IMG/VR virus record: IMGVR_UViG_3300045253_000007
From: an uncultured virus (IMG/VR IMGVR_UViG_3300045253_000007)
Lineage: Duplodnaviria; Heunggongvirae; Uroviricota; Caudoviricetes
DNA: 64,000 bases
Direction: 5' to 3' (one strand)
Shown here: positions 1 through 64,000 of the stretch, one piece after another
Numbering within the stretch: position 1 is the stretch's first letter
How the letters are laid out: the number at the start of each line of letters is the position of its first letter
Notes under the pieces: generated by a model
Database searches by the model: none
What the model was told of the DNA's origin: nothing
What the model saw: only the letters and a program-made list of their open reading frames with translations
Made by a program: the position numbers and the translations under genes

Positions 1-320
1 TCGATGACCTAAAGGGTTCTGTTCACGAGTCTTTGGAATCTTCCAAGGAAACTGTTCAGAAGGCTGTAGAGTCCGTCGAGGCTCGCGTCAAGGAAGTTAG
101 CGAAGCATTCGACACTAAGGCTTCTGAGTTGGAAAAGTCTTTGACTGAACTCAGCGAAAAGTTTGACAGCATTAGGACAGAGCGCGAGGAAGTAACCAAG
201 CGTCTAGAAGTTCTAGAAAAGTCCACTGCTATTAAGAAGTCCGGTGAGGTTGAGGCCGCACCGGAGACAAAGGTTCAGAAGGGAATTTGGGGAGGCGCAC
301 TTTTCTCTAGAGAAGACTAA
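1..320 (+). CDS. C-terminal part of scaffolding protein / prohead protease-scaffold fusion (5'-truncated)
   Basis: Frame open from window start; charged coiled-coil sequence ending GIWGGALF, directly upstream of the capsid gene. Confidence 0.7.
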   Translation, partial: DDLKGSVHESLESSKETVQKAVESVEARVKEVSEAFDTKASELEKSLTELSEKFDSIRTEREEVTKRLEVLEKSTAIKKSGEVEAAPETKVQKGIWGGALFSRED

Positions 321-383
321 TTCTCTAACCAATCCAATACTTTATATGAATAACATGATTTTCCAATACGAAACACACGTTTC

Positions 384-399
384 TTTCACAGGGGGTGAA
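384..399 (+). promoter_or_regulatory. RBS element TTTCACAGGGGGTGAA (capsid gene)
   Basis: SD-like GGGGGTG; identical 16-mer at 8985-9000. Confidence 0.75.
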
Positions 400-407
400 A
401 CAAAATA

Positions 408-1445
408 ATGAGCGATAATAGTCTAATCGAAAAGGTAGTCACTACCGTAGGAGTTGCCAATGGCAACACTCCGGGTCAGGGTGGTCTTACCTACGCACAG
501 GCAGACAAGTTCCTTGATTACGCTTTCGACGCAACAGTTCTAGGTTCCCTAGTACGAATCCGTCGTATGCGCGCAGTTGAGGAAGAAATCGACATCATTG
601 CAGTAGGTTCCCGACTAACCGTTGGTGCTACCGAAGCAGTTGATACCGGTGCCAACGTCGGCCCGACATTTGCGAAGTTGTCTATTACTACAAAGAAGTA
701 CCGTCTAGACTGGGAACTTTCCAGCGAATCCCTAGAGGATAATATCGAGGGTCAGGACCTAGAGGACCACATTGCACGCCTAATGGCTACGCAGTTGGGT
801 AACGACCTAGAGGACTTTGCAATCAACGGTGACACCAGTACCAGCATTCCGGGTATTGATGTACAGGATGGTTGGAGGAAGCGTGCTGTTGCAGGAGGTC
901 ACGTCGTTGACCACGCAGGTTCAACCCTTAACAGGACTGCATTCAACAACGCACTAAAGGCAATGCCACGTAAGTACATGGCAAAGCGCGCAGGTCTTAA
1001 GTTCTTCACGGGTACTAACGCAATTCAGGATTACATCTTCTCCTTGCAGCAGATGGAGAACGGATTCGTTAACCCTTACGACTTGGCACAGGCTGCACGT
1101 AACCAGCCAGTTCGTACAGAGGGACCAGCAGGCTTCATTACAGGTAATGCCTTCGGTGTTCCTGTACAGGAAGTTCCGCTATTCCTAGAGGACCGTGATG
1201 GTGATTACGATACTGACTCTGGCACTTCTGGTGTCCAGTTGCCAAGTACCAACATCAACCACACCGACCTTTGGTTGACATTCCCAGAGAACCTAATCTG
1301 GGGTGTTAAGCGAGACATCAAGATTTACCGCGAGTTCAAGAACAAGAAGGATACTATCGAGTACACAGTCTACACCCGTCAGGGAACGCAGATTGAGAAC
1401 CTTGATGCATTCGTTGTTGTCAAGAACGTCAAGATTTCTGCATAA
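408..1445 (+). CDS. major capsid protein (HK97-fold)
   Basis: 345 aa; ELSSESLEDNIEG...LGNDLEDFAINGD motif typical of phage MCPs; followed by a terminator. Confidence 0.9.
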   Translation: MSDNSLIEKVVTTVGVANGNTPGQGGLTYAQADKFLDYAFDATVLGSLVRIRRMRAVEEEIDIIAVGSRLTVGATEAVDTGANVGPTFAKLSITTKKYRLDWELSSESLEDNIEGQDLEDHIARLMATQLGNDLEDFAINGDTSTSIPGIDVQDGWRKRAVAGGHVVDHAGSTLNRTAFNNALKAMPRKYMAKRAGLKFFTGTNAIQDYIFSLQQMENGFVNPYDLAQAARNQPVRTEGPAGFITGNAFGVPVQEVPLFLEDRDGDYDTDSGTSGVQLPSTNINHTDLWLTFPENLIWGVKRDIKIYREFKNKKDTIEYTVYTRQGTQIENLDAFVVVKNVKISA

Positions 1446-1464
1446 GATATCTCAGGTTTATCAC

Positions 1465-1492
1465 GGACAGCCGCCCTTCGGGGCGGCTGTTC
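1465..1492 (+). terminator. intrinsic terminator hairpin
   Basis: GGACAGCCGCCC-TTCG-GGGCGGCTGTTC after the MCP stop; no U-tract. Confidence 0.8.
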
Positions 1493-1519
1493 GCATTATC
1501 AGACATGATATGCTATACT
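1491..1519 (+). promoter_or_regulatory. sigma70-type promoter
   Basis: TCGCAT-17-TATACT with extended -10 TG. Confidence 0.6.
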
Positions 1520-1544
1520 CCTAATATGTACACGACAGAAAGAA

Positions 1545-1994
1545 GTGCAAACAATGGATTTTAAGAGACTTAATGTTGATGAACTAAAGGACCTAGCAGA
1601 GTTCTATGTCATCGACGTAACGGCTGTCAATGAAGAGAAGCCGACAAAGAAGGAACTGCTTACAGCAATCGCAACGGCAGAAGACCCTATTACTGATGAG
1701 GATTACGAAGCATTCAAGGCTGACCGTGAAAAGCCGGTAGAGAATGTAGACCTCGATGAAGATTCTGTGGACGCTCAGGATGGTCCAGCAGAACCAGCAG
1801 TAGAGGTAGATAGAAGCAACTGGGTATTGGTCAAGTTTATTGGTAAGAATCCAAGACTTGATGTTCTAGGCTACACGTTCCTAGGCCGTCACCCGTTCCA
1901 GTCTGTCCCACCAGAGGTTGCTGAGCACCTTATCCTTCATCGTGAAGGTTTCCGCTTGGCTTTGCCCAGCGAACTAACTGACTACTACAACTAA
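1545..1994 (+). CDS. hypothetical head-region protein
   Basis: 149 aa, acidic; N-terminal helix-extension-helix-like motif (ELKDLA...TKKELL). Confidence 0.7.
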   Translation: MQTMDFKRLNVDELKDLAEFYVIDVTAVNEEKPTKKELLTAIATAEDPITDEDYEAFKADREKPVENVDLDEDSVDAQDGPAEPAVEVDRSNWVLVKFIGKNPRLDVLGYTFLGRHPFQSVPPEVAEHLILHREGFRLALPSELTDYYN

Positions 1995-1996
1995 TT

Positions 1997-2025
1997 TTGC
2001 AATATAACTGTTAAACGGCTATAAT
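1997..2025 (+). promoter_or_regulatory. sigma70-type promoter, leaderless ATG at 2032
   Basis: TTGCAA-17-TATAAT, 6 nt to ATG. Confidence 0.75.
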
Positions 2026-2031
2026 ACAAAT

Positions 2032-2490
2032 ATGACAACTAAGTACAAGTGGTATGAGGGAACTGACAAGACCATTCGTCTTAACTACAAAGAAGGTGCC
2101 GATGCGTCCACAGCGACCATCGTTGACCTTTCTAGTGGCTATTCCGTACGCATGGATTTAGTTATCCCCGGTACCAGAACTGTTGTCTATACTTTCAACT
2201 CTGCTAATATTGCAGATACAGACCCAATCACTACCGGCTCACAGCCAGACAACACCATAGAGGCAACTCTAAGCAATGGTTCGGGCGGTACTGGTAACAT
2301 AGTTATTGCTTTGGCAAGGTCTTTGGTCCTACCGGGTGGTGCAGTTTGGCTGGTTGCAAATGACCCAGTTAATCCCAACCCTGTGCTGGACTTTGATGTT
2401 ATTCTAAGAAATACTAATACTGACAAGCAGGGAGACCCCATTCACTCTGGAACTATTCAGGTGGTGAACAACAACACACTATGGGCGTAA
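2032..2490 (+). CDS. putative virion structural protein
   Basis: 152 aa beta-rich ORF in the structural module. Confidence 0.65.
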   Translation: MTTKYKWYEGTDKTIRLNYKEGADASTATIVDLSSGYSVRMDLVIPGTRTVVYTFNSANIADTDPITTGSQPDNTIEATLSNGSGGTGNIVIALARSLVLPGGAVWLVANDPVNPNPVLDFDVILRNTNTDKQGDPIHSGTIQVVNNNTLWA

Positions 2491-2711
2491 TTGTTGTAGA
2501 AGAGATTGAAGACGACTTTGTTGTAGGTTCTACGACAAGCAGCGCAACGGTAACAGAAGTTATTGGTACTAATGACTCGGTAGTAGATATTACCAAGTCG
2601 GTAGAAGTTGTGGAAGTTGTCCGCCCCGGAGGTACCGTAACTAATGTTCTGTGGGGTTACGGATTCCCTAACAATCCCACAGAAGGTATGATTTGGATTG
2701 ATGTGTCATGA
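2481..2711 (+). CDS. small putative virion protein
   Basis: 76 aa; C-terminal P-x-x-P-x-x-G-x-I-W-I-D motif common in fibre proteins. Confidence 0.6.
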   Translation: MGVIVVEEIEDDFVVGSTTSSATVTEVIGTNDSVVDITKSVEVVEVVRPGGTVTNVLWGYGFPNNPTEGMIWIDVS

Positions 2712-2908
2712 CAGAAAATAATGTAGAGTTGGCTCAGGCGCGCGTTAGCGTTTCAGGAGTCTTAGAGAAGTTTGACGGAGAGGGAACCAACCCCACTAAC
2801 CTAGTAGAAAGAATTCATATCGTAGATGATGAAATTGTCAAGGTTGAATTCTTCGACGCCGGTATAAAGACCGGTGAACAAATTGTTGAAGAAGGAGGTA
2901 CAATTTAA
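2708..2908 (+). CDS. hypothetical protein
   Basis: 66 aa, ATGA and TAATG coupling to neighbours. Confidence 0.6.
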   Translation: MTENNVELAQARVSVSGVLEKFDGEGTNPTNLVERIHIVDDEIVKVEFFDAGIKTGEQIVEEGGTI

Positions 2909-3288
2909 TGGCAATAACAGACGCAGGTAGAAATCACCTAGTACAGTCTGCTATCGGTGCCGGTGTTACCGCATTCAACAATGCTAACAGTTACATTGGC
3001 GTTGGAGATTCCACCACCGCTTATGCCGCAGGTCAGACAGACCTACAGGCATCAACTAACAAGTTGCGTAAGGCGATGGACGCGACCTATCCATCTGGTG
3101 GTTCTAACGTTATCACGTTCAGGTCCACCTTTGGTACATCTGACGCAAACTATGCTTGGCAGGAGTGGGGTTGCTTTAACGCTTCTTCCGCTGGTACAAT
3201 GCTTAACCGCAAGGTAGAGTCTTTGGGAACAAAGACTTCTGCACAGACTTGGCAGTTCACCGTAGTTTTGACATTTACTACCGCCTAA
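2908..3288 (+). CDS. putative minor structural (fibre-base) protein
   Basis: IGVGDST...ANYAWQEWGCFN...MLNRKV pattern seen in phage structural proteins; SD GGAGG. Confidence 0.7.
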   Translation: MAITDAGRNHLVQSAIGAGVTAFNNANSYIGVGDSTTAYAAGQTDLQASTNKLRKAMDATYPSGGSNVITFRSTFGTSDANYAWQEWGCFNASSAGTMLNRKVESLGTKTSAQTWQFTVVLTFTTA

Positions 3289-3331
3289 GGTACAATGTGA
3301 ATATCTTTTAGTTAAGGTAGGAGAATTTTCT

Positions 3332-3380
3332 AACCGCCATACGAGAGCCCTATTGGGTTACTCGTATGGCGGTTTTCTTT
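3332..3380 (+). terminator. long-stem intrinsic terminator
   Basis: AACCGCCATACGAG...CTCGTATGGCGGTT followed by TTCTTT. Confidence 0.75.
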
Positions 3381-3410
3381 ATGTCAAATCAAATGGACGG
3401 AGGTAATTAA

Positions 3411-6170
3411 ATGGCAATAGCATGGGTTGAAACTAAGAAGACGGCATCAAGCGTAAGTGGTTCCGTCGTTGCAACCAACCCTACAGTCGTAGCCGGTGAT
3501 GTTTGGATTGCTCTATACGCTGTAAACGTTGGTTCAACTCTTACAGCACCATCAGGATGGACAACACCTTCCGGCGCAACCGCGACCACTCAGGGTGCAA
3601 TATTCATCAAGGTTGTTACCGGTTCAGAAGGTGCCACATCAACATTCAATTCAAGTAACACTCTTGCCAACAACGATGTAACCATTTCACGTTATAGTGG
3701 TGTTGACAATACAACTCCTGTTCCGACCAACGGAGCAAGTCTTACACAAGACGCTTCTGGAACTTCCCACATTGCTGCTACCGCAACGTCAGCGAATGCT
3801 GGTTCCATGCTTTACACAGGTATAATTCTTATTACTTCTACTAGCGCATTAACCATTCCAAGTGGAATGACCAGTCGTCACAACGACTCCACGACATTCT
3901 CATCTGGTGTTGCAGACTTGGGTATCGGCTCTGGTTCAACTGGAACAAAGACTTGGACCGCTGCCGGTAGTAGCCCATCACTACAGGCTCTTGTTGTACT
4001 TAATCCGGTAGCACCTACCGCTAAGTCTGGAACTGAATCACCAGCCGTAACCATCACAGAAGGAACCTCAACGGTCGCCGGTAGTTCAACATCTACCGAT
4101 ACCGCAGCAGTCACTATTGCAGAATCCAGCGCGGTACAGAAGGGCTTCTCATCTGCCGGTGAATCATGTGCTGTAACAATCAGTGAATCATCTAGTGTGT
4201 TCATAACATCTAGCACCACAGATACCGCTGCAGTTACCATTTCAGAAGCGTCCTCACCAGCACTTAGCACATCAACTACAGACGCAGCCGCAGTTACCAT
4301 CAGCGAAAGCGACAGCACAACGGCATCCTTTGGTACAACTGATACCGGCGCTATCACCATTGTTGAAACTGACTATTACGACAACTTCATGTCTACCACC
4401 GACACAGCGGCGGTAACGATATCAGAATCATCATCTGTTGCAATAACTAATAACATTTCAGCATCCGATGCCACAGCAATCACCGTAGCAGACATTAGCA
4501 CACTTAATGGTTCATCCACATCTACAGATACCGGCGCGGTAACGATTGTAGAAACAGATAGCACAACCAACTCCTTTGCATCTACTGACACAACTGCCAT
4601 AACTATTTCAGATGCATCAAGTATGTACCAACAAGATTCTACATCTGATGCGGGAGCAATTACTATCAGTGAAATTAGTTCTATTGTTGTTTACAATACG
4701 ACAGGCACTTCCGATGCGGCTGCCATAACTGCCAGCGAGTCTTCTTCTGTGTCTGGCACCGTTTCAACAACAGAGTCTTGTGCGATTACTATTACAGAAT
4801 CAAATGATATTCTAAATACATTTGGTAGCACCGATTCAGCAGCGGTAACCATTTCAGAACAAACTTTGATAGTTGTTACCATTATGACCAGTGATGTTGC
4901 GGCGGTAAGCGTTGCAGATTCTAGCAGCCTGTCCATCTTCAATGACCTAGTTACATCTGATACGTCAGCAGTAAGTGTTGACGACCAAAGAACTATTGAT
5001 GCATTCTCATCCACCACCGATACAACGGCCATTACGGTAACAGAATCCTCATCTGTTCTAGTTTCATTTGGAAGTGTTGATTCTACAGCGGTTACGGCAA
5101 GTGAGTCTGACGGTATAGCAGTTTCATCATCTACAACAGACTCTACGTCCATTTCCGTAGATGATTCATCTAGTGTGGCGATTGTTATTGCAAACAGCAC
5201 AACGGATACCAGCGCGGTAGCAATTAGTGAATCGTCTCAGATTGATATAGGTCAAAACTCTACTGATACCGGCTCCATAACTATAAATGAGACATCTTCC
5301 ATCTTTGTGGTATCATCAACGTCCGATACTGGTGCTGTAACAGTCACAGAAGTGTCCTCAGCGTTCGCTGACGTTAATACCACAGACGCAGCGGCTATCA
5401 CTGCAGACGATGCCTCATCTATTTCCACAGAGTCATTTATTCCGGGTGGAGACGGCGCAGCCGTCATCATATCAGAAACGTCTGGTGTTTCCGCTGCTCA
5501 GGGTACGACAGATACCGGAAGCGTCTCAATTGCTGAAACAAGTCAGGTTGATATCAACCCTGCCGGTAATGATACGCCTTCTATTGCTGTATCTGAAACA
5601 AGTTCTATTTCTGGTACCGCAAACACTACAGACACAGGTTCTATCAGTATTAATGAGACGAGTGCAATTTATGAAAATAGAACTGTTGTCACATCAGACA
5701 ACGCTTCGGTCTCCATTAGCGAAGCGTCTACTGTTTTGAGAATGTTTGCTTCAACCGATACCGGAGCGGTCGGTATTGATGACCAGACCGCGCAGTCTAT
5801 CCTGTTCGCAACAGCGGATTCATCAGCACTTACTATATCAGAATCATCCTCAATTCTTGTCACTATTAATGCCATTGATAATATTCAAACGTCTATTTCA
5901 GAGAGTCGTACATTATTCCTACAAATTGGTAGAACAGATTCAGCATCTCTAGGTGTCAACGAAACAAGTGTAATTAGTCAGGCCGTCGCGGTAGTAGATT
6001 CAGGTTCTATCACAGTAACAGAAACGTCATCAGTCAATAGATACAACTCTGGACCTAGAGTATTTGTTTACACTAATGGTGACTTCCGCATTGGTAGTAT
6101 GTACATTTATTTGAATGGACAGTGGAAGTCTGTAGCGCCCAAGCACGGTCAGAATGGAGTGTGGTCATAA
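3411..6170 (+). CDS. Ser/Thr-rich repetitive fibre or decoration protein
   Basis: 919 aa; about 30 degenerate 20-22 aa repeats (TDTAAVTISESSSV); SD GGAGG. Confidence 0.8.
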   Translation: MAIAWVETKKTASSVSGSVVATNPTVVAGDVWIALYAVNVGSTLTAPSGWTTPSGATATTQGAIFIKVVTGSEGATSTFNSSNTLANNDVTISRYSGVDNTTPVPTNGASLTQDASGTSHIAATATSANAGSMLYTGIILITSTSALTIPSGMTSRHNDSTTFSSGVADLGIGSGSTGTKTWTAAGSSPSLQALVVLNPVAPTAKSGTESPAVTITEGTSTVAGSSTSTDTAAVTIAESSAVQKGFSSAGESCAVTISESSSVFITSSTTDTAAVTISEASSPALSTSTTDAAAVTISESDSTTASFGTTDTGAITIVETDYYDNFMSTTDTAAVTISESSSVAITNNISASDATAITVADISTLNGSSTSTDTGAVTIVETDSTTNSFASTDTTAITISDASSMYQQDSTSDAGAITISEISSIVVYNTTGTSDAAAITASESSSVSGTVSTTESCAITITESNDILNTFGSTDSAAVTISEQTLIVVTIMTSDVAAVSVADSSSLSIFNDLVTSDTSAVSVDDQRTIDAFSSTTDTTAITVTESSSVLVSFGSVDSTAVTASESDGIAVSSSTTDSTSISVDDSSSVAIVIANSTTDTSAVAISESSQIDIGQNSTDTGSITINETSSIFVVSSTSDTGAVTVTEVSSAFADVNTTDAAAITADDASSISTESFIPGGDGAAVIISETSGVSAAQGTTDTGSVSIAETSQVDINPAGNDTPSIAVSETSSISGTANTTDTGSISINETSAIYENRTVVTSDNASVSISEASTVLRMFASTDTGAVGIDDQTAQSILFATADSSALTISESSSILVTINAIDNIQTSISESRTLFLQIGRTDSASLGVNETSVISQAVAVVDSGSITVTETSSVNRYNSGPRVFVYTNGDFRIGSMYIYLNGQWKSVAPKHGQNGVWS

Positions 6171-6206
6171 TTCGGCTTGATAACCGAATTATGCTACAAT
6201 GTTGAT

Positions 6207-7130
6207 ATGGAACTTTATGTAAAGACAGTAAATACGGTTACATTTGACCTGCCCACCGACGACACAATCGTCACTGGTGCAAGTTACAGTCTTAACGGTG
6301 GGCCGTCCAAGAGCCTAGTGGTAGACGGCAATGCCGTCACTCTGCCATACTTCCAAACAGAAGGCGACCTTGCTGTCAAGTGGAATATTATCATTCCCGG
6401 TAGCGGTCCTTTTGTAGAGATACAAGACTACTCCCTTGTAACTCCATATCTATCCAAGGCACAGATTAAGAAAATATGGCCGGAAGCAACAGACGAAGAT
6501 GTCGTAGACATCGAAACTATGGTTAGACGAGTTATCAATGCTCATACCGGACAGTCCTTTGGACACAGCGTCAAGGCCGTGACTGTTGAAGGTCATGGTG
6601 AACTTATGCTTAAACTTCCGCAGAGACTAATTGCACTTAATGGACTTTCTACACTTACACAGGTTATTGACCCAAACTGTGCAATCATTGTTTCTGATGG
6701 TTGGTACCTAAAGAAGAACTGGGGCAGTGTTCTGAGCACCATGACAAATCCTAGCCTTTACTGGTCTGGATTCTGGGCTATCAACAATGCTGAACCAAAC
6801 GAGCCGGGGTATGAACAGGCTAGCCATGGTGAAGTTATCGAGGCTCCATCTACACTTCCTAAGCCAACAGAATGGAAGGATGATTACCCGTTCACTATTG
6901 CTGGCGAATGGGGATACAAGTCTGTGCCAGAAGATGTAAAGGCAGCAGCCGCTTTGCTAGTCAATGAATACGCTTGTGGCGAGGTCGGATACCGCGACAA
7001 GTACCTAAAGGCTATGAAGGCAGCAGATTGGGATATTGATTTCAGTAGCCGTTCTTGGGAAGCCACCGGAAATGTCAGGGCAGACCAGTTGCTATCCGAC
7101 TTTGTAATTTTTGACTGGGCGTTGATTTAA
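6207..7130 (+). CDS. head-to-tail adaptor
   Basis: GEWGYKSVPEDVKAAAALL motif; start moved to the leaderless ATG 6 nt after TACAAT. Confidence 0.75.
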   Translation: MELYVKTVNTVTFDLPTDDTIVTGASYSLNGGPSKSLVVDGNAVTLPYFQTEGDLAVKWNIIIPGSGPFVEIQDYSLVTPYLSKAQIKKIWPEATDEDVVDIETMVRRVINAHTGQSFGHSVKAVTVEGHGELMLKLPQRLIALNGLSTLTQVIDPNCAIIVSDGWYLKKNWGSVLSTMTNPSLYWSGFWAINNAEPNEPGYEQASHGEVIEAPSTLPKPTEWKDDYPFTIAGEWGYKSVPEDVKAAAALLVNEYACGEVGYRDKYLKAMKAADWDIDFSSRSWEATGNVRADQLLSDFVIFDWALI

Positions 7131-7651
7131 TGGTTACCTGCCTAACAAGTATTAGATTCAACATGAAGGCAGACATTCTTAGACAGGGATATGTCGCTGG
7201 ACCTGATTTCGACGTAACAGACACGGTAGGTGAGTGGGTCAATCAGCAGCATCCAGACTCAGGTGAAATTATACGTAAGTGGCAACCTAATACCCTAGAC
7301 AATCCAGCAACACCTAATATAAACGAAGCCGCAATCTTGGAGAGTTTTAGATGTATTGCTCGTGGTATTGTTACACCCGGTATTCGCGGTGCGGGTACAA
7401 CAGAGCACTTTGGCGCTCTGTACCAAGACATCGACTATGTAAGGATGACATTTCCGGCCTCTGTGAATATCAGCAAGAGAGACCGCATCACCAACATCAG
7501 AGACCACAGAGGTAATGTTATTTGGAAGGAAGAAGAACAGCCAGACCAACCTCCAACAATTTTTAATGTTATGGGTGTTGTTCCAATCATGGACCCATTC
7601 GGTAAGAACATTGAATCATACTGCTTGTTGGAGAGAGCGGAGCGTCAGTAA
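7130..7651 (+). CDS. head-to-tail stopper (putative)
   Basis: Position after the adaptor; RDRITNIRD motif. Confidence 0.6.
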   Translation: MVTCLTSIRFNMKADILRQGYVAGPDFDVTDTVGEWVNQQHPDSGEIIRKWQPNTLDNPATPNINEAAILESFRCIARGIVTPGIRGAGTTEHFGALYQDIDYVRMTFPASVNISKRDRITNIRDHRGNVIWKEEEQPDQPPTIFNVMGVVPIMDPFGKNIESYCLLERAERQ

Positions 7652-8406
7652 TGTTTGCGATGCAGGCAGACCTATCAAATATTGATAAATTCGTTGGTTC
7701 CGTTGACGGAATCATCACTGCTATCGACTCTCAGCAGTACAAGGGTAACTTCCTTACCGCCATGATTGACGGTATTCAAAGAAAGTTCATGGCAGACTCC
7801 ATTGCTAACAGGAACAATATCAAGCACGTTTTTGAGTGGCCTGATTCTGCTGGTGGCTCAGTTCCACTAGAGCCATTATTCAAGTTGACAAGAGAAGGTC
7901 GTGGCGACACTAGAGTTGTATCTTATGAGTTCTTACCTTCACACAAGTTTGTTCCACTACCGAGCGTACGGTACGGTATCAGTCAAGAGATTTTGTCTAA
8001 GTTGAGTAGACACAGGTTTGAGATGAAGGCTCTGATAATGGAGACGATGGACGTGGTAACCATAGCACCACATCACAATCTTTTATTTATTCCAGACGAA
8101 TCAAATCCAAGAGGATACTACATGACAAGAAACCCACAGCAGATTAATCCGGGCGGTAGTTCTACAGGTAAGTTCTCTGAATGGTTCCTTACTTGGATGG
8201 AGTCTCGTGCTCCTGAGTATGCTAAGGCTTTGGCTAAAAAGCAAGAGGAAGTTATAGCCTCTACTGGACAGAGAGTTATTAGGGATTCAGCCGGTAGGTT
8301 CGCAACCGGTACTGCTAAGTCCTTTGGATATAGAGCACAATCAGCAACAGAAGCAGAAGCAGCAATGATGTCAGCAGGAAAGGCAGATAGTATTTATGAC
8401 GTATAA
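7651..8406 (+). CDS. neck / tail completion protein (putative)
   Basis: 251 aa; synteny. Confidence 0.5.
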   Translation: MFAMQADLSNIDKFVGSVDGIITAIDSQQYKGNFLTAMIDGIQRKFMADSIANRNNIKHVFEWPDSAGGSVPLEPLFKLTREGRGDTRVVSYEFLPSHKFVPLPSVRYGISQEILSKLSRHRFEMKALIMETMDVVTIAPHHNLLFIPDESNPRGYYMTRNPQQINPGGSSTGKFSEWFLTWMESRAPEYAKALAKKQEEVIASTGQRVIRDSAGRFATGTAKSFGYRAQSATEAEAAMMSAGKADSIYDV

Positions 8407-8908
8407 TGACTTAGATTACAGCGGCGTGTACGCTCTAAATTCCTATGTCTGGAAGTTGTTGGAGGCCAACCTAGGTTGGCGAGCCAGTGATTATCAGAAC
8501 GGTATTCCTATTCTACCGACAGACCAGCAGCCGGAACTTATGCAGCAGAGCAAGTCCTTTTTGGTTTACGGCGCTGCGACTCAACCTGCTCAATTCCTAT
8601 ATGCTCTGAGAACAGACTCTATTTCATATACAGTTTATGCTGTAACGGCTACCGAGGCGAACGCGGTACTGAGTCTTCTGATAGATGCTTTTGAGCGTCA
8701 AGATGAGGCAGCAGCCGATGTAAACAACCATACAGATGCCGACCCACGTAATAGGAAAGTTTCCTTCGGAAGCGTCGGTATGAAAATGGCCCAGCACGCG
8801 CTCTCAACAGACGATGAAGGTGGTTACGTCAAGGCGTACATTCTCCTTGAAGCCAAGTACACCGCGACGAATGACACCGCTGTATTTAGCGGCTTTACCT
8901 ACCCATAA
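8396..8908 (+). CDS. tail terminator protein (putative)
   Basis: 170 aa immediately before the major tail gene. Confidence 0.55.
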   Translation: MTYNDLDYSGVYALNSYVWKLLEANLGWRASDYQNGIPILPTDQQPELMQQSKSFLVYGAATQPAQFLYALRTDSISYTVYAVTATEANAVLSLLIDAFERQDEAAADVNNHTDADPRNRKVSFGSVGMKMAQHALSTDDEGGYVKAYILLEAKYTATNDTAVFSGFTYP

Positions 8909-8910
8909 TT

Positions 8911-8939
8911 TTGCATTATGAAGTTTATAGTGATACTAT
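8911..8939 (+). promoter_or_regulatory. sigma70-type promoter of the major tail gene
   Basis: TTGCAT-17-TACTAT with TG extension. Confidence 0.65.
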
Positions 8940-9008
8940 CATTTTGAGGAAGTGCAAAACAAATCTTACCCATTTACTTGGGAATTTCACAGGGGGTGAA
9001 TAAATAAT

Positions 9009-9662
9009 ATGTCAAACACACCAGCAAACAACAAGCAGAACATCCTTATCGGTGCAGCATCTTTGTACATTGGTAACGTTTCCGGTATTCTAAAGCCAGC
9101 CTTTGCTACCGCATCATATAACACTACACTTGCGAGTGTTGCATGGGACCCTAACTCTACTGACCAGACATCACCAGCATGCTGGAATAACGTCGGTTAC
9201 ACGATGAACGGTGTTACCGTTGATTACACGCCTACTTACACTGATGTTCCTGTTGACCAGTTGCTTGACGCAGCGGTAATCTTCAAGCAGGATATGAAGA
9301 TTGCTGTTAAGACTGAACTTGCCGAGGCTACCCTATACAATCTAATGATTTCTTGGGGTCAGACTGCTTCCACATTGACATCTGACGCTTCAACCGCACA
9401 GATTGTCGTAGATGGTGGCTCCTTGGGACAGGCTCCGGTCGAGCGTTCTTTGATTATCGTTGGTAACGGTAACTATGGTCGCCTAGCGACTGATTCTGCT
9501 TACTCCGAGCGAGTATACCAGAAGTACCGCGTTCTAAACGTTGACCCGTCAACGCACGTTCTACAGAGGAATGCTCCTACTGGAATTCCAGTATCATTCC
9601 GTGCGCTTCCGGCTTCTGATGGTACCTACGGTACTATCAAGGACCGCAAGAAGACTTGGTAA
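9009..9662 (+). CDS. major tail (tube) protein
   Basis: VGYTMNGV...VDQL...TELAEATLYNL pattern; followed by terminator and chaperone genes. Confidence 0.85.
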   Translation: MSNTPANNKQNILIGAASLYIGNVSGILKPAFATASYNTTLASVAWDPNSTDQTSPACWNNVGYTMNGVTVDYTPTYTDVPVDQLLDAAVIFKQDMKIAVKTELAEATLYNLMISWGQTASTLTSDASTAQIVVDGGSLGQAPVERSLIIVGNGNYGRLATDSAYSERVYQKYRVLNVDPSTHVLQRNAPTGIPVSFRALPASDGTYGTIKDRKKTW

Positions 9663-9684
9663 TCTCCTGAGAACATTCAAAAGG

Positions 9685-9713
9685 CTCCCGGTACTATGTA
9701 CCGGGAGTTTTTT
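9685..9713 (+). terminator. intrinsic terminator
   Basis: CTCCCGGTAC-TAT-GTACCGGGAG followed by TTTTTT. Confidence 0.85.
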
Positions 9714-9723
9714 GCATCTAAAG

Positions 9724-9752
9724 TTGCACGATAAGGATATAGACGATATACT
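9724..9752 (+). promoter_or_regulatory. sigma70-type promoter
   Basis: TTGCAC-17-TATACT. Confidence 0.6.
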
Positions 9753-9777
9753 ACTATCATGACAACAAGGAGTTTTA

Positions 9778-10215
9778 ATGGCAAGTAAGGCATTTAACGA
9801 AGAGACAATCGAATTGCTAGATGGAACAGAAGTAGAACTTCGCCCACTACCAATCGGCAAGATGCGTAAGGTTATGGCAATCTGGCTAGACCACACATCT
9901 AACGTATCCAAGCAGTACAGGGACGCTAGAGTAGCATCTAATCCTGACGGAGAAGATTCAGAAGACACTGTGTTTGACCCAGACATTTATGCAGCATTAG
10001 AGGCTAAACTACAGGGCCAGCAGTATGACACTCTTATCAAGTTGAGCAAGTTTGGACTTGAATCACAACTAAAGGGTGAAAAAACTGACAAGCAGTTCAC
10101 TGATTACCTAGAGGATACTCTAGACGACAAGACCATTCAGCGCGTATTGCTTGTTACGGCAAGTTTGAGAATAGGTGAAGACTCCCCAAATCTTCCGACG
10201 CCGAACCCGGCGTAA
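9778..10215 (+). CDS. tail assembly chaperone (G-like)
   Basis: Between the major tail and tape measure genes; slippery heptamer near its end. Confidence 0.8.
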   Translation: MASKAFNEETIELLDGTEVELRPLPIGKMRKVMAIWLDHTSNVSKQYRDARVASNPDGEDSEDTVFDPDIYAALEAKLQGQQYDTLIKLSKFGLESQLKGEKTDKQFTDYLEDTLDDKTIQRVLLVTASLRIGEDSPNLPTPNPA

Positions 10216-10526
10216 GTTGGGAAGATTTAGATTTAGTTGAAATTGAGTCAGATGTTTTTGAAATGGGAAACTGGCTCAATTTCACTGAAATGGAGAACCA
10301 CCTAACACTCAGTGAATTATATGAGTTGCAAGCCGCACTGTACCGCAAAGAGCACAGACATAATAAGTGGCTAGCGGCGGTAAACGGTGCAGATATTGAT
10401 GAAAATTCAGAAACGAATGAAACCTTTGAAGAAATTAAGGCTAGAGCGGAAGAAGAACTTTCGGGAAGGAGTAGTGAAGAACGCGCGCTTGAAGACATAG
10501 GAATTATGATTGAAAGCGACGATTAA
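10185..10526 (+). CDS. tail assembly chaperone -1 frameshift extension (GT-like)
   Basis: C CCA AAT at 10185-10191; -1 frame open through the 10263-10526 ORF. Confidence 0.8.
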   Translation, partial: PKSSDAEPGVSWEDLDLVEIESDVFEMGNWLNFTEMENHLTLSELYELQAALYRKEHRHNKWLAAVNGADIDENSETNETFEEIKARAEEELSGRSSEERALEDIGIMIESDD

Positions 10527-10530
10527 ATAA

Positions 10531-13500
10531 ATGCAAAATATTGATGTGCGCTTTAGCGCAACCAGCAGTTTTGGCGCGGTAAAGGCAGACCTCGCAGCAC
10601 TAGAGACGCAAGCAGCGTCTCTTAATGCTGAATTGCTAAAAACTTCTCGTGCGCAGCCACCAGCAATTATTGATGCTGGTGCATGGAAGCGCGGTAGCGA
10701 TGCGGTAACCATTGCTAGTCGAGCATATAGAGAAGCAGCCTCATCTTCTGGTATTCTAAATACCCAGCAGATTAGAGCCACATCAGAAGCCGAAAGATAC
10801 ACCCAGTCTCTACAGAAGCAGAAGTTGTCCCTTATGGACATCATCAAGCATCAGGGTATCATGAAGCAGGTCTACCAAGACCAGTTGAAGTACCAGCGCA
10901 TGACTGCCCAGTATTGGGGTACTGATATGTCCGGTAGGGCTGTTACCGATATTACAATTCCGAAGAACGTACCAGATGACCTTGATACAATGCGCCGTCG
11001 TATTGGCTTCTTTGGTAACGAGGTAGCATCTGCATCCACACAGATGGTTAACCTAGGTAAGAACATTCAGTGGTCTGGTCGTCAGTTGATGGTCGGTTTC
11101 ACATACCCGATGGTACTATTCGGTGCCGCTGCTGGCGTTGCCGCTTACAAGGCCGATGCAGCATTCGCTAGCATCAACAAGGTTTATGACCTTTCAGCCA
11201 AGGCTTCTACAGACTCAATGCAGCGAGAGAAGGAACTTGCCGACCTAAGAAATAAGTCTATGGCAATGGCTACCGACTCCGCTAGGGAATATGGAACAAC
11301 ACTTAATAATACCCTAAAGGTAGAACAGGCTCTTGCCGCTACCGGTCTAAAGGGACAGAACCTTCTTTCGTCCACTAAGCAGGTTAACCGTATTTCTGCT
11401 ATTGGTGACATTGACCCAACACAGACAACCCAGATGGTTATTTCACTTGAAACAGCATTCAAGTTGCACGGCGACCAAGTTACCAACACACTAAACTTCA
11501 TGAACGCTGCTGCTAACGCAACGTCTCTATCCCTACAGGATATCGCGGTAGCAACGCCTCGTGCTGCTAATGCTCTTGCTGCTCTTGGTGTTAACGCTAA
11601 GCAGATGACGGTATTATTGGTTTCCATGCGTGAATCTGGTGTTGAGGCGGCTCAGGGCGCTAACGCTCTAAAGTCACTATCTGCTAGAATTCTAAATGAT
11701 ACCATCATCAAGAAGGCATCAAAGATGTTCACCAGTTTCGGTGAAGATATCAACGTTGGGGCAATCCGTGATGAGTCAAAGGGTAACCTTATGGAATTCA
11801 TCAAGTTGCTTGGTCAGGCCGAGAACCAGAGCGGTAAATTGACAGCACAACAGAAGGCCATGGCTAACGCCACACTTGCTGGAACCTTCCAGTTCTCCCG
11901 ATTCACTTCCATGCTAACAAACACGGCAGATGCTTATGCTGGTGTAAAGAATCAGACGTATGCAGCACTACAGTTGCAGAAGCAGTCCGACACTCAGTTG
12001 GCTATTACTGCTAAGCACTCCCAAGAACTTATGATGAACAACCCTGCCGGTAAGTTCCGTCAGGATTGGGCGCTTCTACAAATTCAACTTGTAAAGATGG
12101 GCCAGCCGTTCCTAGAGATTGCAGATAAGGCTCTAAGCGCATTCACCAAGGTAGGTTCATTCTTCAATAATATGCCAGACTGGTCAAAGAAGGCTGCCCT
12201 TATTGTTCTATCCATCATGGCACTAGCCGGTCCAGTTATTATGCTAAGTGGTCTATTCGTCAACCTTGCTGGACAGTTCGGTAAGGGTGTTGCCGCCATC
12301 GCCAAGTTAATTGGTATATCAGACCTTGTAACTAAGTCTGAACAGGCTGCCACTCTAACCGCAGAAGCACAGAACAAGGCCATGATGGAGCAGGTCGCGG
12401 TAGTCTCTGACCTTGCCGCAGAGTTCAAGGTTCTTGCTGAGTCTATTGCATTTGCTCACGACGCATCTCTTGGCGGTATTGTTTCACCAAGTTTAACGGC
12501 TGCCGAAACAGAAGCGGCTGCTACCGCGACGGTATCCAAGGCACCGCTTGTTTACCAGTATTCTCGCGGAACAAACGCTGCTGAAACCGCTGCTAATAGA
12601 GAGGCTGGCCGCTCTAATCCGCTTCCTACACTGTATGCTCAGAATCTTGCACAAGAAGAAGAGATGAATAGGAAGGTTGCTGCACAAGCAACCATTAGGG
12701 ATAGAATCAAGGGTAGTGTTAGCGGAACTGCTGTTGCTACCGCAGCCATGGGTGCATCTATGGCTTTGATGGTTGCTCCAACCGGCGCGGTAGGTCATAA
12801 CATTGGCGAATGGCTAATGCTAGGAACCTTCATTGTGCCAAGTATTATTACTGGCGTAAAGGCTATGAAGTCTCTAACCACGGCAACCATTGAGTGGGCT
12901 GCTGCTAAGAGACTTGCTTATGCAGAATCAACGGTTGGTGAGGCTGGTATTGTTGGTAGTCTTGGAGCCGGTATTAAGGGATTTGGTGCAGGTCTAGCAG
13001 AACTAGCCACACCATTGAGTCTAACAGTAGGCGCGGTAGCGGCTGTAGGCGTGGGTCTATTCCTTTGGAACAAGCATCTTAACGATATTGCTGCTCAGCA
13101 GATTAAGACTCACAATGACCTAATCAACATGACAGACACATGGGCTGCTGCTGTTGGACACGTTGGCGTTGCATACGGTCATCTAGCAAGCGTTCAGGCT
13201 GATGTCCTAAAGTCAACTCAGGCAAACGCTTTGCTTTCTGTTTACCAGACTTCTGGAACTGGTGGTTTGAAGTCAACGACCGATGAGTTCAAGAGTGTTG
13301 GTGATGACAAGCAAACTGATTATGCAACGCAACACTTCTTGGCTCTAATGGCCGAGCAAGGTTTGAGTGCTAGGGAGGCTGGCGCAAATATCGTTGCTCT
13401 TTACGAGGCAGCAGGTAAGGGCGCTGACCAAGCGAATCTTGTGGTTCAGCCACTTATTGACAAGTATACCAAGTTGTCTAAGTTGCAGGTCGAGACCTCT

Positions 13501-16239
13501 CTATTCCAGTCTAGAGGACAGGATTGGAGCAGCCAGAACACTAACTTCTTTAGTGCTAATAATATTGATGTAGGTTCAATTAGTGATTCTGCACAGAAGA
13601 CCGCTAACGCTTGGGCACGAGCATTTATTGATGCGAAGCCGGGAAGTGCTGCTGCCAAGGGATTGATGACGCAACTTGAAAATCTTGCTCAAAGCCCTTG
13701 GGATGCTCTATTCAGTAGAGAACTAAAGCAGAGTCCAGACGAGAAGAAGTTCTTTGATGCTCTTGGAATTAGTTCTGCCAAGCAGTTGAGAGATGCCGTC
13801 GCTAAGGCTGGCGGTATTGACTCATTCATTAATTCTGATTCATTCAAGAACGCAAGAAGTACCGCTGGCGGTATGGGAGATATGCAGATTAGTCAGTTGA
13901 AGATTGACGTTCAAAAGGCTATTCAGGCAGAGGCATTACTATTCAGCGGTATTAACAAGGGTCCGACAGACCTTGGTACCGCTCTTGGCGATGACATAAC
14001 TACAATTGATAAGTTCAAGAATGCTTGGATTGTAGCAACGCATGCCATGACAATGACGGAACAGATTGCAGCGGTTAAGAAACTAGGCGCTCAGATTATG
14101 ACTGTTCCTGTTGGTAAGAGTTTTGTTAGTTCAGTTGGTCAGGATATTTCAAACGCTAATAACAACATGATTAAGGCAAATATCAACAGCCTCAACCTAC
14201 AAAATCACTTTAAGCAGGGTGCAACTGCTGCTGAGGCGCTGGCTAACTTTATCAACCAGATTCCACTACCTATCGCCAAGGCTACCGCCGCTGCTAACGC
14301 ATTGGGTGTGGCGCTTTCCACGGCTGCTGCTCCTGTTCTAAAGACAGCATACACCAATATTGAAAATCAGATTGCAACCGATGCAACTGATAACTTCAAC
14401 AACGCTTGGGACAAGCGTGAGGCTGCTATGCAGGCTGGTCAGACCGCAGCAGAAAATGCACTAAAGGCTCGTCATCAGGCTGCTCTAGACCGCATTCAGA
14501 AGAAGATTACCGCAGAGCAGAATGCAGATACTATTCGTCAGCGTCTATATGACAACGAGAAGAAGCGTCTAACTGATATTGCTAATTTGGAGAATGCTCA
14601 AATTGACTTCACCACGGCAGTCATCACAGGTAACCTTGACCAAGCAGCCAAGGACCAGAACAACATGCTTGCTACTCAGGGTTCTAGTCAGATGGATGCC
14701 GAGCAGCAGGCTGCTACGGATAAGACAAAGGCTGCTACAGACGCTCTAACGGCGCAGTCCAATAACTTGCAGAAGACTCAGCAGAAGCAGGAAGCGGCTA
14801 TGGCTGCCGCTCACGCAGCGTCCATGAAGAACCTACAAGATGAGCGTGCTTATCAGTTGAAGACTCTACAGCAACGTCTAGATTTGTTCAAGGCTAACAC
14901 TGTATCCTCCAAGGCTGACCTAGAAGCATGGGCTAAGGAAGTTGGTATTAATCTAAGTCAGGTTGCTGCTAACGTCAAGGGTCAGGGAACTACTTGGGCA
15001 CAATACTTCCGTACAAACATGGACCAGCAGATGAAGTTGGCTGCCGCTGACATCACCACAAGCACTACTTGGGCACAGATTGCTACTAACATGGTTGATT
15101 CTATGATGAAAGCAATTGGATTCAAGAATGTTAAGGAATTCAACACATTTGCTACTACCGGAGTTCTACCTAAGGGATTTGGAACGGATAACCCGACACA
15201 CCACGGCGGCGGTGTTATTGGAGGCCCGTCAACAGGTCGTGGCGGTATTGCAAATACATATGCTGGACTTCACCCATCCGAAGTAATGGTACGCGCTCAG
15301 AAGGGCGAATACATGATTAAGAAGGAGGCTTATGCTAAGCACTCTGCTCTAGCAGAGGCTATCAACAATGATGGTGTTATGGGTGGACAGTCTCCTGCTG
15401 AATCTGGTACCGCTCGACCGTTCTCTCCGCTTGTTGGTCAGACTGTAGGTCTTACGGGTAATATGTTCATGCATGGTATTGGTCAGGCTATTGCAACACT
15501 CACCCACCAGAATATAGGTAATGCACTTAACAACTTACTTGGTGCTGTTGGAGTAAATATGCCGGGAGGTCTTTCAGGCGCTTCCATCAAGGGCGTCGGA
15601 GGAAAGCACCGTCCAATCAACGGTCCCGTAACAAGTGGTATTCACGACCAGTCAACCGGATATCCTGCTGTTGACCTTGCAGGTCCAATCGGACGACCAA
15701 TTTATGCTGTTGGTGATGGTATCGTCAGCAGGTCTTATGATATTAAGGGTTATGAGCCACGTCGTGCAGGTTACGGTAAGCCTCAGGACGGCTTTGCTTC
15801 ATATGGTCGAGTTATCTACCTACACACCAATGCTGGTCCAGAGGTTCTATATGCTCACCTTAGCCAACGCTCAGTAGCAGCCGGTACCAAGGTACCGGGC
15901 GGTACAGTTCTAGGTTACTCTGGTGATTCAGGTAACTCTACCGGTCCTCACCTTCACTTTGGTTCTAAGGGTGTAGGCCCAATGGCTTGGCTGCGCAAGG
16001 GTGGCGAGATTAAGTGGGACAACACTGCTGCAATCCTTCACCAAGGCGAGACTGTTCTTGATAAGCCTCTAACCAAGGCATTCAAGGAAAGAGTTGCATC
16101 GGGAGCCGGTCACGGATATAATGTAACAGTGGACCTAAGAGGCGCGTACATCAAGGAGGACGTTGACATTGAAAAGGCAGTCAACACCGCAATCGACAAG
16201 CGCGAAGCGTTAACTGGTAGAAAGAGGGTTATTACATAA
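10531..16239 (+). CDS. tape measure protein with C-terminal M23 peptidase
   Basis: 1902 aa Ala-rich helical protein; AVDLAG...YAHL...STGPHLHF M23 motifs. Confidence 0.92.
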   Translation: MQNIDVRFSATSSFGAVKADLAALETQAASLNAELLKTSRAQPPAIIDAGAWKRGSDAVTIASRAYREAASSSGILNTQQIRATSEAERYTQSLQKQKLSLMDIIKHQGIMKQVYQDQLKYQRMTAQYWGTDMSGRAVTDITIPKNVPDDLDTMRRRIGFFGNEVASASTQMVNLGKNIQWSGRQLMVGFTYPMVLFGAAAGVAAYKADAAFASINKVYDLSAKASTDSMQREKELADLRNKSMAMATDSAREYGTTLNNTLKVEQALAATGLKGQNLLSSTKQVNRISAIGDIDPTQTTQMVISLETAFKLHGDQVTNTLNFMNAAANATSLSLQDIAVATPRAANALAALGVNAKQMTVLLVSMRESGVEAAQGANALKSLSARILNDTIIKKASKMFTSFGEDINVGAIRDESKGNLMEFIKLLGQAENQSGKLTAQQKAMANATLAGTFQFSRFTSMLTNTADAYAGVKNQTYAALQLQKQSDTQLAITAKHSQELMMNNPAGKFRQDWALLQIQLVKMGQPFLEIADKALSAFTKVGSFFNNMPDWSKKAALIVLSIMALAGPVIMLSGLFVNLAGQFGKGVAAIAKLIGISDLVTKSEQAATLTAEAQNKAMMEQVAVVSDLAAEFKVLAESIAFAHDASLGGIVSPSLTAAETEAAATATVSKAPLVYQYSRGTNAAETAANREAGRSNPLPTLYAQNLAQEEEMNRKVAAQATIRDRIKGSVSGTAVATAAMGASMALMVAPTGAVGHNIGEWLMLGTFIVPSIITGVKAMKSLTTATIEWAAAKRLAYAESTVGEAGIVGSLGAGIKGFGAGLAELATPLSLTVGAVAAVGVGLFLWNKHLNDIAAQQIKTHNDLINMTDTWAAAVGHVGVAYGHLASVQADVLKSTQANALLSVYQTSGTGGLKSTTDEFKSVGDDKQTDYATQHFLALMAEQGLSAREAGANIVALYEAAGKGADQANLVVQPLIDKYTKLSKLQVETSLFQSRGQDWSSQNTNFFSANNIDVGSISDSAQKTANAWARAFIDAKPGSAAAKGLMTQLENLAQSPWDALFSRELKQSPDEKKFFDALGISSAKQLRDAVAKAGGIDSFINSDSFKNARSTAGGMGDMQISQLKIDVQKAIQAEALLFSGINKGPTDLGTALGDDITTIDKFKNAWIVATHAMTMTEQIAAVKKLGAQIMTVPVGKSFVSSVGQDISNANNNMIKANINSLNLQNHFKQGATAAEALANFINQIPLPIAKATAAANALGVALSTAAAPVLKTAYTNIENQIATDATDNFNNAWDKREAAMQAGQTAAENALKARHQAALDRIQKKITAEQNADTIRQRLYDNEKKRLTDIANLENAQIDFTTAVITGNLDQAAKDQNNMLATQGSSQMDAEQQAATDKTKAATDALTAQSNNLQKTQQKQEAAMAAAHAASMKNLQDERAYQLKTLQQRLDLFKANTVSSKADLEAWAKEVGINLSQVAANVKGQGTTWAQYFRTNMDQQMKLAAADITTSTTWAQIATNMVDSMMKAIGFKNVKEFNTFATTGVLPKGFGTDNPTHHGGGVIGGPSTGRGGIANTYAGLHPSEVMVRAQKGEYMIKKEAYAKHSALAEAINNDGVMGGQSPAESGTARPFSPLVGQTVGLTGNMFMHGIGQAIATLTHQNIGNALNNLLGAVGVNMPGGLSGASIKGVGGKHRPINGPVTSGIHDQSTGYPAVDLAGPIGRPIYAVGDGIVSRSYDIKGYEPRRAGYGKPQDGFASYGRVIYLHTNAGPEVLYAHLSQRSVAAGTKVPGGTVLGYSGDSGNSTGPHLHFGSKGVGPMAWLRKGGEIKWDNTAAILHQGETVLDKPLTKAFKERVASGAGHGYNVTVDLRGAYIKEDVDIEKAVNTAIDKREALTGRKRVIT

Positions 16240-16706
16240 TGTCTAACTGGAAGACTAATGCAATTATGCTGTGGTCTGGTAATATGATTACTGACCACGG
16301 ACGACAGCCCCTAACCGAGAAGATTGAACGTATCGGTACCGACAAGCGTATGGCTAATGGAACTCTTCGTAGATTTTATGTCGGAATCAAGCGAAGTTGG
16401 GACGTTACTTGGCAGAACATTCCTTCTACCAACACTGTAACTGGCGGATACTCAACCGCTGACGGTGGATATTCAGGCGAGCAGATTCAGGCTTTCTACA
16501 ATGCTAATCAGGGTAAGTTCAGGCTAGTTCTAAAGCGCGGTAGCGCCATTGGTCTATCAACCCCAAACCCTGCGGAATCAGCCTTGCCATATCAGGACCA
16601 GAACTTCTACATTTGCAATGTTATGTTTACAGACTTTTCTAAGGACGTAGTACGTCGAGGCACAGTTGATTTCTGGAACATAACATTGACTATGGAAGAG
16701 GTATAA
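16239..16706 (+). CDS. distal tail / minor tail protein
   Basis: Directly after the tape measure gene, coupled by TAATG. Confidence 0.65.
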   Translation: MSNWKTNAIMLWSGNMITDHGRQPLTEKIERIGTDKRMANGTLRRFYVGIKRSWDVTWQNIPSTNTVTGGYSTADGGYSGEQIQAFYNANQGKFRLVLKRGSAIGLSTPNPAESALPYQDQNFYICNVMFTDFSKDVVRRGTVDFWNITLTMEEV

Positions 16707-19700
16707 TGAAAACAGCGGCCCCAGCGACCGTTAGCACCATCTTGAACGACAATGAAAACGTCATGTCCGCTGTCGTTTACGCCGAATGGAATCATAATAG
16801 GTTCTACCGTACCGTTGTGGATAACACTCCCTCAGAGGATACCGATGGTTACGACATTGAACTATTTCCTATTACTTCTATCTCATTGGCAAACCGACCT
16901 AAGGCCGGTATCAATAAGGCTGTCGTAGGACAGGCCACTATAGAGCCTAGCGTACACACTAGCGTACCCGCTGCCAGATACTATCTAGCGTCCAAGGAAG
17001 ACCAGTACAAGTATTGGCAGAGCCCTTTGTCTGCCGTGGGACCTCCGGTGTCTGGACAATACGCTATGACCAACTGTGCGCCTCAGGTGACCTACGTACA
17101 GGACGCTCAGGTATCCGGTGCAGACGTTCCAATGACAGTCAACGCCAACAAGGTGTCATTCACGGTAGAAAACACATACTCAAACCCGGTAGCATACACG
17201 GTTCAAATTAAGACTACTACCGGTGGCGCTTGGACAACCATCGCAACCAACCCGGTAGTTCCAAGCAACGGTAAGGTTGAATTATGGTACAACGGAACCA
17301 CATGGACCACAACACTAAATCTAGCCAACGTGACGACAATTTACGGTGTCAGGCTGGTAGTCACCGCTATGGACAAGGCTGCATACTTCAATCTTATCGA
17401 GTTGACAGCGGCGCTACAGATTGATGTTAGTAATGATGTTATTTCACAGCAGTCCACACACACCATGGCTCAGCCAGACTTCATCAGTCCACTAGGGCAG
17501 ATTTCAAGCAATACCGGCCAATTGGTTCTGTTCAATGAAACCCGCACCTACTCAAACGACAATGCTTCAAGCATCCTGTATGGAATAGTTGACAAGGGTG
17601 TTAAGTTCACTTGCTGGTATAACTACGGTGGAGACTTAGTTCAAGAGTTTGAGATGTATGCAGATGTTTGGACTGAGGGCGAGTCTGACGTTACCGTAGC
17701 GCTTCTAGATAATACTACCATCTTCATGAACACCATCCCACGCGCGGTACTGTATAGAAATATTCCTATTCAAGAAGCAGTGTGGCGTATTTGTGATATT
17801 GTTGGTTTCACTGATTACACAGTGAAGACAATCTCTACAGACCCACAGTCCATCATTGATATATTCTGGACAGATGGTACGAAGACGGTATGGGATATTT
17901 TCTCTGAACTTTCCAGAGCGACACAGACGGCAATCTTCTTTGACTCCTATGGTAAGTTGCAAATTGTACCTCGTGGTGCTGCATGGAACAGTGCACAGGC
18001 TACAAGTTATACTTTTAACAGAGAAGATGTACCGGGTGGTGCTCCTTCCAACATCATCAGTCTTTCAAAGACGACCAACTATGAAGCAAATAAGGTGACT
18101 GTCAGTTGGCAGCCCACCAATTTCGCTGAGAAGCGTGACAACATTATTCCATTTGAAATGGTTTGGCAACCCGATGGAGATGTTGTTCTGCGCTCTAGCG
18201 AACTGGTAGCAGATATCACAAGCACCAGCGTATACATAACATTGGGACAGGCTGACGGCTCAACATGGCCTTTCTCTGGTTACTGCCAAATTGAGGGCGA
18301 ATGGATTGCTTACACAGGAAAGAGATACGTTTGGTATGACGAGACGAACACCAGACAGGTCAGTGTTGTTAACGACTTGGCGTCTCAGCAGGCTCTAGAC
18401 GCGCGCACGGGTGCATTCTACACGCACCTTAACCAGTACAGCGGACACCTGTTCATCACAGAGCGCGGAGCGTACAACACCGAGGCTAAGGACCACCATG
18501 CACAACTTTACCTTAACGCAACCAACGGTTGGACCAAGTTGCGCAGAATTGGCTACTCCACAAATGTCTCACCATGCGCCGGTATAGTTCTAACACCATC
18601 CCAGAGTCAGGTAAGCCTACAGTCTGACAAGGGAACAATGAATGATTATACCTATCTTATGAGAGGTAATGCAACCGACCCCGGATTCTCTCGTATTGGA
18701 ACAAGAATGCGTATTGACAAAACTTCTCACAGAGATAAGGTCGGAGGTATCTTCTTTAGCGGAACAAGTCAGGGTGCCGGATACTTTATCGAAGTTCAGG
18801 CTTCTGTCAAGATGACTGGACCGCTACGCGCCACTCACAATGAGATTACACTTTACTCCATGAAGACGGATGGAAGTAAGCAGCAGTTCGGTGGAGAAAT
18901 TGTCACGCTTAGAGACTATTCACACAACCATCCGGGCGGTGCAACATACAAGGAAAACATTGGTGCGCAGTTCCCGGTAGTTCAAGGAACCTACATCGAA
19001 CTGGACGTAACAGTGACCAGCGGTACTAATGATACGATTGAGGTTAGGGCTAATGGTCAGTTACTATTCAGCACAACGATTACTGCCGCTTCCGGTTGGA
19101 AGCAGTCATACGTTTCACGTTCAGGTTTGTACGTTCGCGGTATTTCCAAGGCTACTTTTGATTATTTCTACTCATCATACAACGCATTCTCCCCAGCGCC
19201 TTTGGACAATGAGTCATACTACAACCGCATCAGCGGAGGTTACTACGCAGACCAGTGGCAGAAGGACTGGGCTTACGACATTAGAACCGTAAGACGTAAG
19301 ATTAAGGGTAAGTGGACAAAGGTTGCACAGAAGTACAATCAGCGCTTTTACGATGAATTCGGACCAATGGTACATGAGATTAGAAAGTTTGATGTCAAGT
19401 TTACCAGCGCCACACCGTCTTTGCAGTCTAAGTTGTATTTCAGCAACGATAGTCAGGTAGTCTGCACTGAGTTCTGGTCAGACCCAATGAATGCTCATTT
19501 CACTCTGGCAAACATCAGCAGGTACAACGCGGTAGTTAGTGGTGATGATACGCTGACAACTCAGGGTAACGGAACCATTGCCCAGAAGTTGTTTGTTTAC
19601 GGTCGTCCGGTAATTCAAGGGACTAAGTTGCAAATTGTTCAAGAAGACACTACAGCGCTGGGTAAGCGTCGTGGTCCTATCGCTATCGAGTATGCATCCC

Positions 19701-19933
19701 CTTGGATTCAGAACAAGCAGGAAGCAACCAACTTCGCCAACTGGCTAACCACTCACTGGCAAAAGGCTGATTCAGATGTAACACTAGAGGTATTTGGTAA
19801 CCCTCTTATTGAACTTACAGACCTAGTTCACGTCAACTACCTAGACATCAATGCTAACTACTACGTGGTAGGTATTGACAATGCATTTGACGGCGGACTT
19901 ACCACAAAGTTGAGTTTGCGTAGAGCCAGTTAG
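16706..19933 (+). CDS. minor tail protein (tail tip hub)
   Basis: 1075 aa; C-terminal GNPLIELTDLV hub motif. Confidence 0.75.
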   Translation: MKTAAPATVSTILNDNENVMSAVVYAEWNHNRFYRTVVDNTPSEDTDGYDIELFPITSISLANRPKAGINKAVVGQATIEPSVHTSVPAARYYLASKEDQYKYWQSPLSAVGPPVSGQYAMTNCAPQVTYVQDAQVSGADVPMTVNANKVSFTVENTYSNPVAYTVQIKTTTGGAWTTIATNPVVPSNGKVELWYNGTTWTTTLNLANVTTIYGVRLVVTAMDKAAYFNLIELTAALQIDVSNDVISQQSTHTMAQPDFISPLGQISSNTGQLVLFNETRTYSNDNASSILYGIVDKGVKFTCWYNYGGDLVQEFEMYADVWTEGESDVTVALLDNTTIFMNTIPRAVLYRNIPIQEAVWRICDIVGFTDYTVKTISTDPQSIIDIFWTDGTKTVWDIFSELSRATQTAIFFDSYGKLQIVPRGAAWNSAQATSYTFNREDVPGGAPSNIISLSKTTNYEANKVTVSWQPTNFAEKRDNIIPFEMVWQPDGDVVLRSSELVADITSTSVYITLGQADGSTWPFSGYCQIEGEWIAYTGKRYVWYDETNTRQVSVVNDLASQQALDARTGAFYTHLNQYSGHLFITERGAYNTEAKDHHAQLYLNATNGWTKLRRIGYSTNVSPCAGIVLTPSQSQVSLQSDKGTMNDYTYLMRGNATDPGFSRIGTRMRIDKTSHRDKVGGIFFSGTSQGAGYFIEVQASVKMTGPLRATHNEITLYSMKTDGSKQQFGGEIVTLRDYSHNHPGGATYKENIGAQFPVVQGTYIELDVTVTSGTNDTIEVRANGQLLFSTTITAASGWKQSYVSRSGLYVRGISKATFDYFYSSYNAFSPAPLDNESYYNRISGGYYADQWQKDWAYDIRTVRRKIKGKWTKVAQKYNQRFYDEFGPMVHEIRKFDVKFTSATPSLQSKLYFSNDSQVVCTEFWSDPMNAHFTLANISRYNAVVSGDDTLTTQGNGTIAQKLFVYGRPVIQGTKLQIVQEDTTALGKRRGPIAIEYASPWIQNKQEATNFANWLTTHWQKADSDVTLEVFGNPLIELTDLVHVNYLDINANYYVVGIDNAFDGGLTTKLSLRRAS

Positions 19934-19970
19934 TATTTGACTTATCCTGTTGTTACGATATACTTATATT

Positions 19971-20300
19971 ATGACGACAGAGATTTGGACAGATTTCGAC
20001 CCGAACCTTCAAATTCCTTCTGACTTGAAGAACGCCAAGATTGGTGTCAAGCCAGATGTTGTTTCTGATATTCCAGACCCAGATGCAAATATTGACCCTC
20101 AGAGCGAGTCTCTAGATGATAACTCATCCATGCTTGTCGAGGACGAACCTGCCAATGCTCTAGATACCCCGTCATCATACACCATTATTTCACAGACAGT
20201 AAGAACAGACCCACAGGGCAATCAGGTTGTTGATGTGGTAATAGACGTTGAAGAGGTACCCGGAGCGGTAGATTATCAAGTGAGGGTATCACCAAACTAA
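19971..20300 (+). CDS. hypothetical tail-region protein
   Basis: Leaderless ATG 6 nt after TATACT (TTGACT -35 at 19937). Confidence 0.65.
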   Translation: MTTEIWTDFDPNLQIPSDLKNAKIGVKPDVVSDIPDPDANIDPQSESLDDNSSMLVEDEPANALDTPSSYTIISQTVRTDPQGNQVVDVVIDVEEVPGAVDYQVRVSPN

Positions 20301-20301
20301 T

Positions 20302-21135
20302 ATGTTAACAGCCAAGGGAAAGACATTCATCAAGCGTTACCTAGCCGGTCAAGCCGGTAACGTTGTCGGTGCCATTTCCGTAGGTTGCGGCGGTACAGCA
20401 GCAACGATTAACGATGTTAGACTACAGTTTGAGTTCGCTAGAATTCCTGTAGCAATCACAACTTACGACTTCACAACCGACAGCCTAGTCTTCAAAGGCT
20501 CATTAGATGAGACGATATCTGGTAAGATTTATGAGGTTGGTTTGTGGACATCTGAGGTAAACTCAGCAGCCGGTAATCAGGCCAGCCGAGAGGTCACTTC
20601 ATTCGACCTTGCAAACGAGGCTTGGACAAACGAGACGCCAGAATCCACTATTGCTCGCATCGGTGTAGATTCTCTAAAGCATACTCCCGCACTTAGCACC
20701 ACAGTGACCAGCGTTCTTTCTGGTTTGACACTAGATTTCTCAGGTAGTTCCTCACTAGACACTTTCGTCGTTGCATATAATGTAGATAATGCATTCTGTG
20801 CCAACATGAAGATTAAGTTCCTTACAGACTCTAGCAACTACTACACATTTACGATTACTTCACCATCTGTTGGTTACAGTTTTGCATCTTTCCAGAAGGG
20901 AACCGCAACTGTTACCGGCACGCCAGATTGGTCTAACATCAATCAGGTTGAGGTTGATACTACCGCCACGAGCGGCGGTAGCGCATCTGTCGAATGGGAC
21001 GGTATTAGGATTGAAGACGTAGACACTCTTGCTCCTGAATACGGTTTGGTTGCACGATTCGTACCAGCATCATTCGTTACAAAGACTGATGGTCTAGTTC
21101 AAGATATCGAATACAGTCTAGCGGTAAGTCTATAA
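20302..21135 (+). CDS. minor tail protein
   Basis: 277 aa beta-rich protein in the tail module. Confidence 0.65.
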   Translation: MLTAKGKTFIKRYLAGQAGNVVGAISVGCGGTAATINDVRLQFEFARIPVAITTYDFTTDSLVFKGSLDETISGKIYEVGLWTSEVNSAAGNQASREVTSFDLANEAWTNETPESTIARIGVDSLKHTPALSTTVTSVLSGLTLDFSGSSSLDTFVVAYNVDNAFCANMKIKFLTDSSNYYTFTITSPSVGYSFASFQKGTATVTGTPDWSNINQVEVDTTATSGGSASVEWDGIRIEDVDTLAPEYGLVARFVPASFVTKTDGLVQDIEYSLAVSL

Positions 21136-24100
21136 TGGCTAGACTGCTACTTCCGGCTTTACAGCCGGGTCACAACTACTACATGCAGTTCAGGGCTAGC
21201 GACGGTAACTCTGTATCCGACTGGTCCAACCGATTTTCAATAAGTACAACATCAGATGTTATAGCCCCAGACATTCCTGCGTGGGCTGTTAGCAATCCTT
21301 GGGTTGTTAGCGCAGACTCTTTCGTCGCAACATGGCAGCCTATCAACATGACCCTTGACCAAAACAAGGACTTTGACCACTATGAAATAACACTTTCTAA
21401 CGGTACTGCAACAACAACCATCAGAACCACTAATGTTTCATATACATTAACATTTGACCAGAATAGAATCCTATTCGGAACTCCTGCTGCAACTGTTACT
21501 GCAAAGATTCGTTCAGTTGATGCTGTTGGTAATACCAGCGCCTACAATGCTACCACCCAGAGCGCCACAAATCCAGCGCCTACAAATGTTGCATCTGTCA
21601 CTGTAACTCCTCTCTATAACGCACTACAGTTTGAGTGGCCGGTAGTTGCAGATACAGACTTAATTGGTTATAGAGTAGACCTTTCTACAACATCTAGTAG
21701 CACCGGTTTTTCAACTGTGTACCAAAATCTAAATAACTCTTATACTTATCCAACAACGGCATTCTTGACTAGTTACTGGGTTAGAGTTTATGCTGTAGAT
21801 AAGTTCGGAACCGTATCAGCAAGCCCTATTGGTGCTGGTCCGTTCAGTCCAAAGAGCACTTTCACAATAGACACCACGCCTCCTGCCAATCCGGGAACTG
21901 TTACTGCTACGCCTAGTTTCAATACCACAACTCAGGAAGGTTACATGGACCTATCTTGGCCTCTGGGTGCGGAAGCAGACCTACAGGATTACATTGTTGA
22001 ATATGGTCAAGTAACTGGTCAGTACACATACCAAGTAGTTGATAAGGCAAATCACGCTACCAGACTTGTTGTCGTTCCGGGCAAGGCTTACTACATTGGT
22101 GTCGCAGCAAGAGACTATTCTGGTAACGTTTCTGGTTACACATCACCAGCAGGTAATCCTATTACTTCCACGGCAGACACAACCGCTCCTAGCCAACCTG
22201 CCGCTCCTACCGCTGTAGCAAATACGTTACAGATTCAGGTAAGCCATAGCGGTCTAAAGCAGGCTGGTGGAATACTTGAAAGAGATACTGATTATTATGA
22301 GGTATACGCAGGAACTGCTGCTGCTCCTACAAATATGATTGGTACCATGCAGGCTAGCACGCTTGACGAAAGCGCGGTAGGAACATTCAATATTCCGGCG
22401 TCCGGTGGTGGAGCAACACAGAACTGGATTACTCGCGTCAAGGCTGTTGATATCGCTGGTAACAAGTCATCTTTCTCACCTGACTCGGCAGCCGCAGGAG
22501 TAGGACTAATTGCTGCTACCAACATCGTTAACGCAACCATTACCAGCGCGCAGATTGGAAGCGTCAATGCAAACCTAATCATCGCCGGTACGGGTATCAT
22601 CAACGACCTAGTAGTCAAGTCTAACCTTACTCTTGGAGATAGCGCCACAAATGGTGTCCTTAGGTCATCAGATTATCTAATTAGTGGTGGCAAGAGAGGT
22701 TTCTACCTAGATAGCACACAGTTGGTTATCAACGCCGGTAGTATCTCAGCAGCAGCAATCAATATTTCTGATAGCGTCAATCTCCTATCATATGATTATG
22801 CAGCATTTGAGTATGCAGCATCATACTACCTACCAAGCGGAGCAAACAATCAGATTACTATTACTGGATTTTCTGTTCCAACTGGTTTCAGCACCTTCCA
22901 GTCAAAGTTCGGAACCCAGTGCTTCCAAGTCACTTCTTCTGCGCCGACAACCGTCCTTTTTGACAACGACCCATCAGGTGTTCCTTCTGGAAAGAACAAC
23001 CTAACCGCAAATAGTGATTATACGGTTTCATTCTATTACAGGGTTCAGTCCGGTACTGTGGGAGCATGGATTCCAAAGGTTAGGGTAAAGACTGGTACTT
23101 CAACATTCTTAGATGTTGCTATGACTGCTTTCACGCCGGTAGCAGACAGTGTGTGGAGAAGGTACATTGGTAACGTAAATATTCCACCATCTTCACTAGG
23201 CCCAGCAGCATTGGTATTTACTACGGCTACGTCATCAATGACTACCACTTTTGATGGTATGCAGATTGAAGCAACTTCAACTGTATTGCCAACCAACAAC
23301 AACTTTGAAACTGCTGTAACTCCTTGGTCACAGATGACAAACGCTCCAACACTTTCTGTATCTCCAACGCAGTTCTTGTCTGGTTCAAACTCACTAAAGT
23401 CAATCTCAACAGCAAACGGAACTTTGGCTGTAAAGTCATACACAACCGTATTGACAGATGCGTTCCCTGTTACTGTTGGCGCTACCTATCAGGGTTCAAT
23501 TTGGATGTTTGGTGCTGCGACCAACAGGTCAGCAAGAATGAACCTACAGTATTGGGATGCTTCCGGCGCATCTTTGGGAACTGTAATAGGTGATTCTAAC
23601 ACCATTAATAACACAGGATGGACATATCTAGAAAGTCCAACCTTCCTTGTGCCTGCTGGCTGTGCATATGTATCAATGTACTACGAAGTTCTTGCGACAG
23701 TATCAACAGAAATTTTCTATGCAGATGTTGCAAAGTTCTGGAACGTCGCTGCTACACAGTATCGCGACCCCGGTGGAACAACTATCAATGGTAGCCTAAT
23801 CAGAACTGGTGCTATCAGTTCATACAACAGTCTTACCATTAATGGTGTAACGTTGCCAACTTGGAGCATTGATACCGCTGGTGCTGCTCAGTTCGGAAGC
23901 CTATTAATTCGCGGTAACGCAATAGTTGGTTCTAACTCAGCAGAAGGAACTGGCTCCAACATTCAATCCTACTCATATGTGGCTGGGGTAACAGGTTGGA
24001 ACATCAACTCAGATGGTAGCGCAGAGTTTGTCAATATGACTCTTTCTGGTAACTTGCTTGGAGCAGATGCTCAGTTCTCAGGAAGTCTTAACGTTCTTGG

Positions 24101-26318
24101 TAGTATCTCTGCTAACGGTTTGATGGGTGAGCAGATTCTAACCGACTCTGCTGGTTTCCACGTTTATAGTCCATATTCTGTAAACGTCAACAACGTTGTG
24201 TCTACATCTAATACCGTCACAGCAACAGCGGCTCAGAACCATGGTTTTGTTGTTGGAAACAAGTTGGTTATTTCTAATGTTGGCCTTTCTTGCGACGGTA
24301 CGTGGACAGTTGCATCCACACCAAGCCTAACAACGTTTACATTTGTCACTACAGCGTCCGGTACATTTGGTTCTACTGCCGTAACTGGTCTTGCCCAGTC
24401 TTTTTCAACAGACCCCGGTGTACAGCGTCAAAAGTTGATTGAGTTTCCTACCGATGGTACCAATCCAAACATTATTTCTGGTAACCTAACAGCAGATACT
24501 CTTACCGTTAATATTGGTGCTACTTTGGGTGGAACCACAACCTTGCCTATCAGTTCAAGCCTAGTAATTGGTGCTAAGATTGTTGCTCCTACATCAGCAC
24601 CTACAGTAACAAGGAATTATAACGACAACAACTTGTCTGGTGGCTCCGGTGGAACAACATATGGTATTTGTAAGGGTGATACAGGTAACTACTTTATCGT
24701 TAATAGAACGGCAGGTACCAACTACATTCAAGAGTTCAACATTGCTACAGGTGCATTTGTATCAACAAAGTTTACTGACGCAACAACATCAGTATTCGGC
24801 GGTGTTACTCAATACTACTACTATAATGGAATTGTATACGATTCAACCAACTCCCTATATCACGTAGAGGTCACCACTGAAAGTGGTCAATATACACTTT
24901 ATGGTGGAAGAAAGATTATATACACATTCAATACATCTTGGACAAAGATAAACAGTTATACTGTCTTGTTCGAAGGTTATAACGTATTCCACAACAATGG
25001 AACGATAGGATGGGACTACGTAAACAGTAGACCACTAATCATTTACAATGACGGTACAAACTTGAAGGTGACTCCCATTGGCCTTGCCACCGCTGTTCCA
25101 AATATTACTGGTGGTAGTGCTATTGCTGGTATCCCAAGTAGTAATATAAGTACAACAACTGTGTCCGGCTCTGGTGCCGGAACCATTACAGACCCATCAT
25201 TTGTAATGAGAATTGGTGCTCTTGATGGTGTTACTGCTGATAGATACTACATCAAGAACAGGGCATTCGGCTCCACCGCTTGGACACAGCAGTACCTACC
25301 TTACAACAACACTCTAGCAACCAACCAGACAAATGAACAATGGGTTTGTGCTTACTCTGCAACGGAATCTGCTGCTTATTATGATTCTACAGCAACGAAG
25401 ATTTATGGTATTCAGGGACAGAAGGTTGTTGAATACCAAACAAACGACGCATTTTGGAGTTCTGATGCAAGTATCAGTCACTATCGCTGGATTGGATATT
25501 CTTGGTATAACTCTGGTAATACTCATGAGACAGACCTAAGCCCAAGAAACAAGTACACATTTATCAAGCGTTCTCAGGCATCTGTAACAATTGTTTCTAT
25601 TCCTAAGGGCGGTACTGACACGCCAGACTCAGCAAGGATATACATGGCTGATACCGGTACGGTTGGTACCGAACCTACTCTTAACCCGCCTGCTGGTGGA
25701 GGTCCGTGGCACCTAAGAGCAACCGTAACATATCCAAGCCAGACAGTTGCTATTGTATCAAACAACGGTACTACGGGTGGACAGCCTCTAACTACCGGAA
25801 CAGTAACCTTCACTGGTGGTACCGTTGCTGCTATTAATTCAACAACATCAGACTCATTGGGTCCTCTAGTTAATATTAATGGTGATGGTACTTGGAGAAT
25901 GTCTGGCTCTGTTAAGAGAGTTGGTACCGGTGTAATCGCTTCCTCTACTACGGTAACTGCTAGCACCGTAGCACAGAACGCAGGAAGTGTAACATTTGCA
26001 CTAAAGGCTGGTGCTCGATATAGAGCAACTTGGATGGGAAACGTTGTGCCGGGAACTGCTGGACAGTATTTCAATATTGATTTTAAGCATGGTGTTTCTG
26101 CAAGCACAGGTGGAACGGTGTTTGCGCGTTCATTCTGGGATTGTAGAGCGGTAGGTCGTATTGTAACTGCATCCCTAATTAGTGAATTCATTGCTCCAAC
26201 AACACAAACAGAAAACGTGGTTGCCGTACTAACTGGACAAGGTGGAACAGCAGGACTTTATGATGATGGTACCGCCGGAAGTTTCGCAGCGTACCTTGTA
26301 GTGGATGAGATTACCTAA
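21135..26318 (+). CDS. tail fibre / receptor-binding protein with FN3-like and carbohydrate-binding-like domains
   Basis: 1727 aa; repeated DTTPP...W...Y...AVD..GN.S FN3 patterns and NNNFET...GSNSLK CBM-like segments. Confidence 0.8.
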   Translation: MARLLLPALQPGHNYYMQFRASDGNSVSDWSNRFSISTTSDVIAPDIPAWAVSNPWVVSADSFVATWQPINMTLDQNKDFDHYEITLSNGTATTTIRTTNVSYTLTFDQNRILFGTPAATVTAKIRSVDAVGNTSAYNATTQSATNPAPTNVASVTVTPLYNALQFEWPVVADTDLIGYRVDLSTTSSSTGFSTVYQNLNNSYTYPTTAFLTSYWVRVYAVDKFGTVSASPIGAGPFSPKSTFTIDTTPPANPGTVTATPSFNTTTQEGYMDLSWPLGAEADLQDYIVEYGQVTGQYTYQVVDKANHATRLVVVPGKAYYIGVAARDYSGNVSGYTSPAGNPITSTADTTAPSQPAAPTAVANTLQIQVSHSGLKQAGGILERDTDYYEVYAGTAAAPTNMIGTMQASTLDESAVGTFNIPASGGGATQNWITRVKAVDIAGNKSSFSPDSAAAGVGLIAATNIVNATITSAQIGSVNANLIIAGTGIINDLVVKSNLTLGDSATNGVLRSSDYLISGGKRGFYLDSTQLVINAGSISAAAINISDSVNLLSYDYAAFEYAASYYLPSGANNQITITGFSVPTGFSTFQSKFGTQCFQVTSSAPTTVLFDNDPSGVPSGKNNLTANSDYTVSFYYRVQSGTVGAWIPKVRVKTGTSTFLDVAMTAFTPVADSVWRRYIGNVNIPPSSLGPAALVFTTATSSMTTTFDGMQIEATSTVLPTNNNFETAVTPWSQMTNAPTLSVSPTQFLSGSNSLKSISTANGTLAVKSYTTVLTDAFPVTVGATYQGSIWMFGAATNRSARMNLQYWDASGASLGTVIGDSNTINNTGWTYLESPTFLVPAGCAYVSMYYEVLATVSTEIFYADVAKFWNVAATQYRDPGGTTINGSLIRTGAISSYNSLTINGVTLPTWSIDTAGAAQFGSLLIRGNAIVGSNSAEGTGSNIQSYSYVAGVTGWNINSDGSAEFVNMTLSGNLLGADAQFSGSLNVLGSISANGLMGEQILTDSAGFHVYSPYSVNVNNVVSTSNTVTATAAQNHGFVVGNKLVISNVGLSCDGTWTVASTPSLTTFTFVTTASGTFGSTAVTGLAQSFSTDPGVQRQKLIEFPTDGTNPNIISGNLTADTLTVNIGATLGGTTTLPISSSLVIGAKIVAPTSAPTVTRNYNDNNLSGGSGGTTYGICKGDTGNYFIVNRTAGTNYIQEFNIATGAFVSTKFTDATTSVFGGVTQYYYYNGIVYDSTNSLYHVEVTTESGQYTLYGGRKIIYTFNTSWTKINSYTVLFEGYNVFHNNGTIGWDYVNSRPLIIYNDGTNLKVTPIGLATAVPNITGGSAIAGIPSSNISTTTVSGSGAGTITDPSFVMRIGALDGVTADRYYIKNRAFGSTAWTQQYLPYNNTLATNQTNEQWVCAYSATESAAYYDSTATKIYGIQGQKVVEYQTNDAFWSSDASISHYRWIGYSWYNSGNTHETDLSPRNKYTFIKRSQASVTIVSIPKGGTDTPDSARIYMADTGTVGTEPTLNPPAGGGPWHLRATVTYPSQTVAIVSNNGTTGGQPLTTGTVTFTGGTVAAINSTTSDSLGPLVNINGDGTWRMSGSVKRVGTGVIASSTTVTASTVAQNAGSVTFALKAGARYRATWMGNVVPGTAGQYFNIDFKHGVSASTGGTVFARSFWDCRAVGRIVTASLISEFIAPTTQTENVVAVLTGQGGTAGLYDDGTAGSFAAYLVVDEIT

Positions 26319-26321
26319 GAC

Positions 26322-26350
26322 TTGACACTGGCCGGTAGGCCAGTTATACT
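26322..26350 (+). promoter_or_regulatory. sigma70-type promoter with palindromic spacer
   Basis: TTGACA-17-TATACT; ACTGGCC-GGTA-GGCCAGT inverted repeat. Confidence 0.85.
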
Positions 26351-26373
26351 TACAACAACAAAGAAAGAGAAAT

Positions 26374-26673
26374 ATGACTATACAGCAAACAGAACAAACA
26401 GTACCTACTAGAGATGCTTTAAAGGTACAAGCAATTACACAACGTATTGCAGAGATTGTAGCACAGTACGAAGAGAGAAATGCTGACCTGCGCGCAGAAG
26501 CAACTCTGACCATTGGTGAACTTAACCAGCGTATCCAGAGTTTGTCTAGTGAGTTGCAGGCTGCACAGGCTCAAATTGAGTATCTTTCATCACCAGCAGA
26601 ACCAGAACAGGTTCCGGCAGAAGAGACGGTCCCGGTAGATGAAGTTCCGCAGAAGTCAACGAGACGTAAGTAA
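26374..26673 (+). CDS. coiled-coil hypothetical protein
   Basis: 99 aa with heptad pattern. Confidence 0.65.
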   Translation: MTIQQTEQTVPTRDALKVQAITQRIAEIVAQYEERNADLRAEATLTIGELNQRIQSLSSELQAAQAQIEYLSSPAEPEQVPAEETVPVDEVPQKSTRRK

Positions 26674-27058
26674 TCAGTATATCCCCCTAACACCACAGGA
26701 CTATCCTGCTGGTGTAGCAGTTCAAACTGCTAAGGGGGCTTATCTGATTAATAAGGACGGTAAGAAGTACAGGATACCTTCAAAGAAGGTCCTAGACTCA
26801 TGGAATTTCCCTATCGTCGTCATCACTACCGAACTGGCATTGGAGAAGTACCCTACCGCCGTTCGTAAGTTGCCGTACCGTGACGGCTCTTTGCTAAATA
26901 ACATTGCCGATGGTAAACTGTATTTAGTATCAGCAGCAACTTTACGACATATAACGTCGCCGGAAGTATTCAGACGACTTGGTGTTTCCAAGGAAGATGC
27001 CATAGTTGTTTCTGATGTTGAAATCAAATCTATGGACATGGGAGCAGAAATATACTAA
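26639..27058 (+). CDS. hypothetical protein
   Basis: 139 aa with internal repeat (YLI..DGKK / YLVS...LR). Confidence 0.65.
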   Translation: MKFRRSQRDVSNQYIPLTPQDYPAGVAVQTAKGAYLINKDGKKYRIPSKKVLDSWNFPIVVITTELALEKYPTAVRKLPYRDGSLLNNIADGKLYLVSAATLRHITSPEVFRRLGVSKEDAIVVSDVEIKSMDMGAEIY

Positions 27059-27496
27059 ATGTCATCAGCGCAGTTCAACGTTATTAGTTGGAACCCCAAC
27101 GACGCTTTGTCACCAGATAAACTACAGACGATGAGCGATAACGACGTGTACCTGCTTAACAACATGGCCCGTGCTCAGTACAATGGTTCCGGCATAAAGA
27201 AGGATACTGGAATCAGGATTGCTTCCGGCCTTGCGTTGATTACCGCTCGCAAGTCTAGGTACGCCACCGTTGCAGTAAACTTCAATAGTTATTTCAGCCA
27301 GAGTTGCAAGCCTCAGGTCACGACCGGTATAGTTGCAGATTCCCAGCGTCAGATATGGGCGACCCTACAGGGTCCGGGAGCGAACCTTCTGCCTACCTCT
27401 GATGGTTTCCAGATAACAGCCTACGTCGATACCCTAACCAAGATTAAGAAGATTACACGTAACTTCTATGTGTCTTGGCACGCTTTGGGGTACTAA
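27059..27496 (+). CDS. putative minor tail protein, paralog 1
   Basis: Clearly similar to the next ORF. Confidence 0.65.
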   Translation: MSSAQFNVISWNPNDALSPDKLQTMSDNDVYLLNNMARAQYNGSGIKKDTGIRIASGLALITARKSRYATVAVNFNSYFSQSCKPQVTTGIVADSQRQIWATLQGPGANLLPTSDGFQITAYVDTLTKIKKITRNFYVSWHALGY

Positions 27497-27945
27497 TGGC
27501 ATCAACAGAGTTCAAGGTAGTTTCATGGGCAGCCAACGTACCTTTCACAGATGACATGATTGATACGATGGTTAACAATGACAATTTCTTGTTCAACAAC
27601 ATAACACAAGCAGACCAAAGCAAGACTCGTCCAGCAACAGACCACAGCCCGGTAACATCAACTAAGATAGCATCTGGCTTAGCCCTTATTACCTCTAGCA
27701 AGTCTAGGGAGAGGGTAGCAACAATCAGTTTTAACAGTTATTTTTCTCCAAAGTGTTTGCCTATAGTTACAACAGATATTGTGTCAAACTATCAGAGAAC
27801 GCTGTACGTGACGGTACAAGGTTTTTCAAGAAGCCTTAGACCTACCGCCGCAGGGTTCCACGCACATGTCTTTGCAGAAACGTTATCAAAGACTAAGAGC
27901 ATTCCTAGGAATGTGTATGTCTCTTGGAAGGCTCTAGGTTATTAA
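27496..27945 (+). CDS. putative minor tail protein, paralog 2
   Basis: TAATG-coupled start; shares IASGLALIT, FNSYFS and YVSW.ALGY with paralog 1. Confidence 0.65.
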   Translation: MASTEFKVVSWAANVPFTDDMIDTMVNNDNFLFNNITQADQSKTRPATDHSPVTSTKIASGLALITSSKSRERVATISFNSYFSPKCLPIVTTDIVSNYQRTLYVTVQGFSRSLRPTAAGFHAHVFAETLSKTKSIPRNVYVSWKALGY

Positions 27946-27967
27946 AATATAGAGGGGACTGTCGGTA

Positions 27968-28240
27968 TTGGCGAAAAGCCGATACAAGGGCAGGTACTAC
28001 TCTCCGAAGCGTAGAGCAGTCTACGCTGAGGGAGACCAGATTGACCACCTGACCCTGTTTGAACTACACAACTGGATATGTAATATTTGCAAGGAAACGA
28101 TAGACCCACATCGTAGATTCCCAGACCCGCTTGCGGCGACGGTAGAGCATGTCATTCCTTTGTGTAAAGGTGGAACACACACTTGGGATAATGTTAGACC
28201 GGCACACGCCACTTGTAATTTTATAAAAGGTGCCGCATAA
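27968..28240 (+). CDS. HNH endonuclease
   Basis: CNIC...EHVIPLCKGG.HTWDN...HATCN. Confidence 0.85.
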   Translation: MAKSRYKGRYYSPKRRAVYAEGDQIDHLTLFELHNWICNICKETIDPHRRFPDPLAATVEHVIPLCKGGTHTWDNVRPAHATCNFIKGAA

Positions 28241-28247
28241 TTAACTC

Positions 28248-28832
28248 ATGAAGAATTGGAAAACGTTAACCGCTAGTAGTTTAACGGCATTAGCAATAGC
28301 AGTGCCGATATATGCAGTTGCCCAAGATGCAAGTGGTTCTGCTGCACCTACCGCCGAAATTACTTTACCTCCTGTAACGGCAACAGTCCCCAGCGAGACG
28401 GTGACCTTGCCGGTAGCAACTGTGACGCTACCTCCTAGAGCGGTGACCGTACAACCCTCGCCAATCTCTGTGCCGCTTCCTACGGAATTAATAACCATCC
28501 GCGGGCCGGTAGTCATTCATCATGCTACTAATACCGTGACGGCCCATGTGACGGCTGTGAAGACCATATCTGCGCCAAGCAAGACCAAGACCGTCACGGT
28601 AACCAAGGTCAAGACAAAACTTAGAACCGTTCTGAGAAATCAGAAAGTCACAGAACACAACACCGTCATAAAGAGAATTATTTTCACTACTGTATTGAGT
28701 ATCGCTTTTGCTATACTTGGTTGCATTGGTATGTTGGTCGGATACTGGCTGGGCCGCAAGGACCAGCAACGCAACGAAAAGCACTTCTTGGGTAGCGTGT
28801 TAGATTCAATAACCTCCATCAAGAACCGCTAG
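28248..28832 (+). CDS. exported, C-terminally anchored Pro/Thr/Val-rich membrane protein
   Basis: N-terminal signal peptide, VTLPP-like repeats, C-terminal TM helix. Confidence 0.7.
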   Translation: MKNWKTLTASSLTALAIAVPIYAVAQDASGSAAPTAEITLPPVTATVPSETVTLPVATVTLPPRAVTVQPSPISVPLPTELITIRGPVVIHHATNTVTAHVTAVKTISAPSKTKTVTVTKVKTKLRTVLRNQKVTEHNTVIKRIIFTTVLSIAFAILGCIGMLVGYWLGRKDQQRNEKHFLGSVLDSITSIKNR

Positions 28833-28858
28833 CAAATTGTCTCAACATGTGGTATAGT
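28830..28858 (+). promoter_or_regulatory. sigma70-type promoter
   Basis: TAGCAA-17-TATAGT with TG extension. Confidence 0.6.
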
Positions 28859-28942
28859 TGTCCCATCAACTGAACACGGCCCGGTAAACGAGAAGTCGAG
28901 ACAACCGCACGCCCGATGTTCATTTGAAACAGAAGGAAATAA

Positions 28943-29812
28943 ATGAACAATGTAATGAAATGGGCATTCGTAGGAGACCTACAGATTCCCTATCACGACA
29001 AGCGGGCGGTAGCCTTGTTCTTCAAGGTTATGAAGAGTTGGAAGCCAGATGTTATTGATGTCGTAGGAGACATTGATGACCAATTGGAGTATTCTACATT
29101 CAGCGACGGTACGACAGACGAGTTCTTCTCCGAGATTAACAAGAATGTCAAGGAGAACGATAAGGCTCTAGCAGCGTACGAAAAGGCAGCCGCTACAGAA
29201 AGTCTAACTGCTTTCAAGCCAGAAATGCTTCCGGTGGACCCTTTACCATTCGTAAGAGAAAATGCCCTAGGCGCTAGAGAATTCTATACAGATTTACGTA
29301 CTGCACACAAGACAGCAGAGATTCATGCCAGCCTAGGAAACCATGATATCCGCATCTTCAAGTACATGGACAAGAAAGCACCGGACTATCTAGATGAAAT
29401 TACGCCTAATATGCTTTGGGGTCTTGATGACCTTGGTATTAGTTGGAGGTTATATGAGTTACCTCCTGTTGAAAGATATGCGGGAATTTATGTCCACCAT
29501 GGCGCTACTACTACAACTACTGGCCTCGCCGTCAAAAACGACATAGAGACATACAACATAAGTTTGGTACGTGGTCACGACCACCGTGGTGGCGTAGTCT
29601 ACAAGTCTTACCCGATGACCGGCCAGAGTTTGGCCGGTATGGGAACAGGTCACCTTTGTGACCCTAGTGGGTACGGCTTGAAGTACACTATTAACCCAGC
29701 ATGGGAGCAAGGTTTCGGCATTGCTTACGTGGTGGACGGTAAGGCTCATCTACAGTTTATCCCAATGCGTGGATACACTTGCGTCGTTGACGGTAAGGTA
29801 TTCAAGGGGTGA
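28943..29812 (+). CDS. calcineurin-like metallophosphoesterase
   Basis: GDLQ, GDIDD, GNHD, HHG and GHDH motifs. Confidence 0.85.
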   Translation: MNNVMKWAFVGDLQIPYHDKRAVALFFKVMKSWKPDVIDVVGDIDDQLEYSTFSDGTTDEFFSEINKNVKENDKALAAYEKAAATESLTAFKPEMLPVDPLPFVRENALGAREFYTDLRTAHKTAEIHASLGNHDIRIFKYMDKKAPDYLDEITPNMLWGLDDLGISWRLYELPPVERYAGIYVHHGATTTTTGLAVKNDIETYNISLVRGHDHRGGVVYKSYPMTGQSLAGMGTGHLCDPSGYGLKYTINPAWEQGFGIAYVVDGKAHLQFIPMRGYTCVVDGKVFKG

Positions 29813-29845
29813 ATCATAAGTCCTTAAGTGGTATAATTAGGTATC

Positions 29846-30094
29846 ATGACTAAGGAGGTTAAGATGAACATTTTCACGAAGTCGTTCTGGAAGGATACTT
29901 CCGAGCGAGTTATTTCTACAGCAGCACAGGCAGCAGTTGGTGTTTTCACCGCAGCACAGTCTAACTTGCTAAATGTAGATTTCAAGGCAGCAGCAGCCGT
30001 AGTTGGCACCGCAGCCCTTGCCTCCTTCTTGAAGGCATTGGTCGCCGGTAAAGTTTCCGGTACAGTAAGTCCTGCCTCTCTAGTTAAGGAATAA
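29846..30094 (+). CDS. holin (r1t-like)
   Basis: FWKDTSERVISTAAQ and two TM segments; true start may be the second ATG after AGGAGG. Confidence 0.8.
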   Translation: MTKEVKMNIFTKSFWKDTSERVISTAAQAAVGVFTAAQSNLLNVDFKAAAAVVGTAALASFLKALVAGKVSGTVSPASLVKE

Positions 30095-30097
30095 GAA

Positions 30098-30268
30098 TTG
30101 ATTATATGCAATAGATGCAAGGGGAAGGTATTCGTAGACCTGACGTTTACAGACAACAGGAACTACGAAACCTTCTGCTTGCGTTGCGGTGATAGGAAGT
30201 TTGTTGGCTACGGTCATCCACTATACCCGCAAATTAAAGAGTATGTGAAGGCGGCACTTGTCGCGTGA
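30098..30268 (+). CDS. small zinc-ribbon protein (not in ORF track)
   Basis: TTG start, 56 aa MIICNRC...CLRCG; GTGA overlap with the next gene. Confidence 0.7.
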   Translation: MIICNRCKGKVFVDLTFTDNRNYETFCLRCGDRKFVGYGHPLYPQIKEYVKAALVA

Positions 30269-30777
30269 CTACCAAGAAGAAGCCTAGGCAAAAGCCTCTA
30301 AGGTATTTCTTCTACCGTGGTGACCTGCACAAGAAGATTCACATTAGTCGAGGCGATGACCTTATTACCGCTTGGAATTATCCCAAGGGTAAGATGTTCA
30401 AGTACATTTACTCAGATGTTCGCAAAAACGGCGAACAAGCATTCACGACCCCACAGGTCGCTGAAATGATGGGGCGTACCGCCGAGAACGTATGGAGACA
30501 CATCAGTTTTGGTGATGTCAAGATGCCGCAGCACACATACGGACTAGATGAGAACAGGAATATCTTCAAGTACATGTGGTCTGAGAAGGACATCATGGAC
30601 TTGCACAGTTATTTGAAAACTGTCCACATCGGCAGACCACGAGCAGACGGTTTGGTTAGCACAGGAAAACTACCAACCGCTGCCGAGTTGCGCGCCATGG
30701 TGAGACAGGGTACAGTTCTGTACGTGAAGGATAGCGAAGGCAACTTCGTCCCGACATGGCAGGCAGAAAAATTATAG
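30265..30777 (+). CDS. HTH DNA-binding protein
   Basis: FTTPQVAEMMGRT HTH-like motif. Confidence 0.65.
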   Translation: MTTKKKPRQKPLRYFFYRGDLHKKIHISRGDDLITAWNYPKGKMFKYIYSDVRKNGEQAFTTPQVAEMMGRTAENVWRHISFGDVKMPQHTYGLDENRNIFKYMWSEKDIMDLHSYLKTVHIGRPRADGLVSTGKLPTAAELRAMVRQGTVLYVKDSEGNFVPTWQAEKL

Positions 30778-30784
30778 GAGAAAC

Positions 30785-30988
30785 ATGGGAAGCGTATCAT
30801 ACAGAGCGAGGTTCACTCGTAACATGGGTAACTTCGAATCTCTACAGTTGGAAATTGGCGTAGAGGATGAGCCTCGTGAGGACGAGAAGTTTTCAGAGGC
30901 ATTCAACAGAGTTAAGGCTTTCGTGTCAGAGAGGTTGCTGGATGAGATTGCCGAACTAGAAGCAGAAATCGGTAAGGTTCACAAGTAG
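30785..30988 (+). CDS. hypothetical protein
   Basis: TRNMGNFESL motif; SD AGGAG. Confidence 0.7.
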   Translation: MGSVSYRARFTRNMGNFESLQLEIGVEDEPREDEKFSEAFNRVKAFVSERLLDEIAELEAEIGKVHK

Positions 30989-31326
30989 TGTCCAGTCCGA
31001 AGCAGGCGCATTCAATGTCGTCCTACTTTGGTACCAAGTACAAAGAAAAGTACGGTTTCGCTGCGAAGTTCAATCGTAACATCGCTCGTTGGAACTGGGA
31101 CGGTATGTTGGAGGATATGACGGAGGTCCAGTTGATGGAACTTATTGATTATTACTTCACTACCGTCTCAGTCAACCAGCATTCTTTGGAATGGTTTTTC
31201 TACAACTACGACAAGTTGTTGGAAACCAAAGAGGTCATTGAAAAGGATATAGCAGAACAAGCAATACTGCGCGAGGCCACAAGGATTCGCACAGAGGAAT
31301 GGAGGAAGAGACATGGCAACAACTGA
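30988..31326 (+). CDS. hypothetical protein upstream of the helicase
   Basis: 112 aa, coupled to neighbours. Confidence 0.65.
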   Translation: MSSPKQAHSMSSYFGTKYKEKYGFAAKFNRNIARWNWDGMLEDMTEVQLMELIDYYFTTVSVNQHSLEWFFYNYDKLLETKEVIEKDIAEQAILREATRIRTEEWRKRHGNN

Positions 31327-32572
31327 GTTAAAGGTCCTGAACTCCATTTGCTTCACCAAGGATATACAACCACTTCTGGCTGGTAATAACATCAATGAAA
31401 TGTTTGTTGGATATTCTGATGTCTGGCAGTTCATTCAGGAATATTACGGAAAGCACAGGTCAATACCTGATACGTCAATCTTGGAACAGAAGTTTGAATA
31501 CTTCGACAAGATTGATGTACCGGGTGAGACAGGTTATTATGTAGACCTTCTACGCGAAGAGTACAAGACATCAGAACTGCAAAAGATTACGTTGAAGTTG
31601 CGTGACGCAGTTGGTAATATTCCATCTGATAGAATTCTAGATGGTGTAATAAAGGACCTTATGGGTCTTAAGAGTATTTCAACAGAATCGCAAGATTTGG
31701 ATATCACTGATTTTGATAAAGCAGTAGAGCATTACGAGGCAACAAAACTCAAAGCCAAGCAAATGGGCGGCGTGCCGGGTATTCCTACTGGAATCAGTTT
31801 CATTGATAGTGCGTATACATCTGGTCTTGTTGGTGGCGACCTAGCCATTGTGCTAGGCTGGACCGGTAGGGCCAAGTCGTTGCTCACAACCATGATTGCT
31901 ATTAATGCATTTAATCATGGTCACAGGCCAATGATTGTCTCTATGGAGATGAAGTGCGAAAAGGTACGTGACAGAGCGTACACCATGATGGGTCATGGCT
32001 TGTTCAAGAACTCTGACCTAGCAAATGGTGACGTTGAGATTGATGATTTCAAGAAGTGGTCTGAGACAGTTCAGGGTAAGGGCTTCAATATTGTAGCCCA
32101 CAACGGTGATAATGTAACACCAGCCTACGTTCAGTCAAAGTATGACCAATACCTTCCGAGCATCATCATCCTTGACTATGCTCAGTTGATGACCGATAAC
32201 GCAAACTCATCCGACATGGTTGCGCGCATGCGTAATATGGCAGACGAGTACAAGAGAATGGCGGTAGCCAAGGACATTCCTATTATTCTCATTTCATCTG
32301 CAACACCAGACAATACGTCAAGTATTAACCACCCTCCCATCGTTGAGCAGATTGCTTGGTCCAAGCAGTTGGCATTCAACGCTGACCTTGCCTTCGCGGT
32401 TCACCGCCACGACGGTAAGATGGAAGATGGTTCAGTAATTATTGAGATTGTCGGTAGGAAGAATCGTAACGGTGAATTGTTTAGTGGATATTTCAGAGCC
32501 AATATCAATACTGGTATTTATGAAGAGTTCTTTTCACTTGAACAGGCAATGGGCTTAGTTAGCGATATGTAA
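31313..32572 (+). CDS. dnaB: DnaB-like replicative helicase
   Basis: GIPTG, Walker A-like GWTGRAKS, SMEM, ILDY, KNRNG. Confidence 0.9.
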   Translation: MATTELKVLNSICFTKDIQPLLAGNNINEMFVGYSDVWQFIQEYYGKHRSIPDTSILEQKFEYFDKIDVPGETGYYVDLLREEYKTSELQKITLKLRDAVGNIPSDRILDGVIKDLMGLKSISTESQDLDITDFDKAVEHYEATKLKAKQMGGVPGIPTGISFIDSAYTSGLVGGDLAIVLGWTGRAKSLLTTMIAINAFNHGHRPMIVSMEMKCEKVRDRAYTMMGHGLFKNSDLANGDVEIDDFKKWSETVQGKGFNIVAHNGDNVTPAYVQSKYDQYLPSIIILDYAQLMTDNANSSDMVARMRNMADEYKRMAVAKDIPIILISSATPDNTSSINHPPIVEQIAWSKQLAFNADLAFAVHRHDGKMEDGSVIIEIVGRKNRNGELFSGYFRANINTGIYEEFFSLEQAMGLVSDM

Positions 32573-32612
32573 TAATACGTGGTATAATTCTATCAACTAG
32601 ATAGGATTTACC

Positions 32613-32903
32613 GTGCATAACGACATTAAGCGTTTCGAATTGACTGGTACCGTGACAAGCGGTACGTTTTTACAGACAAGAGAAAGGCTAATCCATGACG
32701 TTGAGGCCGGTATGAGGGATGAAGGTTTCATCCCCGTACTGGACCTCATCCCACAGTTCACCCGCGAATATGACGCGGACACCGAAACGTTCTCTTTCAC
32801 ATTATCCGTATATGGAACACACGTAGGAGAAGAGAATTCGTGGCAACAAGCAGGAATGATGAATGGTCGTCTGGTAGAGAAGTATTCTCAGCCAGTGAAG
32901 TAG
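32613..32903 (+). CDS. hypothetical protein
   Basis: 96 aa downstream of TAGCGA-17-TATAAT. Confidence 0.65.
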   Translation: MHNDIKRFELTGTVTSGTFLQTRERLIHDVEAGMRDEGFIPVLDLIPQFTREYDADTETFSFTLSVYGTHVGEENSWQQAGMMNGRLVEKYSQPVK

Positions 32904-33967
32904 AGGCCGTTCTTCGCGCTCTTGGTATAGAGATAAAGGAAGAGACGGAAAACGACTTCCTCTCACTTTGCCCTTATCATGGTAACACAGACACGCCTGC
33001 ATTCAGCACGTCCAAGCGATACGGTTATTCTATCTGTTTCAACCCGTCATGCGCCAAGGGCGTAGACGTTCAACTCTCACTTGAAAGAATGGTGAGAGAG
33101 TTAAAGGGCATGGAGCAGTTCGTAGCCAAGAGGTTTATCGAGGCTCAGAAACAGAATACCGGCGAATCATTCAAAGATAAGTTCGACTCCATCAGCATAG
33201 AAGACGAAGCGGAACTCAAAGAGTTTCCAAAAGAGGCTATCGACCTCATGCACAGCCGTCTAAAGCACCACCCGGCTGCACTAGAGTATTTGCACGGTAG
33301 AGGTTTTAGCAACAACACCTTGGCAGCATTCAATGTCGGACTTGCGCTAAAAGCAGACAAGCCAATATATAGGGCCACAGACATGATTGTGGTGCCAGCC
33401 TACGACCACAGGTCACGCCCGGTAGGTTTAGTCGGTAGAAGTCTAGAGGGTAAGAGTTTCAAGAACTTTGGTGCAGAACCCAATGGTACCGGCTTCCACA
33501 AGAGCAAGATAGTGTGGAACTTGCAGAATGCGCGCAAGCATGAAACCATTATCCTTACCGAGTCAACATTCGACGCGATGAGGATTCACCAATCTGGTTA
33601 TCCCAATGTTGGAGCGCTTCTGGGCGGTAGTCTATCTCAGGTTCAAAAGGCATTGCTGAGTAGACATTTCACCCATGCCATTATCTTTACTGATAATGAA
33701 CTTGGTGATGACATTGTATACCACAAGCATTGCGCTGCGTGTTTGAAGGCAAGATTTGATATGTGTCAAGGACACAAGCCCGGTAGAGATTTGGGTATGA
33801 AGATAGCAGAGTCATTACCCAAGATGAAGATTTCTTGGGCCACATACGATGATAGACACATTTATGCACGCGATGTGAAGGACGCATCCGACATGACTGA
33901 TGATGAAATCAGGCATTGTCTACGCAACACAATCAGTCACTACGAGTATCTAGAATGGCAGTCATAG
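32840..33967 (+). CDS. dnaG: DNA primase
   Basis: CPYH...CF..C zinc-binding domain; TOPRIM ESTFD, FTDN, KDASD. Confidence 0.9.
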   Translation: MATSRNDEWSSGREVFSASEVEAVLRALGIEIKEETENDFLSLCPYHGNTDTPAFSTSKRYGYSICFNPSCAKGVDVQLSLERMVRELKGMEQFVAKRFIEAQKQNTGESFKDKFDSISIEDEAELKEFPKEAIDLMHSRLKHHPAALEYLHGRGFSNNTLAAFNVGLALKADKPIYRATDMIVVPAYDHRSRPVGLVGRSLEGKSFKNFGAEPNGTGFHKSKIVWNLQNARKHETIILTESTFDAMRIHQSGYPNVGALLGGSLSQVQKALLSRHFTHAIIFTDNELGDDIVYHKHCAACLKARFDMCQGHKPGRDLGMKIAESLPKMKISWATYDDRHIYARDVKDASDMTDDEIRHCLRNTISHYEYLEWQS

Positions 33968-33969
33968 GG

Positions 33970-33998
33970 TTGCTTTGAGTATCAGATTGTGGTAGAAT
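33970..33998 (+). promoter_or_regulatory. sigma70-type promoter
   Basis: TTGCTT-17-TAGAAT with TG extension. Confidence 0.7.
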
Positions 33999-34052
33999 AG
34001 AGTAACGGTTGAATCCGTAAATAACATAGAAAATTAGAGGAATTCAAATAAT

Positions 34053-34844
34053 ATGGCACTAGGATTAAAGGAATATCAGGAGCGCAAGAGGGCAGAAGAG
34101 GCCCGACGTGAAGAGGCTGCTAAGCCCCGCGTACAGCGTTTCGCACTACAGAAGGACGGCGACTCAGCGATTGTTCGTTTCGGACAAGAGATTGACGATG
34201 ACGCCAAGGGCTTCGACCCAGAGGTTGGTAAGGGCGTAGTTCACATCTTCCACACAAACGGAGATGACCCCAAGAATGGTTTCATGAATGCTGCAAAGTG
34301 TTCCACAGAAACTCAGGGCGCTTGCCTACCTTGCGAAAAGGTTCAGAACTCAAATGTTGAGTGGGAACAGCGCAAGGGCTGGAAGCAGAAGGAAAAGTTC
34401 ACCATCAACGTTATTGCTGGTGAGCCTAAGGAGGTTGAAATCAATGGTAAGAAGAAGTATTTCACCACTGACCTTCCAGATGACGCCAAGGGCGGCACTG
34501 TCTACCTAGTAGAGCAGTCCACTTACAACGGCATCTACGACAGCCTTTCCAACTTCTTCCTAAATACGAAGGCTTCCAAGGAGACAATCCTAGGTAAGAC
34601 CTTCCAGATTACTCGCAAGGGTTCTAATTTCAACGACACATCTTACAGCATCATCCCGGTCGAGGACCTTCCGAAGACCGCAACTCCACTAAAGGAGTTT
34701 GAACTGGTAGATGTACAGGAAGTTTTGTCTGATGTACCTTACGGTCAGCAGGCTGCTTTCTACGCTAGAGGTAGTTCGCCAGTTGTAGAGCCAGAGTTGG
34801 CTTCCGCAACTGCCGGTGCATCTGTCTCAGAATCTCCTTGGTAA
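34053..34844 (+). CDS. single-stranded DNA-binding protein (gp32-like)
   Basis: C...CLPC zinc site, ITRKG...DTSY, acidic tail ending in W. Confidence 0.75.
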   Translation: MALGLKEYQERKRAEEARREEAAKPRVQRFALQKDGDSAIVRFGQEIDDDAKGFDPEVGKGVVHIFHTNGDDPKNGFMNAAKCSTETQGACLPCEKVQNSNVEWEQRKGWKQKEKFTINVIAGEPKEVEINGKKKYFTTDLPDDAKGGTVYLVEQSTYNGIYDSLSNFFLNTKASKETILGKTFQITRKGSNFNDTSYSIIPVEDLPKTATPLKEFELVDVQEVLSDVPYGQQAAFYARGSSPVVEPELASATAGASVSESPW

Positions 34845-35140
34845 CTAGAAGTTACAAGATTTACATGCGTTCCCCGCAGTGGGCTCGCAAGCGTGAACAA
34901 GTATTTAACCATTACGGTAAGAAATGCTACGCTTGCGGCTCACGGCGGGGTCCGCTGCATGTGCATCATTTAACCTACGACCGTTTCGGCGGTAGGGAAC
35001 TAATTAGTGACCTACGTCCTCTATGTATGCCTTGCCACAGAGAAGTAACTGCGCTACACTGGAAGATGGGCAAGCGCAGAGCAACAGGCCAGTTTGTATT
35101 CGCAACATTTATGAAAATGAAAAGGGCAAAGCCCTTCTAA
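34838..35140 (+). CDS. HNH endonuclease
   Basis: CYAC...HVHHLTY...LCMPCH. Confidence 0.85.
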   Translation: MVTRSYKIYMRSPQWARKREQVFNHYGKKCYACGSRRGPLHVHHLTYDRFGGRELISDLRPLCMPCHREVTALHWKMGKRRATGQFVFATFMKMKRAKPF

Positions 35141-35153
35141 TCAAAGGATTTTA

Positions 35154-38100
35154 ATGAAGTACCACGAGTTACATCTGCACGACCATTACTCAGTTCTGGA
35201 CGGTGTTAACACCCCGACCGAATATATGAAGAGGGCTAACGAGTTGGGTATGACCCACCTAGCCCAGACAAATCATGGAACGCTTTCGGGCTGGCGCGAC
35301 TTTCAAAAGTCTGCTGCAACAGCCGGTATTATCCCAATTCTAGGTGTAGAAGCATACATTTCAGACACAGACCGTTTTGACCGACGCTCAACAAATAAGC
35401 GTGCGGACGGTACCAAGTCATTCAACCATATTGGTATTCTAGCCATGAATGAAAATGGCATGCGCAATGTCAATGCCATGATGCAGGAAGCATGGACAGG
35501 CGGCTTCTACTCCAAGCCACGTATCGACATGGACCTGTTAGAACAGCACAATGAGGATATCGTCGTGCTCTCAGGCTGCCTAGGTGGTTTGTTGGCATCT
35601 GCCTTGACCACAGAGAACGGTCACGTCCCGGATTACCAGCGTGCGCTACAGTTGGCTACTCGTCTTAAGTTTATTCTAGGTGAGCGTTTCTTCATCGAGA
35701 TTCAGGGTCACAACCCAGCCTACATTAACGCAGGTCTTTTGAAGATTGCAGAAGACTTGAAAATCAAGCCGGTAGTCACATCAGACTGCCACCACGCTCG
35801 TAAGGAAGATTTGTGGATTCAGGAGGCCATGCTCATCCTGAGCACCAAGCCTGACATCAACAAGAGATTTGACTTTACCAAGTCTCAGCAGATGGAGCAT
35901 CTAGAAAGGTACAACTATCTTTACCCAGACCGCTCACTGACCTTTGAGAAATTTGGTCTGTATCTACATGCTGCACAGGACCATGTTGAGGCTTTGGCAA
36001 AGCAGGGTATCGGTACCGAGCCTATTACGAATACCGACATCATTGCTCAGATGGTTGGAGAGTATCCGCTATACAAGAACCTTGACCTTCTACCGACTCC
36101 CGATGCTAGCATTGATGATTTGGATGAGGAACTACGCCGTCAGGCGTTTGAGGGTTTGAAGGAGCGCGGTAAGGCTGATGACCCAGAGTATGTCGCTCGT
36201 GTAGAGGAAGAACTTGCTATCATCAAGCAGATGGGTTTTGCAGTATACTTCCTTATCCTGTCTGACATTGTTAGGTGGGCGCGCGCGCAGGGCATCTTTA
36301 TGGGTCCCGGTAGAGGTTCTGGTGTTGCATCATTGGTCAACTATTCTCTATTCATTACTAACATTGACCCGATACCATACAAGTTGCTGTTCTTCCGATT
36401 CCTAGACCCAGACCGCCCGGATTGGCCCGACATCGACGTTGACTTTGAGGTCAAGCGTCGTTATGAGGTTAAGGAGTACGTAAACCGTAAGTATGGTTAT
36501 ACTGCTAACATCATGACGTTTACACTGTTCCGTGGTAAGTCTGCTATCAAGTCTGCCGCATCTGTTTTCCTTATCCCACAGGGTGAGGTAAACAAGGTTA
36601 CCAAGATGCTCACTGACGACCCAGACTTCCCTGCGCTAGAGGTTTTTGCAACAAGTGAATCCACAGCCGAGTTCAGGAGAAAGTATCCCGAGGTCGAGCC
36701 GTTGGCACGCGCCCTAGAGGGACGTATCAAGAGCACAGGAATGCACGCTGGCGGTACCGTTATTTCCAAGGTACCGATTGACCAGTACGTACCCATGCAA
36801 ACCGCTACGGACCCTCAGGACGAGGCTAAGGGACGTGTACCGCTCATCGCGGTAGACATGACGGAGGCTGCCGAGATTGGCCTTATCAAGTACGACTTCC
36901 TCGGCTTGAACAACCTTACAGTTATTCTAGAGACAATCGCTGATATCAAGAAGAGGCACGGGGTAGAGATTGACCCGTACGAACTCATTGACCCAAACGA
37001 TTTGTTGAAGGAAGACCCAGAGGTTTTGTCCATGCTTTCACAGGGACACACAAAGGCTGTGTTCCAGTGTGAAGGTGGCCCCTACACTAATCTACTATTG
37101 GACATGGGTGGCGTTCAGACGTTCAACGACCTCGTTGCGTCTAACGCTCTCGTACGTCCGGGTGCTTCCAACTCTAGTATTGGTGCTAACTACATCAAGG
37201 GTAAGTTGACTGGTGACTACGAATTCATTCACGCCAGCACAGAGCCGTTCACCAGAGATACCTATGGTCAGATTCTATTTCAGGAACAGCAGATGCAACT
37301 GTGTACGACAGTCGCCGGTATGTCGATGAGAGACGCTAATCAGGTCCGTCAGGCTATTAGTAAGAAGGTCAAGGAGAAGTTGGCCGTCTGGGAGCCTGCA
37401 TTTATTGAGGGTGCCACCAAGACTCTTGGAGAAAAGAAGGCCCAGTTCCTTTGGACCGACTTGGAGAAGTCTGCTCAGTATGCCTTTAACAAGGCTCACT
37501 CAGTAGGCTACTCCTATATCTCATATTGGACTGCGTGGTTCAAGTATCATTACCCGGTCGAGTATATGAACGCGGTACTGAACAACGTCGGAGGTACAGA
37601 CAAAAAGGTTAAGTCCATGTTCTATCTCATGGAGACTAAGCGTCTAGGGGTAAAGGTTATGTTGCCTCACGTCAACGCCAGTGATGTCAACAATAAGGTT
37701 GAGGACGACGGTATTCGAATGGGTCTGTCTTCTATCAAGGGTATTGCGTCTAAGTCTGCTACCAAGGTCGTAGATGCTGCACCGTTCAGCAGTTATGAGA
37801 ACTTGAAGGAAGTCAGCGCAACCAAGGGCTCCGGTATAAGTATCGGCTTGTTGTCTGCGCTTAACAAGATTGGTGGAGCAGCATTTCCAGACAATCCACG
37901 CACCGGTAATGAAAGAGAAAACTTCTACGAGTATCTCAATATTCCAGCATTCACGGTAGACCTAGACCCGCACATCAAGACGCAGTTCAGGCTTTGCGAA
38001 GAATACACACAAGACGGTGCCTTCGTGGTTTGTGGCATGGTTTACAATATCAAGAACGGTCATGGCTGGACTCTGATAGAATACGTAGATGAGTCCGGTA

Positions 38101-38492
38101 CCGCTGGAACGTTTACCAACACGTCCACCAAGATTGAAAAGGCCAACATGTATGTCATGTTGGTATCAAACAACAGTATCGTCCAGTACGTCACCGTAGA
38201 TGACCTTGTTAATGGCAAGGCCGGTGCTTTTGGCAAGTATTTGGAGAAGGAAAAACTGGAACTGAAAGATGGAGAATACCGTTGTATCTCCTATAAGGAA
38301 CGCAGAAGCAAGGCCGGTAATGAAATGGCAGACGCCGTTTTCACTGACGGCGACAAGAACCTGTACCCGACAATAATATTCAGTAAGTTGTTGGGCAAGG
38401 CAAAGATTCCATGCCTAACGTCAGCAAAGGTCAGGGCTTTCCTGAATGAGACTGACGATGGGTCATACATATTAAAGGAGATTAACCAGTGA
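35154..38492 (+). CDS. dnaE: DNA polymerase III alpha subunit
   Basis: PHP HLHDHYS.LDG, GRGSG, PDIDVD, KYDFLGL, YAFNKAHS. Confidence 0.95.
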   Translation: MKYHELHLHDHYSVLDGVNTPTEYMKRANELGMTHLAQTNHGTLSGWRDFQKSAATAGIIPILGVEAYISDTDRFDRRSTNKRADGTKSFNHIGILAMNENGMRNVNAMMQEAWTGGFYSKPRIDMDLLEQHNEDIVVLSGCLGGLLASALTTENGHVPDYQRALQLATRLKFILGERFFIEIQGHNPAYINAGLLKIAEDLKIKPVVTSDCHHARKEDLWIQEAMLILSTKPDINKRFDFTKSQQMEHLERYNYLYPDRSLTFEKFGLYLHAAQDHVEALAKQGIGTEPITNTDIIAQMVGEYPLYKNLDLLPTPDASIDDLDEELRRQAFEGLKERGKADDPEYVARVEEELAIIKQMGFAVYFLILSDIVRWARAQGIFMGPGRGSGVASLVNYSLFITNIDPIPYKLLFFRFLDPDRPDWPDIDVDFEVKRRYEVKEYVNRKYGYTANIMTFTLFRGKSAIKSAASVFLIPQGEVNKVTKMLTDDPDFPALEVFATSESTAEFRRKYPEVEPLARALEGRIKSTGMHAGGTVISKVPIDQYVPMQTATDPQDEAKGRVPLIAVDMTEAAEIGLIKYDFLGLNNLTVILETIADIKKRHGVEIDPYELIDPNDLLKEDPEVLSMLSQGHTKAVFQCEGGPYTNLLLDMGGVQTFNDLVASNALVRPGASNSSIGANYIKGKLTGDYEFIHASTEPFTRDTYGQILFQEQQMQLCTTVAGMSMRDANQVRQAISKKVKEKLAVWEPAFIEGATKTLGEKKAQFLWTDLEKSAQYAFNKAHSVGYSYISYWTAWFKYHYPVEYMNAVLNNVGGTDKKVKSMFYLMETKRLGVKVMLPHVNASDVNNKVEDDGIRMGLSSIKGIASKSATKVVDAAPFSSYENLKEVSATKGSGISIGLLSALNKIGGAAFPDNPRTGNERENFYEYLNIPAFTVDLDPHIKTQFRLCEEYTQDGAFVVCGMVYNIKNGHGWTLIEYVDESGTAGTFTNTSTKIEKANMYVMLVSNNSIVQYVTVDDLVNGKAGAFGKYLEKEKLELKDGEYRCISYKERRSKAGNEMADAVFTDGDKNLYPTIIFSKLLGKAKIPCLTSAKVRAFLNETDDGSYILKEINQ

Positions 38493-38722
38493 GTGAATCA
38501 CTACAACAGGTAGAACAGATTGCAGCGTTTACGGCGTTGCTAGTAATCCACGCGGGTGGACACGTAAAGATTCCATTTGAGACTGTAGAGAATGGCCTAC
38601 CGGCTGGACACGCGGTACACATGGAATGGGACGATGACAACAACCTTAACTTCTCAATCAAGTCGATTGAAGAAATTAAGGAGCAGCAGGAGGCAGATAG
38701 GATTGCCAATGCCCAGCAGTGA
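38489..38722 (+). CDS. hypothetical protein
   Basis: 77 aa; SD AAGGAG. Confidence 0.6.
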   Translation: MSESLQQVEQIAAFTALLVIHAGGHVKIPFETVENGLPAGHAVHMEWDDDNNLNFSIKSIEEIKEQQEADRIANAQQ

Positions 38723-39161
38723 AGAATTACAGTTTGCATTTGCTCCCGGAGAACTAGAACGAGAAGACTCAGAATACCATGCCAAAAAGGACGCATTGTC
38801 TAGGGAACTAGACAAAATAACTGAAAAGGTTAAGAGTCGTGAAATGGATATGCTTGCCAGCCAGATTCACGTCGTCAACGACGACAAGGGATTCTGGATT
38901 GACCCGGTAGAGATGGATAAGTGGCAGGCTAAGTTAATGCTTGTTGTTACTGAGGTAGCAGAGGTAACCGAAGCGCTCAGGAAGTCTCAGGGACCATCAG
39001 CAGTAACAGAAGAGTTTGCTGATATCTTTATCAGGTGCCTAGATATCTACCACGTTTTGGTTGAGGCTGGCGAAGCAGAACCTAATCTTTATCAGGTCAT
39101 TATTGATAAGGTTGAAAAGAACAAGACAAGACCACCCAAGCACGGTAATCGTTGGGGTTAG
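38709..39161 (+). CDS. MazG-like NTP pyrophosphohydrolase
   Basis: EVAEVTEALRK...EEFADIFIR; start moved to the ATG after GGAGG. Confidence 0.85.
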   Translation: MPSSEELQFAFAPGELEREDSEYHAKKDALSRELDKITEKVKSREMDMLASQIHVVNDDKGFWIDPVEMDKWQAKLMLVVTEVAEVTEALRKSQGPSAVTEEFADIFIRCLDIYHVLVEAGEAEPNLYQVIIDKVEKNKTRPPKHGNRWG

Positions 39162-39162
39162 G

Positions 39163-39191
39163 TCGCTATTCCCTACTTTCTATGCTATAAT
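39163..39191 (+). promoter_or_regulatory. sigma70-type promoter of recA
   Basis: TCGCTA-17-TATAAT with TG extension. Confidence 0.65.
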
Positions 39192-39213
39192 GGAACTATA
39201 GAAAGTAGGGAAT

Positions 39214-40224
39214 TTGTCAACTATTGAAGAAGTGCTAGCGAACCTAAACCCCAAGACGGCAGAGGCATTCCGCGTAGCATCAGAAGTAGAAAACGAAATC
39301 CTACCAACACCATCGCTCGGCCTGAATATGGCTATGGGCGGCATTGGGTATGGTAGGTTCACAACCTTGTACGGTAACAAGGGCGGCGGTAAGACTACGT
39401 TCGCGCTACAGCAGGTAGCACAAGCACAAAAAGAAGGTAAGTCCACAGCGTGGATTGACGTAGAAAAGAATTTCAGTGCGGAGTGGGCTCAGCGCTTAGG
39501 CGTTAATACAGACCAAGTTCTACATACGCGCAAGGTCATGTCTATCGCAGACATGACAAACAAGGGTAGGGAATTAATCACAGCCGGTATTGATGTATTG
39601 GTTATTGATTCCATTTCCCAGTTGCTTCCGGCATCATTCTTTGAGGATGCCAAGGGCGACTCCAAGGAGTTTTCTGAGTTTGGTAAGACAGGCCAGATTG
39701 GTACCTTCTCAAAGAACATAGGTACCATGCTTAATACTCTCAACGGAGTAAATGAGAAAACAGCAATCATCATCATTTCTCAGATTAGAAACAAGATTGG
39801 CTCCTATGGAGCCTCTATCTCTTTAATGGGAGGCAATGCGCTAGAGCACGTTCATTCAACGTGTATCAAGTTTTGGCGTACGCCGTCAGACATCATTGAG
39901 GCAGAGTTCCACGTGGGAGATGGATTGCTGTTGAAAAAGCCGGTAGGTGCTCCGATTACTTGGACCATCGAAAAGAATCGCGGTGAAGGCGGTCAGATGT
40001 CAAATACCTACGACCTGTATCACACAGGAGACTTTGTAGGAATAGACCTGACTGGCGAAGTCGTCACTTTTGGTGTAGAATATGGAGTAATAAAGAAGAA
40101 GGGTAATTGGCTCACCATCAACGATGAACAGTTCAATGGTCGCAAAGCGGCCATTACCTACCTTCGTGATAACCCAGTTATCCAAGAGAAGATTTACGGA
40201 GAGATTCTTGCCAAATCCATTTAG
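39214..40224 (+). CDS. recA: RecA-like recombinase
   Basis: GNKGGGKT, VIDSI, SQIR, GGNAL. Confidence 0.92.
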   Translation: MSTIEEVLANLNPKTAEAFRVASEVENEILPTPSLGLNMAMGGIGYGRFTTLYGNKGGGKTTFALQQVAQAQKEGKSTAWIDVEKNFSAEWAQRLGVNTDQVLHTRKVMSIADMTNKGRELITAGIDVLVIDSISQLLPASFFEDAKGDSKEFSEFGKTGQIGTFSKNIGTMLNTLNGVNEKTAIIIISQIRNKIGSYGASISLMGGNALEHVHSTCIKFWRTPSDIIEAEFHVGDGLLLKKPVGAPITWTIEKNRGEGGQMSNTYDLYHTGDFVGIDLTGEVVTFGVEYGVIKKKGNWLTINDEQFNGRKAAITYLRDNPVIQEKIYGEILAKSI

Positions 40225-40405
40225 CGACAAAGGTGCGGAAGCACAGCATGTTCAAACGTCTGGCGTGACGAAGGTTGTTAACTCAACCCTAGTATGTGAC
40301 CAGTGCTTTGAGGAAACCTCAGAGGGCGACTACTACGAGTCAAAGTCGCTTCTAGTATTCACGTGTCCCAATGGTCACCAAAATGAAGTAAAGATTGAAC
40401 TGTGA
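40208..40405 (+). CDS. small zinc-ribbon protein
   Basis: CDQC...CPNGH; TTG start after GGAGAG. Confidence 0.6.
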   Translation: MPNPFSDKGAEAQHVQTSGVTKVVNSTLVCDQCFEETSEGDYYESKSLLVFTCPNGHQNEVKIEL

Positions 40406-40716
40406 GTGAAGCATCAGAAGTAAAGCGAGATGGAGCCAAGGCTACTAAGAATTCCGGTAGAGGTCAGTATCAGAAGGGTGATGCCTTTCTTGATATATTC
40501 ACCGTAGACTACAAGGAGTTCAGCAAATCTTTCAGCCTCAGCCGTGACGTTTGGGCAAAGATTTGTGGCGATGCACTTCGCAACTCCCACAGCGAACCAG
40601 CACTTAAGATTATTCTTGGGTCTGGTAACACTAAGATTCGTCTGTGGGTAGTTGCGGAGCACATCATCGAAGACTACATTAGACTTAGAAAGTTAGAAGA
40701 AGATGGACGTATTTGA
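40402..40716 (+). CDS. PD-(D/E)xK Holliday-junction resolvase-like protein
   Basis: NSGRG..KGD...DYK motif. Confidence 0.7.
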   Translation: MSEASEVKRDGAKATKNSGRGQYQKGDAFLDIFTVDYKEFSKSFSLSRDVWAKICGDALRNSHSEPALKIILGSGNTKIRLWVVAEHIIEDYIRLRKLEEDGRI

Positions 40717-41029
40717 ACAGTATGGTATCAAGCCTTGGAGATTTGGTATGTACAACATAGAAGATAGAAAAACATTCGCGAGAGAATGGCGCAAGCACAT
40801 TCCGGCAGAGTTGAGAGCAATAACGTTCTTTCAATTCAAAGACCGCAAAGATTCGGTAGAGTTTCAAACGTATTTAGTTTTTGAAGGTTTAGAGTTGAGA
40901 TGCGACCACGAGTTTGCATCATCTTTTATTGATGAACTGGGTGGACATCTTTGGGATTGCATACCAGTCATCAGTGCTCAAATTGCCCATGACCTAGAGA
41001 ACAGGACGTGGCAACATGCGAGTAATTAA
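40703..41029 (+). CDS. hypothetical protein
   Basis: 108 aa ORF within the operon. Confidence 0.6.
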   Translation: MDVFEQYGIKPWRFGMYNIEDRKTFAREWRKHIPAELRAITFFQFKDRKDSVEFQTYLVFEGLELRCDHEFASSFIDELGGHLWDCIPVISAQIAHDLENRTWQHASN

Positions 41030-41123
41030 GGAACTGAATATTTTCGAAATCAGTTTCATCATGTACCCAACCAACCCTCACTGTATTGTTACAGGAGTTA
41101 GCATGAGGTTAGCAGATGACTGA
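41016..41123 (+). CDS. 35-aa mini-ORF
   Basis: MRVIKELNIFEISFIMYPTNPHC...; fills the gap and overlaps both neighbours. Confidence 0.4.
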   Translation: MRVIKELNIFEISFIMYPTNPHCIVTGVSMRLADD

Positions 41124-41463
41124 TGAAAAGTTGGTAGAAGGTCTAGAGTATGTCTCTGGGATACAGGATTTCATAGACCTTCACGCGGCGGTAGGAGATG
41201 AAGACCTACAAACTGCACTAGACCTAGCCTTGAAGTGTATCGCTAGACCAGATATCAAGATAGCAACCGCTCGTAAGGCCATGGTGCAGATGCAGGGTTA
41301 TGCATTCAAGTTCAAGATGCAGGCTTTAGTCTACATGCAGATTCACATTGGCAAGACCGGCTCAGACCAAAACATTAAGAAGAACGCATACATGTATGCT
41401 TCGGAACAATGTGATAAAATGGCACAAACACTAAAATATTTGGCCCGAGAAAATTCATACTAA
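41116..41463 (+). CDS. hypothetical protein
   Basis: 115 aa, helical. Confidence 0.65.
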   Translation: MTDEKLVEGLEYVSGIQDFIDLHAAVGDEDLQTALDLALKCIARPDIKIATARKAMVQMQGYAFKFKMQALVYMQIHIGKTGSDQNIKKNAYMYASEQCDKMAQTLKYLARENSY

Positions 41464-41498
41464 TGCAGAAATACCTAGCAAGAGAGAATAGTTACTAA

Positions 41499-42290
41499 AT
41501 GAGAGAAATCGTAGAGACGAACCAGATGACTCTGGCCCAGAAGAAGTTTGACCTACCCAAATTGGCGGACCTGATTAACAAGGGTTACCTAGCCGATGGT
41601 AGAGAGCCTTCTGACCGCGCCAAGAAGTCATTTGCGCCGTCCGGTATCGGATATGGTTCCGGTACATGTGCTCGACAGTGGTTCTATGCTTTCACTGGTG
41701 GTGTTGTGCGTGAAGAGAGCGCAGATGCCACAGGCATAGCAAATATGGCATATGGTACAGATGCCCACACAAGGATTCAAAAAGTATTCAAGAACACAGG
41801 TATTTTGGTAGAGGCAGAACGTAAGATTAATACAATTGGCTCGGACACGTTCCCGCCGATTCTAGGGTTTGCAGACCTCGTAATCAAGTGGCAGGGCGAG
41901 GAAGCGGTAGGCGAGATTAAGACAACTACACAGGAGTCTTACGTCAGCAAGAAGGCTAAGAACCAGCCAGCAGGGTATCACTTGCTACAGGTTCTAATTT
42001 ACATGAAGGTCATGGGTCTCAACAAGGGTTTCCTTATTTATGAGAACAAGAACCAGCAGAATCTATTAGTTTTACCAGTTACATGGAACCCAACCAATAA
42101 GAAGTTTATTGATGATGTGTTCGCATGGATGACAACTACATACAAGGCTTGGGAAGATGAGCAGAAGCCTACCCGACCATTTAAGTCAGATAAGTCACCA
42201 GCGTGCAAGTCTTGCGCATTCAAGACGCATTGCTGGACAGACAAGGAAGACGGAGTAGTAGAACTTCCGGTATTGGAAGTACCGAAGTAA
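41499..42290 (+). CDS. Cas4-like / PD-(D/E)xK exonuclease
   Basis: C...GFAD...EIKT, Q...Y, CKSCAF...C Fe-S cysteines. Confidence 0.85.
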   Translation: MREIVETNQMTLAQKKFDLPKLADLINKGYLADGREPSDRAKKSFAPSGIGYGSGTCARQWFYAFTGGVVREESADATGIANMAYGTDAHTRIQKVFKNTGILVEAERKINTIGSDTFPPILGFADLVIKWQGEEAVGEIKTTTQESYVSKKAKNQPAGYHLLQVLIYMKVMGLNKGFLIYENKNQQNLLVLPVTWNPTNKKFIDDVFAWMTTTYKAWEDEQKPTRPFKSDKSPACKSCAFKTHCWTDKEDGVVELPVLEVPK

Positions 42291-42335
42291 GTGAAACAAT
42301 CAAATACCTTCTGTGATTCGGGGGTGAGAAGGTAA

Positions 42336-42635
42336 ATGATTGGTAATGAATTTATATGCGCCCGTCCCGGTTGTGGTAACAAGTCTTTTAAGACAACTCA
42401 TAATCAAAAATACTGCACGAATGAATGTTGCAGGATTGAGACAAATCGTAAGATTATGGAGAAATACCACGAACGAGTGGCAATTAAGCGCGGTAAGAAG
42501 CGAGAATGCAAGACGTGTTCAACCCCTTTGTCCAGATATAATGAAAACGAAGATTGCGCACCGTGCCAGACGCGCAAGCGCAAAGAGAACTTGGGAGAGG
42601 CAGCAGCCCTCGTCGGTTCGGTAAATTGGCTGTAA
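42336..42635 (+). CDS. Cys-rich zinc-finger protein
   Basis: CARPGC...YCTNEC...CKTC...CAPC. Confidence 0.7.
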   Translation: MIGNEFICARPGCGNKSFKTTHNQKYCTNECCRIETNRKIMEKYHERVAIKRGKKRECKTCSTPLSRYNENEDCAPCQTRKRKENLGEAAALVGSVNWL

Positions 42636-42653
42636 TCGTGATATAATGGTTAC

Positions 42654-43229
42654 ATGGGTTTCGCAGATTTAACTAAGCGCAAGGCGGGTAGAGTTATTGG
42701 AATTGACTGTTCCACATTCTCACTCGCCTACGCCATTTTTGATGACAACAAGCCAGTAGCGTGTGGAGAAGTCCAATTCAACGGTAGTGATATATATGAA
42801 AGACTCAATGACGCAAGGCGCAAGACACAGGCTCTCGTGGACAACGGAATCCTTGTTGGTGACCACATCGGCATGGAGGCTGCTATCGTGGCGAAATCAG
42901 GTGCTCAGGTAGCCATTAAACTAGCCTATGTATACGGCGCGGTACTGGGTGTGCTCATGCAGAATAAGATGAATGTAGAAACCGTAGCGCCCATCACATG
43001 GCAGACGTATATCGGCAACGGTAACTTGAAGACAGATGAGAAGAATCAAATGCGTATAGATTTCCCAGACCACAAGGATTCGTGGTATCAGAACGAGGGT
43101 AGGAAGAGACGTAAGCAACGCACCCTAGATTTTGCTAAGACCTTCTTCACCATTGCTAGCGACTCAGACAACGTAGGTGACGCTGTTGGTATTGCGTACT
43201 ACACGAGTGAAGCACTTACCCGTCGATGA
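42654..43229 (+). CDS. ruvC: RuvC-like resolvase
   Basis: IGIDCS, ME, DNVGDAVGIA; leaderless start. Confidence 0.8.
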   Translation: MGFADLTKRKAGRVIGIDCSTFSLAYAIFDDNKPVACGEVQFNGSDIYERLNDARRKTQALVDNGILVGDHIGMEAAIVAKSGAQVAIKLAYVYGAVLGVLMQNKMNVETVAPITWQTYIGNGNLKTDEKNQMRIDFPDHKDSWYQNEGRKRRKQRTLDFAKTFFTIASDSDNVGDAVGIAYYTSEALTRR

Positions 43230-43372
43230 GCCAGAAATTATATGAGAGCGAACGCTGGATGCGCTTGAAGTATCTGAGGCAGCGCCTCAGTGTAGAAGAG
43301 ATTGCAGAAATCTGCAACGTGAAGACCATGACAATCTACAGGGCCATTACAAAATTTAAGTTGAAAAGATGA
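43226..43372 (+). CDS. small HTH protein (not in ORF track)
   Basis: 48 aa ...LSVEEIAEICNVKTMTIYR; ATGA overlaps on both sides. Confidence 0.75.
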   Translation: MSQKLYESERWMRLKYLRQRLSVEEIAEICNVKTMTIYRAITKFKLKR

Positions 43373-44082
43373 AGTACAACATAATCAGTTTGAACGACGA
43401 CCGCAAAGCATACTTTGATGTGCTGCGACAGATTCTAGGTGATGGTGAAATAGATATCCCAGCCGTGAATGCCACCGAGGTCAACCTCCATGAAGAACTG
43501 GAAAACAGAGGTATCGAACATCACGGTCACATCTGGGGTAATCCCAAGGCTGGCGAGTTGGGTGTCTGGTTATCAAATTACGATTGCTGGTTTACGGCAG
43601 CCGGTATGGACGAACCCCTCATAGTCTTTGAGGATGATGCAATCGTTGACACATTTTTCTGGGAAAAGTTATATGACGTATACAAGGAACTACCAGACGA
43701 TTGGGACTTTGTAGCCTTGTGGGTACCAGAGAACCAACACCTAGATTTCAGATATGAAACTGTCTATGAAAATGGCATACCGCGCATCAATAGGACCAGA
43801 GGCGATTGGGAAACATCCCAATACGACATTGGTGGCAGGTATGCCGCACTTGTGTATCAGGGGTACGGTATGGTATCATTGATGTACTCACCGAAGGGTG
43901 CGCAGAAACTTATTCAGTTGACCAAGGAGTACGGTATAACCGGCCCGGTAGACTGTTGGATTTATGAACAAGCCCACATGGGTAATCTAAATGGGTATGC
44001 GCCACGTCCAGAACAAGCAAGCATTGTTTACTATGACTGGAAAGCAGAATCCCACGTACAACTTACAGAAAGAATTCAATGA
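43369..44082 (+). CDS. glycosyltransferase family 25-like
   Basis: IISL...R, GELG..LS, VFEDDA, Y.P.GA.KL, PVD. Confidence 0.8.
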   Translation: MKYNIISLNDDRKAYFDVLRQILGDGEIDIPAVNATEVNLHEELENRGIEHHGHIWGNPKAGELGVWLSNYDCWFTAAGMDEPLIVFEDDAIVDTFFWEKLYDVYKELPDDWDFVALWVPENQHLDFRYETVYENGIPRINRTRGDWETSQYDIGGRYAALVYQGYGMVSLMYSPKGAQKLIQLTKEYGITGPVDCWIYEQAHMGNLNGYAPRPEQASIVYYDWKAESHVQLTERIQ

Positions 44083-44315
44083 CCGGCAGACTAGTTTACG
44101 AAGTTAGACTTCGTAAGTCTAAGCGCAAGAAGCAGCCTTGGCGCTGGGACGTGAGTTATCTATTAACTACGGACCCAGAGTTTCCCGGTGTGGAAACCGG
44201 TAGAAGTCATATAGGCAGTAACTTTGGCTACACCAGATTTAAGTGGCAAGCCAAGAAGAAGATTGCTGATAAACTGATTAGCAATCCTTATCAGAAAGTA
44301 TTTACAGAACGATGA
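44079..44315 (+). CDS. hypothetical basic protein
   Basis: 78 aa, coupled to neighbours. Confidence 0.55.
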   Translation: MTGRLVYEVRLRKSKRKKQPWRWDVSYLLTTDPEFPGVETGRSHIGSNFGYTRFKWQAKKKIADKLISNPYQKVFTER

Positions 44316-45211
44316 AGGTATTAGTAACAGGAGCACAGGGTTTTATCGGCCAATATGTGGTTGAGGAACTTGCTAGGCGAGGATACACGCCGGTAGCATT
44401 TGACAGATACGACAAGGGTGCTCGTACACCGGGAGCAGAGTTCTTCCTAGGTGATATCACAGATGACGTTGCGGTAACCGAGGCGGTAGCCCACGTAGAC
44501 GGATTCATCCACCTTGCTGGTGTTCTAGGTACTCAGGAAACAATCAAGAACCCCAACCCAGCAGCGTTCGTAAACATTCAGGGCGGTCTTAACGTCTTCA
44601 AGGCTGCTGCTCAGTACAACGTACCGGGCGTAAACATCGCGGTAGGCAATCACTGGATGAACAACACTTACTCCATTACGAAGTCAACCATGGAGCGTTT
44701 TGTTGCCATGTTCAATACCGAGTCCGGTACGAAGATTAACATTGTTCGTCCGACCAACTGCTTTGGTCCACGACAGGTTTCCTTCCCGCCGTACGGTCCA
44801 AGCAAGGTAAAGAAGATTACGCCAGCGTTCATCAACGCTGCTATTCGTAATCTTCCAATCGGTATCTACGGCGACGGTAATCAGGTTTCTGACATGATTT
44901 ACGTTGAAGACGTAGCCAAGACGCTAGTCACCGCCATGGAGCATGCTGCTGACGGCAAGGTCTATGATAAGGCGTTTGAGGTTGGGTACGGCGAACCAAT
45001 TACGGTTAACGAGGTCGCTCAGACAGTTATCAAGGTCGCTGGTTCCACCAGCACGCTAGAGCATTCTCCTATGCGTCCGGGTGAAGAGGTTGGCGGTATC
45101 GTTTTGGCTGACCCATCAACACTTGCTCCGTTAGGCATCTTCAAGAAGGATTTTGTTACTCTTGAAGACGGTCTTTCTCGCGCAATCGAATACTACAGGA
45201 AGTCCTTGTGA
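44312..45211 (+). CDS. NAD-dependent sugar epimerase/dehydratase
   Basis: TGAQGFIG, HLAG, YSITK (YxxxK), DMIYVED. Confidence 0.9.
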   Translation: MKVLVTGAQGFIGQYVVEELARRGYTPVAFDRYDKGARTPGAEFFLGDITDDVAVTEAVAHVDGFIHLAGVLGTQETIKNPNPAAFVNIQGGLNVFKAAAQYNVPGVNIAVGNHWMNNTYSITKSTMERFVAMFNTESGTKINIVRPTNCFGPRQVSFPPYGPSKVKKITPAFINAAIRNLPIGIYGDGNQVSDMIYVEDVAKTLVTAMEHAADGKVYDKAFEVGYGEPITVNEVAQTVIKVAGSTSTLEHSPMRPGEEVGGIVLADPSTLAPLGIFKKDFVTLEDGLSRAIEYYRKSL

Positions 45212-46050
45212 TAAACGGCCACAAGGTTGTAGTATTCACACCTTGGGGTCGTGAACTTACTGCATCTATACTCTTTGAGTATTTGAAGAGGGACCACGCC
45301 GCAGGCGTCGTAGACGAGTGGCACCTGTGGTTGAACACAGACGACGACCAAGTGAGAGACGTTGAGTATGGCCTTAATCTAGAAGAAGACAACGACTGGA
45401 TTAAGACTTTCAGTCGCCCAGCAGGGCCGGTACTTCATCCAAAGCAGATGAACACCGGTAGGTTTTACGTGTACACGCAAGAACCTGAAACAATTTACGT
45501 CCGCATGGATGATGATATCGTCTATATAGAAAAGAATGCTATCGCCAGACTCGCAGAACATCGTCTAGATAATAAGTATCCTTTCGTTGTGTTTCCAATC
45601 ATTTGGAACAACGCTGTGTGCTCGCACTACCTACAACAGATGGAGGCAATGCCTTCGTGGTGGGGCAAGGTTGGTAACCACTGCATGGACCCGGTAGGAT
45701 GGGCAGACGCAGATTTTGCAGTCAATATTCACCATCATCTACTAAATATGATTGCTATGGATAGAGTAGAAGACCTATTCCTACATCACAGCATTCAACT
45801 GCCGCTAGCGCAGCAGTTCAGCGTATCATCATTTGCACAAATTGGAAGCGAGTACAAAGCCGTTGACGGTATTCTTGGTGGTGAAGAGGAAGGTTGGCAC
45901 ACTATTACTATGCCTTGGGAAACCAAGAGGGCAAACATGATTGTGCCTAACTCATTCATAAGCCATTTTTCATTCTACCACCAGCGTAATCATCTTCTTA
46001 AGAATACTGATATCTTGGACCAGTACCGCGACATTTCCCAGAGTCTTTAA
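45208..46050 (+). CDS. GT-A-fold glycosyltransferase-like protein
   Basis: VFTPWGR, YVRMDDDIVYI DxD motif. Confidence 0.65.
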   Translation: MINGHKVVVFTPWGRELTASILFEYLKRDHAAGVVDEWHLWLNTDDDQVRDVEYGLNLEEDNDWIKTFSRPAGPVLHPKQMNTGRFYVYTQEPETIYVRMDDDIVYIEKNAIARLAEHRLDNKYPFVVFPIIWNNAVCSHYLQQMEAMPSWWGKVGNHCMDPVGWADADFAVNIHHHLLNMIAMDRVEDLFLHHSIQLPLAQQFSVSSFAQIGSEYKAVDGILGGEEEGWHTITMPWETKRANMIVPNSFISHFSFYHQRNHLLKNTDILDQYRDISQSL

Positions 46051-46760
46051 TGTTCACACCGAGGACCAATATGACTAGTTACATGCATAGAATCTGGATG
46101 GGTGGCGAGATGCCTGAGCGCTTCCAGCAGTACGGAGCGCTTTGGCAAGAACTCAATCCCAATTACAGGTTGAAGGACTGGGGCGAAGAAGAAATCATGG
46201 ACTCTCCATGGATTAACGTTAAGGTTCTTCAAGACCTCTACAGCAAGTCTTTACAACCGGGCGCAGATATGGTAGCCTATTACACACATGTTGCTGATGT
46301 AGTAGATTACGAATTGGTCTATTCGATGGGTGGCTGGTATTTCAATACAGACTTGAAACCATTAAAGCCGCTGAACACGCTAGCCTTCAATCGTGAACGC
46401 GCTGCATTTGCAATGGAGGATGACGTGCATGCCGTGAATATGGCAATGTACGCTCCAAGAGAAAATCCTGTGTTTGCAAAAATCATCGAGTTACTACCGG
46501 TAAGATACTTTGGAATGCCCGGAGCATTCATGAACGCCACGACTGGCGTACAACTAATCATGCAGGCTCTATCACAGCAACCTTGGGAAGTTCATTTATT
46601 TCCTAGAAATGTTTGGAACCCAATCCATTGGAGTGAATTCAATTATGGAACGGTCCCAGATGTGGACCGAGAGTATCCCGTGGAAACCGTGGCAGTACAC
46701 GAATGGCTGCACAGGACAAACCAACGAGGACAGAGAGTTCTAGAAAATGAAAACATTTAA
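46050..46760 (+). CDS. glycosyltransferase family 32 (OCH1-like)
   Basis: HRIWMG, WQELNP, AD...GGWYFNTD, ATTG. Confidence 0.8.
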   Translation: MFTPRTNMTSYMHRIWMGGEMPERFQQYGALWQELNPNYRLKDWGEEEIMDSPWINVKVLQDLYSKSLQPGADMVAYYTHVADVVDYELVYSMGGWYFNTDLKPLKPLNTLAFNRERAAFAMEDDVHAVNMAMYAPRENPVFAKIIELLPVRYFGMPGAFMNATTGVQLIMQALSQQPWEVHLFPRNVWNPIHWSEFNYGTVPDVDREYPVETVAVHEWLHRTNQRGQRVLENENI

Positions 46761-46929
46761 TGTAGAGTACGAATTGCCAAACAAAAGGGCAATCGTCAAA
46801 GGTGCGTATTCTGAGTTGTGTATTGACGACAAGATTATCTTGGTCGATAGTGCAGAAATAGAATACAATGCCGTGGTTGAAACCAGAATTGGTGGCGGCG
46901 CGGTAGTGAGAGTTACGGGCTTTAGGTGA
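46747..46929 (+). CDS. hypothetical protein
   Basis: 60 aa, coupled to neighbours. Confidence 0.5.
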   Translation: MKTFNVEYELPNKRAIVKGAYSELCIDDKIILVDSAEIEYNAVVETRIGGGAVVRVTGFR

Positions 46930-47177
46930 CGGATACCATCGCATATCAGGATATTGAATCCTTGCTAGCGTGGGACCCAAGCATAAGGTACGAGTACGAC
47001 AATCACGGCAACATCAGCGTGTTCGATTCGCAGTATGGCATCTTCCTTGAAGTAGGTATAGGTGACACCATCCAAAGAATAGAAGACGGGTTTGCTGTGA
47101 TTCGACAAGGCAGGACAAGTGGTTTGATTACTACCGCCACTATCATGCCTAAGATTACCGGACACATCAGAGGATAG
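46926..47177 (+). CDS. hypothetical protein
   Basis: 83 aa, coupled to neighbours. Confidence 0.55.
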   Translation: MTDTIAYQDIESLLAWDPSIRYEYDNHGNISVFDSQYGIFLEVGIGDTIQRIEDGFAVIRQGRTSGLITTATIMPKITGHIRG

Positions 47178-47178
47178 T

Positions 47179-47775
47179 ATGCAGATTGTAGCATTGAGCG
47201 GGTACGCTCGCGCAGGCAAGGACGAAGCCGCGAGCGTGCTCGTCTCAGATTTTGGTTTCAAGCAAGTAGCATTTGCTGATAAGTTGCGTGAAATGCTTTA
47301 TCAGTTGAATCCTGTAGTTGGCATCGGGTCAATCTATTGTCAAGGCGACTTTGATAAGACCCATACTTGGAACAATATATATGTTCAAGATATTATTAAT
47401 AAGTATGGTTGGGGAGGGTACAAAGAAACACATTTTGGACCTGAGGTTCGCAGACTCCTACAACGCCTTGGAACTGAGGCCGGTAGACTAACCCTTTGGG
47501 ATTCTATCTGGATTGATGCAGCCTTAGCAGGTCTGGAAGATGATGCTAAGGTAGTAGTTTCGGACGCACGATTCTTCAATGAGTTCGATGCTGTACGTGA
47601 ACGCGGTGGAGAGATTTGGCGTATTGACCGAGAAGGTGTCGGACCAGCCAATGACCATCCAAGCGAGACAGAGGCAATAGCCTATCAGCACTTCGGTGCA
47701 TACTTCAAAAATGATGGTACTCTGGAAGAGTATAAACAACAAATTAGGGATTATGCCAATGCGCGTGGGATTTGA
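47179..47775 (+). CDS. deoxynucleoside monophosphate kinase
   Basis: SGYARAGKD, FADKL, LQRLGTE, SDARF.NE, HPSE. Confidence 0.9.
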   Translation: MQIVALSGYARAGKDEAASVLVSDFGFKQVAFADKLREMLYQLNPVVGIGSIYCQGDFDKTHTWNNIYVQDIINKYGWGGYKETHFGPEVRRLLQRLGTEAGRLTLWDSIWIDAALAGLEDDAKVVVSDARFFNEFDAVRERGGEIWRIDREGVGPANDHPSETEAIAYQHFGAYFKNDGTLEEYKQQIRDYANARGI

Positions 47776-48349
47776 CTTAGACGGAGTGGGTTACGTATTC
47801 GGTGCGTCGGTAAGGAATTATCTTACCTCCATCGGTATCAACGTGGCCGAGGCTACCGACGACTTTTGTACCCACTGGGACTTTTATGAATTTTGGGGTA
47901 TGACTCGTGAAGAGTTTGCCAAGTATTGTGATGCTGGTGTAGATGCAGGATTCGTCTTCGCACCGGGAGATGGTTTAACACGACCGGGATTCTTTGACGC
48001 TATCAAGACTGTCAAGATGATGGGACACGACGTTATCATTGCAACGCACAGATTTCAAGGCAGTCCCGGTAAGGCTCAGGAGAATACCTATAGGTGGCTA
48101 GAGCCGGTATTGATGTATGTGGATGAAGTTCACTTCACAACAGATGGTGATAAGACTGGCTTCAATACAGATATGTTCGTTGAGGATTCCAAGCCAAACT
48201 ATGACCTTTTAGTCGCAAGCGGTCAAGATTCATACCTCATCAACAGACCTTGGAATGCTCCATACAATGACGACCGTCAGCGTATTGGAGATATCTATGA
48301 CTATGTGAGGGCGGTCGAACAACGCGCAAAGCGCGTTTCTGTGGTATAA
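47753..48349 (+). CDS. HAD-family 5'(3')-nucleotidase-like protein
   Basis: GFDLDGV, FVEDS, RPWN. Confidence 0.8.
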   Translation: MPMRVGFDLDGVGYVFGASVRNYLTSIGINVAEATDDFCTHWDFYEFWGMTREEFAKYCDAGVDAGFVFAPGDGLTRPGFFDAIKTVKMMGHDVIIATHRFQGSPGKAQENTYRWLEPVLMYVDEVHFTTDGDKTGFNTDMFVEDSKPNYDLLVASGQDSYLINRPWNAPYNDDRQRIGDIYDYVRAVEQRAKRVSVV

Positions 48350-48356
48350 TTAATTC

Positions 48357-48524
48357 ATGCCCATTTATACATATAGGTGCGATAAGTGTGAAATTCAGGT
48401 AACAAAGATAATTTCCATGGACGCAAGAGACGAACAGGTTTGCGACGGTTGTAAAGAAAAGTTCAAGCGAATGATTGACCGTCCGGGACTTGTCTGGGCT
48501 CCAACGGCAGGCGGTATGAGATAA
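48357..48524 (+). CDS. FmdB-like zinc-ribbon protein (not in ORF track)
   Basis: MPIYTYRCDKC...CDGC; leaderless; TAATG-coupled to the next gene. Confidence 0.8.
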   Translation: MPIYTYRCDKCEIQVTKIISMDARDEQVCDGCKEKFKRMIDRPGLVWAPTAGGMR

Positions 48525-49108
48525 TGAGTCTCATGCCTACCGAGAACGAAGGCGACCGCTTTGCAGAGATGCAAAAAGTCATAGAACTTTATGTTCAAAA
48601 CATTAACCCTACGAAAATTGCTAACAGCGTTGGCATTCGTAGGGTTGATGTGCTTTCTCATATAGAGGCTTGGAGAGCCACGGCGGTAGGCTCTGACATA
48701 ATGAAGGAACGTGTCGAGGAACTTATTGCCTCCATGGACCAGCATTATTCCTTGCTCATCCAGAAGGCATATGAAATCATTGACGAGGTTGACGACGAGG
48801 CTGCCCTAGAGGGCACCGGTAGAAAGTCAACCATGACCAGAGCGCAGATGCTGTCCCAGAAGTTGGGTGCCCTAAAAGCAATCGCTGACTTTGAGTCAAA
48901 AAGAATCGACGTTCTACAGAAGAGTGGTCTTCTAGAGGCAGCAGACCTCGGAGATGAACTTGCAGCAATTGAAGAGAAGATGGAAAAGGTCTTCGATATC
49001 CTTGACGAGTTCTTGTGCGGTAACTGTAGGCCAGTTATCCTAGGTCGTCTAAAGCCACTAATCAGCGGCGAACCAGCCGAGAATGTAGTTGTTGTGGTAA
49101 GTGGCTAA
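48524..49108 (+). CDS. putative terminase small subunit (HTH)
   Basis: N-terminal HTH, helical body, directly upstream of TerL. Confidence 0.55.
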   Translation: MSLMPTENEGDRFAEMQKVIELYVQNINPTKIANSVGIRRVDVLSHIEAWRATAVGSDIMKERVEELIASMDQHYSLLIQKAYEIIDEVDDEAALEGTGRKSTMTRAQMLSQKLGALKAIADFESKRIDVLQKSGLLEAADLGDELAAIEEKMEKVFDILDEFLCGNCRPVILGRLKPLISGEPAENVVVVVSG

Positions 49109-50936
49109 AGACTTTTACCAAGACCTGTTCAACAGACTCTCTGGTGAAGAGTTCGAAGAGATGCCGGTAGATGTTTTTGAATTTACTACCTCTGAGAACT
49201 ACTGTGGTCTGAAAGAACTATCAGAGTATCAATATGCTCTGGTACGAAACATGTCTCAAATCTACAAGAGGGAAACCCTTGTAGCACTCTATGGTGGAGA
49301 TGAAGCAAAGGCTGAAAGACGCTGGCGCGAAACGTGCCGTGAAATCATCATGCAACTTGGTAAGGGTTCCGGTAAGGACTTTACATCTACCGTCGCGGTA
49401 TCATATGTGGTATATCTCCTACTTTGCCTAAAGTCACCAGCAGAATACTACGGTAAGCCCAAGGGTGACTCCATTGATATTATCAATATTGCTATCAACT
49501 CAGACCAAGCCAACAGAGTTTTCTTCAAGAACTTCGTAGAGCGCATCAGGAACAACCCATGGTTCGAAGGTAGATATGAAGAAAAGCAAGGTAGTATCGA
49601 GTTCGACAAGAACGTGACCGTTTATTCTGGTCACTCAGAACGAGAAGCATTTGAGGGATACAACACCCTGCTTGTAATTCTCGATGAGATTTCTGGTTTC
49701 GCATTGACCTCCAACACCGGACATCAGAACGCCAAAACTGCTCCCGCAATCTATGACATGTATAAGGGTTCTGTCACCAGTCGTTTTGCTGAGTTCGGTA
49801 AGTTGGTATTGCTTTCATTCCCTCGTTTCAAGGACGACTTCATCCAGCAGAAGTACAAGGAAGTTATTGCAGAAATTGAAACGATTGAACGCTCAGCAAC
49901 TCTAAAGGTTGACCCAGAACTACCGGACGGTCAAGAGGGTAATGAGTTTGAGATTAAGTGGGAAGAGGATGAAATCATCCGTTATGCTTACCCATACACC
50001 TTTGCATTGCGCAGACCGTCTTGGGAAGTTAATCCGACCAAGAATCTACAAACAGATTATGCGCTAGACTTCTATCGCAACCCCGGAGATGCGCTGGGAC
50101 GCTTCGCTTGCATGCCGTCCAACCTAGAAGATGGTTACTTCAAGAGAATGGATAAGGTCGAGGCAGCATTTTGTCGCATGAATGGTGTAGACGCCGAAGG
50201 CGTTTTTCATCCTAACTTCCAGCCTAAGGATGACGTTAAGTATTTCATGCACGTTGACCTTGCCCAGAAGCACGACAAGTGCGCGGTAGCAATGGGACAC
50301 GTTGACAAGTGGATACAGTATGATGTAGGGTCAAGTGGATACGTAGAGTACCTACCGCTCGTAGTGATTGATGCGCTGCGTTGGTGGACACCTACCAAAG
50401 ATAAGTCAGTTGATTTCAAGGAAGTTGTAGAATACATCAAGGCTGTTCGACGTAGAGGATTCAACCTAAAGTTGGTCACCTTCGACCGTTGGAACTCTCA
50501 CGACACCATGATGGAACTAGAACGTAATGGTATTAAGACAGAAGTTCTCTCTGTTGCTAAGAAGCATTACGACGACTTCCTGATGACTACTTATGACGAC
50601 AGGCTTCTTGGTCCAGCAGAACAAGCACTTATTGATGAACTTGGCGAACTTCGTCTAGTAAAGGATAAGGTAGACCACCCTCGCAAGGGTAACAAGGATT
50701 TGTCTGACGCGGTGTGCGGTGCCATTTTCAACAGCGTCTCTCACACGCCTAAAGAAGAAAACTTGGAAGCAGATGCTCTCACTCTAGAAGACCTTAAAGA
50801 GATTGTCGATGACGACGAGAAGCAGGTTCTAAAATGGGACCGTCCGGGAGTTATCGTAGTTCCTAAGAAAACACTTAAAGAAGAAGCACCACAGAACATT
50901 CAAGACATGATAGACGATTTCATGCGAGTTCTTTGA
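49101..50936 (+). CDS. terL: terminase large subunit
   Basis: GKGSGKD Walker A, ILDE Walker B, HVDLA, FDRWNS, KVDHP...KDLSDA. Confidence 0.9.
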   Translation: MAKDFYQDLFNRLSGEEFEEMPVDVFEFTTSENYCGLKELSEYQYALVRNMSQIYKRETLVALYGGDEAKAERRWRETCREIIMQLGKGSGKDFTSTVAVSYVVYLLLCLKSPAEYYGKPKGDSIDIINIAINSDQANRVFFKNFVERIRNNPWFEGRYEEKQGSIEFDKNVTVYSGHSEREAFEGYNTLLVILDEISGFALTSNTGHQNAKTAPAIYDMYKGSVTSRFAEFGKLVLLSFPRFKDDFIQQKYKEVIAEIETIERSATLKVDPELPDGQEGNEFEIKWEEDEIIRYAYPYTFALRRPSWEVNPTKNLQTDYALDFYRNPGDALGRFACMPSNLEDGYFKRMDKVEAAFCRMNGVDAEGVFHPNFQPKDDVKYFMHVDLAQKHDKCAVAMGHVDKWIQYDVGSSGYVEYLPLVVIDALRWWTPTKDKSVDFKEVVEYIKAVRRRGFNLKLVTFDRWNSHDTMMELERNGIKTEVLSVAKKHYDDFLMTTYDDRLLGPAEQALIDELGELRLVKDKVDHPRKGNKDLSDAVCGAIFNSVSHTPKEENLEADALTLEDLKEIVDDDEKQVLKWDRPGVIVVPKKTLKEEAPQNIQDMIDDFMRVL

Positions 50937-50961
50937 CGTAGCGCGCCGGTAGTGGTAGAAT
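50933..50961 (+). promoter_or_regulatory. sigma70-type promoter
   Basis: TTGACG-17-TAGAAT; spacer contains CCGGTAG. Confidence 0.75.
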
Positions 50962-50980
50962 GATAGACAAGGAGGCAGTA

Positions 50981-51634
50981 ATGACACAACTAATAGCAGA
51001 TGAAACAGAACGCGAACGGGTTGAAGCCGAAGCGCATCAACGTCCGTCACGCGCTGAAATTGTGCTTGCCTTGATTGACAGGGATGGTGATGTATGCGTT
51101 TACTGCCGCCGAGACTTCTCAGAGCGGGAGCGAACCATTGACCACGTTTACCCTCAATCAAAGGCATTCGCAGACGGCTGGACCTACGAGCAGGTTTGGG
51201 ATATGTCCAACCTTGCTCTTGCATGTAAGCCGTGTAACGCAAAGAAGTCTGACCAGATTCTTGACGAGGATGGTAACATTCCTTCTCGTAAGACAAAGAC
51301 TTTTAGATACAGGCGAGACAAGAGGGCTACACGTCCTACCGAGCCATGTTATGACTGTGACAACGGCCACAACCTTTTCATTAATGAAATTTGTGCGGCC
51401 TGTGGTTGCGATGCCCAGCGGTTCCCCCGCTCTGCAAAGGTTAGAGCAGATGAGTGTGACCACGCCATAACATGGTGCTGGGCTTGTTGTATCGGTGTTG
51501 TTGAGCGTACAGGTGCCTTGGAGATGTTGTTCTTCGGAAACGAAGGGCACGAACCGGGACTATCACATGATGAGGCCATGGCTCGTGAGAGCGATGAGGT
51601 AAAGGCAATTTATGCTGGAACCCTTGACACATGA
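50981..51634 (+). CDS. HNH endonuclease with Cys-rich C-terminal domain
   Basis: RDG..CVYC, TIDHVYP, NL..ACKPCN.KK; start after AGGAGG. Confidence 0.85.
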   Translation: MTQLIADETERERVEAEAHQRPSRAEIVLALIDRDGDVCVYCRRDFSERERTIDHVYPQSKAFADGWTYEQVWDMSNLALACKPCNAKKSDQILDEDGNIPSRKTKTFRYRRDKRATRPTEPCYDCDNGHNLFINEICAACGCDAQRFPRSAKVRADECDHAITWCWACCIGVVERTGALEMLFFGNEGHEPGLSHDEAMARESDEVKAIYAGTLDT

Positions 51635-51734
51635 AGATATAGCCGCTAGGCTATTGGTTCTGGAAAACAAGGCGTACCAACTCATCAATGAGATTAAAAA
51701 TCTGTTCCAAGATGTGCTTGACAGCCAAGAGTAA
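51612..51734 (+). CDS. 40-aa helical mini-protein
   Basis: MLEPLTHEDIAARLL...; open frame in the intergenic gap. Confidence 0.35.
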   Translation: MLEPLTHEDIAARLLVLENKAYQLINEIKNLFQDVLDSQE

Positions 51735-51747
51735 TATAGTGTAGAGT
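51718..51747 (+). promoter_or_regulatory. sigma70-type promoter
   Basis: TTGACA-18-TAGAGT. Confidence 0.65.
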
Positions 51748-51822
51748 AGCCGGTGTGCAGTAAGTCGTGGTGATTTTCCTACGCATGCACACCGGCTGTT
51801 CCCTTCTAAAGAAAGAAGTATA

Positions 51823-52755
51823 ATGTCTAGATTCAAGGATAAGGCGTCTGCTGTTTATGAGCAGGGCGTTGCAGAGCGCGGTAACTTTACACCATCCGGT
51901 GCGCCGCTAAGGATTTACAAGAACTGGGCCGCACGTACCGGCTCTGCCCCAGCAAAGGAAAACTTCTGCCACTTCTGGCGAGTTGTCGCTATCTGGGCAC
52001 CCCTCGCATGGTTCTCTGAAAAGGGACAGGCGCTCGTCAACAAGACGGCTGTGCAGGTCTCTGCCGGTATCGTGCTTTTGGCTGCGGTAGTCTGGGCATG
52101 TTTCCAGTTTACCAGTGTGTTTCAGGGTGTCGCGGTAGTTCTAGGAACTGTCTTTGCACTGTGCGCATTGCTAGCCGGTGTTGTCATTTCCGCTGAAACA
52201 TTTATTCCAGATGAGGGTGAGTGGGACGCACCATGGCAGAAGTATTTAACATATGCTCTGGCTGTTGTCGGACTACCGTTTGCGCTAGTTGGCTTCACTG
52301 TTGCAAGCATTGGCTTCAACTGGAAGCAGTCTTGGAACAAGCCAATCCTTAACGTGTTAGGTGGATTTGCTTTCCTCGTAGGCGTTGGAGGCATTGTTGC
52401 CCTAGTTGTTAGCGCATTCATGTCGCTCGGTTGGATTCTTCTCGCTTACATCGCTGGCGTAGCCGTGGCTATCGTTGGTGTAGGTGCTGCGCTGACCGGT
52501 ATTGTTACCTTCATTGAGGGTAAGCGCGCTCTTGCTAAGGCCGCAAAGAAGGCTGCTAGGGATAAGCGTTACGATGACTGGCTCCATGACAGGATTACAG
52601 ACGACGAATACTACGGTCGTACGGCACACTCTCCTAGCAAGTTTGAGTTGAAGGTTGCCGCTTTCTTCACAGCCATTGCCGACTTCCTAGTTCTAGCATT
52701 TCAGGTTGTCCGCGTCAACAAGTGGAAGATTTGTCCTATCGTAGAGGTCAAGTAG
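51823..52755 (+). CDS. multi-pass membrane protein
   Basis: About 5-6 hydrophobic helices. Confidence 0.75.
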   Translation: MSRFKDKASAVYEQGVAERGNFTPSGAPLRIYKNWAARTGSAPAKENFCHFWRVVAIWAPLAWFSEKGQALVNKTAVQVSAGIVLLAAVVWACFQFTSVFQGVAVVLGTVFALCALLAGVVISAETFIPDEGEWDAPWQKYLTYALAVVGLPFALVGFTVASIGFNWKQSWNKPILNVLGGFAFLVGVGGIVALVVSAFMSLGWILLAYIAGVAVAIVGVGAALTGIVTFIEGKRALAKAAKKAARDKRYDDWLHDRITDDEYYGRTAHSPSKFELKVAAFFTAIADFLVLAFQVVRVNKWKICPIVEVK

Positions 52756-53036
52756 TGCAAGACAAAGCAGTAGACATGCGCGGTAGATTATTTGGTATAG
52801 GTGATATGGTAATCTACCGCGCAGGTAAAGGCTTGAAAATTGCAAACGTTGTAAAGTTTACTTACAGCGTGAGCGGTAGGATTTTCCGAGTTGGTGTTGA
52901 GGTTGACAAGTATCGACCTGACGGTAGCATGTATCCTTATCACTATAGTCTAGACTACTATCCCAGCAACTTCTGTCTTATCAGTAAAGAGGATATTGGT
53001 GACAAGGCTACAGACGCGGGAGTGAGATTGCCATGA
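52755..53036 (+). CDS. small SH3/KOW-like hypothetical protein
   Basis: DMRGRLFGIGDMVIY; similar to ORFs at 55166 and 56460. Confidence 0.6.
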   Translation: MQDKAVDMRGRLFGIGDMVIYRAGKGLKIANVVKFTYSVSGRIFRVGVEVDKYRPDGSMYPYHYSLDYYPSNFCLISKEDIGDKATDAGVRLP

Positions 53037-53230
53037 TGAGACGTACTCAGGCTTTTGAATATATAGTAGATGCATATTATGTAGACGAAATGGAGCATGA
53101 AGATTTTGAGGAAATGATGAGGCTTCTCATAGATACTCCACACAAACCTTGGTGTAGGACTAGGTTTGCTGAGAGTATGCCAAATTATGGCTCTGAATGT
53201 ACCTGTGATGAAGGAACTATGCTACAATAG
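53033..53230 (+). CDS. hypothetical protein
   Basis: 65 aa with H...C...CxC. Confidence 0.5.
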   Translation: MMRRTQAFEYIVDAYYVDEMEHEDFEEMMRLLIDTPHKPWCRTRFAESMPNYGSECTCDEGTMLQ

Positions 53231-53234
53231 TAGT

Positions 53235-54215
53235 ATGACTATTGAATTCAAGGCAGGACGCCTGCCCAACGACCCAACCAAGCCTAGGCTAAAGTTTTCT
53301 AGGTTCTCCACTGGCGTGCAGGTACAATTTCCAGCCACAAAGGATTGGTTTTCTAGAGTAACAGATTGGCCGATGTACGGCAATGACCAATACGGCGACT
53401 GCGTATGGGCCAAGATTGGTCACGAGATTGAGCAGACCACTCAGTACGGTCAGGGAGTTACTAAGGAAGTAACTCTAGCAGATGTCCTAAAGGGATATCA
53501 CGATGTTACCGGCTTCGACCCTGTAACTGGTGCCAATGACAACGGTACTGTTATTCAGGATGCTCTCAACTACTGGCGCAAGACTGGCGTCGGTGGTCAC
53601 AAGATTCTAGCATTCGCTGAGGTTGATGTTAAGAACCCAGATGAACTACACGCAGCACTAGACCTATTCGGCTTCCTATCTTTGGGTATTGATTTCCCAG
53701 CAAGCGCCATGGACCAGTTCAATGCTGGTCAGCCGTGGGACGTTGTGTCAGGTTCTCAGATTGAGGGCGGTCACGCTATCAACGCTGGCTTCTATGATAT
53801 AGCAGCAAAGGAATGGAAGATTGTTACTTGGGGCAAGGTCCAGACCATGACTCAGGCATTCTGGGATAAGTACGTTACTGAGGCTTGGGTAGTTGTTTCA
53901 CCTGAATGGGTTGCTGCTAACAAGAACCCGGACGGTGTTGACTTGAACGCTCTAGGTTCAGACTTTGTTCAGATTACAGGTGGTGCAAATCCCTTTCCAA
54001 ACGTTGCACCTACGCCAACGCCTGCGCCAGTTCCTACTCCAACTCCCGTACCGGTTCCAACGCCTACTCCGAGTCCTACGCCAACGCCTACACCAGTTCC
54101 TACCCCGCCGGTAGATGACTTTGTGGCATACGCAAGGCAGTGGTCTAGCGAGCATCACGTATTCTATAAGACATTCCAAGCAAAGTTAAGGGCTTGGCTA
54201 GCAACACAACCGTAA
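53235..54215 (+). CDS. papain-like (C1-type) cysteine peptidase with Pro-Thr linker
   Basis: YGDCV, GGHAI, VTWG; PTPTP repeat; leaderless start. Confidence 0.75.
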   Translation: MTIEFKAGRLPNDPTKPRLKFSRFSTGVQVQFPATKDWFSRVTDWPMYGNDQYGDCVWAKIGHEIEQTTQYGQGVTKEVTLADVLKGYHDVTGFDPVTGANDNGTVIQDALNYWRKTGVGGHKILAFAEVDVKNPDELHAALDLFGFLSLGIDFPASAMDQFNAGQPWDVVSGSQIEGGHAINAGFYDIAAKEWKIVTWGKVQTMTQAFWDKYVTEAWVVVSPEWVAANKNPDGVDLNALGSDFVQITGGANPFPNVAPTPTPAPVPTPTPVPVPTPTPSPTPTPTPVPTPPVDDFVAYARQWSSEHHVFYKTFQAKLRAWLATQP

Positions 54216-54216
54216 C

Positions 54217-54245
54217 TTGACAAGCACAATTGAAGATGATATACT
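54217..54245 (+). promoter_or_regulatory. promoter of tRNA cluster 1
   Basis: TTGACA-17-TATACT. Confidence 0.85.
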
Positions 54246-54275
54246 GGTCTAGTGCCAGTTAATCAATGGCATTAT

Positions 54276-54349
54276 TGCTCATTAGACAAATTGGTAAAGT
54301 CACTTGACTCTGAATCAAGAATTTCTAGGTTCGACTCCTAGATGAGCAG
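54276..54349 (+). tRNA. trnQ: tRNA-Gln(CTG)
   Basis: Cloverleaf; anticodon loop CTCTGAA; T loop TTCGACT. Confidence 0.9.
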
Positions 54350-54354
54350 CGCAC

Positions 54355-54383
54355 TTGACACCGCTGAGAGGGCAGTGTATAGT
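54355..54383 (+). promoter_or_regulatory. promoter directly upstream of the anticodon-less tRNA-like RNA
   Basis: TTGACA-17-TATAGT. Confidence 0.85.
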
Positions 54384-54390
54384 AGAGCAT

Positions 54391-54460
54391 GAACGTGTGG
54401 TGTATTACTGAGGCACACCGGGGAGACCCGGAGGATTGAGTTCGCAACTCAGCACGTCCA
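54391..54460 (+). ncRNA. tRNA-like RNA with a GAGA tetraloop in place of the anticodon loop
   Basis: Acceptor GAACGTG/CACGTCC, D arm GTGT/GCAC, CCGGG-GAGA-CCCGG, T arm TTGAG-TTCGCAA-CTCAG. Confidence 0.75.
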
Positions 54461-54500
54461 CTTAGTCCGTTGTGGTTGGCTAGTCCAACGTGAACGGCTT

Positions 54501-54571
54501 ATCCCATAAGTGTTACGGTAGCATAACGGTCTCCAAAGCCGCTGGACTGGGTTCAATTCCTAGATGGGGTG
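54501..54571 (+). tRNA. trnW: tRNA-Trp(CCA)
   Basis: Cloverleaf; loop CTCCAAA. Confidence 0.88.
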
Positions 54572-54596
54572 CAAGTCGAAGGACTATAAACTTTAT

Positions 54597-54668
54597 CTGT
54601 CTGTGGGAAAGTGGCAATCCGTCAGGTTCGGACCTTGAAGACCGCTGGTTCAAATCCAGCCAGACAGA
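54597..54668 (+). tRNA. trnP: tRNA-Pro(CGG)
   Basis: Cloverleaf; loop TTCGGAC. Confidence 0.85.
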
Positions 54669-54679
54669 CTCCAAAACAA

Positions 54680-54750
54680 ATGGGTGTCGTATAGTGGTAA
54701 GACGTATGCTTTGGGAGCATATGACGAGGGTTCGATTCCCTCCACCCGTA
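54680..54750 (+). tRNA. trnP: tRNA-Pro(TGG)
   Basis: Cloverleaf; loop TTTGGGA. Confidence 0.88.
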
Positions 54751-54786
54751 CGTAACAACTAAAGCCTAGGGGTAACCTTAGGACGA

Positions 54787-54858
54787 CGAGGTATAGTAGA
54801 CTGGTTAGCACAACTCTCTGATAAGGAGTTAAACATGGTTCGATTCCATGTACCTCGA
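54787..54858 (+). tRNA. trnI: tRNA-Ile(GAT)
   Basis: Cloverleaf; loop CTGATAA. Confidence 0.88.
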
Positions 54859-54860
54859 CC

Positions 54861-54921
54861 GGCACTGCAAATCTGGATTGCTTACATTGCGAAAGCATAA
54901 CAACAGTCTGGATTTGGTGCC
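54861..54921 (+). ncRNA. long bulged hairpin with GAAA tetraloop
   Basis: GGCAC-TG-CAAATC-TGGATTG ... TGC-GAAA-GCA ... CAGTCTG-GATTTG-GTGCC. Confidence 0.5.
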
Positions 54922-54954
54922 TATGGGTGTGCGGTGCGAGCCGTATATCCATTT

Positions 54955-55026
54955 GGGAGCGTAGTGAAAAGGTTATCACACTTGCCTGTCGAGCAAGTAG
55001 TCGGGGTTCAAGTCTCCGCGTTCTCG
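54955..55026 (+). tRNA. trnD: tRNA-Asp(GTC) 1
   Basis: Cloverleaf; loop CTGTCGA. Confidence 0.88.
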
Positions 55027-55069
55027 CGTGTAAGGTCTATGTGCGGAGCCACGGCAGCACATAGATAAT

Positions 55070-55146
55070 GGCTCTGTAGCACAGTTGGTTAGCGCGTCTC
55101 CCTGTCACGGAGAAGGTCGCCGGTTCAAGTCCGGTCAGAGTCGCCA
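55070..55146 (+). tRNA. trnD: tRNA-Asp(GTC) 2, CCA encoded
   Basis: Cloverleaf; loop CTGTCAC. Confidence 0.92.
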
Positions 55147-55165
55147 CCTAGTAGATAGGAAATAA

Positions 55166-55450
55166 ATGTCTCAGAAGTTAGAAGACATGTTCGGCAACGC
55201 ATTCGGCGTTGGCGATTTAGTTGTTTTTACAACAAACTCACGCGATTCCGGCCTTTCATTCGGTAAGGTTGATGATATCGTAACAAAGACCGGTACTTAC
55301 CGAAATGGTTTTACATGGACTGAATCCAAGGTACGCATCCGTCACAGTCAGTTGGATGGTACTCTAAAGACGGTTAGGCCAGATTCAGAAATTCTAGTCC
55401 GACCATCTACCATCAATTACAGTAAGTCAAAGTTTCTTACAATCGCTTAG
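55166..55450 (+). CDS. small SH3/KOW-like hypothetical protein
   Basis: DMFGNAFGVGDLVVF. Confidence 0.65.
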   Translation: MSQKLEDMFGNAFGVGDLVVFTTNSRDSGLSFGKVDDIVTKTGTYRNGFTWTESKVRIRHSQLDGTLKTVRPDSEILVRPSTINYSKSKFLTIA

Positions 55451-55458
55451 GAGTATTT

Positions 55459-56463
55459 ATGCATAAGGCACAAAGTCTTATCAATCACGTTGCGCTGGTA
55501 CTAGACGGTTCCAGTTCGATGTCGAAGCACAGGAGCAATCTTATCAAGGTTGCTGACGAGCAGATTAGATATCTTGCTCTGCGTTCAGAGGAACTATCGC
55601 AGGAGACGCGAGTCTCTGTTTACCTCTTTGCTGACCGCGTTGAATGTCTTCTCTTTGACATGGACGTAATGCGTCTTCCATCCATTGCTGATTTGTATAG
55701 AGCAAATGGTATGACGGCGCTCATTGACGCTGTTATCAAGTCTCAGCAGGACTTGACTACGACCAGTCAGTTGTACGGCGACCACGCCTTCCTTACCTTC
55801 GTTCTTACAGACGGTATGGAGAACAGGTCCAATTACTCAATGGTTGAACTTGCAAAAGTGATTTCTGAGGCTGAGGACAACTGGACCATTGGTTATCTAG
55901 TTCCTGACAACTCTGGTGTTGCTTACATGAAGCGCATTGGTGCCAACGGCGGCAGTATAGCCCTGTGGGACGCTACAAGCGCCTCTGGCGTTATTAACGC
56001 TGTCTCCACCATCAGGAGTGCCACTGATAACTTCATGACGGCTAGAGCCTCTGGTGTGCGCGGTACGCGCTCTGTTTTCTCTACCGGCTCAGATGCAGTT
56101 AACAAGAAGACTGTTACACAGAATCTTTCTCCATTGAAGAAGACAGAATACAGCATTCACCCGGTAGGCTCCAAGAGCAGGATTGACGAGTTCGTTCGCG
56201 CACTTGGTTATTCCTACCACGCCGGTATGGGTTACTACCAATTGACAAAGACTGAAACAATCCAGCCTCAGAAAAACGTCATCGTAGTTGACAAGAAGTC
56301 CTTGAAGGCGTATGGTGGCGCATACGCACGACAGTTGATTGGTCTTCCCGACTACTCAACGAGGGTTAAGCCAGATGCCAACCCAGACTACGACATCTTT
56401 GTTCAGTCCACTTCAATCAACCGTAACCTGATGCCAGCAACCAAGTTGCTCATCAAGACATGA
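55459..56463 (+). CDS. von Willebrand factor A (vWA) domain protein
   Basis: MIDAS LDGSSSM, GMTALIDA, LTDGMEN; additional C-terminal domain. Confidence 0.88.
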   Translation: MHKAQSLINHVALVLDGSSSMSKHRSNLIKVADEQIRYLALRSEELSQETRVSVYLFADRVECLLFDMDVMRLPSIADLYRANGMTALIDAVIKSQQDLTTTSQLYGDHAFLTFVLTDGMENRSNYSMVELAKVISEAEDNWTIGYLVPDNSGVAYMKRIGANGGSIALWDATSASGVINAVSTIRSATDNFMTARASGVRGTRSVFSTGSDAVNKKTVTQNLSPLKKTEYSIHPVGSKSRIDEFVRALGYSYHAGMGYYQLTKTETIQPQKNVIVVDKKSLKAYGGAYARQLIGLPDYSTRVKPDANPDYDIFVQSTSINRNLMPATKLLIKT

Positions 56464-56768
56464 CATCTCCCACAGTAGTGTCAGACTACTTCGGAAATTC
56501 AATTAATATTGGTGACAAGGTTCTTTATGTTACTAATAACTCTGGTTGTATGGCATATGGTAAGGTTGTAGATTACTATGAGGCTGGTGTAGGATATCGC
56601 GCACAATACAAAGGTGTCAGGGTAAAGATTCAGCCTCTTGACAATGATGGTTCTCCAACGAAGAAAGTCGTTTGGGATTCGCACCTTGAAAAAAGAGTAA
56701 CTTTAGATAGGCCAGTTTCTACCAAGACGGTAGAATTTGGAGTCGATAAGTTTTTCATAGTAAATTAA
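56460..56768 (+). CDS. small SH3/KOW-like hypothetical protein
   Basis: DYFGNSINIGDKVLY. Confidence 0.65.
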   Translation: MTSPTVVSDYFGNSINIGDKVLYVTNNSGCMAYGKVVDYYEAGVGYRAQYKGVRVKIQPLDNDGSPTKKVVWDSHLEKRVTLDRPVSTKTVEFGVDKFFIVN

Positions 56769-56782
56769 TTTAGGAGGGAGCC

Positions 56783-57325
56783 ATGCGTGAAGTTCTTTTC
56801 AAGACTGTGCATGGCTCCCGACTTTATGGTTTAAGTCATGCAGGTAGTGACGAAGACTTCTACACGGTAGTCACCAAGACGCCGGTAGACGATAGATATA
56901 ACAGACAAACCAAGGCTCGTTATGCAAAGCAAAAGATAACGGGCAGCGAAGACTCATTCGTTGTAGACTTCGGAACTTGGATTGAAATGTGCAAAAGTGG
57001 AGTGCCGCAAGCACTGGAAGCAATGTTTTCTCAAATGCCTATCGAAGATAGGATTGGGGAATTTAGAGCGTCTTTCAGAACCGGACCGGTAGTGATGGAT
57101 AAATACCTTAAAACTATCAAGTCCTTTGCCTTAGCAGAAGACGATACCATAAAGAAGCGTAGGCACGCTCTGAGACTTGCTCTGAACATGAGAGAGTTGG
57201 CTGAAACCGGTAGATTTAATCCAACCCTTTCACAAGAAGATGCAAACTGGATAACATCTATGAGTTCAAAGACTCACGAAGATGTTTATGGTTTGGCCCT
57301 TGTCACGGCTTGGGCACCGCTCTAG
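56783..57325 (+). CDS. pol-beta superfamily nucleotidyltransferase
   Basis: HGSRLYGL...SDED motif; SD AGGAGG. Confidence 0.85.
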   Translation: MREVLFKTVHGSRLYGLSHAGSDEDFYTVVTKTPVDDRYNRQTKARYAKQKITGSEDSFVVDFGTWIEMCKSGVPQALEAMFSQMPIEDRIGEFRASFRTGPVVMDKYLKTIKSFALAEDDTIKKRRHALRLALNMRELAETGRFNPTLSQEDANWITSMSSKTHEDVYGLALVTAWAPL

Positions 57326-57331
57326 TGTAAC

Positions 57332-57361
57332 TTGACACAGACCACCGTGTTGTGCTACACT
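57332..57361 (+). promoter_or_regulatory. promoter of tRNA cluster 2
   Basis: TTGACA-18-TACACT. Confidence 0.75.
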
Positions 57362-57370
57362 AGAGTTCTT

Positions 57371-57442
57371 GGTCCGTTACGTCACCGGTAGACTATTTCC
57401 TTTACACGGAGAGGGCAGTAGGTTCGACTCCTACACGGACTA
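57371..57442 (+). tRNA. trnV: tRNA-Val(TAC)
   Basis: Cloverleaf; loop TTTACAC. Confidence 0.85.
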
Positions 57443-57445
57443 CGC

Positions 57446-57513
57446 ACTCGTATAGCATAATTGGAAAATGCGCCGCCGAAAGCAGAGATAATGGTTCGAT
57501 TCCTAGCGAGCAG
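57446..57513 (+). pseudogene. degenerate tRNA-like sequence with shortened anticodon arm
   Basis: Intact D arm TAGCATAATTGGAAAATGC and GGTTCGATTCC; anticodon arm reduced to CCGCCGAAAGCAG; weak acceptor and T stems. Confidence 0.55.
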
Positions 57514-57516
57514 CAT

Positions 57517-57607
57517 GGAAGTCTAAGTCAAGTTTGGCCTAATGACCACTGTCTTGAAAACAGTTGGGGAAGAAACGCCCGTGTGAGTTCAAGTCTCACG
57601 GCTTCCG
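57517..57607 (+). tRNA. trnS: tRNA-Ser(TGA)
   Basis: Loop CTTGAAA, long variable arm. Confidence 0.88.
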
Positions 57608-57608
57608 C

Positions 57609-57637
57609 TTGACACAGCCGGTAGGCTGTGTTAGTAT
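57609..57637 (+). promoter_or_regulatory. promoter with palindromic spacer
   Basis: TTGACA-17-TAGTAT; ACACAGCC-GGTA-GGCTGTGT. Confidence 0.8.
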
Positions 57638-57642
57638 TAGTT

Positions 57643-57708
57643 ACTGGTGGTAAAGAGTGAAAGTCGGTCAGGTGAGAATCCTGCGCACTAACTCCCTTTA
57701 CCATTGGT
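57643..57708 (+). ncRNA. hairpin RNA capped by a T-loop-like motif
   Basis: TGGTAAAG/CTTTACCA, GAGT/ACTC, CAGG-TGAGAAT-CCTG; begins at the predicted TSS. Confidence 0.5.
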
Positions 57709-57711
57709 CAT

Positions 57712-57783
57712 GTCAGTAGAGCATGTATGGATATGCGCTAGGTTGAAGCCCTTGAAAACAAAGTTCAAGTCTTTGTACTGACA
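57712..57783 (+). tRNA. trnF: tRNA-Phe(GAA)
   Basis: Cloverleaf; loop TTGAAGC; one mismatch in the anticodon stem. Confidence 0.78.
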
Positions 57784-57843
57784 CAGGAACCAGAGAGGAT
57801 ACCCAGTATACAGGTGTTCTATTGTCAAAGAAATCCTCTCAAT

Positions 57844-57914
57844 GCAGCATTGGTATATGGGTTGTGCCCTTGCCTTCCACGCAAGAGAAGTGGGTTCGAA
57901 TCCCGCATGCTGCT
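57844..57914 (+). tRNA. trnG: tRNA-Gly(TCC)
   Basis: Cloverleaf; loop CTTCCAC. Confidence 0.88.
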
Positions 57915-57948
57915 CTGGGATGATGCATCGTCCTAATATTTGATTGTT

Positions 57949-58020
57949 GGTGGGTTCGTCTAGGGGCTCAGGACACCGGACTTTAATCCGGTAACGTTGG
58001 TTCGAATCCAACATCCGGCA
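57949..58020 (+). tRNA. atypical tRNA-Glu-type body with a 6-nt anticodon loop
   Basis: Glu-type D arm TTCGTCTAGGGGCTCAGGACA; CCGGA-CTTTAA-TCCGG. Confidence 0.6.
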
Positions 58021-58031
58021 ATAATCATTAT

Positions 58032-58111
58032 CCGTGTGTAATGGCGGTGGCTACGAACCACTAGTGCATAAAGGAATGAAAATGAGGGTTCGACTCCCTT
58101 CACGCGGTCCA
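58032..58111 (+). tRNA. D-armless tRNA-Arg(ACG)-like RNA with long variable region and encoded CCA
   Basis: CCGTGTG/CACGCGG acceptor, 7-nt linker, GGTGG-CTACGAA-CCACT, GAGGG-TTCGACT-CCCTT, TCCA end. Confidence 0.7.
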
Positions 58112-58154
58112 TCTACGAATTTGACTTTAGTTCGTAGCGTGCTACTATCAACTC

Positions 58155-58538
58155 ATGAAACAGTGTAAGATTGATGGGTGCGATAGCACAGATTTGGCAA
58201 CTAGAAGTTCTATGTGTAAAGAGCATCATAGGGAATATACTAGGGAACACTACAAAGCAAATAAAGTTGCTTATGTAGATAAAGCCAAAAGACACAGAAA
58301 TTCTAATTCTGAACTTGTAAAAGAAGTCAAGTCAATTCCATGTATGGATTGTGGAGTAAAATATCCTTACTATGTAATGGATTTAGACCACAGAGAAGAT
58401 AAGAGTTTTGATATCAGTAGTCATCGCAGTAAGGGCAGATTACAAATCTTAGCAGAGATTGCTAAATGTGATGTAGTTTGTGCAAACTGTCACCGCATTA
58501 GGACATATGACCGTATGAGTGGTATACTGATACCATGA
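58155..58538 (+). CDS. HNH endonuclease within the tRNA region
   Basis: CMDC...MDLDH...CANCHRIRT; leaderless. Confidence 0.85.
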   Translation: MKQCKIDGCDSTDLATRSSMCKEHHREYTREHYKANKVAYVDKAKRHRNSNSELVKEVKSIPCMDCGVKYPYYVMDLDHREDKSFDISSHRSKGRLQILAEIAKCDVVCANCHRIRTYDRMSGILIP

Positions 58539-58693
58539 AAACATTTAGATATAGCGTCAGCATCGTCGTAGAGGTACCAGCCTTTAATGAGATAGATGCT
58601 GAGGAAGCAGTACGTGACGCATTCGGTCTTGGCGAGGTATGCGGCTTAGAAATCATCGAATCAGAGGTCGGAGACTTCACCCTTGCTAACTAA
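58535..58693 (+). CDS. 52-aa acidic protein (not in ORF track)
   Basis: MKTFRYSVSIVVEVPAFNEIDAEE; leaderless ATG after TATACT. Confidence 0.65.
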   Translation: MKTFRYSVSIVVEVPAFNEIDAEEAVRDAFGLGEVCGLEIIESEVGDFTLAN

Positions 58694-58814
58694 TGTCACT
58701 TGGTGCTCATTTTGTAGTAAGCGACCAAGCGACGGTATAGTAACTGTCGAAGACCGCGACGGACAGGTAATAGATTTAGCAGCCTGTACGTCTTGTTACA
58801 GAGCATTACTTTAA
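58683..58814 (+). CDS. 43-aa zinc-ribbon protein (not in ORF track)
   Basis: TTG start after GGAG; WCSFC...CTSCY. Confidence 0.55.
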   Translation: MLTNVTWCSFCSKRPSDGIVTVEDRDGQVIDLAACTSCYRALL

Positions 58815-58887
58815 GGGCTTTTAGTGTTAACGGGAGCACGCTTGTTTTGCAATCAAGTAGAGTCGGGTTCGAATCCCACATTGTCCA
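58815..58887 (+). tRNA. trnA: tRNA-Ala(TGC), mismatched acceptor stem
   Basis: Loop TTTGCAA; G3:U70 pair; two T-T mismatches. Confidence 0.75.
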
Positions 58888-58943
58888 CATGACTAGAAAG
58901 GATACATATTATGACTTATAGGTAAATAACTATAGGAGGTAAT

Positions 58944-59261
58944 ATGTCAGACTGGAAATATCGCGGCATCGTCAGGAGAGACTTCCGTAACGGCGGTGTT
59001 GAGATTGAAGATTTTGAAGACCCGCGCATTCAGAAGCCTACCGGTGGCTACAAGAGTCAGCGTAAGGCTTGCAAGAAATCCAAGGACGGATTGCAGTGCG
59101 AGTTTTCTGAAAAGAAGGTCATTGGAACACGATGGACCATTGACAGTGAGGCTGGAACGAGAGTTCCAAGCCTTCACATAATTGCTGTATGTCGCAGATG
59201 CGGAAAGTACAGTTGGGCTGGTAGATGGAGTTCTTACATCTACACAACCCTACAATTTTAA
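58944..59261 (+). CDS. hypothetical Cys-containing basic protein
   Basis: SD AGGAGG; CRRCGK. Confidence 0.7.
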   Translation: MSDWKYRGIVRRDFRNGGVEIEDFEDPRIQKPTGGYKSQRKACKKSKDGLQCEFSEKKVIGTRWTIDSEAGTRVPSLHIIAVCRRCGKYSWAGRWSSYIYTTLQF

Positions 59262-59295
59262 CTAAGACGGAACTGGCCGGTAAACCCAGAAACAT

Positions 59296-59472
59296 TTGAG
59301 AAATTACTGTAGCAAATGCAAGGCACGTATCAAAGGTCACCTATGGATTGTCGGCAACGACGTTTACTGTGGCGCGTCTTGCCAGAGAAACGGTAAGTCA
59401 CAATTTGAAAAGACTCGCTCTGCTTTGAATAAGATGTTCAAAGAATACAGAGCGCCGACGCCTCAGGCGTAA
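59296..59472 (+). CDS. 58-aa zinc-finger protein (not in ORF track)
   Basis: YCSKC...YCGASC. Confidence 0.55.
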   Translation: MRNYCSKCKARIKGHLWIVGNDVYCGASCQRNGKSQFEKTRSALNKMFKEYRAPTPQA

Positions 59473-59517
59473 TCTAGTGGCCGGTACATATCTCACGACT
59501 GTACCGGCTGCCACCAT

Positions 59518-59590
59518 GCCTTCGTAACTCAGGGGACAGAGTGAGAAGTTTCTACCTTCTTGGCCGCAGGTTCGAATCCTGCCGGGGGCA
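59518..59590 (+). tRNA. trnR: tRNA-Arg(TCT)
   Basis: Cloverleaf; loop TTTCTAC. Confidence 0.9.
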
Positions 59591-59591
59591 C

Positions 59592-59620
59592 TTGCATTGT
59601 CGTTGACAGTGTGGTAGTAT
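59592..59620 (+). promoter_or_regulatory. promoter of the NAD/ligase operon
   Basis: TTGCAT-17-TAGTAT with TG extension. Confidence 0.65.
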
Positions 59621-59694
59621 GGTAGTTGTAACAAGGTGAGTTAACAACAAGCGTTCAGACAATCGGCTTGGCTCATTTATTTGGAAGGAAAACA

Positions 59695-60513
59695 ATGTCT
59701 ATTACATTTTTAGGCACAGATTTTTCTGTGCCTATTTCTATGCAAGAACTGTATTCTGATAATACACCTAGAATCAAGATGGAAAATTTTGAGACGGTGT
59801 GTCAGAAGGCAGATACCGTCGTGGTTAAGCAAGGCTCTCTAGCAGAGTTTGTTAACGCGATGTTCTTGGTTGATTCTATTGCCTTAAAGGGCGGTAAGAT
59901 TAGGAAGTTGATTCTTCCTTTCCTACCGGGTGCCCGACAGGATAGAGTTAATATAGACGGTGATGTTCTATTCACCGCTTCCTCAGTGGCGCAAATGATT
60001 AACTTGCGCGGCTTTGAGCAGGTCATTTCTGTTGACCCCCACTCCCGAGTAATGCCGGGATTCATCTACAACTTTGTCGAGTTTCCTCTCGCCAAGGTTT
60101 ACGAGAAGTTGCCCAAGTCTTATGACGGAGTTATCGCTCCTGACAAGGGTGCTAAGGCTCGTGCCCGAACCGCTGCTCGTGTTCTGAATAAAACAGTCAC
60201 GTACGCAGACAAGGTGCGCGACCCAGCGACCGGTAGTCTATCAGGCTTTGCTGTCAACGTTGATGAAGACAAGCACTATATTGTCATTGATGATATAGCA
60301 GACGGTGGAGGCACGTTCCTTGGACTAGGAGAAAAGATTGCTGAACAAGGTGCCACGGCTGACCTTTACGTCACGCACGCTATCTTCTCAAAGGGAACAG
60401 ACGACTTGAAAAAGATTTACAAGAACATCTACACAACAAATTCAATTAATAATGGACAGCGACCACTGGACGTAATCCGTCTGGACGTTGTGACAGAAAT
60501 GGAGAAATACTAA
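59695..60513 (+). CDS. PRPP-synthetase-like pyrophosphokinase (Adps-like)
   Basis: PFLPGARQDR, DPHS, APDKGA, IDDIADGGGTF, VTH. Confidence 0.88.
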   Translation: MSITFLGTDFSVPISMQELYSDNTPRIKMENFETVCQKADTVVVKQGSLAEFVNAMFLVDSIALKGGKIRKLILPFLPGARQDRVNIDGDVLFTASSVAQMINLRGFEQVISVDPHSRVMPGFIYNFVEFPLAKVYEKLPKSYDGVIAPDKGAKARARTAARVLNKTVTYADKVRDPATGSLSGFAVNVDEDKHYIVIDDIADGGGTFLGLGEKIAEQGATADLYVTHAIFSKGTDDLKKIYKNIYTTNSINNGQRPLDVIRLDVVTEMEKY

Positions 60514-62027
60514 TGTTTACGCTTAACCCGATTTTTCAGACGGACGGATACAAGTTGGACCACCGCCGTCAGTACCCGAAGGGTACACAGTACGTTTACT
60601 CAAACTGGACCGCTCGCGGTAGCCGAGTTCCCGGTATCAACAAGGTCACGTTCTTCGGCCTACAGTATGCGCTAAAGAAGTTGAACGATGAGTTTAAGGC
60701 TAACTTCTTCGCACGCGATGTAGACGAGGTTTGCAATGAGTATCAGGCAATGCTTGATTCTTTTCTAGGGCCGAACGATATCGGCACCGACCACATCAGG
60801 GCTTTGCATACTCTTGGCTACTTGCCTCTAGAGGTTAAGGCACTTCCCGAGGGTACCCGCGTTCCTCTCCGCGTTCCGATGCTTACCATCGAAAACACGC
60901 ACCCGGAGTTCTTCTGGCTTACCAATTACTTTGAGACAATCTTGTCTGCTGAGTTGTGGATGCCGATGACGAGCGCAACCGTTGCTTCTCACATTAGGCA
61001 AGACCTAAACGAGTGGGCATTGAAGACGACCGGTAGCACCGAGGGCGTTGGTTTCAGCGGCCACGATTTCAGCATGCGAGGCATGGCCGGTGCTGAGGCT
61101 GCTATCGCTAGTGCCATGGGTCACCTTGTTGCCTTCACTGGCACCGAGACGGTTCCTGTTCTACAGGCTATTCCGTATTACTACCCCAACACAGGGTTCT
61201 TGGCCGGTACAGTTCCAGCAACAGAGCACAGCGTTATGTGTGCAGGCGGTAAGGAAGACGAGACGGAGACATTCCAGCGTTTGCTAGATTTGTACCCGAC
61301 TCAGATTCTAAGTGTCGTTTCTGACACATGGGATTTCTGGAATGTTCTTACCAACATTCTTCCTAGCCTAAAGGACCAGATTCTTGCTCGCGGTGCAAAC
61401 GGCGGTAAGTTGGTTGTACGTCCCGACAGCGGTGACCCTGCTGACATTATCTGTGGTACTAATGCTCAGGCAACTGATAATAACGGATGGGATTCTGTCG
61501 AAAAGGGTGCTATTCAGGTTCTCTGGGATGAATTCGGCGGTACCATCAACGAGCAGGGCTACAAGGTTCTTAACCCAGCCGTAGGACTCATCTACGGTGA
61601 CGCCATGAACCGTGGACGCATCAACAATATTAACGAGCGTCTTGCAGCCAAGGGCTTCGCCAGCACAAACTGGGTCGCCGGTATTGGTAGTTTCAATTAC
61701 CAATACCAGACTCGTGACACGTTCGGCTTTGCTATGAAGGCAACCAACGTTGTTATCGAAGATGAAGAAAAGGCTATCTTCAAGGACCCGAAGACAGACA
61801 ATGGTTTGAAGAAGTCCCTAAAGGGTCGTATCGGAGTCTTCACGCTAAAGAACGATGAGGACAACAGTCTTGTCAAGGGCAGCAAGGGCGACCTAGTTGC
61901 ATTTGATGAACTCCGTAAGGATAGTAGCGCTTATGAAAATAGTCTGCTAGAGCCTGTGTTTAGGGATGGTGTCTTCATCAAGGAATGGACCTTTGATGAG
62001 GTTCGTGCAAACAGCGGACTCGTTTAA
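60513..62027 (+). CDS. nicotinamide phosphoribosyltransferase-like protein (Namat-like)
   Basis: TDGYKLDH, HDFSMRG, PATEHSVM, SVVSDTWD, VRPDSGDP, KDPKTD. Confidence 0.92.
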   Translation: MFTLNPIFQTDGYKLDHRRQYPKGTQYVYSNWTARGSRVPGINKVTFFGLQYALKKLNDEFKANFFARDVDEVCNEYQAMLDSFLGPNDIGTDHIRALHTLGYLPLEVKALPEGTRVPLRVPMLTIENTHPEFFWLTNYFETILSAELWMPMTSATVASHIRQDLNEWALKTTGSTEGVGFSGHDFSMRGMAGAEAAIASAMGHLVAFTGTETVPVLQAIPYYYPNTGFLAGTVPATEHSVMCAGGKEDETETFQRLLDLYPTQILSVVSDTWDFWNVLTNILPSLKDQILARGANGGKLVVRPDSGDPADIICGTNAQATDNNGWDSVEKGAIQVLWDEFGGTINEQGYKVLNPAVGLIYGDAMNRGRINNINERLAAKGFASTNWVAGIGSFNYQYQTRDTFGFAMKATNVVIEDEEKAIFKDPKTDNGLKKSLKGRIGVFTLKNDEDNSLVKGSKGDLVAFDELRKDSSAYENSLLEPVFRDGVFIKEWTFDEVRANSGLV

Positions 62028-62959
62028 TGTACGAACCCATGTTGGCTCGCTCAGCCGAAGAGTCTGACCTTTCCACAAAGGACTGGACCGGCTGGTCGCT
62101 TGAACCCAAGCACGACGGCATGCGAGCAATCATTGAAATTACCGATGCGGGAGTTGAAATATACTCCCGCACCGGTAAGTCACAAAAGGGTAAATGCCCT
62201 CACCTAGAACACGCACTGTCCTTTCTGCCTCACGGTACCGTGCTAGACGGCGAGATTGCCATGGTAGTTAATAGTATAACTGTCAATGGTCAAGATGTAC
62301 CGGTGGTAGATTTTAATAAGACCATGCGCGTTATGGGCAGTGGTGTAGAAAAGGCAGTATTGCGCCAGCAGGAGTTGGGCGAGGTATCATTCCTTGTATT
62401 CGACATCATGCAATACTGTGGTGAAGATGTTACCACGTATTCTCAGAAGTACCGCAACGAGTTGGTTGACATGCTGGACGCAAACTACATGGTTCACAAC
62501 CCAAAGTACGAGACTGATTTTGCTGAGGTTTATGCAGAACTTATTGCGAATGGTGTCGAGGGCGCTATTCTCAAAAACCTTAACGCAATGCAATACGTCG
62601 CCGGTAGGTCCAAGAATTGGCTAAAGGTCAAGTCTGCTAAGACCTTTGATGTAGTAGTCATGGGGTATACACCCGGTCAAGGTAAGTACGAAGGTAACCT
62701 AGGTGCTATCGAATTTGGTGCTTATCTTCCAAATGGTGTTTTGAAATATGTTGGTCGTTGTTCGGGCATGACCGATGAGGAACGTGGCTACTGGTTTAAG
62801 AAACTGTCTACCGGCGTTCATCCACATGGTGTCATCGAAGTTAAGGCTAATGAGATGGTTGGTTCTGGTGAGTATCGAACGCCTAGGCATCCTCAGTACG
62901 TAACTAAGCGCATAGACAAGAACCCAGAAGACTGTAAAATGGACCAGTTCAAGGCTTGA
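62027..62959 (+). CDS. ATP-dependent DNA ligase
   Basis: EPKHDGMR, LDGE, FDI, EGAILK, WLKVK, RHP. Confidence 0.92.
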   Translation: MYEPMLARSAEESDLSTKDWTGWSLEPKHDGMRAIIEITDAGVEIYSRTGKSQKGKCPHLEHALSFLPHGTVLDGEIAMVVNSITVNGQDVPVVDFNKTMRVMGSGVEKAVLRQQELGEVSFLVFDIMQYCGEDVTTYSQKYRNELVDMLDANYMVHNPKYETDFAEVYAELIANGVEGAILKNLNAMQYVAGRSKNWLKVKSAKTFDVVVMGYTPGQGKYEGNLGAIEFGAYLPNGVLKYVGRCSGMTDEERGYWFKKLSTGVHPHGVIEVKANEMVGSGEYRTPRHPQYVTKRIDKNPEDCKMDQFKA

Positions 62960-62984
62960 CAAGCACTGTCCGATATGTTAGGGT
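62956..62984 (+). promoter_or_regulatory. sigma70-type promoter
   Basis: TTGACA-17-TAGGGT. Confidence 0.65.
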
Positions 62985-63012
62985 TGTGCTTCACACCAAC
63001 GAAAGGCATCAC

Positions 63013-63666
63013 ATGCGAAAGATTTTAAGCGCGGCGGTAGCGGTTCTTGTCATCCTTGGAGGATTCATCCTTGTTGCCCAGCACGCTCAGGCAAACAACA
63101 AACTAGCGGTATGCCACCCAGTAAACGGTAAGGGCGAACTAGGTAATGGTTGGGATTTGATTAGTCCTGATAAGGCATCGTCTCACATCAATGAGGCTTT
63201 GTACCCCAATGGTCATTACTGGAAGCACGAAGCCAAGGATGGACGCCATGACGAATATGCGGTTAACGGTAAGTGTGGCATGTTGCCCACGCCGACTCCT
63301 GACCCGATTCCCAGTATTAGGCCCAGTCCGTCTGTGACCCCAACGGTTACGCCTACACCAACAACGCCGGTAGACGTTATGGTAACCCCACAGTACCTAC
63401 ATCATGTTACGTGTATTCCAAAGTATAGTGATAACATGACAATTGTTCCCAACGTTGGATACACTGGCACCGTAAAGGACAATGGTGACTATGATGTCCT
63501 CACCTTTGTAGCCAAGCCGGGGTACATTTTGGATAATAACAGTAAGACCGAAGTCATCACTGTTAGGAAGATTGTACCTAGGTGCATCGCACCCAAGCCT
63601 ACAGTCAAGCATACGCCTATTAAGGTTAACTCTACACCGACAGCGCTACCCAATACGGGAGCCTGA
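63013..63666 (+). CDS. secreted Pro/Thr-rich protein ending in LPNTGA
   Basis: Signal peptide MRKILSAAV...AQA, PT linker, terminal LPxTG; SD GAAAGG. Confidence 0.75.
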   Translation: MRKILSAAVAVLVILGGFILVAQHAQANNKLAVCHPVNGKGELGNGWDLISPDKASSHINEALYPNGHYWKHEAKDGRHDEYAVNGKCGMLPTPTPDPIPSIRPSPSVTPTVTPTPTTPVDVMVTPQYLHHVTCIPKYSDNMTIVPNVGYTGTVKDNGDYDVLTFVAKPGYILDNNSKTEVITVRKIVPRCIAPKPTVKHTPIKVNSTPTALPNTGA

Positions 63667-63672
63667 AAGAAT

Positions 63673-63713
63673 CTACCGGCTGGGTTGACAAGACCCAGCC
63701 GGTAGTGTAGAGT
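63673..63713 (+). promoter_or_regulatory. promoter overlapped by a 13-bp inverted repeat
   Basis: CTACCGGCTGGGT-TGACAAG-ACCCAGCCGGTAG; TTGACA-17-TAGAGT. Confidence 0.8.
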
Positions 63714-63720
63714 TCTTCTT

Positions 63721-63900
63721 ATGGCCCAAGACTACTTCAAGTGTACTAGGTGCGGACGTATCAGGTCCGCAAAGTACATAACCAAGCACAAGGTTCGCGG
63801 GGTATGGAAAGACAGATGTATTGCTAAAAGTACCTGTGCTTCCATAGCAAAGAGAAATCGCAAGAAGAAACTTGACACAGCCTCACAACCTGTGGTATGA
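63721..63900 (+). CDS. 59-aa basic Cys-containing protein (not in ORF track)
   Basis: FKCTRCGR...C...C; leaderless. Confidence 0.6.
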   Translation: MAQDYFKCTRCGRIRSAKYITKHKVRGVWKDRCIAKSTCASIAKRNRKKKLDTASQPVV

Positions 63901-63901
63901 T
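63872..63901 (+). promoter_or_regulatory. promoter of tRNA-His
   Basis: TTGACA-18-TATGAT. Confidence 0.75.
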
Positions 63902-63919
63902 ATCTAAGTAACAAATCAT

Positions 63920-63996
63920 GGTGGCCGTGGCGAAACGGTTAACGCGCTAGACTGTGAATCTAGTCAATGAGGGTTCGAATCCCTTCGGTCACCCCA
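63920..63996 (+). tRNA. trnH: tRNA-His(GTG), G-1 and CCA encoded
   Basis: Cloverleaf; loop CTGTGAA. Confidence 0.93.
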
Positions 63997-64000
63997 TGCT

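Follow-up and report, generated by a model that had tools for sequence, protein, structure and literature searches.

A strand-biased, evenly spaced heptamer, SCGGTAG, overlaid on the genes of an uncultured siphophage and two of its relatives

The heptamer SCGGTAG is strongly over-represented, chiefly on one strand, throughout a 64,000 nt stretch of DNA (the window) from an uncultured siphophage whose kin are Streptomyces phages of the Stanwilliamsviridae. The evidence supports a DNA-level signal overlaid on the genes and, taken as a whole, an evenly spaced word on one strand looks like a signal for a DNA-tracking enzyme. Possibly the candidate reader is the DnaG-type primase that the phage itself encodes, starting preferentially at the word, and this reading is tentatively preferred here. 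Enrichment of SCGGTAG is also present in two diverged relatives found with DnaE as the query (DnaE identity 70% and 61%), G002, which is 94% complete, and L051; the window and these two make up the three word-rich lineages.

The window contains 108 exact matches to SCGGTAG, 78 of them + and 30 −, where its base composition would give only 3.2 + 3.5 per strand. The counts in the first-pass annotation of this DNA (about 75 and about 30, with about 6 expected per strand) were accurate, and all twelve of the example positions it named are among the + strand matches. Its estimate of an about 10-fold excess holds over dinucleotide-preserving shuffles (n=100; mean 9.63 for both strands, sd 3.59, maximum 19; 0 of 100 reach 108), but a codon-aware null lowers the figure to about 5-fold. 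With synonymous codons shuffled (N=300), 15.8 copies are expected on the + strand (sd 3.1, maximum 24) and 11.5 on the − strand (sd 3.1, maximum 22); the − strand excess is weaker, about 2- to 2.6-fold. The excess also persists when codon pairs are preserved (72 observed versus 44.2, with 0 of 200 shuffles as high), so that it survives both of the codon-based shuffles that had been suggested as a check. The codon pairs GCG-GTA (40 versus 5.3 expected) and CCG-GTA (29 versus 4.5) are in large excess, GCG-GTT is not (5 versus 6.6), and the arrangement C|GGT|A is found 145 times where 98 are expected. The word is present in 44 of the 100 amino-acid contexts of the window that are compatible with it, and in 34 of 107 such contexts in G002. 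The pressure for the word is strong, and is comparable to strong codon bias.

The strict heptamer is not the best description of the unit, which is instead (G)(C/G)CGGTA(G) with CGGTA as its core; G or S is favoured before the core and G after it. The CGGTA pentamer occurs 253 times on the + strand and 124 times on the − strand versus 59.9 expected, and SCGGTA has 177 copies on the + strand. CGGTA is followed 93 times by G, 64 times by A, 52 times by T and 44 times by C. The information in the word is anchored at the 3′ side and decays 5′-ward at positions −1 and −2; the 45 nt flanking it on each side yielded no additional informative position. The 8-mer consensus, GCCGGTAG, has 22 copies.

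The 71 ORFs of our own greedy calls are all on the + strand and cover 91% of the window. Among the 78 + strand copies, 46 are read as SCG-GTA-G and 26 as nSC-GGT-AG, while 6 lie outside called ORFs, one of these (47480) falling within an ORF dropped from the calls and another (57385) within a tRNA gene. Non-coding DNA of G002 holds 18 copies on the + strand and 11 on the − strand. Additionally, the 19 minus-strand genes of G002 carry the word in both the genome-plus (8 versus 1.4 expected) and genome-minus (7 versus 1.6) orientations. Its copies thus occupy two reading frames, non-coding DNA, promoter spacers and genes of either orientation. Because the excess survives both shuffles, and because the relative carries copies in non-coding DNA as well as in genes of either orientation, the earlier view of a DNA-level signal rather than a protein motif is supported. 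The kinds of signal proposed earlier (a protein-binding site, a Chi-like or primase signal, a nicking or modification site) are the candidates weighed below as well.

The dispersed copies (1–64,000) have a clear polarity. The + strand, which encodes all of the called genes, has 78 copies; the 30 copies on the − strand show random spacing. The ratio of + to − copies is 78:30 in the window and 104:47 in G002 (2.2–2.6:1 overall), and 17:2 in L051. It reaches 46:11 between 30 and 64 kb of the window, where GC skew is positive, and in G002 the + copies outnumber the − copies in 21 of its 25 five-kb bins. The polarity of the word follows the G-rich strand. G002 shows no clean strand switch in word orientation. 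On the + strand of the window, successive heptamers lie 805 nt apart on average and successive CGGTA cores 246 nt. For + strand CGGTA gaps the coefficient of variation in G002, 0.82, ranks lowest of 237 frequent pentamers, whose median is 1.06; the window value of 0.90 takes rank 10 of 116. Pooled + strand gaps longer than 1200 nt number 4 versus 11.4 expected. Gaps on the − strand fit an exponential distribution (CV 1.08–1.20). Thus the + copies are spaced more evenly than chance, and the − copies are not.

Density is held while positions turn over. An 11 kb three-way alignment contains 13, 13 and 10 sites in the respective lineages, of which pairs of lineages share 6, 4 and 1 and all three share 1; only 1 of the 13 window sites is kept in all three. 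This single heptamer site (31863–31869, + strand) is in the helicase gene, over the codons TGG-ACC-GGT-AGR. Conservation in related phages, on which the first-pass annotation had made its proposal depend, was found: between the window and a relative of 61% nucleotide identity, 11 aligned sites are common (11/44 in the window and 11/34 in the relative) versus 6.5% for all heptamers. None of 14 aligned − strand sites is common to the two. In comparison with a contig 96.5–99.7% identical to the window, 25 of 29 word sites are kept versus 83% for heptamers generally. Relatives at a greater distance have GC-rich words of a related kind on one strand, namely GCCGGTR and GGCGGGT. These differing but related words in Streptomyces-infecting relatives fit a reader that evolves together with the phage.

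The word, noticed earlier in promoter spacers, is concentrated in promoter-like sites. Of sites of the form TTGACN..TANNNT with a 17 nt spacer, the window has 23, and 4 of these hold the word in the spacer; G002 has 41, of which 6 hold the word and 8 hold CGGTA; genome density predicts about 0.3–0.4 word-bearing spacers, making spacers about 10 times richer. Several spacers share the layout CGGTAG-TG-TAGAGT. All four window sites are on the + strand. In TTGACA-17-TATACT (26322–26350) the word is at 26332–26338 and a perfect 7 bp hairpin at 26327–26344 has GGTA as its loop; in the G002 counterpart (96272) word and hairpin are kept, as judged by eye, despite changes in both arms. In TTGACG-17-TAGAAT (50933–50961) the word (50946–50952) is immediately upstream of the −10 element. 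In TTGACA-17-TAGTAT (57609–57637) the word (57618–57624) forms the loop and closing pair of an 8 bp hairpin at 57612–57631. The fourth feature (63673–63713) combines a 13 bp inverted repeat (63673–63705) with a promoter-like site (63685–63713); the outer ends of the repeat are a − copy (63673–63679) and a + copy (63699–63705), and the −35 hexamer is enclosed. The tRNA D loop mentioned in the first-pass annotation does correspond to a + strand copy at 57385–57391, in the D-arm region of tRNA-Val (57371–57443), as a single case only.

The genes that bear on a replication-based reading are all on the + strand. The DnaG-type primase gene (32840–33967; phrog_47) adjoins the gene for a DnaB-like replicative helicase (31313–32572), and a DnaE-type DNA polymerase is encoded at 35154–38492. 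The primase matches the profiles DNAG_N and Toprim_4 above cut-off; Zn_ribbon_DnaG scores 19.4 bits, below its 24.9 cut-off. Residues C44, H47, C66 and C71 of the zinc ribbon do not vary among the 6 sequences aligned, and within the zinc-ribbon region this alignment shows no insertion or substitution that sets all three word-rich lineages apart from the others. An enzyme of the phage replication machinery would read the word once the DNA is unwound, the zinc-ribbon domain of the primase recognizing ...GGTA on the lagging-strand template. Synthesis would begin opposite T and leave the 3′ A (and G) uncopied, and the primer would extend through the G+C-rich 5′ bases, which would make it stable. 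Chance supplies so long a word about once per 9 kb per strand; therefore selection would have to add copies, and may write the word wherever it is tolerated, in synonymous sites, promoter spacers and hairpin loops. The DNA-level excess, the strand bias, the even spacing, the turnover of positions at held density and the primase gene are observed; the primase as reader and the direction of replication are inferred. Several results count against the primase. CGGTA every 246 nt is far denser than priming should need, and the − strand is itself enriched. Word sites change at the pace of other heptamers in the near-identical contig, and the concentration in promoter spacers is left unexplained by priming. 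Likewise, in NootNoot-type relatives the related word is mostly in one frame (18 of 21), so a codon-pair effect may explain that case.

A Chi-like signal, active in one orientation, is an unlikely alternative with several features in its favour. A helicase-nuclease (a host enzyme of AdnAB/RecBCD type, or a phage one) would enter at DNA ends and switch from degradation to recombination at the word; phage DNA in linear or concatemeric form would thereby be protected, and recombination-dependent replication would be fed. Chi is the only documented class of dispersed, one-strand, over-represented 5–8-mers in phage genomes (PMC12315714), and GCCGGTAG agrees with E. coli Chi, as printed there, at 6 of 8 positions. 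Further traits in common with Chi are richness in G, a make-up of frequent codons and occurrence in two frames; polarity along the G-rich strand and density held despite positional turnover also agree. However, the phage carries its own recombination module (39214–43229, + strand), with RecA/UvsX-like (39214–40224), resolvase (40402–40716), RecB/Cas4-family nuclease (41499–42290) and RuvC-like (42654–43229) genes, whereas the Chi-rich phages of PMC12315714 lack one. The sites are evenly spread without the end clustering of LLS and MD8, and the orientation bias over the whole record is only 2.2–2.6:1. No RecBCD/AddAB/AdnAB-type enzyme is encoded in the window or was found in G002. None of 151 sampled Actinomycetota genomes is enriched (7 are unpublished, and the outcome is the same without them), with a maximum of ~0.36 per kb per strand versus 1.2 in the phage and a best ratio to the reversed-word control of about 1.6; this is a weak test, as the true host may fall outside the sample.

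Another alternative is an abundant phage or host protein that binds double-stranded DNA, a regulator or a nucleoid-type protein with sites in promoters and along the genome, serving for example early-promoter timing or DNA coating. Such a binder is rather improbable overall. The richness of sigma-70-like spacers in both genomes and the inverted repeat with a word at each end around a −35 hexamer speak for it, and a candidate is available in a conserved 170-aa protein (30265–30777, + strand) that is HTH-like, its BillNye counterpart being annotated as a helix-turn-helix DNA-binding protein; it has no Pfam match. This protein is also encoded in relatives without the word, and the second HTH gene reported previously, at 43226, is not confirmed, that position being the end of the RuvC-like gene. 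More than 90% of copies are intragenic with no promoter elements near, polarity and even spacing on one strand are unexpected for a double-strand binder, and close inverted pairs, about 5 and 3 by eye versus about 2.2 expected per order, show no clear excess. The virion DNA of T5-like phages contains single-strand interruptions, and an asymmetric, strand-biased word could mark a strand-specific nick or a modification site, as could be suspected from several HNH endonuclease genes within the window and a clade-specific epimerase and glycosyltransferase block adjoining a dNMP kinase gene. Neither a nick nor a modification accounts for the enrichment or the even spacing, L051 has no epimerase/glycosyltransferase block at the equivalent position, and a search for two families gave no N6/N4 methyltransferase (PF01555) or TGT/DpdA-type (PF01702) match in G002; this explanation is given little credence. 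It is highly improbable that the word has no function and is a by-product of codon-pair preference or of biased mutation or repair of the very-short-patch type. The codons in its two commonest settings are indeed favoured ones (GGT makes up 55% of Gly codons and GTA 32% of Val codons), the NootNoot-type word keeps to one frame, and at 3% divergence word sites are conserved no better than other heptamers. Codon and codon-pair bias is not supported, given the codon-pair shuffle and the copies in non-coding DNA and spacers. A repair drive is not supported by the variant counts: all 15 single-base variants of CGGTA are mildly depleted to neutral, the depletion is spread over every position with transitions and transversions alike, and TGGTA, its partner by transition, escapes depletion with ratios of 1.07 and 1.09, leaving no donor-acceptor pair of the patch-repair kind. 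Even spacing confined to one strand is likewise unexpected from mutation, and with copies in two frames and antisense to genes the absence of function is largely refuted.

Hundreds of synonymous sites, about a quarter of the strong promoter spacers and several hairpin loops of this phage are dictated by a seven-letter word and not by the genes. The word also marks a clade of uncultured phages related to those of Streptomyces. Should the primase be the reader, this would show that the template preference of a replication enzyme can sculpt an entire genome, and fork direction would be readable from sequence alone in uncultured phages. Should a Chi-type nuclease be the reader, the word becomes a candidate Chi for actinobacteria, for which, to our knowledge, no Chi word is known.

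Comparison with known systems separates the word from several other polar signals. The ops core is the hexamer CGGTAG, which forms a small hairpin in single-stranded DNA, and RfaH reads it on the non-template strand. The phage word resembles ops in being mostly on the non-template strand of genes; it differs in that both orientations are enriched in minus-strand genes of G002, in its hundreds of copies versus a few at operon starts, and in flanks without an ops-like extension. An ops/RfaH-type signal is not supported, with no NusG/RfaH-type family (PF02357) match in G002. The readers of KOPS-type polar words are FtsK-type translocases, which act on them during chromosome segregation, and the skew of those words is far stronger. 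As with KOPS and architecture-imparting sequences, an over-represented oligomer is oriented along one strand over long distances here; unlike KOPS, an FtsK-type translocase is not evident in the phage. Phage Chi (LLS, P1 and MD8) is likewise the most over-represented oligomer, short, asymmetric, G-rich and strand-biased, unexplained by codon usage and spread over genes without keeping to one frame. The counts in PMC12315714 are 23 for LLS (20:3), 50 for P1 and 32:0 for MD8; the bias is 2–3:1 here versus 7:1 or more, and the density one heptamer per 0.8 kb (+ strand) versus one per 1.9 kb.

Primase sites of the T7 and DnaG types are words of 4–5 nt read on a single-stranded template, such as 5′-(G/T)2GTC-3′ for T7 and 5′-(G/C)GGA-3′ for AtTwinkle. 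Unlike the word here, T7 primase sites are not notably enriched in the T7 genome; GGGTC occurs 39 times versus 37.8 expected, GTGTC 43 versus 35.9 and TGGTC 79 versus 35.9 (ranks 437, 321 and 24 of 1022). At the level of literature listings, no primase site is reported at several-fold genomic excess. As in T7 and AtTwinkle, the phage has a short word with GG(T), one or more 3′ bases that would go uncopied and a preference that decays on the 5′ side, and as in T7-type and DnaG-type systems a zinc-ribbon primase is encoded by the phage itself. It may be, though confidence in this is limited, that a replisome strand-reader, most simply the DnaG-type primase, forms a co-evolving pair with a 7–8 nt word needed every few hundred bases. 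The specificity of the enzyme would shape synonymous sites, spacers and hairpin loops genome-wide as the word drifts among lineages (GCCGGTR, GGCGGGT, SCGGTAG), and such a pair, if true, would be the first priming signal, or other signal for a phage-encoded tracking enzyme, at Chi-like genomic excess.

The heptamer SCGGTAG (S = C or G) has 108 exact matches in the 64 kb window, 78 on the plus strand, which is the coding strand of all called genes, and 30 on the minus strand. Dinucleotide-preserving shuffles yield 9.63 copies (sd 3.59), and none of 100 shuffles reaches 108. All positions listed in the first-pass annotation, where the word had been counted by hand, are among these matches. The excess is centred on the pentamer CGGTA (253 plus and 124 minus copies vs 59.9 by composition); in a Markov model of maximal order no other word scores as high (253 vs 161). 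On the 5′ side of the pentamer, position −1 favours C or G and disfavours T, and position −2 favours G; on the 3′ side G is the most frequent base (93 of 253). No further informative positions or distal partner elements are apparent within 45 nt on either side. The most frequent octamers are GCCGGTAG (22), CGCGGTAG (17), CCCGGTAG (12) and GGCGGTAG (10), and plus and minus copies overlap palindromically in 2 and 5 cases only.

The SCGGTAG excess is not a consequence of the encoded proteins or of codon use. The 71 window ORFs, all on the plus strand with 91 % coverage, are greedy longest-ORF calls made without a gene finder. Relative to these, 46 plus-strand copies read SCG-GTA-G, 26 read nSC-GGT-AG and 6 lie outside called ORFs, which places the word in two reading frames. 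When synonymous codons were shuffled within each gene (N = 300), the expectation was 15.8 (3.1), maximum 24, for the 78 plus copies and 11.5 (3.1), maximum 22, for the 30 minus copies; SCGGTAG-family words rank first against this shuffle at k = 5, 6 and 7. A shuffle of the coding sequence that keeps all codon pairs (N = 200) is very conservative, because most of a 5-mer signal is kept by construction. Even so, plus-strand enrichment persists (72 vs 44.2 (4.5), reached in 0 of 200), in agreement with the DNA-level overlay proposed in the first-pass annotation. In the same shuffle plus-strand CGGTA stands at 235 vs 193.5 and minus-strand SCGGTAG at 29 vs 21.5 (reached in 4 of 200). The codon pairs GCG-GTA (40 vs 5.3) and CCG-GTA (29 vs 4.5) are in excess, but GCG-GTT (5 vs 6.6) and CCG-GTT (1 vs 5.7) are not; GGT flanked as C-GGT-A occurs 145 times vs 98 expected. 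Among heptamer-compatible amino-acid contexts in the aligned window genes, 44 of 100 carry SCGGTAG. The Arg codon CGG is itself nearly absent from window coding sequence (9 of 834 Arg codons, 2 of the 9 preceding TA), although the word makes the trinucleotide plentiful in the two remaining frames. Separately, six-base palindromes such as CTGCAG (2 vs 24.2) and CTTAAG (6 vs 25.3) fall far below the synonymous-shuffle mean, and the tetramers TCGA (112 vs 194) and AATT (205 vs 303) are scarce as well, a pattern that looks like restriction-site avoidance.

The word is also abundant in some relatives. In G001 (identical to G003), a 32.9 kb IMG/VR contig 96.5–99.7 % identical to window 18998–51862, there are 38 plus and 11 minus copies, with 0/0 for the reversed word used as a control. 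G002, a 120.8 kb contig (94 % complete) with a DnaE 70 % identical to that of the window, has 104 and 47 (control 24 and 9), and L051, a 17 kb metagenome contig with a DnaE at 61 %, has 17 and 2 where 2.2 are expected. SCGGTAG is not enriched in BillNye, NootNoot and 14 other contigs, whose DnaE is at about 50 % or lower. In the plus-strand genes of G002 the synonymous shuffle gives 70 vs 12.7 for the sense and 25 vs 11.7 for the antisense strand; in its 19 minus-strand genes (8.1 kb), 8 vs 1.4 on the genome plus (antisense) strand and 7 vs 1.6 on the genome minus strand; its non-coding DNA (19.5 kb) holds 18 plus and 11 minus copies. Since the word is present in non-coding DNA and in minus-strand genes, it belongs to the DNA, and what it favours is one strand of the genome and not the sense strand of genes, albeit on small numbers in the G002 minus block. 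The near-identical contig (L004) matches 4 kb of the window (25187–29164) at 99.7 % identity and the next 19 kb (to 48529) at 96.2–96.6 %, a step that suggests recent recombination among close relatives.

Sites are in part conserved between relatives, as the first-pass annotation had expected of a genuine signal. In 38.4 kb of genes aligned by codon, at 61 % nucleotide identity, there are 44 plus sites in the window and 34 in G002, with 11 common to both, against a baseline identity of 6.5 % for all heptamers; of the 14 and 6 minus sites, 0 are common. The 39 contexts that permit the word in both genomes carry it in both (11), in the window only (9), in G002 only (2) or in neither (17), with 6.7 shared expected under independence (Fisher p 0.006). 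An 11 kb alignment of the three word-rich lineages contains 13, 13 and 10 sites with 6, 4 and 1 in common pairwise, and window 31863 is the single site common to all three. Against the 96.5–99.7 % identical contig, 25 of 29 word sites are kept vs 83 % of all heptamers. Together, these counts show a density that persists through the turnover of positions, with single sites only weakly constrained.

In more distant relatives, k-mers were ranked against synonymous shuffles, and G+C-rich one-strand words related to that of the window rank at or near the top. In NootNoot these are GGCCGGT (20 vs 1.8; reverse complement 1) and CGGCCGG (15 vs 0.8), and in BillNye GGCGGGT (27 vs 6.4; reverse complement 1). 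Three further contigs have GGCCGGT (L053, 8 vs 1.0), CCGGTGG (L013, 8 vs 0.9) and GCCGGTG (L056, 9 vs 1.7), each with a reverse complement count of 0. Strand counts across the cultivated Streptomyces phages (NootNoot, L003; BillNye, L001/L002/L031) and these other relatives are 21:2 for GGCCGGT, 10:0 for CCCGGCA, 42:4 for GGCGGGT and 10:0 for GCCGGTG. One frame, nnG-GCC-GGT, dominates in NootNoot (18 of 21) and L053 (7 of 8), so those words may be codon-pair effects; the words of BillNye, whose ORF calls contain many spurious minus-strand ORFs, and of the window clade occur in several frames and in non-coding DNA. The absence of SCGGTAG enrichment from BE/BK-type relatives had suggested a clean clade-specific trait, a view undone by the related words found there. 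Site positions are shared with NootNoot in 2 of 72 cases. The word of the window may represent a family trait in amplified and shifted form.

Plus-strand copies are more regularly spaced than chance. The coefficient of variation of plus-strand CGGTA gaps in G002 is 0.82 vs a null of 1.00 (sd 0.05), lower than for any other of the 237 pentamers present 150 times or more (median 1.06); in the window it is 0.90, rank 10 of 116. Pooled over three genomes, plus-strand gaps of 25–50 nt reach 0.71 of expectation, gaps of 150–600 nt are in excess and gaps above 1200 nt number 4 vs 11.4 expected; minus-strand gaps are close to exponential. In 5 kb bins of G002, plus copies exceed minus copies in 21 of 25, fall below in 3 and tie in 1. 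In the window, plus and minus copies stand at 32:19 over the first 30 kb, which has almost no GC skew, and at 46:11 beyond, where the skew is about +0.08.

The pattern TTGACN-N16–18-TANNNT has 23 promoter-like matches on the window plus strand and 41 in G002. As the first-pass annotation had noticed, the heptamer lies in such spacers: 4 of the 23 window matches carry it (26322, 50933, 57609 and 63685). In G002, 8 of 41 spacers carry CGGTA and 6 of 41 the heptamer. By our own arithmetic, genome-average density would give about 0.3–0.4 in either set. The layout CGGTAG-TG-TAGAGT is common to several spacers. ‘Free space’ alone does not readily account for the concentration. Perfect hairpins with a GGTA loop occur in the spacers at 26327–26344 and 57612–57631, and a 13 bp inverted repeat at 63673–63705 has one copy of the word at each end. 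By eye, the G002 counterpart of the first hairpin (about 96278–96295) is kept despite changes in both arms, with its loop unchanged; this hairpin could serve as a terminator for the long operon of tail genes and overlap the promoter that follows. A hairpin as the general setting of the word was rejected, as no stem extends past the closing C:G pair at 65 of the 93 CGGTAG sites of the window and at 99 of 132 in G002, a fraction that chance predicts; stems of at least 7 bp number 2 and 3, respectively.

PHROG and Pfam scans identify the phage as a siphovirus with genes for head, tail and tape measure. The module for replication encodes a DnaB-like helicase, a DnaG-type primase, an SSB and a DnaE-type polymerase, and that for recombination a RecA/UvsX-like protein, a RecB/Cas4-family nuclease and two resolvases. 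Further genes are those for glycosyltransferases, a terminase, NAD salvage and 13 tRNAs. The polymerase is at most 52 % identical to those of the Streptomyces phages BillNye, NootNoot and kin (Stanwilliamsviridae), and a near-identity search of the phage collection with the window gave no match. A WhiB-like regulator encoded in a relative and promoter-like sites reading TTGACA-17-TAGAGT/TAGAAT fit a putative actinobacterial host; the ribonucleotide reductase of a relative led only to MAG contigs that share that single gene and lack the word. Among the ordinary tRNA genes, ARAGORN places a tRNA-like gene (57948–58021) with a two-base anticodon ‘tt’ and no assigned identity. Genes for ribose-phosphate pyrophosphokinase, nicotinamide phosphoribosyltransferase and ATP-dependent DNA ligase are consecutive at 59668–62959, an NAD-salvage set without counterpart in G002. 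The adjacent genes at 27059–27496 and 27475–27945, both phrog_10025, match one single G002 gene and look like a tandem duplication in the lineage of the window.

Two clade-specific sets of phage products were dropped as readers of the word. At 84 % identity, the 126 aa protein of the head module (2908–3288), function unknown, is the best conserved of the proteins that the window has in common with G002. It has no counterpart in the BE/BK-type DNA compared, which comprised the whole of BillNye, NootNoot over 50 kb and other relatives over 23 kb stretches; by eye it appears structural and does not look like a DNA binder. The block at 43369–48349, flanked by the recombination genes on one side and the terminase on the other, encodes a GT25 glycosyltransferase, an NAD-dependent epimerase, two further glycosyltransferases (one with a DXD/TcdA-TcdB-type catalytic region), a dNMP kinase and an NT5C-like nucleotidase, with DNA, virion and cell wall as possible targets. 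Its epimerase and two further glycosyltransferases are found in G002 and not in BillNye, and the epimerase/glycosyltransferase block is absent at the corresponding place in the word-rich L051. G002 gave no match to NusG-type, N6/N4 methyltransferase or TGT-type families.

We tentatively propose the phage DnaG-type primase as a candidate reader, with some of the probability left to none of the readings considered here. It is phage-encoded with invariant zinc-ribbon residues, and the even spacing would fall on the presumed lagging-strand template if forks follow transcription and GC skew. Like the T7 and AtTwinkle sites, the word has its anchor at the 3′ end. However, T7's own sites are not enriched in the T7 genome, the density of the word is beyond any plausible need, and no feature of the primase sets the three word-rich lineages apart from other relatives. 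Recognition by a Chi-like nuclease is rather unlikely: the word resembles Chi, which is the sole documented precedent (PMC12315714), but the phage carries its own recombination module, its sites are evenly distributed and their orientation bias is modest. Moreover, the word is enriched in none of the 151 Actinomycetota genomes sampled, an outcome independent of the 7 unpublished ones, in a set with no Streptomyces chromosome chosen by name and with ratios that are rough because common codons in high-GC genomes inflate the reversed-word control.

That the word is the site of a DNA-binding protein is unlikely, the main observation in its favour being the concentration in promoter spacers; the word may resemble a Streptomyces global-regulator site, a likeness that is given no weight here. 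A modification or nicking site is improbable. That the word has no function is more improbable still; changing any one base of CGGTA gives variants that are mildly depleted, whichever the position, and no transition-specific partner stands out among them (TGGTA ratios 1.07 and 1.09), which argues against a drive of the patch-repair type. A limited literature search, which is no proof of absence, returned no description of the word or of the polar words of this phage family, including the one-strand words of the relatives. SCGGTAG is classed here as an over-represented polar genomic word, a known class, and is not assigned to the Chi family.

Follow-up and report, generated by a model that had tools for sequence, protein, structure and literature searches.

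Is a phage gene that folds like a tRNA and has no anticodon a dying tRNA gene, or an RNA with a task of its own? Phage tRNA genes are now seen partly as weapons in a struggle over the host's translation apparatus, in which the host attacks tRNAs by cleavage or modification and the phage answers with replacement or repair. The locus that raises the question lies in a 64,000-nt stretch of DNA (the window; IMG/VR record IMGVR_UViG_3300045253_000007) from an uncultured phage related to Streptomyces phages of the Stanwilliamsviridae. There, a first-pass annotation had described a full cloverleaf at 54391..54460 (+ strand, as are all of its parts) with a GC stem capped by GAGA in place of the anticodon arm, and the sequence, RNAfold and ARAGORN at a relaxed threshold all agree with this description. 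The call of this 70-nt tRNA-shaped RNA gene, hereafter X, draws on its fold, a homolog, compensatory changes and a consensus fold. The 5′ strand of its acceptor stem (GAACGTG, 54391..54397) pairs with CACGTCC at 54453-54459, giving 7 bp that include one A2.C71 mismatch, and A54460 is the discriminator. The D arm (54400..54416) has a GTGT/GCAC stem and a 9-nt loop, ATTACTGAG, in which a clear G18-G19 doublet is absent. The substitute for the anticodon arm (54418..54431) consists of five G-C pairs (CCGGG/CCCGG) under the GNRA tetraloop GAGA at 54423-54426. The T arm (54436..54452; stem TTGAG/CTCAG, 7-nt loop TTCGCAA) keeps U55, C56 and G53-C61, with C instead of A at position 58.

The minimum-free-energy structure of X in RNAfold is this four-arm cloverleaf, at -23.2 kcal/mol, and relaxed ARAGORN draws the same one (4-bp D stem, 5-bp T stem, 7-nt T loop), offering at best a 6-nt loop with a two-base 'anticodon', ag. 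Folding energy is weak evidence on its own, with z = -1.39 and 15 of 200 shuffles folding equally well. The expectation that gene finders would miss X was borne out: default ARAGORN and Rfam give no call, and the Rfam tRNA model RF00005 (cut-off 29 bits) leaves X unmatched in 54340-54510 both at gathering and at E values up to 10. Because standard tRNA finders miss X, phage annotation probably overlooks such genes systematically. At the relaxed setting, ARAGORN also reports other odd tRNA-like genes in the cluster, one with a 6-nt loop at 57948-58021 and others that are weak Ser- and Ala-like calls, and it makes four calls inside coding DNA of the window. X had further been said to end in CCA. 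The letters are there, but they represent C71, C72 and discriminator A73 rather than a 3′ tail: the bases directly after them are CTT, and the alignment with the homolog, which encodes A-CCA, identifies them as the acceptor end plus discriminator.

That homolog is found in a diverged relative, an IMG/VR contig (L011), at L011:3002-3070, in a slot between tRNA-Gln and tRNA-Trp as in the window. The order there is Gln, promoter, X, Trp, Pro, Pro, Ile, and the promoter (TTGACA-18-TATAGT, L011:2961-2990) is retained. A covariance model built from the window copy finds this syntenic homolog at 28.2 bits (E 8.9e-5 in 1.36 Mb), and when the two copies are put into a structure-guided alignment, their consensus minimum-free-energy fold again shows the four arms of the cloverleaf. 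In the homolog, the anticodon-arm substitute reads (G)CTTTC-GCAA-GGGGG(T), so that a different GNRA loop, GCAA rather than GAGA, caps a stem in which three of five pairs are changed on both sides and all are still paired; three consecutive U.G pairs are among them. Its acceptor has seven of seven standard pairs, one of them changed on both sides, and its T arm (TTGGG-CTCAATA-CCCAG) also has one pair changed on both sides. The D stem is identical in both copies, and the homolog's D loop is 6 nt. A relaxed ARAGORN search proposes tRNA-Ala(CGC) for the homolog, with a 7-nt loop, TTCGCAA. This reading comes at the cost of two G.G mismatches and of an intact D stem, lacks G3.U70 and folds at -0.4 kcal/mol, compared with -19.1 kcal/mol for the form with the GCAA cap.

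Helix by helix, the differences between the copies preserve pairing. On a manual alignment, which was used because MAFFT and model-based alignments misplace the divergent arm and in which the hand-chosen arm register of the homolog favours pairing, the 21 pairs divide into 12 that are identical, four with one-sided changes, five with two-sided changes that keep pairing and none that is broken. Three of the four one-sided changes keep pairing, and the other repairs the window's A.C. Standard pairs thus number 20 of 21 in the window copy and 21 of 21 in the homolog, despite 14 differences at the 42 paired positions. Placing 14 substitutions at random over these positions leaves 11.6-13.5 standard pairs on average, and the probability of 21/21 is at most 3.5e-5 (about 1e-5). 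This covariation comes from one sequence pair, that is, a two-member family. Between the two phages, X is 60% identical, within the range of ten orthologous tRNAs (53-91%), and the two flanking spacers that can be aligned over their whole length are 46-51% identical. The first-pass annotation had judged the arm to be selected rather than decayed, and had proposed a search for homologs with stem covariation and a retained GNRA loop. One such homolog was found, GCAA-capped and with every pair kept, and its five two-sided and three one-sided pair-keeping changes, which leave all four helices intact, support that judgement. We therefore consider it very probable that X is a real, conserved, non-decoding tRNA-shaped RNA.

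X had also been credited with its own consensus promoter. The site itself is real: a sigma-70-type TTGACA-17-TATAGT on the + strand at 54355..54383, with 11 of 12 consensus matches, its -35 box immediately behind tRNA-Gln and its end 7 nt before X. It is not private to X, however, because no terminator-like site was found on the + strand from X up to 56053, which makes the promoter the head of an operon of X plus six tRNAs. An imperfect hairpin follows X in the spacer (54467..54497, + strand; CCGTT-GTG-GTTGG-CTAGT-CCAAC-GTG-AACGG), but it has no T run behind it and is therefore not terminator-like; the terminator scan lists none there. X is thus probably co-transcribed with the downstream tRNAs Trp, Pro(CGG), Pro(TGG), Ile, Asp and Asp (54501..55146, + strand). 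Upstream, tRNA-Gln(CTG) (54276..54350, + strand) has its own promoter at 54217-54245. Promoter-like sites in 53800-60000 number 19, including that of X, against 8.7 +/- 2.9 in shuffles.

We then considered how far X extends beyond these two phages. The gene order at tRNA-Gln is identical in L011, L153, Tomas and Coruscant, and three other syntenic relatives do not have X. Its slot is occupied by a 61-aa open reading frame in one relative (G002), by an unrelated element of about 125 nt between Gln and Trp in Tomas and Coruscant, and by a mere 51-nt gap in Gilson; a related fragment with a different gene order at this point (L007) also has no X. In Coruscant, the slot holds a second tRNA-Gln, but its identity to X, at 48-51%, is no higher than for an unrelated tRNA. 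Run without filters, the covariance model detected no X in the syntenic gaps of L007, Tomas, L024 and G002. Because relatives without it exist, X is dispensable for this type of phage. The closest record (G001/L151), with a terminase that is 100% identical, stops before X. Against 50,697 phage records, megablast of the region gave no match, and blastn matched tRNA parts only, with X covered by none of the 40 matches listed. In IMG/VR, an exact 22-mer of X had no hit; patterns for its 5′ half and 3′ half found 24 and 11 loci, respectively, and a pattern for tRNA-Gln with its downstream DNA found 22. In each of these three sets, the single true case was the L011 contig. A combined pattern that allowed 14-19 nt, and would thus also have matched a normal 7-nt loop, hit 13 loci in 241 million metagenome records. 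One of these was real, and the other 12 were chance matches or standard tRNAs (His, Trp, Met, Gln-like). The same pattern hit two loci in 185,579 species genomes, neither of them real. Relatives of the flanking proteins (6 + 4 + 80 + 2 loci) disclosed no X beyond the L011 contig. A genome search with the RNA model returned no match, but it missed the known homolog too, so this blank is uninformative. As to the isotype from which X arose, no tRNA of the window aligns well with it, and the Gln and Trp genes of relatives resemble it at a level (46-61%) that is not diagnostic.

What might such an RNA do? Our tentative reading, to which we give rather less than even weight, is that X is a tRNA-derived, selected, non-decoding RNA gene whose product may imitate the tRNA body and act in trans. 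In an ancestral tRNA, the anticodon loop would have been replaced by a GNRA tetraloop on a stem of 5-6 bp, ending its use in decoding. X would be transcribed first in the operon of X and six tRNAs, from the consensus sigma-70-type promoter, and the host's tRNA-maturing enzymes would presumably finish it, through RNase P if a leader is present, 3′ trimming and CCA addition. Its acceptor, T and D parts could then occupy a protein that recognizes tRNAs by those parts, and the capped arm would neither read codons nor give enzymes that cleave anticodon loops anything to act on. The protein partner might be a host toxin or defence effector that acts on tRNA ends or bodies, or an enzyme of tRNA repair or processing. 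PrrC, VapC, AriB of PARIS and retron effectors recognize features of the anticodon loop or anticodon stem. X does not have these features, so the decoy for anticodon nucleases suggested in the first-pass annotation is logically weak, and we hypothesize that X would more plausibly be a decoy for proteins that read the acceptor/T/D body. Such mimicry may itself be imperfect, to judge from an elbow that appears non-canonical in both copies: U55-C56 is present in each, a clear GG doublet is in neither D loop, and positions 54 and 58 are occupied by U and C in the window copy and by C and A in the homolog. A bolder version, which we think rather unlikely, casts X as a counter-defence sponge, made in bulk, matured like a tRNA and soaking up an effector that reads the tRNA body or 3′ end, and as one of a recurrent, undescribed class of phage RNAs. 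Nucleotidyltransferase, pyrophosphokinase and acceptor-stem nuclease toxins are common in actinobacteria and would be examples of its targets; owing to the tetraloop cap, the ribosome could not use the sponge and anticodon nucleases could not cleave it.

These proposals have to be weighed against readings in which the released RNA does nothing, or in which there is no such RNA. X could be a former tRNA gene kept in cis because its fold aids the polycistronic tRNA transcript, as a cutting point for RNase P or 3′-processing enzymes or as a stable 5′ cap protecting the downstream tRNAs, with the released RNA idle. Its place directly behind the promoter, with six tRNAs following and no intervening terminator, fits this. 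How a pure processing signal would appear is illustrated by an unrelated tRNA-like family of other phages (L024:7929-7995 and relatives), which keeps the acceptor, T and D parts and ACCA and has an anticodon region that differs in each member. By that standard, X has too much: a full-length paired anticodon arm would not be needed, yet it is this arm that is most compensatory, with its three two-sided changes and its GNRA cap kept. Moreover, tRNA-Gln just upstream has a promoter of its own but no leader of this kind, the remaining tRNA groups do without one too, and the window copy starts at about the predicted transcription start, leaving little or no 5′ leader to cut. We regard a role in cis as possible but doubtful. 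A passive origin is less probable still. In a slowly decaying pseudogene, part of the anticodon loop would have been lost in an ancestor and the dead copy inherited by both phages, its stems persisting by chance or owing to a short divergence time. The fast turnover of phage tRNA arrays, the other odd tRNA-like genes of the cluster, the three syntenic relatives without X and the score that the homolog still reaches on the Rfam tRNA model (26.7 bits) are all compatible with this. However, the near-complete pairing at such divergence (P at most 3.5e-5) is hard to reconcile with decay, as are conservation at the level of working tRNAs, unlike that of the flanking spacers, the retained promoter, and two loops that differ and both fit GNRA, so we consider a pseudogene improbable. 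A recent deletion, which relatives with a normal 7-nt loop would have betrayed, was rejected, because the only relative that bears a homolog also has a tetraloop; an assembly error was rejected because two independent assemblies carry the capped arm.

Two alternatives remain. If an anticodon-blind synthetase charged X, it could hand its amino acid to a transferase that works outside the ribosome. Certain synthetases of bacteria, such as those for Ala, Ser and Leu, do not need the anticodon; an acceptor stem of 7 bp and discriminator A73 are present in both copies, and CCA is encoded in the homolog. Against this, the Ala identity element G3.U70 is replaced by A3-U70 in both copies, the long variable arm of tRNA-Ser is absent, 2:71 is an A.C mismatch in the window copy, and a Pfam scan of 61 open reading frames of the window detected neither a transferase of the Fem, L/F or MprF type nor a cyclodipeptide synthase, making a carrier role very unlikely. 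That the cloverleaf is an accident in a spacer, with no RNA gene at all, might have been argued from the unremarkable folding z-score and from the ARAGORN calls in coding DNA. A cloverleaf descriptor with a 4-nt loop, however, had just three matches in 1.78 Mb of DNA (X, its homolog and an ambiguous gene resembling tRNA-Gln), and gave 1, 0, 0, 0 and 0 matches in five shuffles of 1.80 Mb (about 0.2 per 1.8 Mb). Because the descriptor is so rare in shuffled DNA and the covariance model finds a syntenic homolog, a chance origin is unlikely; with the compensatory changes and conserved promoter of that homolog, the sequence comparison effectively refutes it, and we give it hardly any credence.

Among known RNAs, X is closest in shape to the tRNA family RF00005, with which it shares the 7-bp acceptor, U8, A14, a 4-bp D stem, a 4-nt variable region, the discriminator base, a 5-bp T stem with G53-C61 and a 7-nt T loop with U55-C56; like true phage tRNAs, it lies in a tRNA cluster behind the same type of promoter. 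It differs in having a 4-nt GNRA loop instead of a 7-nt anticodon loop, with no anticodon, U33 or R37, in having no clear G18-G19 doublet and in a 54-58 pair that is not U-A. On the RF00005 model, the homolog scores its 26.7 bits, below the 29-bit cut-off, with the inner arm skipped. A recently disabled tRNA gene does not fit either, as no copy with a 7-nt loop occupies the slot in relatives and the helices are free of uncompensated decay. Phage tRNAs that escape nucleases offer another comparison. The tRNA-Lys of T5, with its anticodon loop altered, reportedly acts against PARIS. More generally, escape from the tRNA nucleases of the host has been described for phage tRNAs in which the anticodon loop is altered (van den Berg et al. 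2023, eLife, PMC10264068). X resembles them as a gene of a phage tRNA cluster that differs from the host form in the anticodon loop, and its phage, too, carries a gene of the tRNA-repair type (RlaP); those tRNAs still decode, whereas X is without any anticodon.

Other non-decoding RNAs resemble X in part. The mascRNA and menRNA of vertebrates (MALAT1 and MEN-beta; RF01684) share a tRNA shape with a shrunken anticodon arm, and mascRNA is released through cleavage by RNase P and RNase Z, gains a CCA end and stays uncharged. On the RF01684 model (cut-off 42.5 bits), the homolog scores 15.6 bits (E 0.73) and the window copy has no match. Whereas a long upstream RNA has its 3′ end defined by mascRNA, X begins at a transcription start or close to one. 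In organisms so unrelated, the likeness is, as we read it, analogy and not homology. YrlA (RF02553), which acts with Ro/Rsr, is likewise a non-decoding RNA with a tRNA-like module, but its acceptor-like stem is closed and its anticodon side is open towards the Ro-binding stem, the reverse of the arrangement in X. Related Streptomyces phages encode a Ro-like protein, and the element between Gln and Trp in Tomas and Coruscant is likewise small and conserved; a Ro/Y RNA link was nevertheless set aside, as RF02553 has no match and no TROVE family occurs among the 61 open reading frames of the window, which is part of a genome. In addition, tblastn with the Ro-like protein of Tomas found no match in the window, G003 or G002. 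A tRNA-like domain of tmRNA, or a tag-less mini-tmRNA, was rejected because both copies have A3-U70, a full D arm and an anticodon stem; ARAGORN calls no tmRNA in the window. RNAC and RNAD of T4 are longer than X, at about 120-140 nt, and are not simple cloverleaves. The T4 tRNA region is described as encoding these small non-tRNA RNAs (species 1 and 2), with unknown roles (PMC3014915; PMC9697503), and X is like them only in position and in that its role is unknown. The excerpts of full-text literature available to us describe no phage tRNA-shaped gene with a tetraloop replacing the anticodon loop. Even so, the suggestion that X represents an undescribed RNA class goes too far for a two-member family, given the small RNAs already reported from the T4 region (PMC3014915).

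If the body-mimic reading is true, a folded, non-decoding RNA would be a different tool from the tRNAs that phages supply, one that binds a tRNA-recognizing protein without translating. X would be a handy example, at 70 nt, with a strong promoter and a homolog whose different stem and GNRA loop show which features matter. Should X prove to be no more than a processing signal or a relic that is tolerated, it would still illustrate how phage tRNA arrays give rise to non-decoding derivatives and hold on to them. The neighbouring proteins were also considered, and none could be tied to X in particular. One with a weak VWA match (55459-56463), for which no PDB or NCBIfam match was found, was rejected as a partner because its relatives occur without X. 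The cluster does offer a context of conflict over tRNAs, which favours the body-mimic reading: it encodes an RlaP nucleotidyltransferase (PF10127, Pfam scan), of a family that reportedly extends damaged 3′ ends of RNA by nucleotides and is required for the restoration of repaired tRNAs (PMC12776372). PRPP synthetase and NAMPT are encoded in the cluster of X too. These two and a 349-aa protein (53166-54215) are what only the two X-carrying phages have in common, and relatives of all three proteins are found in phages without X as well.

The tRNA cluster of this phage, whose genome part has a G+C content of 44–49% and nearly all of its genes on the + strand, starts at position 54276. Within it, between tRNA-Gln and tRNA-Trp (54391–54460, +), lies a conserved gene, driven by a promoter, whose product is shaped like a tRNA and has no anticodon. 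Default ARAGORN called 13 tRNA genes in the window and Rfam gave 14 matches at curated cut-offs, every one a tRNA. Neither reported 54391–54460, much as the first-pass annotation had expected of tRNA finders, and a permissive Rfam search (E up to 10) was empty across 54340–54510. The sequence quoted for the element matches the window DNA exactly, and the proposed cloverleaf was borne out: the RNAfold minimum-energy structure has four arms (−23.2 kcal/mol), and ARAGORN at a relaxed threshold drew the same structure under the label 'tRNA-?(ag)'. The acceptor stem (54391–54397 with 54453–54459, +) has one A·C mismatch at 2:71, and its 5′ strand is followed by the linker bases U8 and G9. Next come a D arm (stem GTGT/GCAC, 9-nt loop), the substitute for the anticodon arm (CCGGG-GAGA-CCCGG, 54418–54431, +), a 4-nt variable region (AGGA), a T arm (stem TTGAG/CTCAG, loop TTCGCAA) and the discriminator A54460. 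The element had been described as ending in CCA; these letters are present, but they are C71, C72 and A73 rather than a 3′ tail, and the window continues with CTT, whereas a homolog does encode A-CCA.

A covariance model that had the window copy as its only input sequence found this homolog (L011:3002–3070; 28.2 bits, E 8.9e-5, 1.36 Mb searched), which sits at the syntenic place in a 114.8-kb IMG/VR contig, G003. By tblastn, 49 of the 65 window ORFs matched in G003 with their order kept (terminase 76% and NAMPT 75% identical), and its tRNA order is Gln, the element, Trp, Pro(CGG), Pro(TGG), Ile. A TTGACA-18-TATAGT promoter (L011:2961–2990) lies immediately behind tRNA-Gln, the 69-nt homolog begins 11 bases past it, and CCA comes next. 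A single base differs over the 5′ 14 nt and the D stem has the same sequence; the T arm reads TTGGG-CTCAATA-CCCAG, and the anticodon-arm substitute, (G)CTTTC-GCAA-GGGGG(T), differs in both stem and GNRA loop. With the register of the homolog arms set by hand in this one sequence pair, 12 of the 21 cloverleaf pairs are the same, four are changed on one side, five on both sides and none is broken. Three of the one-side changes still pair and the fourth converts the window A·C to A-U; the two-side changes keep pairing at acceptor 5:68, three capped-stem pairs and T stem 52:62, making the capped arm the part with most compensatory change. When we simulated 14 random substitutions on the 42 paired positions (transition/transversion ratios 1 to 4), a mean of 11.6–13.5 standard pairs was left, and all 21 survived at a frequency of at most 3.5e-5. 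Consistent with a shared fold, RNAalifold on a structure-guided alignment of both copies returned the four-arm cloverleaf as the consensus minimum-energy structure. Between the two phages the element is 60% identical, compared with 53% to 91% for ten orthologous tRNAs and 46–51% for the two flanking spacers alignable from end to end; its conservation thus equals that of working tRNAs. The earlier view that the capped arm is selected, not decayed, therefore holds for this pair.

The homolog is ambiguous in that its long arm region gives relaxed ARAGORN room for a tRNA-Ala(CGC), TTCGCAA then forming the loop. This alternative brings in two G·G mismatches, gives up the D stem and reaches −0.4 kcal/mol, compared with −19.1 when the tetraloop is formed; the alanine identity pair G3·U70 is missing. 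The Rfam tRNA model scores the homolog at 26.7 bits, under its cut-off of 29, in an alignment that covers the outer arms (acceptor, D and T) and leaves out the inner one; mascRNA-menRNA follows as a weak second match (15.6 bits, cut-off 42.5).

In the window, TTGACA-17-TATAGT (54355–54383) matches the consensus at 11 of 12 positions and the element starts 7 nt later, as first noted. The idea that this promoter is private to the element did not stand: we found no terminator-like site on the + strand downstream of it up to 56053, so it probably heads an operon in which the element is followed by tRNA-Trp, Pro, Pro, Ile, Asp and Asp. The spacer contains a hairpin at 54467–54497 without a T run.

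The family has two members, as no collection scan yielded any carrier beyond the contig behind L011. In IMG/VR, an exact 22-mer gave no matches, the 5′-half pattern 24 loci (one real) and the 3′-half pattern 11 (one real). A tRNA-Gln pattern with downstream DNA gave 22 loci, one of which carried the element. A combined pattern, which would also accept a normal 7-nt loop, gave 13 loci in metagenomes (one real, the others ordinary tRNAs or random matches) and two, neither real, among genomes taken one per prokaryote species; a BLAST search of 50,697 phage records yielded no equivalent of the element. Judged by its terminase, 57% identical to those of Tomas, Coruscant and others, the phage lies near the Streptomyces phages of Stanwilliamsviridae, a group described as having genomes of ~130 kb with 43–48 tRNAs (PMC5764925). 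The element is absent from three relatives with the same Gln-to-Trp neighbourhood (contig G002; Tomas/Coruscant; Gilson) and is therefore lineage-restricted and dispensable for this phage type, like accessory genes. In G002 (terminase 63%, 49 of 65 ORFs matched) the slot is filled by a 61-aa ORF, in Gilson it is a 51-nt gap, and in Tomas and Coruscant it holds a common element of ~125 nt that is unrelated. The related fragment L007, with another gene order, also lacks the element, and ~2.9 kb and a tRNA-Glu separate its Gln and Trp genes. The G002 ORF (L153 2612–2798) is acidic and has a partial promoter-like TTGACA inside it.

A chance cloverleaf might be suspected, since the folding energy is unconvincing by itself (z = −1.39; 15 of 200 shuffles fold as well) and relaxed ARAGORN also makes four calls within coding DNA of the window. 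We scanned with a descriptor that required six or more of the seven acceptor pairs, a D stem of 4 bp, an inner stem of 5 bp closed by a 4-nt loop, and a T stem of 5 bp whose 7-nt loop contains xTC. Across the 1.78 Mb of retrieved phage and metagenome DNA its matches were confined to the element, a further contig (five overlapping loci) and an ambiguous gene resembling tRNA-Gln, as against 206 places with a 7-nt inner loop; five block-shuffles of 1.80 Mb gave 1, 0, 0, 0 and 0 matches. This rarity, the covariance-model match and its syntenic position together effectively exclude chance. A dead gene is unlikely given the compensatory changes, and a role as an amino-acid carrier is very improbable, with no identity signal in the element and no partner enzyme found.

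Our tentative preference is for a role in trans, with the RNA mimicking the body of a tRNA. Placed in a tRNA operon and bearing a 7-bp acceptor stem with a discriminator base, the transcript would probably be matured by tRNA-processing enzymes; its loop, only 4 nt long, cannot pair with a codon, and its body may occupy a protein that recognises tRNAs. The targets named in the first-pass annotation (PrrC, VapC, PARIS, retron effectors) recognise parts of the anticodon loop or stem that the element lacks, so that a decoy would more plausibly have a target reading the acceptor end or body. The D loops of both copies show no clear GG doublet and the 54–58 pair is U·C or C·A, which counts to some extent against a perfect body mimic. 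The main rival, a cis-acting module for processing or stabilising the operon, is a possible but doubtful account: a tRNA-like family in other phages looks like one, keeping acceptor, T and D arms and ACCA while the anticodon region varies, but in our element the arm is maintained. The gene context fits a conflict over tRNAs, as the cluster encodes an RlaP nucleotidyltransferase (PF10127), PRPP synthetase and NAMPT. The RlaP family is described as extending damaged 3′ ends of RNA by one or two nucleotides and as needed to restore repaired tRNA (PMC12776372; PMC7824862). Interleaved with the tRNA genes, the RlaP gene (56783–57325), the PRPP synthetase and NAMPT genes for NAD salvage (59668–62027) and an ATP-dependent ligase gene (62027–62959) together look like a counter-defence or repair island. 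The first-pass observation is confirmed and its interpretation partly supported.

Among known RNAs, the element falls outside tRNA (Rfam cut-off, anticodon loop), mascRNA-menRNA (score), the tmRNA tRNA-like domain (no G3·U70) and YrlA (no Rfam match, and no Ro-like gene found in the window, G003 or G002); it belongs with the tRNA-derived, non-decoding small RNAs of phage tRNA clusters. By architecture, as generally described, mascRNA is nearest; by situation, the nearest precedents are T4 RNAC and RNAD, small RNAs of the T4 tRNA region whose roles are given as unknown (PMC3014915, PMC9697503). A shallow full-text literature search found no phage tRNA-shaped gene with a tetraloop for the anticodon loop, and a survey of structured RNAs in viruses names 'tRNA-like' candidates, in its accessible text without such detail (PMC10690425).

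Other unusual tRNA-like sequences were seen. At 57948–58021, ARAGORN reports 'tRNA-???' with a two-base anticodon (tt) and a normal body; its 6-nt loop (CTTTAA) on a CCGGA/TCCGG stem resembles a tRNA-Lys(UUU) loop minus one T, it is 51–67% identical to Lys tRNAs of relatives, and either a genuine tRNA with a short loop or a homopolymer error could explain it. A marginal tRNA at 58815–58887 is matched by Rfam only (37.8 bits), ARAGORN seeing it at the relaxed threshold alone as Ala(tgc) with T·T mismatches; Ser-like calls at 57523–57608 and 58030–58111 come from this same mode, which makes false calls in coding DNA. The separate family in other NAMPT-carrying phages (L024:7929–7995, L028, L023:2244–2378, L049:4227–4361, L080:7411–7562) has the same D arm as our element, an acceptor and T stack of only ~10 bp and an encoded ACCA end, and sits upstream of an ORF; its anticodon region takes a different form in each relative, namely a 6-nt loop on a 4-bp stem, 17 nt without pairing, or a 23-nt loop on a 5-bp stem. 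On a 175,872-bp IMG/VR contig (L117, match at 1201–1224, −), a tRNA-like gene without an ARAGORN call carries the element's 5′ half (GAACATGTGGTGTA...GCAC) and a normal-looking loop, TTCCTAA (CCT), and ~5 additional bases separate its T stem from the acceptor 3′ strand. In L007 (5395–5620), ~150 nt of AT-rich DNA with an internal direct repeat (GAGTCGAATG...GGTTATCTA) lead up to an isolated T-arm-like sequence (GGGTTCGAATCCC); the whole may represent either a relic or a tRNA carrying a large insert.

Ro-like proteins are encoded by Tomas, Gilson and L007, and a weak YrlA match occurs in Gilson (L168:2651–2764, 30.8 bits, cut-off 69). The conserved ~125-nt slot element of Tomas (L150 3658–3800) and Coruscant (L167 1866–2004) is closed by TGGTCCGA...TCGGACC, a stem that we take to resemble the Ro-binding stem of Y RNAs, and is a candidate unannotated phage Y RNA.
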